This document shows positions 1 to 32,000 of a DNA stretch of 32,000 bases, in pieces. Both the position numbers and the translations under genes were made by a program. Location: positions 2,580,001 through 2,612,000 of the forward strand of contig NC_017856.1 of the NCBI RefSeq assembly GCF_000260965.1. The letters are read 5' to 3'. The notes under the pieces are model-generated. The model worked only from the letters and a program-made list of their open reading frames with translations. It did not search any database and had not been told where the DNA came from. Source of the stretch: Methylophaga frappieri (GTDB lineage Bacteria > Pseudomonadota > Gammaproteobacteria > Nitrosococcales > Methylophagaceae). Positions within the stretch are counted from its first letter, which is position 1. Each line of letters begins with the position of its first letter.

Positions 1-3000
1 TATAGTTCTGGTCAAGGTGGATCAAACCCCCTTAATGGATCTGATGTAACCAACATTATCTTTGGTGATGAAAACAATAACAATGGAAGCAATACTTTAC
101 TTGGCAATCAACAGAATGACCGGATTTATGGTTTGTCAGGAAATGATGTTTTAGATGGTGGCGCCGGTGATGATTATCTTGAAGGTGGAACGGGTGTTGA
201 TACCTATATATATGACCAAAATGATGGTTTTGACACGATTTTCGATAAAGATGGGCTTGGCGTAATAAATTGGAAAGGCACTGTTCTTGACGGTAGCTAC
301 GATTTTGCAAATAACAACACATTCATAGATGAAACTCTTGGTGTTACTTATCAATTTGAGCCAGATCTTAATGGTCGGGGCACTTTGTACATTATTGATA
401 ATAACAGTCCGGGAAATGGCGGGATAAAAGTAATTGATTTCGTATCTGGTAATTTGGGGATCGTAATAGATACAGGTGAAATTACTGAGGAAACAGGTGG
501 AATTTTAAACACTGGAACAGCCAGCAATGATGTTTTATATCCTGATGGATATGACCAAGGTTTCCCTCATGGATATGATCTTCAAGCAGATATAGCCGAT
601 CAAATATTTGGAATAGATGGTAACGATTTTATCGTTAGCGGTGGTGGTAATGACATAGTCTATGGCGGAGATGGTAACGACTGGATTTATGCTGGAATCG
701 GAAACGATACTCTCTATGGTGAAGCAGGAGATGATTATATTTTCACCATGTCAGGTGATAACAAAGCCTATGGCGGAGATGGTAATGACATAATAATTAG
801 TAACCATGCGGTGAAGTTTAATATTGACAATCTGCCTCTTCAACATGATGAGTGGTCAAGGTTATTTCATACATTCAGAGGTGCTTACGCAGGGATAACG
901 ACCACAGAGACTGGCCAGTTAAATATATTATTGAAGTGGACTGGTGCTGAATCTGGATTTATCGATGGCGATTATGAATACATTCCTGATCCGGCAGGTT
1001 ACGACCTTGGCAATGTTGATATAAACGGTGATTCATACACTCTTTCTGCTACGTTTTCTTCATCTATAGATGAAGGGAAAAATGTCTTTTCTGGCGGTGC
1101 TGGGGATGACATTCTGATTGGAAATGATGGTGCTGATATTTTAACTGGTGGTATAGGAAGTGACAAATTAGCAGGGAATGGGGGAAATGACGCTCTCTTC
1201 GGTGAGGCTGATGATGACCTTTTAAAAGGTGCAGCTGGGGAAGACTTTTTGGATGGTGGAAGTGGGAATGATGAACTGTTCGGTGAACAAGGCAATGATA
1301 GAGTCTATGGTGGGGATGGAGATGATTTTATCTGGGGCGATAGTGACTATCTAGATGAAAATCTTCATGGCGATGATTACTTAGATGGTGGCGAAGGTAA
1401 CGATCAGCTTGTAGGCGGGGCAGGTGATGACACTCTTGTAGGCGGCGCAGGAGAGGACACTCTGTTTGGACAGCAGGGTGCAGATATCTTACATGGTGAT
1501 GCAGGTAAGGATGTGCTGGATGGTGGCGCTGGAGATGACATACTTCGTGGTGGCAGTGATGAGGATGACCTGTGGGGTGGTGATGGTAACGACAGACTTT
1601 ATGGTGGCTCGGGAGCTGACTATCTAGAAGGTGAGGCAGGTGACGATCTTCTTGAGGGCGGAGCTGGGAATGACACGTTTTGGGGAGGAGATGGGGCTGA
1701 CACCTTTGTGTTTGGTAATGGTGATGGAACCGACATCATCCGTGATACGGATGATGAAGATATCATTCAATTTAAAGCAGGTATTTCATTAGATTCCATC
1801 ACTTCAACACAACAAAGCTCCACGAGTCAGTTTTTATTAATTGAGTATGGTGATGGAAATTCTCTTAGAGTCAAAAATGGTATAGAAAATCTAATTTCTG
1901 CATTTAAATTTAGTGATGGTACCAGCTTTGACTCAAACTCATTTTTAAAACAAACACTCAAAGAAGAAGTCATCACGACACTCAGTGAAGCAGCTATAAG
2001 TGCAAGTGGTGGAGATTACGATGACAATATTACAGGCAACTACCTGGATAACACGCTCATAGGTAATGGTGGCAATGATTTATTAAGAGGCGGCCAAGGC
2101 AGTGACACTTATATTTTTAATTTAAATGACGGCCAAGACTCTATTGAGGATAGCACTGGAAATAACCAGATTAATTTTGGAGAAGGTATAAGTCTTTCTA
2201 GCATCCAAGTTAGCAAGGTTGGCTATGATATTCGCCTTGATTTACTTAATGGTCAGGGGAGCTTGAGTGGGGATAGCATCACATTGATATCGGGTGCTTC
2301 ATCACGGGCAATAAAAACTATAAATTTTCATGATGGCAGTTCCATCGAACTTGATGATCTTATAACTCCAGTAGTGACTCAACATGGTACCGAGTCAGAT
2401 GACGTTATTACAGGCACTTATCTTAATGACACTATTTATGGGTATGGAGGTATTGATTATATCGAAGCTTCTCATGGTAATAATGTCATCTATGCAGGAG
2501 ACGGTGATGACACAATTCACACAAACTTTGAGAATTTCGAATATGGAAATAACATTATTTACGGCGAAGGTGGTGACGACTACATCATAGCTGGCTATGG
2601 GAACGATTATATTAATGGCGGCATTGGTGATGACAACATCATTTCAGGATCTGGTGACGATGTAATTGAATTCAATTTAGGTGATGGAAAAGATTTCATC
2701 CAAGATAACTATGGTTTTGACCAGATTGTTTTTAGTAATGGCATAAACCAGTCCAATATAGTGTTATCACATTCGAAAAATTTAGCCACATATCGTACTG
2801 AGTTTATTAATGGAGGAGGAATCAGTATACAAGATGACATACTGATTACTATTCTCGATGATAATGGCCAAGTAACTGGTGACTCACTTCTTCTGAGAAA
2901 TGCGTTTTCGTATGAAGATGATGCCATAGAGCAATTTACTTTTTCTGATGGAACAATCATTACTAAACAGGACTTATATGCGTTATTTTCTGATGAAAAA

Positions 3001-6000
3001 CTGATTCACGGTGCAGAAAATAGTGATGTCATAAACGGTTCAGCTCAAACTGATTATATTTTTACGTTTGATGGGAATGATACGGTATATGGCGGTGATG
3101 GTGACGATTTCATTGATGTAGGCTTTGGTAATGACATCGCATATGGCGGTGCCGGTAACGATGTAATCGTGGCAACCCAAAGAGATACCCCACATAATGG
3201 ATACAATATCATGTATGGCGGAAATGGTGATGATGTATTAGTTGGTGGCTCGGACGGTAGTGAATTACATGGTGATGCTGGTAATGACAACATTAACGGT
3301 GGTGGAGATAATGATTTTATTACTGGAGGAACTGGTGATGACATCATTAACTCTGGTTCTGGCGACGATACTGTTTTTTTCAATTTGGGAGACGGTAATG
3401 ATAAATTAACAGATAGTTGGGGGTACGATAAGATCGTTTTCGGGCCAGGGATTTCATCTAGTAACTTATCTGTCGTACATTTAGATTACGACATAATTAT
3501 AACTATACTAGACGGTAATGGCCATGAAAGCGGTGATAGTGTCACCATCTCTAACGGGTTGAAGTCAGGTGGTTTTGGCGGTCGTCACAAGATTGAAGTA
3601 CTTGAGTTTTCTGATGGTACTATGCTCGATCCCGAGCAACTTCCAGCAGAAATATTAACAACACCAAGTTTGCAAAATCAAATACTAGATCAAGTTGTAA
3701 ATCAAGATGATCTTTTGCAGTTCCCCTTACCACTGAATACTTTCAGCGATAGTAGTGGTGATACGCTTACTTATAGTATCCAGATGGCAGACGATAGCCC
3801 AATTCCTAATTGGTTAAATTTTGACCCAACAACACAATTTTTCTCAGGAACCCCTGAAAATGAAGATGTGGGCACTTATGAAATAACCGTTACCGCTACT
3901 GATGAGACAGGTTTAAGTGCAAGTGAGAACTTCTTATTAACAGTTAATAACGTAAATGATGCGCCTACGGTAAGTCATGAAATAACTAACCAGTATATTC
4001 ATGAAGATGAAGCACTCATCTTTACAGTACCTTCTGAGACATTTACTGACATTGATATAGGCGATACTTTGACGCTCTATGCTCAACTGGCAGATGATAC
4101 TGATTTACCCAGCTGGTTAGAGTTTGATAGCGCTACACAGACATTTATCGGCACACCGAGTAATGATGATGTCGGCACATATGATATCCAAATAACTGCA
4201 TTAGACAATGAATGGGGATTTGTGAATACTGTATTCACTTTAACTGTTTCTAACACTAATGACGCACCTATTGTGAGTACTGAGATATTGAATCAAGTTG
4301 CTCAGAAAGGTAGCCAATTTACATATACTCTCCCCGAACATGCCTTCACCGACCCAGATATTGGTGACGTTATAACACTTCAAGCGACTGTACCTGGAGA
4401 GGGGGCTTTACCAGATTGGCTTATATTTGACCCTGTAACTGCTACATTCTCTGGAACACCAGTTTACACTGATGTTGGGGATATTAATGTTCAAGTAACA
4501 GCCACTGACATCATCGGTGAAAGTACCAGTCAATCATTTGTGATTACGGTTCAGAATACAAACACTGCCCCCACAGTTTCGGCTGAGATTATTGATCAAT
4601 TAGTAACTGAAGGGGATGTATTTAATTTTGCTCTACCGGCAGCCAGTTTCTCGGATGAAGATGTCGGTGATAGTCTAACTTATACAGTGAGCCTCGCTGA
4701 TGATACTCCACTCCCAGCATGGTTAAGTTTTGATCCTGATACCCAGACTTTTTCTGGCACCCCGTCTAATGGTGATGCTGGCGTTTATAACGTCAAAGTA
4801 GTTGCTACAGACTCTTCAGGGGCTTCGGTGAGTGACATATTTGATTTGATTGTGGAGTCATATACTTCCCCACCCGCCGGTAATGAAGTCATCGGGACTT
4901 CATCTGATGAGCAGTTGTTGGGGTCGAACGAGGCTGATCTGATCAAAGGTCTGCAAGGAAATGATGATTTATATGGATTTGCCGGTAATGACCAGCTCGA
5001 AGGTGGCAGCGGTGATGACTGGCTTGCCGGCGGAAATGGTTCCGGCTCAGGTTCCGGAGATGACACCCTATTGGGTGGTGATGGCAACGACACGCTCTTT
5101 GGTGAAGACGGCGATGACACCATGGATGGCGGTGATGGTAACGACCATTATTACTACTATTCCGGCGGTGGTCAGGACGTGGTTACGGATGCGGGAGATG
5201 GTCAGGACATATTGTTCTTCAATAATGTGGAACCAGGACGTCTGAGTTACCACCAAGATGGTGATGACTTGATAGTCCTGGTTGATGCTGACCTTGAGCA
5301 GCAGGTGCGTGTTATCAACCATTTCCTAGGTGGCAACCATGCCATCATGGTGCAGCCTAATGGCGGTTATACCCAAACACCGACGGATATCGCCAATCAG
5401 CTTACTGATTTACCTGCGGGCAATGGAGGTGGTGAAGACCCCCAAGAAGATCCCGAAGAGCCAAGTGGCACTTCTGGTGGAAGTCTAAATCTGGACTTTA
5501 CGGGTGATGATGTGTTGGTCGGTACCGCGTTAAATGAGGTGATTGCCTCTGGCGCAGGTAATGATGAACTTCAAGGTCTTGATGGCAATGACCGGCTGAT
5601 TGGTGGTGAAGGCAATGATACCTATGTGATTCATGCCGGAGAGGGCCACGATGTCATCGTCGATACGAATGGCACTAATATCATTCACTTCTCAGGCGGC
5701 CTGACTTTCAATGATGTGGCCAGCGGCCTGATGAAATCAGGAAATGACTTGATTCTTAACATCAGCGCCAGTGATACTGTGCGTGTCGCGCAGTTTTTCT
5801 CACATGCCAACACCATTGAAAAGATAATCTTTGATAATGGAAGTGAATTGCCAGCCAGACAACTGTACTCTGCATTTGGCCAATCTGAGCCAACAGCGGT
5901 TGCCATCACTGGTGAGCTGGTTCTCGGTGATGGTAGAGACAATAGTATTTCCGGTACGGCAGATAATGATGTCCTGTTGGCTGGCCGGGGAGAAGATACC

Positions 6001-6876
6001 CTGCAAGGACTCGCCGGCGATGATCAACTGATTGGCGGGGCGGGTGATGATACCTATGTATTTGGTACCGGTAACGGCCAGGATACGGTCATTGACACCG
6101 ATGGCGTGAATGTCATCAGCTTTGTGGACGGTATCGGCTTCAATGATGTGGCCAGTGGTTTGATGCGTTCCGGAGATGACCTTATCTTGAACGTAGGCGG
6201 TTCAGGCGACAGCGTGAGGGTCAGTCAGTTCTTTACTATTGCCAATACGATTGACAGGATTGAGTTTGAAAATGGCAGTCAGATAACTGCCAGCCAACTC
6301 TATGGGGCCTTCGGTGTTTCAGCGCCTACAGCAGAGCTGGTTACTGAAGACGCCTTGAGTCATGTTATAGGCGGTAGTGAAAATGCCGACACCTTAACAG
6401 GCTCGGACGCCAATGACATGATTTCTGGCTATGGCGGCGATGATCTCATCTCAGGTGGCTTGGGTAATGACACGCTCGATGGCGGGGGTGGAAACGACAG
6501 ATTCCTGTTCGGCTTGGGTGATGGCGATGATACGATCATCCAGCAAGACGCCAATACAGCAAACCTATTCGAAGATGTGCTCGCCTTTGATAGTGGCATC
6601 ACACATGATGAACTCTGGTTCAGCAGACAAGGTGATGATCTTCAAATCAATATTGAAGGTACTGATGATCAGGTGACTATTACAGACTGGTATAGCAGCA
6701 GTGACAATCAGTTAGACAAGTTTGAAACGGACTCGATGGGGTTGATGAATCAGCAACTGGACCAGCTTGTCTCAGCTATGGCTAACTATGATGTACCAAA
6801 AGGCGCCGGAAATTTTATCCCTCAGGATGTGAAGGATAATCTGCAACCTGTGCTTGCGAGTAGCTGGACGAGCTGA
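1..6876 (+). CDS. Giant RTX-family calcium-binding exoprotein/adhesin, 5'-truncated by the window edge. Frame 1 is open from nt 1, so the TTG at 133 in the ORF track is not the true start.
   Basis: Dozens of GGxGxDxUx nonapeptides (e.g. GGAGDDYLEGGTGVD, GGDGNDRLYGGSGADYLEGEAGDD). Recurrent ~100-aa modules of the type 'GxD.I.F..G.......F.DG' (haemolysin-type Ca-binding related domain). Four tandem cadherin/dystroglycan-like domains. The C-terminal ~100 aa are Cys-free and D/E/S/Q-rich, as in T1SS substrates. Confidence 0.9.
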   Translation, partial: YSSGQGGSNPLNGSDVTNIIFGDENNNNGSNTLLGNQQNDRIYGLSGNDVLDGGAGDDYLEGGTGVDTYIYDQNDGFDTIFDKDGLGVINWKGTVLDGSYDFANNNTFIDETLGVTYQFEPDLNGRGTLYIIDNNSPGNGGIKVIDFVSGNLGIVIDTGEITEETGGILNTGTASNDVLYPDGYDQGFPHGYDLQADIADQIFGIDGNDFIVSGGGNDIVYGGDGNDWIYAGIGNDTLYGEAGDDYIFTMSGDNKAYGGDGNDIIISNHAVKFNIDNLPLQHDEWSRLFHTFRGAYAGITTTETGQLNILLKWTGAESGFIDGDYEYIPDPAGYDLGNVDINGDSYTLSATFSSSIDEGKNVFSGGAGDDILIGNDGADILTGGIGSDKLAGNGGNDALFGEADDDLLKGAAGEDFLDGGSGNDELFGEQGNDRVYGGDGDDFIWGDSDYLDENLHGDDYLDGGEGNDQLVGGAGDDTLVGGAGEDTLFGQQGADILHGDAGKDVLDGGAGDDILRGGSDEDDLWGGDGNDRLYGGSGADYLEGEAGDDLLEGGAGNDTFWGGDGADTFVFGNGDGTDIIRDTDDEDIIQFKAGISLDSITSTQQSSTSQFLLIEYGDGNSLRVKNGIENLISAFKFSDGTSFDSNSFLKQTLKEEVITTLSEAAISASGGDYDDNITGNYLDNTLIGNGGNDLLRGGQGSDTYIFNLNDGQDSIEDSTGNNQINFGEGISLSSIQVSKVGYDIRLDLLNGQGSLSGDSITLISGASSRAIKTINFHDGSSIELDDLITPVVTQHGTESDDVITGTYLNDTIYGYGGIDYIEASHGNNVIYAGDGDDTIHTNFENFEYGNNIIYGEGGDDYIIAGYGNDYINGGIGDDNIISGSGDDVIEFNLGDGKDFIQDNYGFDQIVFSNGINQSNIVLSHSKNLATYRTEFINGGGISIQDDILITILDDNGQVTGDSLLLRNAFSYEDDAIEQFTFSDGTIITKQDLYALFSDEKLIHGAENSDVINGSAQTDYIFTFDGNDTVYGGDGDDFIDVGFGNDIAYGGAGNDVIVATQRDTPHNGYNIMYGGNGDDVLVGGSDGSELHGDAGNDNINGGGDNDFITGGTGDDIINSGSGDDTVFFNLGDGNDKLTDSWGYDKIVFGPGISSSNLSVVHLDYDIIITILDGNGHESGDSVTISNGLKSGGFGGRHKIEVLEFSDGTMLDPEQLPAEILTTPSLQNQILDQVVNQDDLLQFPLPLNTFSDSSGDTLTYSIQMADDSPIPNWLNFDPTTQFFSGTPENEDVGTYEITVTATDETGLSASENFLLTVNNVNDAPTVSHEITNQYIHEDEALIFTVPSETFTDIDIGDTLTLYAQLADDTDLPSWLEFDSATQTFIGTPSNDDVGTYDIQITALDNEWGFVNTVFTLTVSNTNDAPIVSTEILNQVAQKGSQFTYTLPEHAFTDPDIGDVITLQATVPGEGALPDWLIFDPVTATFSGTPVYTDVGDINVQVTATDIIGESTSQSFVITVQNTNTAPTVSAEIIDQLVTEGDVFNFALPAASFSDEDVGDSLTYTVSLADDTPLPAWLSFDPDTQTFSGTPSNGDAGVYNVKVVATDSSGASVSDIFDLIVESYTSPPAGNEVIGTSSDEQLLGSNEADLIKGLQGNDDLYGFAGNDQLEGGSGDDWLAGGNGSGSGSGDDTLLGGDGNDTLFGEDGDDTMDGGDGNDHYYYYSGGGQDVVTDAGDGQDILFFNNVEPGRLSYHQDGDDLIVLVDADLEQQVRVINHFLGGNHAIMVQPNGGYTQTPTDIANQLTDLPAGNGGGEDPQEDPEEPSGTSGGSLNLDFTGDDVLVGTALNEVIASGAGNDELQGLDGNDRLIGGEGNDTYVIHAGEGHDVIVDTNGTNIIHFSGGLTFNDVASGLMKSGNDLILNISASDTVRVAQFFSHANTIEKIIFDNGSELPARQLYSAFGQSEPTAVAITGELVLGDGRDNSISGTADNDVLLAGRGEDTLQGLAGDDQLIGGAGDDTYVFGTGNGQDTVIDTDGVNVISFVDGIGFNDVASGLMRSGDDLILNVGGSGDSVRVSQFFTIANTIDRIEFENGSQITASQLYGAFGVSAPTAELVTEDALSHVIGGSENADTLTGSDANDMISGYGGDDLISGGLGNDTLDGGGGNDRFLFGLGDGDDTIIQQDANTANLFEDVLAFDSGITHDELWFSRQGDDLQINIEGTDDQVTITDWYSSSDNQLDKFETDSMGLMNQQLDQLVSAMANYDVPKGAGNFIPQDVKDNLQPVLASSWTS
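3661..4860 (+). repeat. Four tandem ~97-aa coding repeats (cadherin/dystroglycan-type Ig-like domains) inside the RTX gene
   Basis: Four units share F..P...F.D.D.GD.LTY.....D...LP.WL.FD..T..F.GTP...DVG.Y.(I/V).V.ATD. Units 1-3 end in NDAP(T/I)V and unit 4 ends at DIFDLIVES. Confidence 0.75.
5503..6340 (+). repeat. Tandem duplication of a ~130-aa RTX-plus-beta module inside the RTX gene
   Basis: GNDTYVIHAGEGHDVIVDTNGTNIIHFSGGLTFNDVASGLMKSGNDLILNISASDTVRVAQFFSHANTIEKIIFDNGSELPARQLYSAFG is followed by the clearly homologous GDDTYVFGTGNGQDTVIDTDGVNVISFVDGIGFNDVASGLMRSGDDLILNVGGSGDSVRVSQFFTIANTIDRIEFENGSQITASQLYGAFG. Confidence 0.7.
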
Positions 6877-6900
6877 TACCGGCTGATTGGTTCTTGCAAA

Positions 6901-6942
6901 AACAAGCCCTCACGCACCCATGCTTGAGGGCTTGTTTGCTTT
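6901..6942 (+). terminator. Rho-independent terminator of the RTX gene
   Basis: Stem CAAGCCCTCA (6903-6912) pairs with TGAGGGCTTG (6925-6934) and is followed by TTTGCTTT. It lies 25 nt after the stop codon. Confidence 0.7.
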
Positions 6943-7220
6943 AGCGTTATCGTTATAAAAGAGTCAGTGCTAATAGTAATGCCAGTTGAATACGCGGAAC
7001 AAGCCGCATTAAATTGGCAAATCCTTGTCAAGAAATTGCTTATAATTAGTGAAAAATAACTGAGCCTATCGTTTCTGCACAATATCAATGGCGGGTTAAT
7101 CTTTTATTTTTTTAATAAAGAATCGCTTTAGCGGACTTTTTGTGTCTAATAAAGCCTTGAATGCGCAAAATTTGTGTTACATGAACCTGAAAACGAAATG
7201 GATGATCCGGATATCCTGTC

Positions 7221-8660
7221 ATGACAGAGACAATCATGAAGCATGTTGATGTAACAGATTTTCGTTTGACACCAGGTCAAATTCTGCTCAACGCCACAGT
7301 GGTTGGTGTCATTATCTTTTTATGCTCCATGCTTGGTATTTGGACGCGTCCGTCTGGATTATTGGCGGCATTTTGGCCCGCTAACGCTGTTCTTTTGGGG
7401 CTTTTTGTTCGTCTGCCCAAACTCGCTCATCCCTTGGGGTGGGGAGCTGCTTTTCTGGGATATTTAACGGCAGATCTCATAACAGGCATGAACTGGGAAC
7501 TGAGCGTTTTTCTGACGGCAGGTAATTTTGCCGGTGTTGCAATGGGCGTTTTCTTGTTCAAGCAGTTGGCTGAAAAACACCGCTTATTGAAACAGCCTTT
7601 ATCCATTATCTATCTGATTCTGGTCACACTGGCGGCATCAGTAGCTGCTGGCATTGTCGGCATGGCAGGTTTTCCTTATTTTTTCGATGGCCTTGCTAAA
7701 GACGGATTTATATATTGGTTTGCCACTGAATGGGCAAATTATCTCGCTATTTTACCGGTTATGCTCACGTTGCCTCGGCTGAGATTGGGTTTAATCAGAT
7801 TACGTCGCAAACAGGACTGCCATTTAATCAATTTGCATCAGGGCTTGGCATTATTAGCATTAATATTAGGCATGGGACTAGGCGTCGTTATTGGTGGACC
7901 CGGCGCACTGGCGTTTTTGGTCCCGGGTTTGTTGTGGTGCGCGCTGACTTATCGTTTATTTACAACGGCGTTGGTTATCTTGTGTTCCAATATTTGGGTG
8001 ATGCTGACGATATCGACAGGACTATTGGATCTCGGGGTAAATGTCCGCGATTTTTTAATTCTGGAATCGTTTCGAATGGGGTTAGCCCTGCAGTCATTAG
8101 CACCGCTGGCTGTTGCCAGCGTGATGAATGCACGGAACGAACTGGTTGAGCAATTACGTCATTTGGCGACGCATGATTCACTTACGCATATATTAAATCG
8201 TCCAGGTTTGTACGAAAAAATGCAGCCAGAGTTACTCTCTAAAAAACCCTATGCGTTGCTAATGTGTGACATTGACCACTTTAAATTGGTCAATGATCAA
8301 TATGGTCATGCTTGCGGTGATCTGGTTTTAGCTGAGTTTGCCAAGCGAACGTCAGCTTGCTTACGTGAAAGTGATATTTTTGCCCGAGTCGGCGGGGAAG
8401 AATTTTGTATTCTGTTGACCGACTGTAGCCATCATATTGCAAGTGACATTGCTGATCGGATTTGCCAAGCTTGCTCTAATAGTCCTTTTCAATTGAATGA
8501 AAGTATTCAGATTGATGTCACGGTAAGTATTGGCTTGGTTTATTTTGATGAGCAACAATCCTTCTCAATTGAAGCCATTCTGAGTTTGGCTGATGAGGCA
8601 CTTTATGATGCAAAAGAGTCAGGTCGTAATTGTGTTGTGATGAATCTCGCATCGGCATGA
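7221..8660 (+). CDS. Membrane-bound diguanylate cyclase (MASE1-like N-terminal sensor domain plus GGDEF domain)
   Basis: The N-terminal ~300 aa are polytopic with FWPANAVLLGLF (MASE1-like). The C-terminal part carries ...DIDHFKLVNDQYGHACGD...RESDIFARVGGEEFCILL. This gives a GGEEF active site with an RxxD (RESD) I-site 5 residues upstream. Confidence 0.9.
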   Translation: MTETIMKHVDVTDFRLTPGQILLNATVVGVIIFLCSMLGIWTRPSGLLAAFWPANAVLLGLFVRLPKLAHPLGWGAAFLGYLTADLITGMNWELSVFLTAGNFAGVAMGVFLFKQLAEKHRLLKQPLSIIYLILVTLAASVAAGIVGMAGFPYFFDGLAKDGFIYWFATEWANYLAILPVMLTLPRLRLGLIRLRRKQDCHLINLHQGLALLALILGMGLGVVIGGPGALAFLVPGLLWCALTYRLFTTALVILCSNIWVMLTISTGLLDLGVNVRDFLILESFRMGLALQSLAPLAVASVMNARNELVEQLRHLATHDSLTHILNRPGLYEKMQPELLSKKPYALLMCDIDHFKLVNDQYGHACGDLVLAEFAKRTSACLRESDIFARVGGEEFCILLTDCSHHIASDIADRICQACSNSPFQLNESIQIDVTVSIGLVYFDEQQSFSIEAILSLADEALYDAKESGRNCVVMNLASA

Positions 8661-8723
8661 TGTCTGTCAACGCCAAGATTAAGATTTTGAGATGTTAATT
8701 TGTGTTGCTTTGCTGACATCAAT

Positions 8724-8752
8724 AAAAAAAGCCCTCGAAAGAGGGCTTTTTG
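8724..8752. terminator. Bidirectional rho-independent terminator between convergent genes
   Basis: AAAAAGCCCTC-GAAA-GAGGGCTTTTT is a perfect hairpin flanked by an A-run and a T-run. It sits between the stops at 8660 (+) and 8772 (-). Confidence 0.75.
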
Positions 8753-8771
8753 ACGTGGTTCATTCGGTGGA

Positions 8772-9515
8772 TTAGCGTAACCGGCGGCTGAATAGATTGA
8801 GTGCCAGTTGATAACCAATCATGGCTGTTTGTGCATCATAACGGCCCCCATCACCTTCATCACGCATAAAGGCATGCTCAGCGTTAAACTCGTGCCAGGT
8901 GAATGTAATATCAGTTTGATTTAACAATTGGTGAATCTTGTCCAGACCTTCACGCGGGACATGATTATCTTGTTTACCCCAGATCATCAACAGTTCGCCT
9001 TGAATATCAGCTAGACGATCCATACTGTGCTGGCCAGGCTGATTCGGTATCTTTTGAATATGTAAATCCGTGGCATAAAAACATGCCGTGCCTTTTACTT
9101 CGGGTTGCAAGGCAGCACGAAAGGCGAGGTGACCGCCAATGCAATAACCCATGGCGCCGATATGGCCATTTGACCAAGGTTGCTTAACTACCCAGTCAAT
9201 CATGGCGCGGTTATCGCTATCATAACCCTGCACATCTTTGGCTTCTTTATCCGCATTGCCTTTATCCCGGCCGGCATCGTCATAACCCAATACGGTGCCG
9301 ATTGGATTCAGTTCATGGAACACTTCTGGTACCAGTACGGCATACCCATGACTTGCCATTAAACGGGCTGCACGTTCAATCGGACCGGTTTGCTGAAAAA
9401 TTTCAGAATAAAACAAAATGACCGGAAACGCCCCATCGTCAACAGGTCGATGAATATAGGTACGCATGATGCCGGTTGGCGTTTCAAGATCAACAAAATG
9501 GCTCTGAATTTTCAT
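8772..9515 (-). CDS. Dienelactone hydrolase family protein (carboxymethylenebutenolidase-like)
   Basis: GYCIGGHLA is a nucleophile-elbow Cys motif typical of DLH. The length and alpha/beta-hydrolase pattern fit, and there is a late His (NAEHAF). I chose the start at MKIQSHF; the ORF is open to 9572, so the start is uncertain. Confidence 0.8.
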   Translation of the reverse strand: MKIQSHFVDLETPTGIMRTYIHRPVDDGAFPVILFYSEIFQQTGPIERAARLMASHGYAVLVPEVFHELNPIGTVLGYDDAGRDKGNADKEAKDVQGYDSDNRAMIDWVVKQPWSNGHIGAMGYCIGGHLAFRAALQPEVKGTACFYATDLHIQKIPNQPGQHSMDRLADIQGELLMIWGKQDNHVPREGLDKIHQLLNQTDITFTWHEFNAEHAFMRDEGDGGRYDAQTAMIGYQLALNLFSRRLR

Positions 9516-9621
9516 GATAAATAGGCTTGTTTTCCAGAATAATGTAGGGTAGTCATTGTACACAGGCTGCAACGGGATAGCAGCACATCACTATCGTTTT
9601 AATGCGCTAAAGGAGGCGATT

Positions 9622-10047
9622 ATGCCTGCCAAAGGAATACATCATATTGGCCTGACAGTGAATAATTGGGCCGTTTCAGCACCTTTTTATAAAACACTGG
9701 CGGCGGCCCTCGGTGCCAGTCCTTTTATCGAAAATGAAGGTGCACCGCATCGGCGAGAAAATGGCAACGTCATTATCTTTGCTGGCCCGGATTTTATGTT
9801 TTCAGTTTGGGAAGCTTTTGAAGAAAACAAATCAAACCAATTTAAAGACTATAACGTTGGATTGCATCATTTTGCCTTTAATGCGGTATCACGAGAGGCT
9901 GTTAACGAACTCTACGAACAAATGAAAGCGATTGGTGCAGAGATTGTAGATGCGCCGCAAGAATATGATTATGTGCCCGGTTATTACGCTGTATTTTTTC
10001 GTGATCCAGATGGCTTGAGAATTGAGTATGCCTATGTGCCAGGCTGA
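9622..10047 (+). CDS. VOC (glyoxalase/bleomycin-resistance/extradiol dioxygenase) family protein
   Basis: Begins MPAKGIHHIGLTV, with later LHHFAF and FFRDPDGLRIEY. These are classic VOC beta-alpha-beta-beta-beta motifs. A strong SD (AGGAGG) lies 6 nt upstream of the ATG at 9622. Confidence 0.8.
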   Translation: MPAKGIHHIGLTVNNWAVSAPFYKTLAAALGASPFIENEGAPHRRENGNVIIFAGPDFMFSVWEAFEENKSNQFKDYNVGLHHFAFNAVSREAVNELYEQMKAIGAEIVDAPQEYDYVPGYYAVFFRDPDGLRIEYAYVPG

Positions 10048-10108
10048 CAAAAACGGCGTTATTAAACTAGCCTGACCAAGCAAAAAAGATTGCTTCGCCG
10101 GCTTGCCA

Positions 10109-10252
10109 TTAGCCCCGTTTTTTTACCCGACCTTGGCGTGCTTTAAAACGGGGATTACTTTTACAAATAACATAGAGCCGACCACGACGCTTGACCACCT
10201 GGCAGTCACGATGACGTTTTTTGGCTGTTTTTAATGAATTGAGAACCTGCAT
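10109..10252 (-). CDS. ykgO: 50S ribosomal protein L36 type B (zinc-independent paralogue). 47 aa, not in the supplied ORF track.
   Basis: Manual translation gives [47 protein letters not shown]. This closely resembles E. coli YkgO ([41 protein letters not shown]...). An AGGAG SD lies 6 nt upstream, and the gene starts 18 nt downstream of ykgM. Confidence 0.85.
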
Positions 10253-10270
10253 TTTTACTCCTGATTTGGC

Positions 10271-10516
10271 TTAAGCTTTACCGTAGCGTTGTTTAAATTG
10301 TGCCACCCGACCTTCGGATTTGTTTTGTTGCTGCTGGCCGGTATAAACCGGATGTGAGGCACTGGAAATATCCAGATTAATCAGCGGATAGGTTTTACCG
10401 TCTTGCCAAACAATCGTTTCAGTCGATGTACACGTGGAACGAATGCGAAAGGTTTCGCCACAGCTGACATCGCGAAATACCACGTAATCGTAATCTGGGT
10501 GGATATCTTTTCTCAT
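10271..10516 (-). CDS. ykgM: 50S ribosomal protein L31 type B (zinc-independent paralogue)
   Basis: MRKDIHPDYDYVVFRDVSCGETFRIRST...ISSASHPVYTG...GRVAQFKQRYG matches the L31 signature and lacks the CxxC zinc knuckle. A GAGGA SD precedes the ATG at 10516; the ORF is open to 10528. Confidence 0.9.
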   Translation of the reverse strand: MRKDIHPDYDYVVFRDVSCGETFRIRSTCTSTETIVWQDGKTYPLINLDISSASHPVYTGQQQQNKSEGRVAQFKQRYGKA

Positions 10517-10528
10517 AACTTTCCTCAT

Positions 10529-10551
10529 AAATGATATGGTGTATCGTATCT
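10529..10551. promoter_or_regulatory. Candidate (degenerate) Zur box in the ykgM promoter region
   Basis: AAATGATATGGTGTATCGTATCT matches about 15 of 22 positions of the gammaproteobacterial Zur consensus aAATGTTATAaTATAACATTTc by eye. It contains GATA-N5-TATC and sits immediately upstream of ykgM. ykgM/ykgO are canonical Zur targets. Confidence 0.3.
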
Positions 10552-10689
10552 AAATAAGATTAAAACGCATTCTCAACAAGAAGTAAAGTGCGTCGATGGT
10601 TTTACAATAAAAACGCCATATTTTTGGGCAGGCTTTGTGTTAAATTAAGCGGTTTTTTCCGCTTACCCCGCAGGATCAAGCCAACAAAT

Positions 10690-11856
10690 ATGACAGCCTA
10701 TTCTCCTTACAAATTACACTGGGTGATTTTTGCTTTAGCAATCGGTAGTTTTTGTATCGGCACAACTGAATTTGTCGCAATGGGGCTGGTTCAGGAAATT
10801 GCTTCAGATCTGATGGTATCGATTCCATCAGCAGGACATTTTATTACCGCTTATGCCTTAGGCGTAACCGTTGGCGCGCCTGTTCTGGCAATTTTGGGTG
10901 CTAAATTGCCACGTAAAAGCATGTTGATTGGTCTGATGATATTTTATGGGCTCACAAATGCATTTACGGCGCTGGCGACAACGCCTGAGTCAATGTTAAT
11001 CAGTCGATTTGTCGCTGGTTTACCGCATGGTGCTTACTTTGGTATTGCTTCACTGGTTGCCGCCGATCTGGCCGGTCAACATCGACGCGCGACTGCCATT
11101 GCACGCGTCATGATGGGCTTAACGTTAGCAAACGTTATTGGGGTACCATTCGCCACTTGGTTAGGCCAAACATTTGGTTGGCGGGCAGGGTTTGAGTTTT
11201 CAGCGATGATTGCACTACTGACTATCTTGGCGATCAGTTTTTTTGTTCCGAAAATAAAGCCATCAGCGACATCAAGTATGCGTGCAGAAATAGCCGGATT
11301 TAAAAATATTAATATGTGGTTGACGCTTGCGATTGGTGCCATCGGATTCGGGGGAATGTTTTCGGTATATAGCTACGCCTCACCAATACTCACAGAATAT
11401 ACAGGGGCGAGTATTAAGGTGGTGCCTTTGGCTTTGGCGATTTTTGGTACGGGCATGGTGATCGGTGGCTTAGTTGCAGGGTGGTTAGCCGATAAACATT
11501 TGAACAGAACGATTCTGGCCGTTCTCAGCAGTTCAGCGGTTGCCTTTATCATTGCAGCATTCAGTATGACGCAGTTATACAGCGCGATGACGGCCTTGTT
11601 TCTCATTGGTTTTACGGTAACAGGGCTCGCGGGTGTCTTACAGATACGATTGATTGATGTGGCTGGTGATTCACAGGCGTTGGCTGCATCGCTAAACCAT
11701 TCGGCCTTTAATGTTGCCAATGCTTTAGGTGCTTTTTTAGGTGGTTTTGTTATCAGTCATCAATTGGGATGGATTGCGCCGATTTGGGTGGGGCTAGCCC
11801 TCAGTTTATCGGGGTTGCTCTTGTTCAAGTTAGCTTTAACAGTTGAAGTGCGGTGA
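10690..11856 (+). CDS. MFS transporter, DHA1 family (YdhP-like)
   Basis: About 12 TM segments. LAIGSFCIGTTEFVAMGL...SIPSAGHFITAYALGVTVGAPVL...GLTLANVIGVPFATWLGQTFGWR is collinear with E. coli YdhP. I chose the start at MTAYSPYK; the ORF is open to 10588. Confidence 0.88.
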   Translation: MTAYSPYKLHWVIFALAIGSFCIGTTEFVAMGLVQEIASDLMVSIPSAGHFITAYALGVTVGAPVLAILGAKLPRKSMLIGLMIFYGLTNAFTALATTPESMLISRFVAGLPHGAYFGIASLVAADLAGQHRRATAIARVMMGLTLANVIGVPFATWLGQTFGWRAGFEFSAMIALLTILAISFFVPKIKPSATSSMRAEIAGFKNINMWLTLAIGAIGFGGMFSVYSYASPILTEYTGASIKVVPLALAIFGTGMVIGGLVAGWLADKHLNRTILAVLSSSAVAFIIAAFSMTQLYSAMTALFLIGFTVTGLAGVLQIRLIDVAGDSQALAASLNHSAFNVANALGAFLGGFVISHQLGWIAPIWVGLALSLSGLLLFKLALTVEVR

Positions 11857-11888
11857 GCATTATTTTTTCAATAAGTTATTACGCGCTT

Positions 11889-12341
11889 TTAATTAATCGT
11901 ACTTAGACTGCGGCAACCCATCCGAAAAAAACTATCAACAGGCTTGTATTCAAGGCGTGTTTCATTGGCATTTTTGTAGCTGAGCGCGTTATTTTGAAAT
12001 GAAACATCGGTATAAGTAACGGAGGAAGTTGGATCTAACGCTTTCGTACCATTGTAGTTTTCCTGGGTTTCCGGTTTGTCGATCAGTGAGCTTTTTTCTA
12101 GTTGCCAAGTCCCCATTTCTCTTTCAACCCATGTCAAAATCATGCCAGTGCAAGTAATTGACGTCGCAACATAGGTATGATCATCCATCCGTTTTACCAG
12201 CTGTTTGGTGGTTTCATTACTGCCATCATAATCGATGGCATACCATGTACCGACTAATTGATCATGGGTCGGATCAGCAGAGACTGCCAAGGGCAGGCAA
12301 GCTAACGACAGAGCGATGACCGTTGTTTTAAGTGACGTCAT
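11889..12341 (-). CDS. Secreted hypothetical protein, possibly a lipocalin-like beta-barrel
   Basis: N-terminal signal peptide (MTSLKTTVIALSLACLPLAVSA/DP). A GTW motif (LVGTWYAIDYDG) near the mature N-terminus and beta-rich composition. No family was recognised. Confidence 0.6.
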   Translation of the reverse strand: MTSLKTTVIALSLACLPLAVSADPTHDQLVGTWYAIDYDGSNETTKQLVKRMDDHTYVATSITCTGMILTWVEREMGTWQLEKSSLIDKPETQENYNGTKALDPTSSVTYTDVSFQNNALSYKNANETRLEYKPVDSFFRMGCRSLSTIN

Positions 12342-12493
12342 TATCTTCTTCCTTTGCGTTTCGGTTTGAGCGCAAACTCAGATTCAGAAAGCGCGTTAAC
12401 ATTAAATTAAGTATGAAAATTCGCTTTTAAAACTTTGTTTTTATGCTGATTTAAGACACAATTGGCCTCGCCAAGTTCCTGTTTTCGTGTTGG

Positions 12494-13279
12494 TTATGGC
12501 TGATATTCTGATGCAGGAATCCTGACTCGACATTGAGGGAAGCTGGCGCAGCCCCAGAATCGCTGACCTTTGTTGATGCCTTTTTTGGTCTCGCGCAGTA
12601 CCAAAGTGCCGCCACATTTTGGGCAGGGCTTGGTCGGATTTTTCGTGTTAACGATAGTTTGGACATGTTTGATATGTTCACGGTGAGTCTTCAACGTTCT
12701 GGCCAGTCGACCCTGTTCAATCGTCTGCTTGATGTCAATGACTTGAGCCCGGCTGAGCACGGTTTCCGTTCTGTTTAGGATAAATCGGATATAGCCCATG
12801 CCGTAAGTGACATTATCTGGCATAGGCGTTTTAAATTCGCTGTTACCAATGAACACCACGAGAGAATGAACCTGCGTGTCATCCAAGCCCAGCAGTGACT
12901 GTAGGGTTTTCGTGTGTTTGTAATTCTGATGAAGCGGATTTTGAAATTGGTGGGTGTGTTTATAAATTTTCTGCGTCCACATTCGTTGACGTTCACTGCC
13001 ATAAATCCAGCCACGAAGATTTTTCGTTTCAACGACAAAGACGCCATAAACCGACACAATGATGTGATCAATTTGTGTTGTGCCATTTTGGGTTGGCAAG
13101 GTGACATTTTTGATCAGGTGGTAAACCATTTTATCCAGCTTCCATCTGGCCAAAATATTGATAATAAACTCGCCCAACACGCCTTTAAACCAACGTGACT
13201 GAATGATCGCCGCAAAGAGAAAAAACGGGAGCACATACCAGAGTGACCAAAGTGATTGCAGTATGAGTGAAAAATCCAT
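12494..13279 (-). CDS. NERD (nuclease-related domain) protein with a C-terminal topoisomerase-type C4 zinc finger
   Basis: An N-terminal TM helix, then YHLIKNVTLP...TQIDHIIVSVYGVFVVETKN (NERD core). The C-terminal CPKCGGTLVLRE...RFWGCASFPQC is a zf-C4 Topo-like motif. Confidence 0.8.
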   Translation of the reverse strand: MDFSLILQSLWSLWYVLPFFLFAAIIQSRWFKGVLGEFIINILARWKLDKMVYHLIKNVTLPTQNGTTQIDHIIVSVYGVFVVETKNLRGWIYGSERQRMWTQKIYKHTHQFQNPLHQNYKHTKTLQSLLGLDDTQVHSLVVFIGNSEFKTPMPDNVTYGMGYIRFILNRTETVLSRAQVIDIKQTIEQGRLARTLKTHREHIKHVQTIVNTKNPTKPCPKCGGTLVLRETKKGINKGQRFWGCASFPQCRVRIPASEYQP

Positions 13280-13447
13280 TTACCAAGTCCTTGAGCGCAT
13301 TTATCTATCAGTTTGGCAGAGACTCTCTTTATACCTGAAGCCGTGAAGTTACGTTGTTATTTGAAATGATTTTGTTGATAGGCGGTAAAAGAAAGGCGTA
13401 GATTGTTTATGTTTGTATAGCTGTTAAATCGCGAAAAGGAAAGCAAA

Positions 13448-13639
13448 ATGCAAAAGGGGTTAAAAAAACAATTACTCAAATTTTTCAAGTTTTTGCTTGT
13501 CGGGCTACTGTTGATTATTGTCCTCATCCTCACCGGAGAACAGCTTAACGTTGTCGAGATCATGATACTCGGTATCACACCTTACCTTTTGTATCTCATT
13601 TATATGGCCGTTAATCGCTCAATTCTGCGCAAGAAATAG
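13448..13639 (+). CDS. Small hypothetical membrane protein (63 aa, 2 predicted TM)
   Basis: An AAGGA SD lies upstream of the ATG, and there are two hydrophobic stretches. No homology was recognised. Confidence 0.4.
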   Translation: MQKGLKKQLLKFFKFLLVGLLLIIVLILTGEQLNVVEIMILGITPYLLYLIYMAVNRSILRKK

Positions 13640-13885
13640 TCATGAAATTCCATGTTTAAAACCTAGAATTAATATGCATAAAAAGTGTCAAATCATTGTT
13701 TTTATTTGGTTTAATGAAATTAAATGATTGCCGCCAATACGCGAAATCTGGCATGTAAAAAAGAGATGTTTTTTGTGTGGACTTGCCTGTAAAATTCGCA
13801 ACGTTGGTGTCTGTTCAAGAGCACCCTATAACGAGTTGCCTGCCGCAATGATCCGCTTCTATCTTCACTTTGATCTTCTGCTTAC

Positions 13886-15721
13886 ATGAAACCGCTTCTT
13901 TGGCTGGTTTGTGTCTTTTTCAGTTCAAACGTGTTGGCTGCGGGCGAAGTGGAAATTCCTTTATTGGCCGAAACTGCCCATTTACAGAAGGCAATAGCTC
14001 AGGTCCTGGAGCTTGATGACAGCGGTACCAGCATACTGCGTAATGATAAATGCAGTCGTATCGCGCTATCTGAGGTAATGACAAGCATGATGGAGAGCAA
14101 TCTGTCTCTGGACATGGCCGTCACCGTGACAACCGGCGCTTATGTTCTTGGTGCGTGTCGTGGTTTAAAGCCCTGGAAAGGTCGTCTAGCTTTAAAAATG
14201 ACGCCGCAAGTCACTGCCTCCGGCTTGGCGATAGCATTTGTGCCTGAATCGATTGAATTATCGCGTCCAGATGGCAGTCGTGGCCTGTTAAGCAAACCGG
14301 CAAAACTGATGACAGATGCCTTACTTTTGCCACGTATAAAGCGCGTACAGATTGATTTAGCTGAGCCACTCAATAGCCTCGATAATCTAATCGAGCAATC
14401 ACTCTGGGCAGGGCGTGAACAAACACTGGTCCAGCGTACCCGCATTAGTCATATTCAAACCGAAGCAACTGGTATCAAAGCCTGGTTGGCTTTTCAGGTT
14501 CGCGCACCAGAACCAAGAGAACCTATTTCAGAACCCAGTCTTGATGACGACGAGTTAGCGCAATGGCTAACACTTGAAGATGAACTGGATGGTTTTTTAA
14601 CCACCATTATTACCACCTTGGCACAGTCAACCTATTCGCAAACGTTACGCCTGGAATTACTTGCGATCTTGCTGGACGCACGTCATGCCATTGCCGAGGC
14701 ATTAACGGTTGATGATGCTGAGCGGGATCCAGTTCGCGAACTGTTTCTGACCACATGGGAACGGTTACGGCCACTGATGAGTGAACTCGAAGGACTGGAA
14801 ACACCGGGGCTGGAAAATGATTTCAGACTTGCGGCATTCATCGCTGGCGGCGATGTATTGCGGGCATTGGATGCGCTTGGGCCGGAGTATGGACTGGAAA
14901 TTACCCGTGATGGCCTGCGCGGACTCGCCCGTTTGTTGTTGGCAGAAGGGGCACCACCGAGTTTTACACCATTGCCTTTAGAGGTTGATCCGACTTTTCG
15001 TGATCTTTTTGGCTTAAATCAAACAACACAACCTCAAGTTATCACAACGGCAATAAGCCAACAGATTGCCAGTGGATTTGACCGCGTCGGTGCCTGGTTG
15101 TTTCCAGCGGCCCATGCAGAAGATATTTCGCCAGCCGAGGCCCTGAAAGGGCGTGTTCCGCATACAGATAATCTGACGGAATATCTCGAATTAGTCGCCA
15201 AATTATTGGAACAGCAAGCGGAAGCATGGTTAGCCGACAATAATAAAATACCGGACAGATTAACCGCGCGACTGGATCCTTTAGTCAGAGCCACTGCCTG
15301 GAAAGAATCCTGCTGGCGACAGTTGGTTGGTTCCAGTAATGAGCCACAAGTGCTGCGTTCATCAGGTGGGGCAGTCGGCATGATGCAGATTAACGGACGG
15401 GTTTGGCGGCAGGTTTATGACCTGGATCGACTGGTGGCTGAAGTCGATTACAACGTCAATGCGGGTATCGATATCCTGACGCATTACCTGGTTGATTATG
15501 CGATTCGGCGGGGCGAGCATGAACTACCCGGCGGCGATGATAATTTAATTAAGGCCACCTATGCCGCCTACAACGGCGGTCCGGGACATTTGGCGCGCTA
15601 CCGTCGCGACGATACAGCCTCGTCTTTGAAGGCTATTGACAATGCGTTCTGGCAATATTACACGGCTATGACGGTCGAAAAATGGCCGGAAGTCTCAAGC
15701 TGCTACACAGGCAGTAATTAA
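13886..15721 (+). CDS. Secreted protein with a C-terminal lytic transglycosylase (SLT/GH23) domain
   Basis: Signal peptide MKPLLWLVCVFFSSNVLA/AG. The C-terminal part carries ATAWKESCWRQ (catalytic Glu), GAVGMMQINGRVW and AAYNGGPG, which are SLT signatures. The N-terminal ~450 aa are uncharacterised. Confidence 0.85.
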   Translation: MKPLLWLVCVFFSSNVLAAGEVEIPLLAETAHLQKAIAQVLELDDSGTSILRNDKCSRIALSEVMTSMMESNLSLDMAVTVTTGAYVLGACRGLKPWKGRLALKMTPQVTASGLAIAFVPESIELSRPDGSRGLLSKPAKLMTDALLLPRIKRVQIDLAEPLNSLDNLIEQSLWAGREQTLVQRTRISHIQTEATGIKAWLAFQVRAPEPREPISEPSLDDDELAQWLTLEDELDGFLTTIITTLAQSTYSQTLRLELLAILLDARHAIAEALTVDDAERDPVRELFLTTWERLRPLMSELEGLETPGLENDFRLAAFIAGGDVLRALDALGPEYGLEITRDGLRGLARLLLAEGAPPSFTPLPLEVDPTFRDLFGLNQTTQPQVITTAISQQIASGFDRVGAWLFPAAHAEDISPAEALKGRVPHTDNLTEYLELVAKLLEQQAEAWLADNNKIPDRLTARLDPLVRATAWKESCWRQLVGSSNEPQVLRSSGGAVGMMQINGRVWRQVYDLDRLVAEVDYNVNAGIDILTHYLVDYAIRRGEHELPGGDDNLIKATYAAYNGGPGHLARYRRDDTASSLKAIDNAFWQYYTAMTVEKWPEVSSCYTGSN

Positions 15722-15758
15722 TAAGTAGGTGACCTCAATATCTCATGAGTGCCAACAC

Positions 15759-15787
15759 AAAAAAGCCGACGTTATGTCGGCTTTTTA
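15759..15787. terminator. Bidirectional rho-independent terminator
   Basis: AAAAAGCCGAC-GTTAT-GTCGGCTTTTT lies between the convergent stops at 15721 (+) and 15811 (-). Confidence 0.75.
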
Positions 15788-15810
15788 GCTAGCGGATCAA
15801 TAACTTCAAC

Positions 15811-16101
15811 TTAATTTGGGTTGTAGTCATCAAAACGCTCAATATATTCCTCGAAGTTCTGATTCATCATCTCTGCATAACGCTGAGCGAAGTACTCGAT
15901 GATTTTTTGTTTTTCCTCTTTTAACTTCTCAACATCATCAAACTGACGCACAGTGCTAAACACATTAAAACGTGCAGCAGAGAAGAGGAGTGCGGTATTC
16001 ACATTTTCCACTTCAGTCTCTGCATGCTGCTGGTTTGCAACGTTAATAAACTCATCACAACGTTCTTGGAAGGTTTTTTTAGCAGGGGCATTTTCGCTCA
16101 T
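15811..16101 (-). CDS. DUF3144-like small cytoplasmic protein
   Basis: 96 aa. F.ERCDEFINVANQQ...NTALLFSAARFNVF resembles, from memory, the DUF3144 pattern (F..RAD.FI.LAN...........AARFNA). Confidence 0.6.
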   Translation of the reverse strand: MSENAPAKKTFQERCDEFINVANQQHAETEVENVNTALLFSAARFNVFSTVRQFDDVEKLKEEKQKIIEYFAQRYAEMMNQNFEEYIERFDDYNPN

Positions 16102-16137
16102 ATTCTCCCTCGTTCTTAATTGAATTATGGGGCTTGA

Positions 16138-16488
16138 TTAGCCGAAAATTGATTTCAGGCGGTTGATCGTAATCTTTACGCGGCTTAATAAGCATTTCAC
16201 AAAATTACCATTGGCGTGCTTGAAGTGCTTTTTAAAGGGTCTTTTTACTTCCCACGTGCCTTTAAAACCATTCGGAAAAATCACCAAGTCACCGGCTTTA
16301 AAGGTCACGGCAGGACTGCCATCTTCAGGCGTCATCACGCATTCGCCTTCCAGAATATAGGCATACTCGGTAGTGATGAATTTCCAAGGAAAAACAGAGA
16401 CTTCTTTCTGCCAGGTTGGCCAGTGTTTGACGCCGAGTTTTTTCAATTGTGCTTCGCTAGGATTACTCTCTACGGTGATGGGTTTCAT
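16138..16488 (-). CDS. Cupin domain protein (cupin_3/DUF861-like)
   Basis: 116 aa. WPTWQKEVSVFPWKF...EYAYILEGECVMTPEDG....FKAGDLVIFPNGFKGTWEV...KKHF is a typical single-domain cupin_3 pattern. Confidence 0.8.
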   Translation of the reverse strand: MKPITVESNPSEAQLKKLGVKHWPTWQKEVSVFPWKFITTEYAYILEGECVMTPEDGSPAVTFKAGDLVIFPNGFKGTWEVKRPFKKHFKHANGNFVKCLLSRVKITINRLKSIFG

Positions 16489-16590
16489 TTGATTTCCTGA
16501 TACATTTCATATCGCCGGTCGATATGATTTCAGGGGAAGTAGGGTACGGGATCAGCGCTCATTTTCATAGGCAAGTCAATGAAACAAGGC

Positions 16591-16616
16591 AGGTTGGGCT
16601 GACGCAGGAAGCCCAA
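16591..16616 (+). repeat. REP element (singlet)
   Basis: AGGTTGGGCTGACGCAGGAAGCCCAA has an internal stem TTGGGCT/AGCCCAA. It belongs to the same family as the copies at 17384 and 17454. Confidence 0.6.
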
Positions 16617-16647
16617 ATTGATGTGATAATCAAGGCTTGAATAAAGA

Positions 16648-16839
16648 CTAAGAAAAGTAGTGATAAAGAAAGTAAACGTTATAAATGAGTATCATGGGCA
16701 CGGCAATCATATCGATGCTTTTCGACTGTCTGCTATTCATGGTGATGCGGCCTGACCTTACAAAATAATATTTTTTGAGAAGCAGCGCGAAGCCGGGCAT
16801 GATGAAAAAAATCAATGTCATCCATAAGTGAAGGCTCAA
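16648..16839 (-). CDS. Possible small membrane protein (63 aa); may be spurious
   Basis: Two hydrophobic segments, no convincing SD and AT-rich sequence. It lies between REP and the RayT remnant. Confidence 0.25.
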   Translation of the reverse strand: MSLHLWMTLIFFIMPGFALLLKKYYFVRSGRITMNSRQSKSIDMIAVPMILIYNVYFLYHYFS

Positions 16840-16876
16840 TGTGTATTCTCCTGAAAAATTACCAAATCAATACAAC

Positions 16877-17312
16877 TCACGGCTCACCAAAAAATACCTC
16901 ATCAACAACGTCTCCAACGCTCCAATCAGGACTTAGCAGACCCTTTCTCATGTACCGATGAATGCTTGAATAGGGCCATTCAGCGGCGTTGCCAAATGCC
17001 ACGTTCACGTTTGAGCACACGGCTTGGCTTGAGCGGTTCGGTCTTGGCTAGGGCGCGTGAAAACGCCGATTTGATTAACATCCAACGTTTGGAAAAATTG
17101 GCATCGCCATCAGGCATAGTCCAGAGTGCATGTATATGATCGGGCAGGATCACCATTGCATCAATATAGAAGGGATGGCGTTGTTTGACGCTACGCATGC
17201 ATCGGCGCAGCAAAGAAATATGATCGGTTAAAAGCGATTCTTGCCGGTCAAGCAGATTAACCGTAAAGAAATAAGTGGCACCCGCCACATCAGCACGTCG
17301 ATAACGCATCAT
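16877..17312 (-). pseudogene. REP-associated tyrosine transposase (RayT/TnpA-REP, IS200/IS605 Y1 family), disrupted by an internal deletion plus frameshift
   Basis: The N-terminal part is intact to ...ILPDHIHALW (HUH motif)...RGIWQRR, then a stop at 16980. Read in another frame immediately downstream, the sequence gives EWPYSSIHRYMRKGLLSPDWSVGDVVDEVFFGEP*. That is the usual C-terminus of this family. The ~35 aa in between (F/WEH.IRD......Y(I/V)H.NP.K, which carries the catalytic Tyr) are missing. Confidence 0.75.
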
Positions 17313-17383
17313 TCACAATCCTTGTGAAAGCTTAAAAGTCTTTCTCAAATTTATCAGCCCAACATCAAACCTGCAAAACCATG

Positions 17384-17482
17384 TAGGTTGGGCTGAAGCA
17401 TGAAGCCCAACGTGGGGTTAGGATCCAAAGCTTAGGATCGATTTGTTTTGATTGTTGGGCTTCGTACCTCAGCCCAACCTAC
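17384..17482. repeat. REPIN-like inverted pair of REP elements
   Basis: 17384-17411 reads TAGGTTGGGCTGAAGCATGAAGCCCAAC. The reverse complement of 17454-17482 reads GTAGGTTGGGCTGAGGTACGAAGCCCAA. The two inverted copies are 42 nt apart and lie directly upstream of the RayT remnant. Confidence 0.65.
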
Positions 17483-17687
17483 CTTGCTAGGTTAAACATA
17501 TCGCATCGTGACAGGATGTGCAAAATCGGCATGGAAGAGCTAACTGTTGTCAGCGCTGGGAGTAGCTTACATTGCCCTGATATAGAACAAATCAAGGGGC
17601 AGCTTACTCTATAGTTCTATGACATCAGAGAGCGCTTCTTGAGCTGTTGTGTTTCATGTTGGCTGAACCCTTGATTCCTGTTTTTGG

Positions 17688-18290
17688 TTATTTATAAATT
17701 ATTTTATCTATTAGACCTAATCGTATTTTATTTGCTTTTTTTGATTGAGCGTCAACAAACACAACCCAGTCACTATTTATTAATAATATTTCTGACTCAA
17801 TTACTTTTCCTTCCATGTGTATCTCTGCTCGTGGTTGTTGCGGTCCACCCAAATATGAAGGGATCTTAGGATATATGGTATCTGAAAATTTAAGGCACAA
17901 CATGGTTGTCATTACCCCAATTGCGATAAAGCCCAAGATGATTTTCATAGTTGTTTGAGTTTTCTCGTCAGAGTTTTCGTCAAGGTAAGGTGGATCAACA
18001 CCATATTTATGGTCAACTTGCGAGAGAGACACTCCAACCAGACCGAAAACTATGAAGATGTTAAAAATGATAATTGATTTTAGATCAGGTTCTTGACTAG
18101 CTTGAAATATAAATATCAGAACTGATGGGACAGATATTATTCTAATAATACTTCTAGTTATTTTTTGTCCGGTGCCGTTCCCGACAGTCATCATCCCAAT
18201 CAAATCATGTAATGTAAAAGTTACTACGAATATTGATAGATACCCATGATTTTTAAGTATTAATTGAATAGCCACCGATTCATTAGACAC
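17688..18290 (-). CDS. Hypothetical integral membrane protein (about 4 TM plus a small C-terminal soluble domain)
   Basis: Several hydrophobic helices in a very AT-rich gene. The only start at the 5' end of the ORF is GTG, so the start is uncertain. No family was recognised. Confidence 0.5.
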   Translation of the reverse strand: MSNESVAIQLILKNHGYLSIFVVTFTLHDLIGMMTVGNGTGQKITRSIIRIISVPSVLIFIFQASQEPDLKSIIIFNIFIVFGLVGVSLSQVDHKYGVDPPYLDENSDEKTQTTMKIILGFIAIGVMTTMLCLKFSDTIYPKIPSYLGGPQQPRAEIHMEGKVIESEILLINSDWVVFVDAQSKKANKIRLGLIDKIIYK

Positions 18291-18333
18291 TTATCAGGTT
18301 TCATACTACAAAAGTAACTGGTTCCCAGTTGCA

Positions 18334-18352
18334 GTGTAACTGTTACTAACTT
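18334..18352 (+). promoter_or_regulatory. Cluster motif copy A (GTGTAACTGTTACTAACTT), upstream of the protease gene at 18432
   Basis: Exact 19-mer, identical to 30625-30643. A degenerate tandem copy (aaGTAACTGGTTCCCAGTT) lies at 18312-18330, with the two GTAAC pentamers 22 bp apart. Confidence 0.6.
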
Positions 18353-18431
18353 AATTTCTTACTCCAATCTGAGCATAGTGTAATTACGCAATTTTAATGT
18401 AACTCTATGATTAGAGCTTGGAGGCCTAAAG

Positions 18432-20066
18432 ATGGATAGTCTGTTTAAGATTCTGCTTCTCACCATCCCATTTTATGTTTCGGGATGTGCTCAATTTGTT
18501 GAGACTTCTTACGGAAGTGATGGAAACAACTTCTTTATAAAAAATGCTCAACAACAAGACACAGCCAAAGACGCATACTTCAATGGTGACTTTCATGAGG
18601 CAAAGCTGAGTTGGAAGATACTTAAACAGGAGGTAGATTCTCGTTTACCTGAGATGAAATACCCAGCCGCTCTGTACATGGAAGGGGCTAAGTATGAGGC
18701 AAATTCTGCTTATGCCAGTCTCAAAATGGGAGACCTTGCAGAGGGCTATGAAACTTACAGGAAAGTTTTTGAATATATAAATTCAGAAATTAAGAATCAT
18801 AAAAACTACTCAGAAAACCGGGCTCGGGAAATTAGGGGAAGGAAACTTTTCAGTCAGGCTTTGAGCAAAACTATCACAACAGGTTTACTTTTGGCTGCCG
18901 CTGACTCGACACAAGAGCAATCTGTCTTGAACTTAATTCAAGAAGAAGCCGATCGGATCAGTAGTCTATACAATGAGGATAACTTTTTAGTTGATGACCG
19001 AATTTCTGAGTGGTCACTCCCAGAAGCGCCAGGTGCAATTTCAGACGATGGAATAAGAGTTGTGTTCCTGCCCAGTATTGATGAGCCACTTAACATAGGT
19101 AAATTGACTATCAATACATCCCGAGGTGCCTCACGATGCACTGCGACATTAGTCGGAGAAAAGGTTGCACTGACAGCCGCTCATTGCGTTACAGACGGAG
19201 ATGTTTTAGTTAACCCAGCGTCTTTAACACTTGAGTTTTCTGATTTGTATATCCCAGATGTTGTATCTGTTGAACAAATTGTCACACATCAAAATAAGCC
19301 CTTTGAATACGATAAGCTTCACATAAATCTTGAAGCCCAAGATTGGGCATTACTTGAGCTTACCAGACACCCTGTCGGTAGAGGTTACGCTGGTGTTATG
19401 GATCAAACCCAAGTCAGAGATGACTCTAAGGTGATAGCAACTGGGTTTTCAGCTGACCTTAATGATGGCCGCTACCTATCAATGCATTGGGGCTGTGGAA
19501 TCATAGATAGACAGGCACATTACTCGGAGCTCAAGTGCAAAATATCAGGTGGTGCATCAGGGGGGCCAGTATTCACCCTAGATGAGCAGGATAAGATTAT
19601 CGGAGTCAATTCATATGGCCCTGACACAGAAGTGCGTGAGGGCGTGGCCAACACGTCTGACTTCATAGATTTATTGATTGAGTATAGAAAATCAAATCAT
19701 CAGGGTGATTCGATGATCTTAAATAACAAGGTTCTCAGATCTGTCGACGCGGGCTTTTATGACTGGAACACAGATTGTCAGTTGTCAGGCATTTGGGCTG
19801 AAGCTAATAATTCCATTTCAGTAATGCAAGAGACAATTACGGGTGAGGTAAGTGGCAGAAATGTACGGTACCTAGCTCACTCAGGTTATCTTCAACAGCT
19901 TCAACTTACTGGACAAAAAGTTAGAAGCGGGTTTTACGACACGGTCTATGGGTCTGGAAGCAATGTATATGATGTTCGTGGTAGCTACTATGTCCGTACA
20001 AACACCAATTTGATGATCTCAACTAATGGCTATGGCAAGAAGATAGCCCCAATTCTATGTCAATAA
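18432..20066 (+). CDS. Lipoprotein trypsin-fold (S1, V8/Glu-endopeptidase-like) serine protease with a helical N-terminal region and an extra C-terminal beta domain
   Basis: Lipobox FYVSGC. Catalytic triad motifs are LTAAHCV (His), DWALLEL (Asp) and GGASGGPVF (Ser). A GGAGG SD is present. The ~200-aa helical region before the protease domain contains TPR-like segments. Confidence 0.85.
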   Translation: MDSLFKILLLTIPFYVSGCAQFVETSYGSDGNNFFIKNAQQQDTAKDAYFNGDFHEAKLSWKILKQEVDSRLPEMKYPAALYMEGAKYEANSAYASLKMGDLAEGYETYRKVFEYINSEIKNHKNYSENRAREIRGRKLFSQALSKTITTGLLLAAADSTQEQSVLNLIQEEADRISSLYNEDNFLVDDRISEWSLPEAPGAISDDGIRVVFLPSIDEPLNIGKLTINTSRGASRCTATLVGEKVALTAAHCVTDGDVLVNPASLTLEFSDLYIPDVVSVEQIVTHQNKPFEYDKLHINLEAQDWALLELTRHPVGRGYAGVMDQTQVRDDSKVIATGFSADLNDGRYLSMHWGCGIIDRQAHYSELKCKISGGASGGPVFTLDEQDKIIGVNSYGPDTEVREGVANTSDFIDLLIEYRKSNHQGDSMILNNKVLRSVDAGFYDWNTDCQLSGIWAEANNSISVMQETITGEVSGRNVRYLAHSGYLQQLQLTGQKVRSGFYDTVYGSGSNVYDVRGSYYVRTNTNLMISTNGYGKKIAPILCQ

Positions 20067-20398
20067 CTCATCATCTTGCGTAATTTTATGAATCTGAGAT
20101 TTTACAATTATACGGATTTAGTTGTAGTTCATTGATCACTACTTGCGTCGTCTTATTGTTCGCCAACTCTTAAAACCCATGTTTACTGAAGCGGCCTGTG
20201 GGTGTTGCCATTCCAAGCACCTCCTACATATAAACTGGAGACACTACCTAACTGTTTGAAATGGTCTGTGGAAGAGTGGTAGACCCCCTTTGACTGTTCA
20301 TATGGAACTGTTCTGATGCCCAAATAATAGCCACGAATTGTCTACGATAGTCAAAGCAGTCCCAATATGTAATTCACATAATTGAGTTTTAACCTACA

Positions 20399-20908
20399 TC
20401 AGTGTCTAACTTCGTCATAGTAGAGAATTGCCCATCGGTTCTCTAAGCCACCCATGATCAGTTTAAATGTGGTTTCAAGCTCATAGCCACTATTAAAATG
20501 AATGATCATTAAACGAATATCAGACAACCCCTCAACATCGTTCGGGTATGGTGTGCCAAACTGGTCAAGGTGGTGCGGTTCTCCGGGTTGAGGCTCGATC
20601 ACGGCAAGTTCAACCTTGCATGGTCCTGGTTCTTCGAAATCACAAGACAGAATCTCTTCACATTGATCCGAGACTGTTTTGTCATTGAGGCCGTGTGTAA
20701 GTTGGGATAGTGCATCTTGTGAGTTGAGACTATCAGGATAAAGCATCGAGATGCAGACCATGTCACTGGATTCTATCTTATCAGCAATATCAGCCGTGAC
20801 CGGCGAGTGTGTTAGAAATTCAGCCACGGTTGAGAATAGCGAACTTTCAGTCTGAGCAAACACATTACAAGCACTCAGAAGTAGCATCATTGTCACAAGA
20901 AATTTCAT
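20399..20908 (-). CDS. Secreted hypothetical protein
   Basis: An AAGGAG SD lies 7 nt upstream of the ATG at 20908. Signal peptide MKFLVTMMLLLSACNVFA/QT. Several Cys residues; no family recognised. The ORF is open to 20938. Confidence 0.6.
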   Translation of the reverse strand: MKFLVTMMLLLSACNVFAQTESSLFSTVAEFLTHSPVTADIADKIESSDMVCISMLYPDSLNSQDALSQLTHGLNDKTVSDQCEEILSCDFEEPGPCKVELAVIEPQPGEPHHLDQFGTPYPNDVEGLSDIRLMIIHFNSGYELETTFKLIMGGLENRWAILYYDEVRH

Positions 20909-20934
20909 GAATTGCTCCTTGATCATAGCAAGTG

Positions 20935-21282
20935 TCAATCATCAAAACCGCATTCACAGTGATGCTTATAGCAAGAAACCTGGAAGCAATCGGGGCATAT
21001 CTCCAAGTTGTCGAGCTTGAATCGATCACCGCAAACGCTGCAGCAAAGCTTTCTGTTGATAAAAGCCGTGTAATCCAATCCCACAGCTGCTCTTTTCATC
21101 CAATAGGCGCTTACCATCTTCTTCAACTCTGATTCGTCTATGGTTGAGTGCTGTGTCATGTAAAGCTCTGCGGCCAAAACAATGACAGGGCTGAGCTCCT
21201 CAAGAACTAATTGACCCTCATCGCTGATTTCAGAACACAGCCTAATGATCTTTAATGCAGATGGTGAATGAACCCGGGTCAT
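20935..21282 (-). CDS. Cytoplasmic hypothetical protein with a C-terminal Cys-rich (zinc-ribbon-like) motif
   Basis: No signal peptide. The C-terminus reads CCSVCGDRFKLDNLEICPDCFQVSCYKHHCECG. The ATG at 21282 forms an ATGA overlap with the stop of the upstream gene. The ORF is open to 21309. Confidence 0.55.
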   Translation of the reverse strand: MTRVHSPSALKIIRLCSEISDEGQLVLEELSPVIVLAAELYMTQHSTIDESELKKMVSAYWMKRAAVGLDYTAFINRKLCCSVCGDRFKLDNLEICPDCFQVSCYKHHCECGFDD

Positions 21283-21845
21283 GGACGCTGTGATTTGATT
21301 CGAGTGCATTCACCGTATGATGAGGTGATATGGTTATCAGTAAAAGGTCGTTGGGTCTGCTGATAGTGACCCAGCCCGCCATCAAACCTGATCTCTAGCA
21401 GGTGATCTGATTGGCATTGAATGGTGTCTTCATTGCTGCCGTTGACGTTGATCTTGCAGGCTGCCATTTCTACCGCTTGCCCGATGGTATGTAACTCATA
21501 ACATCGGCTGTAATTCATGATATGGAGGTGACCCATTTTACTGGAGAGGTGGTCAGGCATGTGATCACTACCTCGAAATAATGCGAGACAAGCTAACTGG
21601 TCAGTCTCTGTCATTGAGTTATGATTGAGCTGTCTTAGCGTGATGTCATCACCACCAAGCTGGAAACTGCCTTCAGCGCCCACTACAGCGGTTTGTTTTG
21701 GTGTGCATGCTATAGAGGCGTATCCTAAATCGGGCAGGCTCAAGTCTCTATCAGACATGAAGGCGGCCCAATCCAACTGCTTAGAGAGAGCGGTTACAGG
21801 GCTAATAATACAGAGCAGACATATGCTGAGAGTTAGGTTTTTCAT
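21279..21845 (-). CDS. Secreted hypothetical protein
   Basis: Signal peptide MKNLTLSICLLCIISPVTALS/KQ. Eight Cys residues in the mature part. The ORF extends to a TTG at 21869. Confidence 0.6.
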   Translation of the reverse strand: MKNLTLSICLLCIISPVTALSKQLDWAAFMSDRDLSLPDLGYASIACTPKQTAVVGAEGSFQLGGDDITLRQLNHNSMTETDQLACLALFRGSDHMPDHLSSKMGHLHIMNYSRCYELHTIGQAVEMAACKINVNGSNEDTIQCQSDHLLEIRFDGGLGHYQQTQRPFTDNHITSSYGECTRIKSQRP

Positions 21846-21893
21846 ACAATGCCCAATCCTTTTGAACAATCTATTACTTGTTGATAAGCGGCT

Positions 21894-22427
21894 TCATGAG
21901 ATGTAAGTGTTGATGGCATTGAGTGTCAGCCACCATCCTGGCAGGATTTCAAGCAAAAGAAATGTGAGACCTTCTTTTTGCAGCACGCTGACACCAATGT
22001 CCACGTTAACCTCATAAAACCTGTCGTTGACCAGCCATTTAATTAGATTTCCCAGTGTGCTTAATTTTTCATCATCGAGTGCTTTTTTATGCACCTGGAT
22101 AAAAACTGGAGGAGGACTTTTGGCTGGTGTTTTAGCATCCGTGTATAGCTCATCTGAAAAGATGATCGCTTGATTTCCATGCCTAAAATTCTCTGCATGC
22201 TGCCTGCCGGCATCAACGTATATGATGGCGTTGTCTTTGTCGAAATAGTTATCCCTGGTGAGCTTTGGTAAAGCTTCCAAGAGGTGAACGATGAGCTCAT
22301 GGCTGACAACATTCTTTGCGCTCTCTGCTCTTTCAGATCGAGACACCGTCAGAAAACTGGTGATTAGCATCAAGGCTAATAACGCACAGATTAAAAGAGA
22401 CCTATGGCTCCTAGTAGGTATCTTCAT
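21894..22427 (-). CDS. Secreted or membrane-anchored hypothetical protein
   Basis: N-terminal MKIPTRSHRSLLICALLALMLITSFLTVS is a signal or anchor sequence. The gene starts 16 nt after the SDR stop codon. No family recognised. Confidence 0.6.
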   Translation of the reverse strand: MKIPTRSHRSLLICALLALMLITSFLTVSRSERAESAKNVVSHELIVHLLEALPKLTRDNYFDKDNAIIYVDAGRQHAENFRHGNQAIIFSDELYTDAKTPAKSPPPVFIQVHKKALDDEKLSTLGNLIKWLVNDRFYEVNVDIGVSVLQKEGLTFLLLEILPGWWLTLNAINTYIS

Positions 22428-22443
22428 GGAATTACATATCCTA

Positions 22444-23241
22444 TCAAGAGCTACGACGATACCCAGTTACTGTCATCAGCCACTGCACGACACTTGGAAA
22501 CATAAAATGCTGCCAGCAGACTGTTTTCATCATAAAAGGGATCACAATTCGTCGTTTGTTCTTTTCGATACCTTTTACAATAGCCTTAGCTACCTGCTCA
22601 GGAGTGAGGTTAGGAATCATTTTTGCAATTTTGGGTACACGCTCTCTGCTTCCAGGGTTGTGTTGCCAGTATTCAGATTCGACCACGCCACTCTCAAATA
22701 GAGTTACGCCAATATCTTTGCCATACAAGTCAGCACGTAATGCTTCATTGAAGCCTTTCATGGCCCATCTGGCAGCATGGTAAGCGGTAGCGCCTGGCCA
22801 CACAAAACGAGAGCTCACAGAGCTAATATTCACAATATGACCGCAGTTGCGCCTGCGCATTTCAGGAAGAAAAGCCCGAGTAAGGTTAAAGGCCGCAAAG
22901 TAGGGAACTTCCATCATCTGCCAGGCTTCATCAGCACTGGTCTCCTGAATATCTTTCCATTGTCCTCGTCCAGCATTATTGATCAGGATGTCAGGTGTGC
23001 CTATCTCAGTGTTGATTTGCTTGGCAACATTTTCGACCATCTCGGCATCTGCAAGGTCAAGTGCATAATAGTGTGCATCCCCACCGGAGGCTTTAATTTC
23101 TGACTGAACCTCTTTTAGGCGGGCCTCATTTCTTGCAAGGAGAATGACTCTAGCTCCTTTCCTTGCCAGCTCTTTTGCCGTGGCGGCACCAATACCGCTC
23201 GATGCCCCTGTCACTATTGCTGTTTTGGCGTTCAAATTCAT
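22444..23241 (-). CDS. Short-chain dehydrogenase/reductase (classical SDR) with a hydrophobic C-terminal tail
   Basis: TGASSGIGAATA (TGxxxGxG), NNAG and ISS are present. The active-site region reads AYHAARWAMKGF, where Arg sits at the position of the YxxxK Lys. Confidence 0.9.
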   Translation of the reverse strand: MNLNAKTAIVTGASSGIGAATAKELARKGARVILLARNEARLKEVQSEIKASGGDAHYYALDLADAEMVENVAKQINTEIGTPDILINNAGRGQWKDIQETSADEAWQMMEVPYFAAFNLTRAFLPEMRRRNCGHIVNISSVSSRFVWPGATAYHAARWAMKGFNEALRADLYGKDIGVTLFESGVVESEYWQHNPGSRERVPKIAKMIPNLTPEQVAKAIVKGIEKNKRRIVIPFMMKTVCWQHFMFPSVVQWLMTVTGYRRSS

Positions 23242-23332
23242 CTAGTTTCTCCAGAACTAATGCTCACATGACTTTTCTCAGCACTTAGGTATCTTTTCTG
23301 ATTCCTTGAGATGGCCTTGTAGACATAATTTC

Positions 23333-24607
23333 TCATTCGGATGGACGCAGCTCTGTTAGATGCTCTGGCTCGGTTAGCTTGCGTAATCTGACTAGAGCGT
23401 CATAAAACATTGAGCTAGATGCTCCCAATGCCTTTGAACCGTCATCAAGTGGCGTTCTGGAGTATCCTGCGCCGCTTTGGACTCTGTAGCCAGCAGCATT
23501 TACGCCTATTACTGTCGGATTTTGAGGAATTGATGACATCAAAAGAATCGGTGAGCCAGATGAGCCGCCCCAAGTCACACATGTGTAATCATGTTGCCCC
23601 ATGATTCCCTGTCCCTTGCGGAGTTCACAACCCCAGTCAAGAGACATCAATTGTCCCTGGTTGAGATCCCCAGAGTAACCACCTATGGCGATTTTGGTTC
23701 CACTATCGAGTTGAGATGTTTCCGGCATAACATCAAGGTAGCCTCTACCATATGGGTGTCTATCAAGTACCAAAATGGCCCAGTCATGCTTTGTTTCTTT
23801 CGTATAATCGCCCTTTGAGCGAACTACCTCTTTGATATTGACGCTGTCCGGATGCCTGAGCGAATCAAACAGTAGCACACCCTCTTGCCAGACATCATTG
23901 CCTTGCTCGTTTTCAACACAATGCTTGTTAGTCAGTGCCAATCGATAACCAACGAGAGAAGCTGTGCACCAACCGCTTTGATTTTTAAATTTGGCCACAT
24001 GAAAGAGGGCGTTGGTAGTGGGGACAACAACTAAGCGGACACCATCGTGCTCGGGTCGTTTCTGACCCATTAGCTCTGGAGAGTTGATGTTTTTGAGACC
24101 CTCTATACTGGTGTCGATGAGCTTGTTCCCTAGCTCAAAATACACGCTGTTTAAAATAGAAGAGCCAGATGATGTCGCCGCTTGAAGCTGAAGCAATGCT
24201 CCCATCACCTGCGTGTTGTATTCACCGGTAGATTTATTCAGCCGAACCATTTCAGCCTCATCTTCCTGGAATTGATTAAAGGCATTCAGATACATCTCCC
24301 TCGCTTTTATTGGATACCCTTGAAGCAGCAGGCTCCAGGCGGAGAAGAGGTCAATCTTCATACTATCGACGTAATAACTCCCAGTGTAGTAATTTTCTCC
24401 AGAAGGTAGAGAATTTCTGGCTGACGCAATCAATTGATCGACCGTGTCGTAATCACGCTCTATAAGGGCGGTATCTATGCCATCAAACTTTGCCTCTAAA
24501 GTACTTTTGATTACCTCATGTTGATCGACTTCCAGGACTCTAAGCTCTTTTGTACACGCTGATGCGAGCAAAACAAGCAAAATAGGGATAATTCGAGATT
24601 TCATCAT
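23333..24607 (-). CDS. Lipoprotein trypsin-fold (S1) serine protease, paralogue of 18432..20066
   Basis: Signal/lipobox LLVLLASAC. Triad motifs are LTNKHCV, DWAILVL and GGSSGSPIL. It shares DG(I/V)R(V/L)V..P...CTA(T/S)LVG...ALT..HCV with the other protease. A GGAGA SD lies inside the upstream gene's 3' end, and TAATG overlaps that gene's stop. The ORF is open to 24622. Confidence 0.85.
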   Translation of the reverse strand: MMKSRIIPILLVLLASACTKELRVLEVDQHEVIKSTLEAKFDGIDTALIERDYDTVDQLIASARNSLPSGENYYTGSYYVDSMKIDLFSAWSLLLQGYPIKAREMYLNAFNQFQEDEAEMVRLNKSTGEYNTQVMGALLQLQAATSSGSSILNSVYFELGNKLIDTSIEGLKNINSPELMGQKRPEHDGVRLVVVPTTNALFHVAKFKNQSGWCTASLVGYRLALTNKHCVENEQGNDVWQEGVLLFDSLRHPDSVNIKEVVRSKGDYTKETKHDWAILVLDRHPYGRGYLDVMPETSQLDSGTKIAIGGYSGDLNQGQLMSLDWGCELRKGQGIMGQHDYTCVTWGGSSGSPILLMSSIPQNPTVIGVNAAGYRVQSGAGYSRTPLDDGSKALGASSSMFYDALVRLRKLTEPEHLTELRPSE

Positions 24608-25077
24608 TAATCTCCTTTGCAAGGCAATGCTCGAACTTTAGAGAGATAAACTGTATGTTTTCTGTTCACATAGAATGGCAAGAAAGTATCTGTAGTTTCA
24701 TATTTTGCCTCATCAATAGCTGGGAATTGTTCAATGGCTATCTCGTACTTAGTACCTTCACCAGCCCAACCATAACCATTCCTGATCGTACCTTCCCATC
24801 GATTGGTAACTCCATTCCAACCTCCTTTGAAATCCCTTAAGGTGTGACTATCACCGAGGGTGTTGAAGTGTTTTCCTTTGAGCTCAAGTTTATCCCCCAG
24901 AACCGTGATCACTGCACTGCCTCCAGTGTATGCAGCCCCTTTAATTGTCCAGACCCCGGATAAATAGCATTTATTGAATGCGCCATCGGGGTCATATTTA
25001 TTCAATATTGGTGAAGCCAAGCTCGAATGAGACGAAAAAGCCAATATGGCTGAGATAATAGAAACTCCAATCTTCAT
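24607..25077 (-). CDS. Secreted hypothetical beta-rich protein, first gene of the minus-strand operon
   Basis: A GAGGG SD precedes the ATG at 25077. Signal peptide MKIGVSIISAILAFSSHSSLA/SP. The mature part begins with ...CYLSGVWTIKG and ends with ...LPC. The ORF is open to 25113. Confidence 0.65.
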   Translation of the reverse strand: MKIGVSIISAILAFSSHSSLASPILNKYDPDGAFNKCYLSGVWTIKGAAYTGGSAVITVLGDKLELKGKHFNTLGDSHTLRDFKGGWNGVTNRWEGTIRNGYGWAGEGTKYEIAIEQFPAIDEAKYETTDTFLPFYVNRKHTVYLSKVRALPCKGD

Positions 25078-25156
25078 AGGTGCCCTCGCATGACTTTCTG
25101 AACCTGTTGACATATTTATGTTGAAAAAAAGTTTGCGGTATTATGAAAAAAAATAG

Positions 25157-25175
25157 CAGTTAGAAACGGTTACAA
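25157..25175 (-). promoter_or_regulatory. Cluster motif copy B (minus strand reads tTGTAACcGTTtCTAACTg), upstream of the operon starting at 25077
   Basis: 15 of 19 positions match the exact 19-mer. A GTTAC pentamer (minus-strand reading of 25183-25187) starts 14 nt upstream of the motif's GTAAC. The site lies in the divergent intergenic region shared with the regulator gene. Confidence 0.5.
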
Positions 25176-25225
25176 ACTTGGTGTAACCTTGTTACAAGGG
25201 TGGTTCAGAGTGGTCAGGGATTGTA

Positions 25226-26797
25226 ATGGTTGTTCTAGAGGAAATAGATAAAGACAGAGTCCGAGAGCATGCAGAAAAAATCTTAGCAAGCCGGTACTTT
25301 TCGAATTCAACACGTCAGCAACGATTTCTTAAATATTTAGTCAGTCAATCCTTAAGTGATGACGCTCCATCTCTCAAGGGCTATACGATTGGGATAGAGG
25401 TTTTCGATAGAGAACCAGACTTTGATCCTGGAGTGGATTCCATTGTCAGGGTTGAGGCCACTCGAATTCGAAACAAGCTCAGGGAATATTACGAAAAGGA
25501 AGGGGCTCAAGATGAGGTTCGAATCCATTTTCGAAAGGGCACATATAAACTTGAATTTACTATTGGCTCACAAACCCCGGAACGGGTCACTCCAGAAGAA
25601 AATACTGAACCAGAAACCATATCAAGTAAACCATCTTTAGTTGTCCTTCCTTTTGTATCAATCGGTCCAGATAATTCCCGCGACTACTTTGCCGATGGCA
25701 TAACTGACAGTTTGATCTCCCTGCTGGCGAGGTTGTCGGGTTTGTTCGTTATATCAAGACAATCTGCTTTTACTTACAAGGATACTCTTAAGACATCCAA
25801 TGAAATTGCTACAGAATTGGGTGTTCAATATTTACTAGAAGGCAGCCTCCAACACGCCGGTGATCGTGTTCGAATAGCTGCTCGTTTGGTCAATGCTGAT
25901 AATAGCTCACACATTTGGTCAGAAAGGTATGATTGTGACCTGACAGATATATTTGCTTTACAAGACGAAATAACAAAGCAGATAGTCGATGCCTTAAAAG
26001 TTCAATTGACAAGGAAAGAAGATAAGCTCTTTGGAGTTAAAGCAACAAATAATATTGATGCTCACGACATGCTGTTGAGAGCTGTTGCTATCTACTATAA
26101 GTATTCAAAAGAGAGTACTGAGCAATCAATAGAGCTACTTCAACAGGTTATAGAGCTGGATGAAAACTATGTTGCTGGACACGCATGGTTAGCCCGGGCG
26201 TTGTCATTTATGTGGTCAATGCACTGGTGCCGAGAGCGTTCAATATTAAATAGGGCTATTGATTCTGCAAGTAAAGCGCTTGAACTAGATCCCCAATCGC
26301 CATATGCAAACTCGGTTATGGGCTGGGTATTGATGTGGCGTTTGGATGAGGCTTCATCGATTTCGTACTGTAAAAAAGCCGTATCGTTAGATCCAAACAA
26401 TGCAGAAGCTCTGTTGTTTCTGTCTATGACTCTATCTTCTGCTGGCCTGGGCGAAGATGCTCTGGAGAGCGCAAAAAAAGCGATGCGCTTCACACCAACC
26501 TCCGCACCGTTTTATCAGTACGCCTTGGGTAATGCTTATTACGTGCTCAAGGAATATAAAAAATCATTAGACGCCTATGAGCATGGCATTAAATTAAACA
26601 CCAATTTTTTACCAAATCATTATGGGCAATTATGTGCCTTTGAACGATTGGGTAGGCAGGAAGAGATTACTAAAAAGTTGGTAGCTTATGAACAACTCAG
26701 AAACCTTATTGAGTTGGCTGACAATCCAATTTGGACCAGTGATGAAATTCTCACAGAAGTAAAGCAAATACGAAAAAAACTGTTTGCTGAAAAATGA
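25226..26797 (+). CDS. Soluble transcriptional regulator: OmpR/CadC-type winged-helix region, TolB-N-like domain and C-terminal TPR repeats
   Basis: The N-terminal part reads RQQRFLKYLV....LKGYTIGIEVF......DSIVRVEATRIRNKLREYY....VRIHFRKGTYKLEF, a trans_reg_C-like wing pattern. It is followed by PSLVVLPFVSIG...DYFADGITDSLISLLARLSGLFVISRQS. Several TPR-like units follow (e.g. ALGNAYYVLKEYKKSLDAYEHGIKLNTNF). No TM segment was seen. Confidence 0.7.
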   Translation: MVVLEEIDKDRVREHAEKILASRYFSNSTRQQRFLKYLVSQSLSDDAPSLKGYTIGIEVFDREPDFDPGVDSIVRVEATRIRNKLREYYEKEGAQDEVRIHFRKGTYKLEFTIGSQTPERVTPEENTEPETISSKPSLVVLPFVSIGPDNSRDYFADGITDSLISLLARLSGLFVISRQSAFTYKDTLKTSNEIATELGVQYLLEGSLQHAGDRVRIAARLVNADNSSHIWSERYDCDLTDIFALQDEITKQIVDALKVQLTRKEDKLFGVKATNNIDAHDMLLRAVAIYYKYSKESTEQSIELLQQVIELDENYVAGHAWLARALSFMWSMHWCRERSILNRAIDSASKALELDPQSPYANSVMGWVLMWRLDEASSISYCKKAVSLDPNNAEALLFLSMTLSSAGLGEDALESAKKAMRFTPTSAPFYQYALGNAYYVLKEYKKSLDAYEHGIKLNTNFLPNHYGQLCAFERLGRQEEITKKLVAYEQLRNLIELADNPIWTSDEILTEVKQIRKKLFAEK

Positions 26798-26827
26798 GGA
26801 TTTACTCTTGATGAGAGTCAGTCTCAG

Positions 26828-27094
26828 ATGGTGAAAAGAATTAATGTGATGAAGTTAGCCTTGTTTATTCTTGCACTTGTAATAGTTGCTGGCGGTTTTG
26901 CAATCTTCATTGAAGTGCAAACTTCAGCAAAAACTGTCTATGCTGATGATGATTCTTCCCATCCACTATCTGATATTACTGATGAGGAGTTTTATGAAAT
27001 CCAAGCAGAAATTGCAAGATTAGAAGCTGAAGCTGCGAAGTTGATCGAAGAGGGTCAGTCGACAAATGAGGAAAAACAGGGGGTAGAAGAATAG
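26828..27094 (+). CDS. Small membrane-anchored/secreted acidic coiled-coil protein
   Basis: An N-terminal hydrophobic helix (KLALFILALVIVAGGFAIFI) is followed by a D/E-rich helix (EEFYEIQAEIARLEAEAAKLIEEG). An alternative start lies at 26849. Confidence 0.5.
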   Translation: MVKRINVMKLALFILALVIVAGGFAIFIEVQTSAKTVYADDDSSHPLSDITDEEFYEIQAEIARLEAEAAKLIEEGQSTNEEKQGVEE

Positions 27095-27298
27095 TCAATT
27101 TGGCTCTTTCGATTGTTCTTCCTTGTTAGAATCCGTTGTATCTTCAATTTCCTCTAACTCCGTCTTCATGGCGGATTCTGCTTCATTTTGATCTTCAATA
27201 GCTTGTTGTAAGGCATCATCCATGTCTGTTGTTCCTGGCTCATTAGCCATTAAACCCAGTGAGACAAGTGCCAGAGATAGTGTAAGTAAAAATTTCAT
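27095..27298 (-). CDS. Small secreted acidic protein (67 aa)
   Basis: An AAGGA SD lies 8 nt upstream. Signal peptide MKFLLTLSLALVSLGLMA/NE. The mature peptide is strongly acidic. Confidence 0.55.
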   Translation of the reverse strand: MKFLLTLSLALVSLGLMANEPGTTDMDDALQQAIEDQNEAESAMKTELEEIEDTTDSNKEEQSKEPN

Positions 27299-27427
27299 AC
27301 TATATTCCTTCTATCTACTGAAAAAATAGTAGGTTTCAGGTTTTCTTTAAAGCATTAGTCACGCTTAAATTTCCATTTTCCAAAAATAGTATTCCCTTCT
27401 TTAAAACTCTCACAAGGTTACATTTAG

Positions 27428-27446
27428 ATGTAACGGTTTCTAACTT
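27428..27446 (+). promoter_or_regulatory. Cluster motif copy C (aTGTAACgGTTtCTAACTT), upstream of the lipoprotein operon starting at 27609
   Basis: 16 of 19 positions match the exact 19-mer. A GTTAC pentamer at 27417-27421 starts 13 nt upstream of the GTAAC. Confidence 0.5.
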
Positions 27447-27608
27447 CACGTCATACGTCTCTTTCAACATGATTTAGTCATCCACCTTGACTCGCGATTA
27501 GTGAGCGAGAATTTGAGGGCTGCGAGGAGAAATGATGTGACTACACATGAGCAACAAGAGCATTCAGACTCAAATACCGTAAGGTCCTCAGTGGTTGACG
27601 GTTTGACG

Positions 27609-28115
27609 ATGCTAAACCTAGCAAAGACCCTGGCCTTGTTAATGAATGTATTCATGCTTTTGGGATGCGACAGCGCCGAGACTGTTGAAATCAGGCCACT
27701 AGAGAGCAACTTGGGATGGCTAGTTGGAACTGGCAACGATAAAGGCGTTTTCGACAACCGCGTGTATTCGGATGATTGCTCGTCATTTGAGACTGGCTTC
27801 TGTTATCAGAAGCTCAAAGAAATTATCTACACGGCGGAGAATATTGATCTCGACCAGTTGTGGTTTGAGCAGTTGAAGAAAAAACGCTATTACAACGAGA
27901 TCAAACGGGTCACGATCCACGCGGATACGGTTAATATCAGACACAACATCGCGCTCCCTTCTCGTGATATTGAGATTTTTGCCGAGAACATTCATATCTT
28001 TGATGGAGCGCAGCTCAATACAACGCCTCTCCATGCCACAACACATACGCTCGTTAGCGCTTACGAGCCGATTGTGACTTACTCCTTGGCATACCGAAAA
28101 GCTGTTATGAAGTGA
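27609..28115 (+). CDS. Lipoprotein, segment 1 of a possibly single frameshifted gene (repeat-bearing, perhaps beta-helix-like)
   Basis: Lipobox FMLLGC when started at MLNLAKTLALL. The 36 codons upstream in the ORF track (from a GTG at 27501) look non-coding. Contains repeats of the type VTIHADTVNI / IEIFAENIHIF. Confidence 0.55.
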   Translation: MLNLAKTLALLMNVFMLLGCDSAETVEIRPLESNLGWLVGTGNDKGVFDNRVYSDDCSSFETGFCYQKLKEIIYTAENIDLDQLWFEQLKKKRYYNEIKRVTIHADTVNIRHNIALPSRDIEIFAENIHIFDGAQLNTTPLHATTHTLVSAYEPIVTYSLAYRKAVMK

Positions 28116-28921
28116 GGCATAGCCCGTCTGAGTGTGAATACACCATCGGAGAACGGGGTGAGAATGGTGGAAACATCACGCTTTCAGCCAACACATTAAA
28201 AGTTATCTCATGGCAAAATGATGATGCCAAGGCGCTGGAGGCCAATGGTGGTAGGGCCTATTCCGGTTATTCAGGGGTGTTCCCCATCAACAGTAGCATC
28301 AGAGGTCTTTCAAAAAAAACACTCAACAGCTTTCATCATGATCTTCTTGATGAACGAAGTGCATTCGATGCGTTGAATACGTTTTGTGAGATTGACTATG
28401 GAGAGGCAGCCCCAACTTATGCGCCGTATTCAAGGATGGCTAAACTCCGAGACGTTATCCAGATTACGCCCCACAATTTCAAGAAAACTGAACCACATTA
28501 CCAGAAAGTGGTGAGCAACGACGCCGAGCTGGTTCAGGCGCGTTACAACATCGGCGCCATCAACCTCCAGGAGGGGAATAGCATTACGCCTTTGCTTTAC
28601 GCCGAGGAACTGCAAAAAACAATTAACGATGCCGGCGTACCATCCTATCGTCTAACCCCAGGGTCAATCCGAGCCCCTATCTTTCCATCCAGTAACACAG
28701 ATATCGCCGATAAAGGTGATGGCGGGACTATCCATTTAAAAATCGACACATTCTATGTTGAAGGCGTTCAAGTCAGTGCTGCGGAGTGGATTAAAGGTCA
28801 CACATCAACGCTCCCTGGTGGCCAAACATCACCTCAGATTCTGGCAGTGTTTGATGCCCTATCAGAGCAGAAACTCCAGCAGAAAAGGTGCTTGCAATGG
28901 ATGCGTATCGTGAAGCACTAA
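28112..28921 (+). CDS. Segment 2 (frame -1 relative to segment 1), hypothetical
   Basis: A GTG start overlaps the previous stop (GTGA). Contains GENGGNITLSANTLKVI and GDGGTIHLKIDTFYVEG, the same alternating pattern as segment 1. Confidence 0.5.
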   Translation: MRHSPSECEYTIGERGENGGNITLSANTLKVISWQNDDAKALEANGGRAYSGYSGVFPINSSIRGLSKKTLNSFHHDLLDERSAFDALNTFCEIDYGEAAPTYAPYSRMAKLRDVIQITPHNFKKTEPHYQKVVSNDAELVQARYNIGAINLQEGNSITPLLYAEELQKTINDAGVPSYRLTPGSIRAPIFPSSNTDIADKGDGGTIHLKIDTFYVEGVQVSAAEWIKGHTSTLPGGQTSPQILAVFDALSEQKLQQKRCLQWMRIVKH

Positions 28922-29169
28922 AAACATTCAACCCGGACGTGCCGGTCTTGTACAGCGTCACGCTCAAAAAGCATCTAGATGGCAGGATCTCATGCCGCAC
29001 CCAAGTTATCGAGGAAACCCTCATTAAAGACGAAGTGCGTTTTGATGTCAGATACGCCAATACCGGTGCACCCAATTTTCTGGATCGAACAAGCTATGCA
29101 GGCAAGCACGGACATGTGGAGCACGAATTTAACTCCATAATGGGATGGGTCCGAGCTGCTTTGAGGTAG
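28897..29169 (+). CDS. Segment 3 (frame -1 relative to segment 2), hypothetical
   Basis: The ATG at 28897 is preceded by AAGG, and the GTG at 28888 in the ORF track is also possible. It overlaps the end of segment 2 by 25-34 nt. Confidence 0.45.
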   Translation: MDAYREALKTFNPDVPVLYSVTLKKHLDGRISCRTQVIEETLIKDEVRFDVRYANTGAPNFLDRTSYAGKHGHVEHEFNSIMGWVRAALR

Positions 29170-29243
29170 TTGTGCTGGGAGCGGTTTTAAGAATCAATTC
29201 AGCGGCCCCTTGGCAGATGCTAACAACAATGTGAGATAGTCAA

Positions 29244-30539
29244 ATGAGAATATACTGGCTTATATTGCAAAACACTGTGACGGTTTTAGGGCTGCTTATA
29301 GCCACAGGGTGTGCCTCGATCACTGAAACGGTAAGCTCAACGATTGATTATGTCACCCCCGATCCAGGTCTGGTAGAAGTCGATTATGTCGCCCATTTTG
29401 GCGAAAAGGACGGTATAGAGCTTGAAGTTTTTGACCATCGTTTTTTTGTCCCAGAGAGAGCGTTATCGCTGCCGGCGCTGTTTACGCTTACCACTGACGA
29501 TGATTATGAAGAAGCCTCACTCCGGCTCCTGAGGGATAAGGCGTTTAACCAGTCATATAAAGATATAGAAAAACTGGCCTCGGCTGCGAAGTTCACACCT
29601 TACCTTGAAGCCAAGCTATTTGCTGCCTGGGCAAACAAGTTGTCAATCAGCAAATCGGTATCCAACCTTGTCTTGTTCACTGCGATGAAGAAAAAAGGTT
29701 ACAGAACACTTTTGGTCTCATCACTTTCTCAACAAGAGGTGATGATTGCGACACATAGAAGACTCCTCTTATCAACCTATTTCCTTACAGATGACAACAC
29801 TGGAGAGCCGTATGGTCACGCGTATCCGATCTTGGCCAAATACCCGGCCAAATTTGACACCAGCAACAGCCGGGTCGTGATTAAAACCCAGAACATGAAG
29901 CCCTTAGACATCTTTGCCGGTCTGGACACCTTCACTAATCACAAGCGTTATGAAAAAGTCAGGACCAGGCAGGTATCTTTTTTCTACAAAGGTAAGCGCT
30001 TGCGTATAGATCTGGACTACTCTGTGCCTGTCTCCCAATACCATTACCGCCTTCCCCCTATAGACTACGAACAAAGTGGTGACTACATCACCAAATACAC
30101 GGTGTTTGATGCCTTTACTGGAAAATCAATGAGGGCAGCGGTGGCAGAATATGTCGATGACCCAAATAACAAATTAGAAGTCGCGCGCTTTTTGCTAGCA
30201 ATGACGCAGTATGGCTTTGAATACAAAACGGATGATGAATACTACGGACATAGTCACCCCGTGTTTGCGAAAGCCATGCTGTTGCCCAGGACAGAGGCCT
30301 CTGATTGTGAAGACAAAACCTTTTTCTTTAACGCATCAGCAAGGCTGTTCGGTATTGAGACTGCTATTGCTCTGGTGCCTGGGCATATGTTTTCACTCAT
30401 AGCGCTACCTCCACCCAGTAATGAAAGTCATTTTTTTCAAGGTCGATGGCTCGCGGCGGAGGCCACTGGGAGAGGCCATTCTCTTGGAGAGGTGTATTCC
30501 TATCTCGAGGGAATAACTCCAGAGATATTTTTAGAGTAA
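29244..30539 (+). CDS. Lipoprotein with a C-terminal transglutaminase-like (papain-fold) core
   Basis: Lipobox LLIATGC. The C-terminal part reads SDCEDKTFFFNASARLFGIETAIALVPGHMFSLI...GRWLAAEATG. This fits the transglutaminase-core pattern C....(F)...(L)(R)..GI.(A)..V.GH........W...D with Glu in the Asp position. Confidence 0.6.
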   Translation: MRIYWLILQNTVTVLGLLIATGCASITETVSSTIDYVTPDPGLVEVDYVAHFGEKDGIELEVFDHRFFVPERALSLPALFTLTTDDDYEEASLRLLRDKAFNQSYKDIEKLASAAKFTPYLEAKLFAAWANKLSISKSVSNLVLFTAMKKKGYRTLLVSSLSQQEVMIATHRRLLLSTYFLTDDNTGEPYGHAYPILAKYPAKFDTSNSRVVIKTQNMKPLDIFAGLDTFTNHKRYEKVRTRQVSFFYKGKRLRIDLDYSVPVSQYHYRLPPIDYEQSGDYITKYTVFDAFTGKSMRAAVAEYVDDPNNKLEVARFLLAMTQYGFEYKTDDEYYGHSHPVFAKAMLLPRTEASDCEDKTFFFNASARLFGIETAIALVPGHMFSLIALPPPSNESHFFQGRWLAAEATGRGHSLGEVYSYLEGITPEIFLE

Positions 30540-30624
30540 CAATTTGAAATATTTCCATCAGATCAGTCATGCTCTAAAGCTTATAAGCCCTGAGGCCTTG
30601 CAATCTAACAGGTGTTACTTCCTG

Positions 30625-30643
30625 GTGTAACTGTTACTAACTT
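30625..30643 (+). promoter_or_regulatory. Cluster motif copy D (GTGTAACTGTTACTAACTT), upstream of the gene at 30699
   Basis: Exact 19-mer, identical to copy A. A GTTAC pentamer at 30614-30618 starts 13 nt upstream of the GTAAC. The ORF-track 'start' at 30612 reads through this motif and is unlikely to be real. Confidence 0.6.
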
Positions 30644-30698
30644 CTATAGACATGGAACATCGAGCAAGCTAGAACTAAAACCAGATGAAGAGGTAACC

Positions 30699-31382
30699 AT
30701 GAAAAACGTTATTTCGAAACCGTTGGCCACTGTAATGCTTTCGTTCTTATCACAGACTTCTAGTGCTGAAATTCTTGACTATTACGAGTGCCATCAAATC
30801 TCCAGTTATTATCATGAGACCCTGCCAGGACTCATGGCTGATGTTCACCAAGCATACGAAAACTATTCTGGAACAGCTTACTCCTCTTATCTGGAGCACT
30901 ATCAATATTTCAGTGATCGTAAAGAAAAACTAATAGATGAACTAGAAGATGGCGGAGCAAGTGACTGGATGCTTTATAGACATCATGCCGCTCAGTACAT
31001 TCAACAAGCGTCAATGGCCTCACTGTCAGCGCTGAGTATTACAAGCCCGATTTACGGTCCTTTTGTGTCGATAGTGGGTATGTCTCAGTCATTAATGGCT
31101 GAGGATCTTGAAGGCATATTTCTCAATTCTCTGGGTATTACTGGCGTCAATGTCATTGCAGGATTAACAACGGCACGTGAAATGGTTACTTCTGCCGCCT
31201 CGATGCAAGAGTTTGAGAGTAAGCATGGTGACTTGCGGCAATTTCTACTGGATCGCTTTGAAGCGGTTGAATATCAACTTCAGCGAGCAGAAAGCGCCAT
31301 GGACGCCCATGAGAGAGTGACTGAGGTTCACCTTCTTCAACAGACACTTTCAGCCTATTTGGTCAACTACTGCGCTAATTAG
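30699..31382 (+). CDS. Secreted helical hypothetical protein
   Basis: A GAAGAGG SD lies upstream of the ATG at 30699. Signal peptide MKNVISKPLATVMLSFLSQTSSA/EI. The sequence is helix-rich with a central hydrophobic stretch. No family recognised. Confidence 0.65.
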   Translation: MKNVISKPLATVMLSFLSQTSSAEILDYYECHQISSYYHETLPGLMADVHQAYENYSGTAYSSYLEHYQYFSDRKEKLIDELEDGGASDWMLYRHHAAQYIQQASMASLSALSITSPIYGPFVSIVGMSQSLMAEDLEGIFLNSLGITGVNVIAGLTTAREMVTSAASMQEFESKHGDLRQFLLDRFEAVEYQLQRAESAMDAHERVTEVHLLQQTLSAYLVNYCAN

Positions 31383-31537
31383 GGGCCAAGCCCATGTCTT
31401 CTTTTATCAGACCAATCGGATACAGACTCGTCAATCAATCTGACAGAAATGGGCCTGAGGTGGTGCTGGCTACTCGTATTTTAGAAAGCTGGCTTTTAAA
31501 GCCTCTTGTAGCTAAACATTTAATAAGGAACTCAGCT

Positions 31538-32000
31538 ATGAGCAGTGTAAGTAAATATCTTTTAATACTGTCCCTCATCCTTTTGGCTTTGGGTTCGCGA
31601 ACCGTATTTGCTGCCAGTGTTGTGGGCGTTAGCAGTTCTTATGACTTCAAGTTCAATGCACGCGTCAGTCTCGGTCATGATATTGACGTTCCTGTTTACA
31701 TGGATGAGACCAGTAAGGTCGATGATCATAAGATTTTCAAAATATTTGTTATCCCGCCTGTGCTGATTGACTGGGATGGGTTCCAAGCCAAATATGAAAG
31801 ACTCTGTCCCGCGAGCGAACAGGAAAAAAAAGTCGATTTTAAATATCCTTATTCGTTAATCAGCAAAACGCTGATTCAGCAAGTCAATGAACAGTCTAAC
31901 GCGTGGCTAAGTGACTTGTTCGAAAATGCCAACGCCGTCTACCCAGGGCACACCCATCAGAATATCTCTAACATTCCGTACTATCAGTACACGCTTTATG
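31538..32000 (+). CDS. Secreted hypothetical protein, 3'-truncated by the window edge (absent from the ORF track)
   Basis: The frame is open from 31394 to the window end. The ATG at 31538 has an AAGGA SD and starts the canonical signal peptide MSSVSKYLLILSLILLALGSRTVFA/AS. An alternative start at 31394 lies 12 nt after the previous stop. Confidence 0.6.
   Translation, partial: MSSVSKYLLILSLILLALGSRTVFAASVVGVSSSYDFKFNARVSLGHDIDVPVYMDETSKVDDHKIFKIFVIPPVLIDWDGFQAKYERLCPASEQEKKVDFKYPYSLISKTLIQQVNEQSNAWLSDLFENANAVYPGHTHQNISNIPYYQYTLY

Follow-up and report, generated by a model that had tools for sequence, protein, structure and literature searches.

The window analysed here is a stretch of 32,000 nucleotides of Methylophaga frappieri JAM7, in which the region from 17.7 to 32 kb (Q7C_2602-2613) comprises some 14 kb with around 18 genes for mostly exported and mostly unique products. 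The sequence-only reading had counted roughly 17 tightly packed ORFs, and indeed 17 were recovered, spanning 17688-31382. In a codon-usage test the proper frame beat the other five in all 17 cases, the scores being weakest for ORF4, ORF5 and ORF15. An 18th ORF crosses the edge of the window, so that the right border of the cluster lies outside the view. The features are:

17688..18290, minus: ORF1, polytopic membrane protein of 200 aa with 4 TM segments predicted; no Pfam/NCBIfam match; singleton WP_041366737
18334..18352, plus: motif copy 1, GTGTAACTGTTACTAACTT; core T 97 nt ahead of the ATG of protease 1
18432..20066, plus: protease 1 (ORF2), 544 aa, AFJ03723, lipobox VSGC; trypsin-fold domain
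20399..20908, minus: ORF3, ORFan with signal peptide/lipobox LSAC; 169 aa with the RefSeq start
20935..21309, minus: ORF4, 124 aa, no signal peptide, Cys-rich zinc-ribbon-like C-terminal tail
21279..21845, minus: ORF5, 188 aa with signal peptide, ORFan
21894..22427, minus: ORF6, 177 aa, N-terminal signal/anchor, ORFan
22444..23241, minus: ORF7, SDR-family oxidoreductase, 265 aa, cytoplasmic; adh_short 1.5e-51
23333..24604, minus: protease 2 (ORF8), lipobox ASAC; 423 aa with the RefSeq start; trypsin-fold domain
24607..25077, minus: ORF9, 156 aa, secreted partner protein, upstream of protease 2
25158..25174, minus: motif copy 2, TGTAACCGTTTCTAACT on the minus strand
25226..26797, plus: ORF10, 523 aa, no signal peptide, C-terminal TPRs
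26828..27094, plus: ORF11, 88 aa, N-terminal TM anchor, acidic tail
27095..27298, minus: ORF12, 67 aa, with a signal peptide and an acidic tail; transcribed away from ORF13
27428..27446, plus: motif copy 3, ATGTAACGGTTTCTAACTT, between the divergent ORF12 and ORF13
27609..28115, plus: ORF13, lipoprotein (LLGC-D); 168 aa if the Met at 27609 is used, while the longest ORF begins at 27501
28112..28921, plus: ORF14, 269 aa, lacks a signal peptide; overlaps ORF13 by GTGA
28888..29169, plus: ORF15, 93 aa, no signal peptide; or 90 aa from the ATG at 28897, with an AAGGTG Shine-Dalgarno
29244..30539, plus: ORF16 (Q7C_2613), 431 aa, lipoprotein (ATGC); C-terminal ~190 aa with transglutaminase-like fold
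30625..30643, plus: motif copy 4, GTGTAACTGTTACTAACTT, the same sequence as copy 1; precedes the ORF17 Met by 73 nt
30699..31382, plus: ORF17, ORFan with signal peptide; 227 aa when started at the Met at 30699
31538..32000, plus: ORF18, incomplete (154 aa or more), with signal peptide and an AAGGAA Shine-Dalgarno; crosses the window edge

Some gene models leave room for choice. ORF4, with the lowest coding score, is absent from the protein collection with the given start, and the RefSeq start of ORF5 yields 159 aa without a signal peptide. ORF14 is possibly the continuation of a frameshifted gene and ORF13-15 may represent one decayed gene. The cluster was said to begin right after a REP/RayT remnant, and this is what is found: the RayT gene at the left flank matches 108 of the 146 model positions, its C-terminus lies in another frame, and REP palindromes occur on both of its flanks. 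The left part is also AT-richer, as proposed, with a GC content of 0.365-0.374 at 17.5-19 kb versus ~0.42-0.49 across most of the remaining region. A transposase relic within the cluster had been suspected as well, for which Pfam and NCBIfam gave no match.

The products appear overwhelmingly envelope-directed, in line with the initial estimate of at least 12 exported proteins. A hydrophobic signal-like N-terminal segment was called in 11 of the 17 ORFs, five of which carry a lipobox (ORF2, 3, 8, 13 and 16), and inclusion of ORF1, the predicted polytopic protein, on account of its four TM segments brings the number to 12; these calls are heuristic and shift with the chosen start codon. Compared to an assumed background of 30% exported proteins, which is a general-knowledge figure and not this genome's own value, the enrichment has a binomial P of ~7e-4. 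The catalytic folds comprise two paralogous trypsin-fold lipoproteins, one transglutaminase-like-fold lipoprotein and one SDR (ORF7), all of them anticipated; for the repeat-bearing lipoprotein that had also been listed, neither tandem nor internal repeats were detected. Profile searches with secretion, defence, toxin-antitoxin, phage and RNA families matched the cluster to no described system, in agreement with the earlier impression.

A shared upstream motif and a candidate regulator

The motif that was thought to connect the units, TGTAAC-N-GTTWC-TAACT, occurs in four copies versus ~0.01 expected by chance, and its 11-nt core GTAACNGTTWC at four sites (6 strand-matches, two sites being palindromic) versus 0.10 expected. 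In a PWM scan of the 32-kb window the four copies scored 27-28 bits and the next-best site 20 bits, while no motif of comparable strength was present in the 17 kb left of the cluster. Three of the four copies lie within divergent intergenic regions and thus every unit from ORF1 to ORF17 adjoins a copy, each copy being oriented toward a downstream gene. Copy 1 sits 45 nt upstream of the start of ORF1, which is divergent from protease 1, and copy 2 precedes the ORF9 start by 97 nt and that of the divergent ORF10 by 52 nt; the core-to-start distance is 97 nt in both protease units. The sites have a composite layout, in which STAAC pentamers at -21, +1 and +11 and an inverted GTTAC at -12 and/or +7 are arranged around the core. 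Given that this phasing is conserved and the flanks are not, selection on a binding site is favoured over recent duplication. Taken together, the shared motif supports co-regulation of the units, as cis evidence read from the DNA itself.

Direct pentamer repeats spaced by 10 nt are typical of binding by winged-helix proteins of the OmpR/PhoB family, and the 10-nt-spaced direct pentamers of the cluster motif resemble OmpR-family sites in this respect. The best candidate for a protein that reads the composite operator is ORF10, described before as a wHTH-TPR regulator. The TPR half of that description holds, as the C-terminal TPRs pass Pfam and RefSeq labels the protein as TPR protein only; the wHTH half was not recovered, since residues 1-125 had no Pfam or PDB-sequence match and hence no winged helix was detected, the likeness of the N-terminal 115 aa to an OmpR/CadC-type winged helix being one seen by eye only. 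The central stretch of the protein is TolB_N/FlgO-like. Residues 128-429 are collinear with the parts that follow the DNA-binding domain in the NCBIfam models HilA/EilA (9.7e-13) and CadC (4.4e-10), although both matches fall far below the cut-offs of these models. ORF10 thus shares the TPRs and the collinear segment with the one-component regulators of the CadC/HilA type, but differs from these in the winged helix, which escaped detection, and from CadC in the lack of a transmembrane segment. ORF10, which is encoded divergently from motif copy 2, probably controls the local regulon through a putative DNA-binding domain and a putative interaction with the motif.

The hydrolases and the small secreted partner

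Protease 1 and protease 2 each score above the cut-offs of Pfam Trypsin and Trypsin_2 and have an intact His-Asp-Ser triad. They are paralogues with 28% identity (E = 4e-32) and, with the lipoboxes VSGC and ASAC, were rightly taken for two S1 serine protease lipoproteins. Protease 1 consists of a lipobox, a helical N-terminal domain, a trypsin-fold domain with the motifs TAAHC, DWA and GGASGGP, and a Cys-bounded C-terminal extension of 115 aa. Protease 2 contains a helical N-terminal domain and a trypsin-fold domain with the triad H234, D280 and S355 (429-aa numbering). Among solved structures, those nearest to them are 7uxg, an unnamed serine protease, and 1p3c, a glutamyl endopeptidase. With the glutamyl-endopeptidase-like branch of family S1 (7uxg, 1p3c of Bacillus intermedius and the V8 protease 1qy6) they share the trypsin-like fold, the canonical His-Asp-Ser order, the TAAHC and GxSGxP motifs and the Pfam assignment, but they differ in being lipoproteins, in the additional helical domain of ~200 aa (for which no family assignment was found), in the conserved upstream partner gene and in the rarity of the family. 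The latter numbers 19 clusters in 5.8 billion; a single locus turned up in 185,579 species genomes and three in metagenomes.

The partner gene of protease 2 is ORF9, whose stop overlaps or abuts the protease start (TAATGATG, TAATG), with the Shine-Dalgarno inside the 3' end of ORF9; this junction and the GTGA at ORF13/14 are among the operon-type overlaps that had been noted. A signal-peptide ORF of 155-169 aa, mostly with a 4-nt overlap, is found directly upstream of the protease at distant loci L001, L002, L003, L005 and L008/L009. L006/L007 have a same-sized DUF3617-like ORF in this position, while the protease homologue at L014 lacks an upstream partner. Both proteases that have a fused C-terminal extension are without one. 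ORF9 has a Cys near the mature N-terminus within a C-Y-L-S-G-V-W motif and a second Cys four residues from the C-terminus, an arrangement that suggests a disulfide. Neither sequence nor profile comparison related the partner to an entry of Pfam or PDB, homology of ORF9 to the other partners is without statistical support (leave-one-out HMM E = 1.2), and relatedness between the partners and the extension of protease 1 is not demonstrable (hhalign probability 6.9%, HMM E = 2.6). Like ecotin or the pro region of alpha-lytic protease, the partner is a small exported protein encoded with, and presumably binding, a trypsin-fold protease; it differs in its lack of Pfam/PDB similarity, and a role is indicated for it purely by the conserved gene order. 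We propose that protease 2 and a secreted Cys-bounded partner of ~140 aa (mature) are produced as a translationally coupled pair, in which the partner would bind the protease in the periplasm and control it, be it as inhibitor, chaperone or adaptor, a task that the C-terminal extension of protease 1 may perform in cis.

The third hydrolase, ORF16, gave no match in Pfam or NCBIfam and belongs to a wholly uncharacterised family of 410 representative clusters; one relative has a sub-threshold Transglut_core2 match. The AF2 model (pLDDT 81.8) had exclusively transglutaminase-fold proteins as top Foldseek matches, with weak E-values (3e-3 and worse). In the family alignment the Cys and His (C355 and H381) are invariant and the Asp near-invariant, its position being occupied by E406 in ORF16. 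Model and residues support a transglutaminase/papain-type fold for the C-terminal domain, and with the lipobox ATGC bear out the transglutaminase/papain-fold lipoprotein originally named. The protein resembles the transglutaminase-like superfamily (which includes bacterial cysteine proteases of the BTLCP/LapG type, PNGase, and 3isr and 3kd4, both putative proteases) in fold, Cys and His, but departs from it in the missing profile match, the Glu for Asp and the low Foldseek significance.

The sspABC operon of Staphylococcus aureus encodes the V8 serine protease, the cysteine protease staphopain B and the inhibitor staphostatin. By analogy only, the M. frappieri cluster likewise combines a V8-like serine protease, a Cys-His enzyme of the papain/transglutaminase clan and small protease-adjacent proteins. 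There is no sequence relationship beyond the S1 fold, however, and sspABC is a single operon, whereas here Gram-negative lipoproteins are distributed over seven transcription units; staphostatin is moreover cytoplasmic, while the partner is exported. A proteolytic cascade or inhibition in M. frappieri is conjectural.

Conservation and interpretation of the cluster

Every cluster gene tested was a singleton in 15 billion proteins, restricted to M. frappieri, and homologues of the proteases and ORF16 elsewhere have entirely different neighbourhoods. Using tblastn, no homologue of the other window genes was found at the distant protease loci L001-L003 and L005-L009, nor at L004, the locus of the nearest ORF16 homologue; L013-L016, judged from called genes and Pfam labels only, contained nothing similar, and L010-L012 were too short to inform. 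In distant bacteria only a two-gene arrangement recurs, with the protease gene directly preceded by one for a small secreted protein. As far as these loci show, the cluster is thus not a conserved multi-gene system, an outcome that the sequence-only reading had itself named as speaking against its proposal, and the case for functional coherence draws only on the motif and shared export.

These data fit, to a degree that makes it a possible but less probable reading, a patchwork accessory island of unrelated ORFans, horizontally acquired or de novo, that came to lie beside a decayed REP/RayT without a common function. The tested genes are all singletons and most lack a family assignment, the relatives of the proteases and ORF16 reside in different surroundings, GC per ORF is uneven (0.34-0.49) and a RayT remnant marks the left border. 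The motif would then be the site of a regulator encoded elsewhere (e.g. an OmpR/ArcA-type response regulator) or a genome-wide promoter element, which agrees with the lack of a detectable DNA-binding domain in ORF10 and with a scan that covers the 32-kb window. Against this, the other 17 kb of the window hold no comparable motif, yet each unit adjoins a copy; exported products are strongly enriched (12/17) and include three hydrolases, two of them paralogous, and the candidate regulator is divergent from one of the motif copies.

Two further readings seem improbable to us. In an antagonism or effector-immunity module the proteases and the transglutaminase-fold enzyme would be toxins acting on the envelopes of competitors, and ORF9, ORF3, 5, 6, 11 and 12 periplasmic immunity proteins. 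Transglutaminase/papain-like folds are common among envelope-targeting effectors, the gene content is strain-specific and variable, and the tight translational coupling between a small periplasmic protein and a protease is seen again at several distant loci. No secretion-system gene, Rhs/PAAR/VgrG, CdiA or bacteriocin-export marker turned up in the window, however, and the enzymes have ordinary lipoprotein signals, which would keep them on the producer's own membranes; a partner gene upstream of the enzyme gene is also unusual for immunity genes. Nutrient scavenging, in which regulated surface or periplasmic proteases with accessory binding proteins break down external proteins or peptides in the biofilm where this methylotroph lives, could make use of the two intact trypsin-fold proteases with their relatives 7uxg and 1p3c, the Cys-His hydrolase fold, the export signals and a dedicated sensor-like TPR protein. 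The cluster has neither a peptide/amino-acid transporter nor a TonB-dependent receptor, though, the enzymes are lipid-anchored instead of freely secreted, and a partner that probably restrains the protease is easier to reconcile with regulated cleavage of particular targets than with bulk digestion.

The explanation we prefer, with about even confidence, is that the region constitutes a lineage-specific local regulon of envelope hydrolases in M. frappieri JAM7: as its genes all adjoin four copies of one motif, it looks like a private co-regulated set. One DNA-binding protein, most likely ORF10 as a cytoplasmic one-component sensor-regulator, would read the composite operator, which lies in the promoter region of each of the seven transcription units. 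Its output, as read from the sequence, consists of proteins exported through Sec or as lipoproteins, with the periplasm or the outer membrane as their site of action, namely the two trypsin-fold lipoprotein proteases, the transglutaminase-fold Cys-His lipoprotein hydrolase, the membrane protein and ~10 small secreted ORFans. A role of the cluster in envelope remodelling is pure conjecture; what the organism possesses looks like a strain-specific regulon that was assembled from one rare conserved module and ORFans.

Gene content and borders of the cluster

The cluster to the right of the RayT remnant consists of 17 ORFs between 17688 and 31382, which are arranged as seven strand-consistent units:

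Unit 1, (-): ORF1
Unit 2, (+): protease 1 (ORF2; 18432..20066, 544 aa)
Unit 3, (-): ORF9, protease 2 (ORF8; 23333..24604, 423 aa), the SDR (ORF7), ORF6, ORF5, ORF4 and ORF3, with gaps of at most 91 nt
Unit 4, (+): ORF10 and ORF11
Unit 5, (-): ORF12
Unit 6, (+): ORF13 to ORF16
Unit 7, (+): ORF17

An eighteenth ORF, preceded by a good Shine-Dalgarno sequence and encoding a signal peptide, starts at 31538 and runs out of the window. For all 17 complete ORFs the own frame outscored the five other frames in a codon model for which the left half of the window served as training set, the scores of ORF4, ORF5 and ORF15 being marginal. Using starts that were RefSeq-supported or Met-proximal, an N-terminal hydrophobic signal-like segment was found in 11 of the 17, five of which (ORF2, 3, 8, 13 and 16) carry a lipobox according to a heuristic test (pattern [LVI][ASTVI][GAS]C plus a hydrophobic core), and ORF1 has four TM segments. 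The richness in export signals claimed in the sequence-only reading was thus recovered: counting ORF1 by its TM segments, 12 of 17 products are export-directed, far above a background of 30% that is our own assumption (P ~7e-4). The operon-type overlaps are likewise present, as GTGA at ORF13/14 and as TAATGATG at ORF9/protease 2, where a GGAG lies within the 3' end of ORF9.

Two stretches deserve a remark on their gene models. The start of ORF5 (21279-21869, minus strand) differs among the public annotations (134, 159 and 188 aa), and a signal peptide is present only in the longest version. ORF13, ORF14 and ORF15 (27501-29169, plus strand) lie in three frames with overlapping open stretches and an export signal on ORF13 only, and may therefore represent one frameshifted lipoprotein gene of ~530 aa, or a sequencing error.

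At the left border, the RayT gene (16980-17312, minus strand) scored 123.2 bits against NF047646 (cut-off 80). It is a remnant, given that only positions 1-108 of the 146 in the model were matched and that the C-terminal WPYSS segment lies out of frame further downstream. REP palindromes (GTAGGTTGGGCTGA...AGCCCAAC) bracket it at 16582-16631, 17376-17425 and 17454-17486, in agreement with the proposed REP/RayT remnant. The AT-richer character of part of the cluster was evident as well, with GC minima of 0.365-0.374 at 17.5-19 kb; a further minimum (0.371) lies at 26.5-27.5 kb. A transposase relic inside the cluster and a 'repeat-bearing lipoprotein', both proposed earlier, were not reproduced, the former yielding no Pfam or NCBIfam match.

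Several genes further to the left were recorded in passing:

133-6876, (+): 2247-aa RTX-repeat protein with BapA-prefix-like and HCBP_related domains
7221-8660, (+): GGDEF diguanylate cyclase, following the RTX gene
10271-10528, (-): 85-aa ribosomal protein L31 ORF (Pfam Ribosomal_L31)
12494-13279, (-): NERD nuclease-related domain and topoisomerase-type C4 zinc ribbon in one ORF

The first two look like a biofilm adhesin with c-di-GMP signalling; no link was found between the cluster and these genes, 11 kb to the left. The neighbours of the L31 ORF are miscellaneous (MFS transporter, glyoxalase, dienelactone hydrolase). The combination of NERD and zinc ribbon is frequent in stress or defence-associated genes.

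A shared upstream motif and its candidate regulator

The units had been said to share a motif that was not spelled out. A search for repeats brought up GTGTAACTGTTACTAACTT, with exact copies at 18334 and 30625 and variants at 27428 and 25158 (minus strand). In shuffled sequence 0.01 matches are expected at up to 3 mismatches. With a PWM of the 17-nt core, the four cluster sites score 27-28 bits, compared to 20 bits for the next-best site on both strands of the window (64 kb). This fifth site, TTTAACTGTTTCTAACA at 4239-4255 (plus strand), lies inside the RTX gene and is probably a chance match. Left of the cluster, where 17 kb are taken up by ordinary genes, there is no copy.

All four copies are oriented toward the downstream gene, and the distance from core to RefSeq start is 97 nt for protease 1 and ORF9 alike. 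Three copies are situated in divergent intergenic regions (ORF1/protease 1, ORF9/ORF10 and ORF12/ORF13), and hence each unit of the cluster adjoins a copy. Every copy has the pentamer STAAC at +1 and +11, and three have it at -21 as well; the inverted GTTAC is found at -12/-13 in three copies and at +7 in two. The pentamer layout is thus kept between flanks that cannot be aligned, which points to selection on a candidate protein-binding site and disfavours a recent duplication.

The motif was also considered as a sigma-70 or ECF promoter, and this reading was rejected. Alignment of the upstream regions revealed, by eye, no consistent -10 element at a fixed spacing, and a promoter scanner gave no promoter-like excess (15 sites found vs 29.6 expected). 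An Rfam search of the motif returned no family matches.

The cytoplasmic candidate for reading the motif is ORF10, which lacks a signal peptide and TM segments and is annotated as a TPR protein in RefSeq and as an adenylate cyclase in the original annotation. It had been described as a wHTH-TPR regulator. The TPR half of that description holds, with above-threshold scores for TPR_2 (53.4 bits), TPR_1 (50.3) and TPR_11 (47.3). The wHTH half found no profile counterpart: residues 1-125 gave no Pfam match at E <= 10, Trans_reg_C included, and no match to PDB sequences, and the resemblance to an OmpR/CadC-type winged helix is one seen by eye only. From residue 128 on, ORF10 matches the HilA and CadC models collinearly, at scores below their cut-offs, and the centre of the protein shows a weak FlgO/TolB_N-like similarity. 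OmpR/PhoB-type winged helices recognise direct pentamers with a spacing of 10 nt. Given that the pentamers of the motif suit such winged helices and that ORF10 is encoded divergently from one motif copy, we favour ORF10, with a putative DNA-binding domain, as the regulator of the motif.

The proteases, their partner and the transglutaminase-fold lipoprotein

The two proteases were correctly recognised as paralogous S1 lipoproteins: both exceed the Pfam cut-offs for Trypsin (39.5 bits for protease 1 and 36.5 for protease 2; cut-off 20.6) and Trypsin_2 (35.2 and 35.0; cut-off 27.6), and they share 28% identity (E = 4e-32) over the N-terminal as well as the catalytic domain. A family alignment of 18 sequences shows a lipobox, a helical N-terminal domain of ~200 aa without family assignment, the usual disulfide cysteines and, in that order, H234, D280 and S355, which are invariant or nearly so and present in both window proteases. 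The nearest solved structures are 7uxg, a 'serine protease' (2.6e-18), and a Bacillus glutamyl endopeptidase (1p3c; 1.5e-12). A V8-like glutamyl endopeptidase specificity (cleavage after Glu/Asp) is a candidate assignment that comes only from an annotation name and the distant similarity to 1p3c. The family is very rare, comprising 19 clusters in 5.8 billion (best non-self identity 28-31%); 185,579 species genomes yielded one locus, and three short loci came from metagenomes. An imperfect inverted repeat of 26 nt (73% complementary) is found on either side of protease 1, at 18366-18391 and 20076-20101; it may be due to chance or be a trace of insertion of the paralogue.

A signal-peptide ORF of 155-169 aa lies directly upstream of the protease homologue, mostly with a 4-nt overlap, at five distant loci that are independent of one another (L001, L002, L003, L005 and L008/L009), and the layout of ORF9 and protease 2 matches that of these pairs. 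The conservation of this gene order is solid. Close to the mature N-terminus the partners have in common a motif C-[YF]-[LF]-[AS]-G-x-W, and a Cys also lies within a few residues of their C-terminus. ORF9 is not a proven homologue of them, as it scored E = 1.2 against an HMM built without it (leave-one-out), and we regard it as a positional analogue with motif-level similarity. The conserved translational coupling, and this only, suggests that the partner probably binds the protease in the periplasm, where it would restrain, chaperone or target it. A partner profile gave nothing meaningful against PDB sequences, and literature searches on M. frappieri genomic islands, DUF3617 and 7UXG returned nothing relevant.

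Protease 1 and the homologous protein P0006, neither of which has an upstream partner, carry a C-terminal extension of ~115-130 aa with both partner motifs. That the extension of protease 1 is a fused ORF9-type partner is not supported by profile comparisons, in which only short motifs agree (HMM E = 2.6, hhalign probability 6.9%), and the idea is only a lead. The protease homologue of locus L014 has neither partner nor extension.

At L006 and L007 the partner position is taken by a DUF3617-like ORF of 168 aa and an SDR follows downstream; the order DUF3617-like secreted protein, protease homologue, SDR (L006 235-3090, and L007) mirrors that of ORF9, protease 2 and SDR. The SDR of L006 is 33% identical to that of the window over 150 residues. 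The shared order could be a coincidence or reflect a three-gene unit; we treat the link to the SDR as possibly coincidental. The presence of one SDR in the cluster was itself confirmed (ORF7; adh_short 175.1 bits, E = 1.5e-51), and within its family it is unremarkable.

For ORF16 (Q7C_2613, a lipoprotein of 431 aa), a word-seeded search recovered only the protein itself, and an exhaustive HMMER search 410 representative clusters that match the C-terminal ~190 residues. This family has no name and no Pfam or NCBIfam assignment. ORF16 gave no Pfam or NCBIfam match to Transglut_core-type models and no Pfam match at E <= 0.1 to the BTLCP/LapG profile (Peptidase_C93); its relative P0021 shows a sub-threshold match to Transglut_core2 (15.9 bits vs a cut-off of 23.5). 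Within 40 family sequences C355 and H381 are invariant, and the third position of the putative Cys-His-Asp triad is Asp in at least 90% and Glu in ORF16. An alignment-based AF2 run produced a model with pLDDT 81.8 and pTM 0.79 (a single-sequence run gave pLDDT 38), for which the top Foldseek matches in the PDB were all of the transglutaminase fold (3isr, 3kd4, the PNGase 2f4o, TG2, menin and Rad4); the leading matches reach probabilities of 0.99, at weak E-values (3e-3 and worse). The model and these matches support a papain/transglutaminase-like fold for the predicted catalytic core, as the sequence-only reading had proposed. A search of the ORF16 profile against PDB sequences gave nothing meaningful.

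A second member of the ORF16 family is located in a Bacteroidota-style PEGA/FGE-sulfatase cluster (L015 1-17464, on a 3.1-Mb contig), within a same-strand run of unassigned genes and genes with PEGA, CarboxypepD_reg and FGE-sulfatase domains. The arrangement hints that the family may have another, conserved context.

Conservation and functional interpretation

The proposal of a conserved multi-gene system was not borne out at the loci compared. A tblastn search of the 17 ORFs against the protease loci L001-L003 and L005-L009 and against L004, which holds the nearest ORF16 homologue, recovered nothing beyond the query family and one generic SDR (33% identity), and L013-L016, judged from called genes and Pfam labels, contain nothing similar to the cluster. 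Conservation as a unit was seen for the pair of partner and protease only. In exact look-ups among ~15 billion proteins, eight ORFs besides protease 2 and ORF16 were found in the M. frappieri genome only, and the 90% clusters of the ORFs looked up held only start-codon variants or short fragments. ORFs 1, 3-6, 11-15 and 17 have no assignment in Pfam, NCBIfam, PADLOC or PHROG, nor does ORF18 in Pfam, and none of these has a paralogue inside the window. Single-sequence searches of ORF14 and ORF17 against PDB sequences gave nothing meaningful.

A plasmid origin was dismissed after ORFs 13-17, compared by tblastn with 72,556 plasmids, had found no counterpart. PADLOC provided no case for an anti-phage system: only the generic protease domain matched the RT-protease and LmuA models, and the other 15 ORFs matched none. 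Nor did PHROGs indicate a prophage, the matches being FabG-like and nucleotide-sugar-epimerase families, both typical SDR cross-matches, and two unnamed ones, each matched by one member. The region contains no tRNA, and an RNA element was rejected for lack of an Rfam family match. The impression that no known system has this composition was therefore upheld in profile searches for families, defence, phage and RNA: the assembly matches no described system and has been seen in one strain only, and its building blocks (S1 protease, transglutaminase-fold hydrolase, TPR regulator, operator) are familiar.

The most economical reading is that the cluster constitutes a strain-specific local regulon, in which one operator type would serve seven adjacent units. 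The products of these are for the most part exported, and three of them are hydrolases, two being paralogous. Its rivals are a patchwork island, with the motif being read by a regulator encoded elsewhere rather than by ORF10, a set of effector-immunity modules, and a function in nutrient scavenging. A more far-reaching version of the local regulon, which we consider unlikely, would have the rare lipoprotein protease and an obligatory upstream or fused Cys-bounded partner form an unrecognised envelope protease-control module of Gram-negatives. Two copies of this module would then have been recruited in M. frappieri by a new type of cytoplasmic one-component regulator that combines TPRs with a cryptic DNA-binding domain. 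From a private operator of 40 bp, this regulator would drive both copies, together with a member of the transglutaminase-fold hydrolase family and around ten secreted proteins of de novo-like character.

The general importance of the cluster is limited, as only one sequenced strain has it and no phenotype is linked to it. The analysis flags three uncharacterised families, namely the S1 lipoprotein protease with a helical N-terminal domain, its positional partner and the transglutaminase-fold family of ~410 representative clusters, and the combination of one motif and one candidate regulator offers a simple handle for expression work. If the local-regulon reading is true, M. frappieri would represent a compact and easily testable case of a bacterium that has put together its own co-regulated set of exported enzymes, mostly from genes without detectable relatives.

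What the first reader, a model, noticed from the sequence alone, without database searches (positions are those of the whole stretch)
18312..30643. Cluster-specific 19-bp motif in front of all four transcription units of the accessory cluster
**Sites.** The exact 19-mer GTGTAACTGTTACTAACTT occurs at 18334-18352 and 30625-30643, both on the + strand. Close variants occur at 27428-27446 (+, aTGTAACgGTTtCTAACTT) and 25157-25175 (minus strand, tTGTAACcGTTtCTAACTg).

**Position.** Each copy is co-oriented with the first gene of a transcription unit and lies about 45-160 nt upstream of it:
- the protease gene at 18432;
- the 7-gene minus-strand operon starting at 25077;
- the lipoprotein operon starting at 27609;
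- the gene at 30699.

**Structure.** Each copy is preceded by a GTTAC-type pentamer starting 13-15 nt before the GTAAC (27417, 30614, minus-strand 25183-25187, and a degenerate GTTCC at 18321). This gives GTTAC-N8/9-GTAAC-N-GTT(A/T)C-TAACTT, meaning overlapping inverted half-sites. Copy A also has a degenerate tandem copy with the two GTAAC pentamers 22 bp apart.

**Specificity.** By eye, I found no copy upstream of any gene in 1-17.5 kb.

**Two readings.**
- It is the operator of a dedicated regulator. The wHTH-TPR protein at 25226 is encoded next to copy B.
- It is a specialised promoter, with a -35-like GTTAC(A) and a -10-like TAACTT separated by 18-20 nt, read by a sigma factor encoded elsewhere.
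Basis: seen in the sequence. Interest (0 to 1): 0.8.

Follow-up and report, generated by a model that had tools for sequence, protein, structure and literature searches.

The report
Operator of a HilA-like regulator family
The repeated 19-bp motif is real and is most likely the DNA site where the neighbouring TPR regulator, one of a large unstudied family, switches on four nearby operons for secreted proteins; related regulator genes in three proteobacterial classes carry the same site next to them.

Summary
**Observation: confirmed.** TGTAACNGTTWCTAACT occurs exactly four times in 32 kb (0.04 expected). Every copy is intergenic, co-oriented with the next gene, and 43-162 nt upstream of it.

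**What it is.** The window is Methylophaga frappieri. The genes behind the motif encode lipoproteins and secreted proteins, including two trypsin-like proteases.

**Link to the regulator.**
- The accessory genes are almost unique to this genome. The regulator at 25226-26797 is not.
- In 79 loci encoding its homologues (27-58% identity; Beta-, Gamma- and Alphaproteobacteria), the core TAAC-N-GT-N3-TAAC occurs 37 times where about 2.5 are expected. 35 of these are intergenic.
- A PWM scan gives 48 hits, 43 of them within 3 kb of the regulator gene.
- The extended consensus is a tandem 10-bp repeat, GTWWS-TAAC-N twice. That fits head-to-tail binding by winged-helix domains.

**The regulator.** Its middle and TPR parts are remotely similar to HilA and CadC. 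Its N-terminal domain has no Pfam or PDB sequence match, but has a helix-helix-helix-wing topology and aligns weakly with CadC-type wHTH (P=8e-4). In membrane-anchored relatives it is the only cytoplasmic part.

**Verdict.** This is an operator of a cluster-situated one-component regulator, probably an activator site replacing the -35 element. The alternative-sigma reading is poorly supported. No protein-DNA binding has been shown. Novelty is moderate.

The parts
18332..18352 (+). Site A: CAGTGTAACT|GTTACTAACT|T, two 10-bp units. It lies 79 nt upstream of the lipoprotein protease gene g1.
   Evidence: Exact 19-mer. PWM score 25.4 bits. Sequence.
18314..18325 (+). Upstream auxiliary element of site A (GTAACTGGTTCC). 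Its GTAAC lies 22 bp upstream of the main GTAAC.
   Evidence: Alignment A1. Sequence.
18432..20066 (+). g1: 544-aa lipoprotein (lipobox VSGC) with a trypsin-like domain. First target unit.
   Evidence: Pfam Trypsin / Trypsin_2. Sequence. Only 2 homologues in 5.8 billion proteins.
20399..25113 (-). Minus-strand operon g8-g2. In order: a 168-aa secreted protein, a 429-aa trypsin-like lipoprotein, an SDR (22444-23241), then four small secreted, Cys-rich or membrane proteins.
   Evidence: ORFs. Pfam. Sequences with signal peptides. The SDR is 62-74% identical to SDRs found in three regulator-homologue loci, adjacent to the regulator in two of them.
25157..25177 (-). Site B: GTTTGTAACC|GTTTCTAACT|G, the best match to the family consensus. 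It sits in the 112-bp divergent region between g8 and the regulator gene, about 50 bp from the regulator start codon.
   Evidence: PWM score 27.5 bits. Aligns without gaps to the equivalent region of the 66-67%-identical orthologues L080 and L084.
25182..25196 (-). Upstream auxiliary palindrome of site B (TGTAACAAGGTTACA on the minus strand). It is conserved as TTAACAAGGYTACA in L080 and L084.
25226..26797 (+). Candidate regulator, 523 aa, soluble.
- 'Domain X' (residues about 1-113): putative divergent winged helix.
- TolB_N/FlgO-like middle domain (about 135-260).
- TPR repeats (about 290-490).
   Evidence: - P0001 is 100% identical; M. frappieri, named 'adenylate cyclase' by NCBI.
- Pfam finds TPR and a faint FlgO/TolB_N match.
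- NCBIfam: HilA/EilA E=1e-12 and CadC E=4e-10, both far below cutoff.
- AF2 model of residues 1-118 has pLDDT 84.6.
- hhalign against CadC-type wHTH gives P=8e-4.
26828..27094 (+). g10: 88-aa single-pass membrane protein starting 30 nt after the regulator gene. Probably co-transcribed with it.
   Evidence: ORF list. Sequence.
27426..27446 (+). Site C: AGATGTAACG|GTTTCTAACT|T, upstream of the lipoprotein operon g11-g13.
   Evidence: PWM score 24.4 bits.
27409..27422 (+). Upstream auxiliary element of site C (CTCACAAGGTTACA).
27501..30539 (+). Operon g11-g12-g13. The lipoprotein start of g11 is probably 27609. The products are 204, 269 and 431 aa. None has a Pfam family.
30623..30643 (+). Site D: TGGTGTAACT|GTTACTAACT|T, 55 nt upstream of g14.
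   Evidence: PWM score 23.3 bits.
30605..30618 (+). Upstream auxiliary element of site D (CTAACAGGTGTTAC).
30699..31382 (+). g14: 227-aa secreted protein with no known family. A further secreted-protein gene starts at 31539 with no motif of its own.

Best explanation
The motif is the operator of the regulator encoded inside the cluster (25226-26797). That protein belongs to a large, uncharacterised family of HilA/CadC-like one-component regulators.

**The site.** Each site consists of two tandem 10-bp units, GTWWS-TAAC-N, so the two TAAC tetramers lie one helical turn apart. A weaker GTAAC/GTTAC element lies about 21-22 bp further upstream.

**Inferred mechanism.**
- Two N-terminal domains of the regulator bind head-to-tail on one face of the DNA, as PhoB, OmpR and HilA do.
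- The upstream element takes a second, cooperatively bound pair.
- The complex overlaps the -35 region of promoters that have no -35 hexamer of their own.
- It recruits RNA polymerase, switching on four units that encode lipoproteins and secreted proteins, including two trypsin-like proteases.
- Site B lies only about 50 bp from the regulator's own start codon, so it should also make the regulator autoregulated.
- The TolB_N-like and TPR part would be the signal-sensing or oligomerising module. The signal is unknown.

**Evolutionary reading.** The ancestral module is regulator - site - small secreted protein, with an SDR in some lineages. In M. frappieri, further copies of the site have brought newly acquired genes under the same control.

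**Shown versus inferred.**
- Shown: the motif, its positions, and its phylogenetic linkage to the regulator family.
- Inferred: binding by this protein, binding through domain X, and activation rather than repression.
For: 1. **Non-random, promoter-proximal, co-oriented sites.** Four perfect matches; 5 matches at up to 2 mismatches against 0.04 expected. All four are intergenic and co-oriented with the downstream gene.
2. **Linkage to the regulator, not to the cargo.**
   - Of the cluster genes, only the regulator and, in three loci, the SDR recur in the 79 homologue loci.
   - TAACNGTNNNTAAC occurs 37 times in those 1.29 Mb, against about 2.5 expected. 35 of the 37 are intergenic.
   - A PWM scan gives 48 hits of at least 15 bits. 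43 are within 3 kb of the regulator gene and 22 within 200 bp. Shuffled loci gave 3 hits of at least 14 bits and 1 of at least 16 bits in 1.17 M positions.
   - A 5-mer enrichment test with no motif assumed, on the 200 bp upstream of 72 homologues, is topped by TAACT, GTAAC/GTTAC and CTAAC (z about 13).
   - TAAC-N6-TAAC is present in 19 of 72 of those upstream regions, against 28 of 3600 control windows.
   - L022 (regulator 44% identical) carries the exact window 17-mer at the same place and in the same orientation as site B.
   - The closest orthologues (66-67% identical; L080, L084) align without gaps with site B and its flanks.
3. **Tandem-repeat anatomy.** Examples are Methylotenera GTTACTAACT|GTATCTAACT and window site B GTTTGTAACC|GTTTCTAACT.
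4. **Regulator architecture.**
   - NCBIfam HilA/EilA (E=9.7e-13, residues 128-429) and CadC (E=4.4e-10).
   - In relatives L054, L056, L071, L075 and L076, domain X is the only cytoplasmic part and is followed by a hydrophobic, TM-like stretch (read by eye) and a periplasmic TolB_N-TPR part. That is the ToxR/CadC topology.
   - Domain X has a predicted helix-helix-helix-wing topology at pLDDT 84.6.
   - The best Foldseek hit is the ArlR DNA-binding domain.
   - hhalign gives a collinear alignment with CadC-type wHTH at P=8e-4. It pairs RLRxKL with the recognition helix and PKGxY with the wing.
   - Several Arg/Lys in the putative recognition helix are invariant or nearly so (R75 and R82 invariant, R80 in at least 90% of 23 diverse sequences; K84 invariant among closer relatives).
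5. **No sigma-70-type promoter** is predicted in any of the four motif-bearing intergenic regions, as expected for activator-dependent promoters.
6. **Conserved -10-like element.**
   - In site B and its orthologues, CATAAT / AACTAT lies 13 nt after the second TAAC.
   - In Methylophilaceae it lies 10-11 nt after the second TAAC.
   - That places the site over the -35 region.
Against: - **No experiment.** Nothing shows that this protein binds DNA at all.
- **Domain X is not recognised by sequence.** Pfam and PDB sequence searches find nothing. The structural match is weak (E=0.57, TM 0.36-0.40). The hhalign probability is only 24%. A trimmed construct folded poorly (pLDDT 48).
- **Domain X occurs in other contexts.**
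  - It is found fused to class III cyclase domains.
  - In Bryobacterales it follows a canonical wHTH.
  - It could therefore be an accessory domain rather than the DNA-binding one.
- **Many homologue loci lack a site.** About half show no strong site within 3 kb: 41 of 79 overall, and 10 of the 33 whose regulator is at least 43% identical.
- **Promoter geometry is inferred from -10-like hexamers only.** It is not consistent for sites A, C and D. The spacing differs by 3-5 nt between Methylophaga-type and Methylophilaceae-type promoters.
- **Paralogues share the core motif.**
  - Novimethylophilus and Pseudohongiella each carry two regulator loci with the same core.
  - A paralogue elsewhere in the genome could therefore be the true binder.
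- **The ideal unit GTTA-S-TAAC is itself palindromic.** The sequence alone cannot prove head-to-tail binding.
Confidence: 0.62

Rival explanations
1. The same protein binds the same site, but acts as a repressor. The sites overlap the core promoters of the four units and of the regulator gene, and block RNA polymerase until a signal releases the protein.
For: - The site lies close to candidate -10 hexamers. In some lineages a TAnnnT lies only 2-4 nt after TAACT.
- Site B sits about 50 bp from the regulator's start codon, inside what must be its own promoter region.
- A second, phased element 21-22 bp upstream is also typical of cooperative repressors.
Against: - No sigma-70-like promoter, meaning no -35 plus -10 pair, is detectable at any of the four sites. 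A repressed but otherwise competent promoter would normally show one.
- The orientation is fixed in all four window copies, with the better unit nearest the gene. It also points towards the target gene in most other loci. A pure roadblock would not need this.
- From general knowledge, the closest architectural relatives act mainly as activators: HilA, CadC, ToxR, PhoB and SARPs.
Confidence: 0.22
2. The motif is bound by a different transcription factor encoded elsewhere, for example a LytTR-type or other family member. The TPR protein is then only a co-regulated or signalling partner that does not touch DNA.
For: - The DNA-binding nature of domain X is unproven.
- Domain X also occurs in cyclase fusions and behind a canonical wHTH.
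- From general knowledge, the 21-22-bp phasing of GTAAC elements and the ACAGTTAG-like cores recall LytTR direct repeats.
Against: - Across Beta-, Gamma- and Alphaproteobacteria, the only gene found next to the motif in every clade examined is the domain-X/TPR gene. No other DNA-binding gene was found conserved in the neighbourhood.
- In membrane-anchored relatives, domain X is the sole cytoplasmic domain. That is hard to explain unless it is the output, DNA-binding module.
- Pfam finds no LytTR or other DNA-binding domain in the cluster.
Confidence: 0.12
3. The motif is a specialised promoter read by an alternative (for example ECF-type) sigma factor encoded elsewhere. GTTAC(A) would be the -35 element and TAACTT the -10 element.
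For: - There is no sigma-70-type promoter in these regions.
- Orientation is fixed and the sites are close to gene starts.
- In the four window copies, a GTTAC lies 18-20 nt before TAACTT.
Against: - Across taxa, the conserved part is a compact 20-bp tandem repeat with TAAC 10 bp apart. It is not two blocks about 23 bp apart.
- The upstream GTAAC/GTTAC is 14-25 bp away in Methylophilaceae, so it is not at a fixed spacing.
- Conservation stops right after TAACT(T). A separate -10-like element is conserved 10-13 nt further downstream.
- No sigma or anti-sigma gene was seen among the Pfam-annotated genes of the loci inspected. None of the window cluster ORFs has a sigma-factor domain.
Confidence: 0.06
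4. The motif is a non-regulatory dispersed repeat, such as a REP/MITE remnant or a recombination scar left when the island was assembled.
For: - The cluster looks recently assembled. The protease has almost no homologues.
- An IS200/RAYT-like ORF with a REP-like hairpin lies at its left edge.
- Two copies are identical over 19 bp.
Against: - Only the 19-21 bp are shared and the flanks are unrelated.
- All copies are intergenic, co-oriented and promoter-proximal.
- The same core is conserved next to regulator homologues in distant taxa.
- There is no hairpin potential and no Rfam match.
Confidence: 0.02

Closest known systems
HilA (Salmonella SPI-1 master regulator) and its relatives EilA and YgeH
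   Same: - Soluble one-component regulator with an N-terminal DNA-binding module, a TolB_N-like middle domain and C-terminal TPRs.
- Best NCBIfam hit of the window protein (NF009037, E=9.7e-13, residues 128-429).
- Encoded inside a horizontally acquired island, where it directly controls several operons for exported proteins. HilA is an OmpR/ToxR-family protein binding the invF and prgH promoters (PMC7232297).
- From my own knowledge (Lostroh & Lee 2001, listed but not readable here): the HilA box is a direct repeat of hexamers with 11-bp periodicity just upstream of -35.
   Different: - The score is 47 bits against a family cutoff of 589, so the protein is not a member.
- The N-terminal domain does not match Trans_reg_C.
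- The site sequence is different.
- There is no type III secretion system.
- The family is found in methylotrophs and soil or water bacteria, and has thousands of members.
CadC / ToxR-type membrane-integrated one-component regulators
   Same: - The order of parts is the same: cytoplasmic N-terminal DNA-binding domain, a single TM helix, then a periplasmic sensor.
- The CadC model hits residues 152-328 (E=4.4e-10).
- Several motif-associated relatives (L054, L056, L071, L075, L076) have a hydrophobic, TM-like stretch (read by eye) directly after domain X.
- From general knowledge, these regulators bind repeated elements near -35 and activate transcription.
   Different: - The window protein shows no hydrophobic (TM-like) stretch on visual reading of the sequence and is predicted cytoplasmic.
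- Its DNA-binding domain is far more divergent than that of CadC or ToxR.
- The Bryobacterales relatives carry a canonical CadC-type wHTH in addition to domain X.
PhoB/OmpR-type tandem direct-repeat operators (pho box)
   Same: - Two direct repeats one helical turn apart, bound head-to-tail by winged-helix domains.
- The site replaces the -35 hexamer and ends about 10 nt upstream of -10 (general knowledge).
- Here, the second TAAC lies 10-13 nt upstream of a conserved -10-like element, and no -35 hexamer is present.
   Different: - There is no receiver domain and no partner kinase.
- The recognition sequence (GTWWS-TAAC) is unrelated to the pho box.
- The geometry is inferred, not mapped.
SARP / AfsR cluster-situated activators of Streptomyces
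   Same: - A regulator encoded in the cluster controls several transcription units of an accessory gene cluster.
- AfsR combines a winged-helix-containing SARP domain with a TPR domain (PMC10936776).
- From general knowledge, SARPs bind direct repeats with 11-bp periodicity that overlap -35.
   Different: - No BTAD or NOD domain was found by Pfam.
- SARPs are actinobacterial. This protein is proteobacterial.
- The targets here are secreted proteins, not antibiotic biosynthesis genes.

Membership tests
OmpR/PhoB/ToxR-type winged-helix DNA-binding domain (Pfam Trans_reg_C) | Sequence match to the Trans_reg_C profile or to solved OmpR-family DNA-binding domains. | tested here: not met
   Pfam scan of residues 1-134 at E up to 10 finds no family. 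PDB profile searches with 9-sequence and 23-sequence alignments find no wHTH hit.
OmpR/PhoB/ToxR-type winged-helix DNA-binding domain (Pfam Trans_reg_C) | Fold consisting of three helices followed by a beta-hairpin wing. | tested here: inconclusive
   - AF2 model at pLDDT 84.6 with H29-43, H52-59, H68-91 and a hairpin at 98-101/110-113.
- Best Foldseek PDB hit is the ArlR DNA-binding domain, but at E=0.57 and TM 0.36-0.40.
- hhalign against CadC/OmpR-type domains taken from the fetched loci gives a collinear 70-column alignment at P=8e-4, probability 24%.
- A trimmed construct gave pLDDT 48 and was unusable.
OmpR/PhoB/ToxR-type operators | Tandem direct repeats with 10-11-bp periodicity, close to or overlapping -35. 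| tested here: met
   The repeat part is met: GTWWS-TAAC-N occurs twice, with TAAC 10 bp apart, in the window and in more than 30 other loci. The position relative to -35 is inferred only, from -10-like hexamers. No TSS data exist.
HilA/EilA family (NCBIfam NF009037) | Whole-protein score at or above the curated cutoff of 589 bits. | tested here: not met
   47.3 bits, E=9.7e-13, covering residues 128-429 only. This indicates remote homology of the middle and TPR parts, not membership.
HilA/EilA family (NCBIfam NF009037) | Soluble protein with an N-terminal DNA-binding domain, a middle domain and TPRs, controlling a type III secretion island. | tested here: not met
   The architecture is comparable. 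No T3SS genes are present. The targets are lipoproteins and secreted proteins of unknown families.
CadC/ToxR-like membrane-integrated regulators | A single transmembrane helix between the cytoplasmic DNA-binding domain and the periplasmic sensor. | tested here: not met
   - By visual reading, there is no hydrophobic segment in residues 113-135 or elsewhere in the window protein.
- TM-like hydrophobic stretches (read by eye) are present in relatives L054, L056, L061, L071, L075 and L076.
- No TM-prediction program was run.
Alternative-sigma (ECF-type) promoter | Bipartite -35/-10 with fixed 16-18-nt spacer, conserved as two separate blocks. A cognate sigma/anti-sigma pair is often encoded nearby. 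| tested here: not met
   - Conservation is a contiguous 20-bp tandem repeat.
- The upstream GTWAC lies at a variable distance of 14-25 bp.
- No sigma-factor domain was found in window ORFs, nor among the precomputed annotations of L080-L086.
SARP (BTAD-containing) activators | Trans_reg_C plus BTAD domains. | tested here: not met
   Pfam reports only TPR families and a faint FlgO/TolB_N match.
LytTR-family operators | 9-bp direct repeats separated by 12-13 bp, with a LytTR-domain regulator encoded nearby. | tested here: not met
   A 21-22-bp phasing of GTAAC elements exists. However, no LytTR domain is found in any cluster ORF, and none was among the conserved neighbours.
Class III adenylate cyclase (the name given to this protein in NCBI) | Guanylate_cyc catalytic domain. 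| tested here: not met
   No Guanylate_cyc hit in the window protein. The name probably comes from relatives that fuse domain X, TolB_N and TPR to a cyclase domain (P0135, P0161, P0168, P0199).

The most novel reading that the evidence does not exclude
Domain X is a previously unrecognised, highly divergent winged-helix DNA-binding domain.
- It has no Pfam match.
- It is present in about 16,000-20,000 protein clusters at 50% identity.
- It would define one of the larger uncharacterised families of bacterial one-component regulators, with soluble HilA-like, membrane-anchored CadC-like and cyclase-fused forms.
- Family members would read a shared GTWWS-TAAC tandem repeat.
- They would typically control an adjacent gene for a secreted or periplasmic protein:
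  - an unknown 'family X' protein;
  - cytochrome P460;
  - a secreted globin;
  - a SnoaL-like lipoprotein;
  - a PEP-CTERM protein.
- The M. frappieri cluster would then show such a regulator capturing newly acquired genes by spreading its operator.
Probability: 0.5. Interest if true: 0.62.

Novelty: new variant of a known kind. Interest (0 to 1): 0.5.

Why it matters
If correct, this gives the first cis-element, and therefore the first testable function, to a very large family of TPR-containing proteins.

- The family is currently annotated as 'adenylate cyclase', 'TolB-like protein' or hypothetical. A domain-X profile finds 20,233 clusters at 50% identity.
- A 20-bp consensus makes regulon prediction possible in methylotrophs (Methylophaga, Methylotenera, Hyphomicrobium) and many soil bacteria. 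It points to periplasmic and secreted proteins as the usual targets.
- It also offers a clean natural example of regulon growth. A conserved regulator-operator pair has extended its control to rare, recently acquired genes, simply through new operator copies in front of them.
- It does not reveal a new principle of gene regulation. The mechanism proposed is the familiar tandem-repeat, -35-replacing activator.

Tried and rejected
1. **Exact-protein contig lookup for the regulator.** Nothing on record, so no further flanks or genome-wide scan of M. frappieri were possible.
2. **Metagenome scan with the window-derived 17-mer**.
   - None of the 80 fetched loci encodes a regulator or cluster homologue, and most hits look like chance matches in coding DNA.
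   - At this database size a pattern of about 16 specified bases is expected by chance, so the result neither supports nor refutes anything.
3. **Orthologues of the cargo.** Protease g1 has 2 homologues. Their loci (L085, L086) have no motif and no regulator, so sites A, C and D could not be footprinted phylogenetically.
4. **Sequence recognition of domain X.** Pfam at E up to 10 and two PDB profile searches found nothing.
5. **Trimmed domain X (residues 26-114) for a cleaner fold search.** The model had pLDDT 48 and was not searched. The first helix appears to be part of the fold.
6. **Homology between g8 and the conserved 'family X' secreted protein.** None by blastp or hhalign. The slot is conserved, but the protein is not.
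7. **Consistent -10 placement for sites A, C and D.** None found by eye or by the promoter scan.
8. **Known RNA families.** None in the window.
9. **Defence-system models.** Only generic trypsin-domain hits.
10. **Literature.**
    - No paper in the held library contains any of four motif variants.
    - A search for TolB-like/TPR/winged-helix regulators gave nothing relevant.
    - The HilA-box paper is not held.
11. **Rejected alternatives.** NtcA (GTA-N8-TAC), sigma-54, FliA and IHF consensus sequences do not fit the spacing or sequence when read by eye.

Full report

Yes.
- The 19-mer GTGTAACTGTTACTAACTT occurs at 18334-18352 and 30625-30643, with a 3-mismatch copy at 27428-27446.
- The degenerate TGTAACNGTTWCTAACT has exactly four perfect matches: 18335(+), 25158-25174(-), 27429(+) and 30626(+). 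At up to 2 mismatches there are 5 matches against 0.04 expected in shuffles.
- An independent repeat search returns the motif as the top direct-repeat family.
- The flanks of the two identical copies are unrelated, so the identity reflects constraint on about 20 bp and not a segmental duplication.
- All four copies are intergenic and point towards the next gene, 43-162 nt upstream of its start codon.
It also shows another nTAAC 21-22 bp upstream of the main GTAAC in every copy.
- A looser core (TAACNGTNNNTAAC, up to 1 mismatch) adds only three hits, all inside genes in the left half of the window.

**2. Context**

- The 523-aa ORF at 25226-26797 is 100% identical to a Methylophaga frappieri protein named 'adenylate cyclase'.
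- Nearly every product around the motifs has a signal peptide or lipobox, or is a membrane protein. They include:
  - two paralogous lipoproteins with trypsin-like domains (g1 at 18432-20066, g7 at 23333-24622);
  - an SDR;
  - about ten proteins with no Pfam family.
- Rfam finds nothing in the window. PADLOC finds only generic protease-domain similarity.

**3. The decisive evidence is comparative**

I fetched 79 loci encoding homologues of the 523-aa protein (27-58% identity). They come from Methylotenera and other Methylophilaceae, Methylophaga-like MAGs, Hyphomicrobium, Bryobacterales and others.

*The cargo is not conserved.*
- tblastn with all cluster proteins shows that none of the cargo is conserved beside these homologues, except the SDR in three loci.
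- Protease g1 has only two homologues among 5.8 billion proteins. Their loci have neither the motif nor the regulator.

*The motif is conserved next to the regulator.*
- With up to 3 mismatches, the window motif turns up again and again 30-90 bp upstream of the regulator homologue, on the opposite strand. This is the geometry of site B.
- L022 (regulator 44% identical) has the exact 17-mer there.
- The core TAAC-N-GT-N3-TAAC occurs 37 times in 1.29 Mb, against about 2.5 expected from its 10 fixed bases. 35 of the 37 are intergenic.
- A PWM gives 48 hits of at least 15 bits. 43 lie within 3 kb of the regulator gene and 22 within 200 bp. Shuffled loci gave 3 hits of at least 14 bits and 1 of at least 16 bits in 1.17 M positions.

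*A control for circularity.* The PWM was trained on these same sites, so I also ran a test with no motif assumed.
- The most enriched 5-mers in the 200 bp upstream of 72 homologues are TAACT, GTAAC/GTTAC and CTAAC (z about 13).
- TAAC-N6-TAAC is present in 19 of 72 upstream regions, against 28 of 3600 control windows.

*The closest orthologues.*
- They are 66-67% identical (L080-L084).
- They show a compact conserved module: the regulator, divergent from a small secreted protein of about 170 aa plus an SDR, with the motif between them.
- Their intergenic region aligns without gaps with window site B. The alignment includes the upstream TTAACAAGGYTACA palindrome and a CATAAT / AACTAT element 13 nt after the second TAAC.

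*Targets in other lineages.*
- The same small secreted protein family follows the motif in Methylophilaceae (blastp E from 1e-21 to 1e-45).
- The window's g8 occupies the same slot but is unrelated.
- In more distant lineages the gene behind the motif encodes other exported proteins: cytochrome P460, a secreted globin, a SnoaL-like lipoprotein or a PEP-CTERM protein.

*Conclusion.*
- The motif travels with the regulator, not with the cargo.
- The M. frappieri cluster is a lineage-specific enlargement of the local regulon.

**4. Anatomy of the site**

- Anchored sites from all loci give the consensus G-T-W-W-S-T-A-A-C-N twice.
- Examples are GTTACTAACT|GTATCTAACT in Methylotenera and GTTTGTAACC|GTTTCTAACT at window site B.
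- The middle pentamer varies (GTTAC, GTAAC, GTAAG, GTATC, GTTTC, GTCGC). It keeps the direct-repeat register rather than mirror symmetry with the first GTAAC.
- The ideal unit GTTA-S-TAAC is itself a 9-bp palindrome. That explains why some sites score on both strands and why sequence alone cannot prove head-to-tail binding.
- Half-sites 5 bp apart cannot both be read by winged-helix domains on one face, whereas TAAC tetramers 10 bp apart can (inference).
- In all four window copies, the better unit is the one nearest the gene.

**5. The regulator**

- Pfam sees only TPRs and a faint FlgO/TolB_N-like middle domain.
- NCBIfam's best hits are HilA/EilA (E=9.7e-13, residues 128-429 against model positions 114-408) and CadC (E=4.4e-10). 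Both are far below the family cutoffs.
- The protein is therefore a remote relative sharing the domain order of HilA and CadC, not a member of either family.
- In HilA and CadC, the segment before that region is an OmpR/ToxR-type winged helix. [quoted passage not shown]

The window protein's first 113 or so residues ('domain X') are not recognised by Pfam or by PDB sequence profiles. Evidence that domain X is nevertheless a winged helix:
- AlphaFold gives a confident model (pLDDT 84.6) with three helices and a beta-hairpin after an extra N-terminal helix.
- The best Foldseek hit is the DNA-binding domain of the OmpR-family regulator ArlR, but only weakly (E=0.57).
- hhalign between a 23-sequence domain-X alignment and CadC/OmpR-type domains from the fetched loci gives a collinear 70-column alignment at P=8e-4.
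  - That alignment pairs the near-invariant RLRxKLREYY helix with the recognition helix, and PKGxY with the wing.
  - The canonical domains were located with probe sequences I recalled from memory. The aligned sequences themselves are real.
- Several motif-associated relatives have domain X, then a hydrophobic TM-like stretch (read by eye), then TolB_N-TPR (L054, L056, L071, L075, L076). Domain X is then the only cytoplasmic part of a ToxR/CadC-like bitopic protein, which is where the DNA-binding domain sits in that class.

Evidence against:
- Bryobacterales relatives carry a canonical CadC-type wHTH in front of domain X.
- Other relatives fuse domain X to a class III cyclase domain. This probably explains the misleading 'adenylate cyclase' name.
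- Domain X could therefore be an accessory module.

Family size: a profile search finds domain X in 20,233 clusters at 50% identity, 15,931 of them at E of 1e-10 or better. It is mostly at the extreme N-terminus.

**6. Mechanism**

- The consensus scan finds no sigma-70-type promoter (no -35 plus -10 pair) in any of the four motif regions.
- At site B and its orthologues, a -10-like hexamer is conserved 13 nt after the second TAAC. In Methylophilaceae a CATAAC/TATAAC-like element lies 10-11 nt after it.
- That places the 20-bp site roughly over -44 to -22. This is where PhoB-type and SARP-type activators replace the -35 element (general knowledge). AfsR's combination of a SARP domain with a TPR domain is described in PMC10936776.
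- I therefore favour activation by a head-to-tail pair of domain X modules, helped by a second element two turns upstream, with autoregulation through site B.
- This is inference. The -10 assignments for sites A, C and D are not convincing, the spacing differs between lineages, and a repressor role cannot be excluded.

**7. Rivals**

- **Alternative-sigma reading.** Weak. The conserved unit is a contiguous tandem repeat, the upstream GTWAC is at a variable distance in other lineages, and I saw no sigma-factor gene among the neighbours examined.
- **A different, unlinked factor.** Possible, because domain X is unproven. However, the domain-X gene is the only gene found beside the motif in every clade examined.
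- **A non-functional dispersed repeat.** Effectively excluded by the position, orientation and cross-class conservation of the sites.

**8. Novelty**

- No paper in the held library contains any of four motif variants.
- I found no study of this protein family.
- The kind of system is familiar: a cluster-situated winged-helix activator with a tandem-repeat operator.
- What appears undescribed is the family, its unrecognised DNA-binding domain and its operator.
- I rate it a new variant of a known kind, of moderate interest.

**9. Limits**

- Nothing here is experimental.
- I could not scan the rest of the M. frappieri genome.
- The one metagenome scan was swamped by chance matches.
- About half of the homologue loci show no strong site within 3 kb.
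- Paralogues share the core motif, so the cognate binder of sites A-D is assigned by adjacency only.

Noticed in passing
window 16980-17312 (-) and 17383-17482: An ORF with an IS200-like Y1 transposase hit (Pfam Y1_Tnp, E=4.6e-5) lies beside a 29-nt inverted repeat, 17383-17411 / 17454-17482, which is 90% complementary. This looks like a RAYT/REP-type pair sitting at the left edge of the accessory cluster.
   Followed up: no
window 18366-18391 and 20076-20101: A 26-nt imperfect inverted repeat (73% complementary) brackets protease gene g1 exactly. It may be a trace of how the gene was inserted, or it may be chance.
   Followed up: no
window 18375-18410: Between site A and the g1 start codon there are further GTAAT/GTAAC elements, at 18380 and 18399. 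They are roughly in 21-22-bp phase with the GTAACs at 18314 and 18336. These could be extra weak binding sites downstream of the main operator. They remain unexplained.
   Followed up: partly
- a small acidic secreted peptide (MKFLLTLSLALVSLGLMANEP...) on the minus strand, divergent from site C;
- a secreted-protein gene starting at 31539 that runs off the window, with no motif in the 156-nt gap after g14.
   Followed up: partly
window 25226-26797: The public name 'adenylate cyclase' is misleading, because the protein has no cyclase domain. Relatives that do fuse domain X, TolB_N and TPR to a Guanylate_cyc domain (P0135, P0161, P0168, P0199) probably seeded the name.
   Followed up: yes
L061 9632-11842 and L065 9638-11842 (Bryobacterales MAGs): These homologues carry a canonical CadC-type winged helix, then domain X, then a TM-like hydrophobic stretch (read by eye), then TolB_N-TPR. 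Either they have two DNA-binding modules in tandem, or domain X has another role there. No TAAC-type site was found upstream of them.
   Followed up: partly
L013, L014 and L017 (Methylophaga-like MAGs), about 6.5 kb downstream of the regulator start: The site (GTTACTAACTGTTAGAAACT) precedes a family-X small secreted protein. Downstream genes whose N-terminal sequences, read by eye and not checked with Pfam, resemble:
- a Tat-exported molybdopterin oxidoreductase;
- XdhC;
- a MobA-like protein.

Elsewhere (L021, L024, L027) an aldehyde-dehydrogenase-like gene is adjacent. Together with the conserved SDR, this hints that the ancestral module is connected with periplasmic aldehyde or alcohol oxidation.
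   Followed up: partly
window 3938-3951 and 4241-4254: Two perfect matches to the loose core TAACNGTNNNTAAC lie inside the 2247-aa ORF (133-6876). They are probably chance, or a by-product of repetitive coding sequence.
   Followed up: no
window 20935-21309 (-): g3 (124 aa) has no signal peptide and ends in a Cys-rich zinc-ribbon-like stretch (CCSVCGDRFKLDNLEICPDCFQVSCYKHHCECG). It is the odd one out in an operon of exported proteins.
   Followed up: no
L105 2064-2080 (high-GC metagenome contig): A perfect extended match (GTTTGTAACAGTTACTAACT) lies upstream of a gene whose N-terminal sequence, read by eye, resembles xylose isomerase, in a 69% GC contig. It is probably an unrelated operator that happens to share the sequence.
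   Followed up: no
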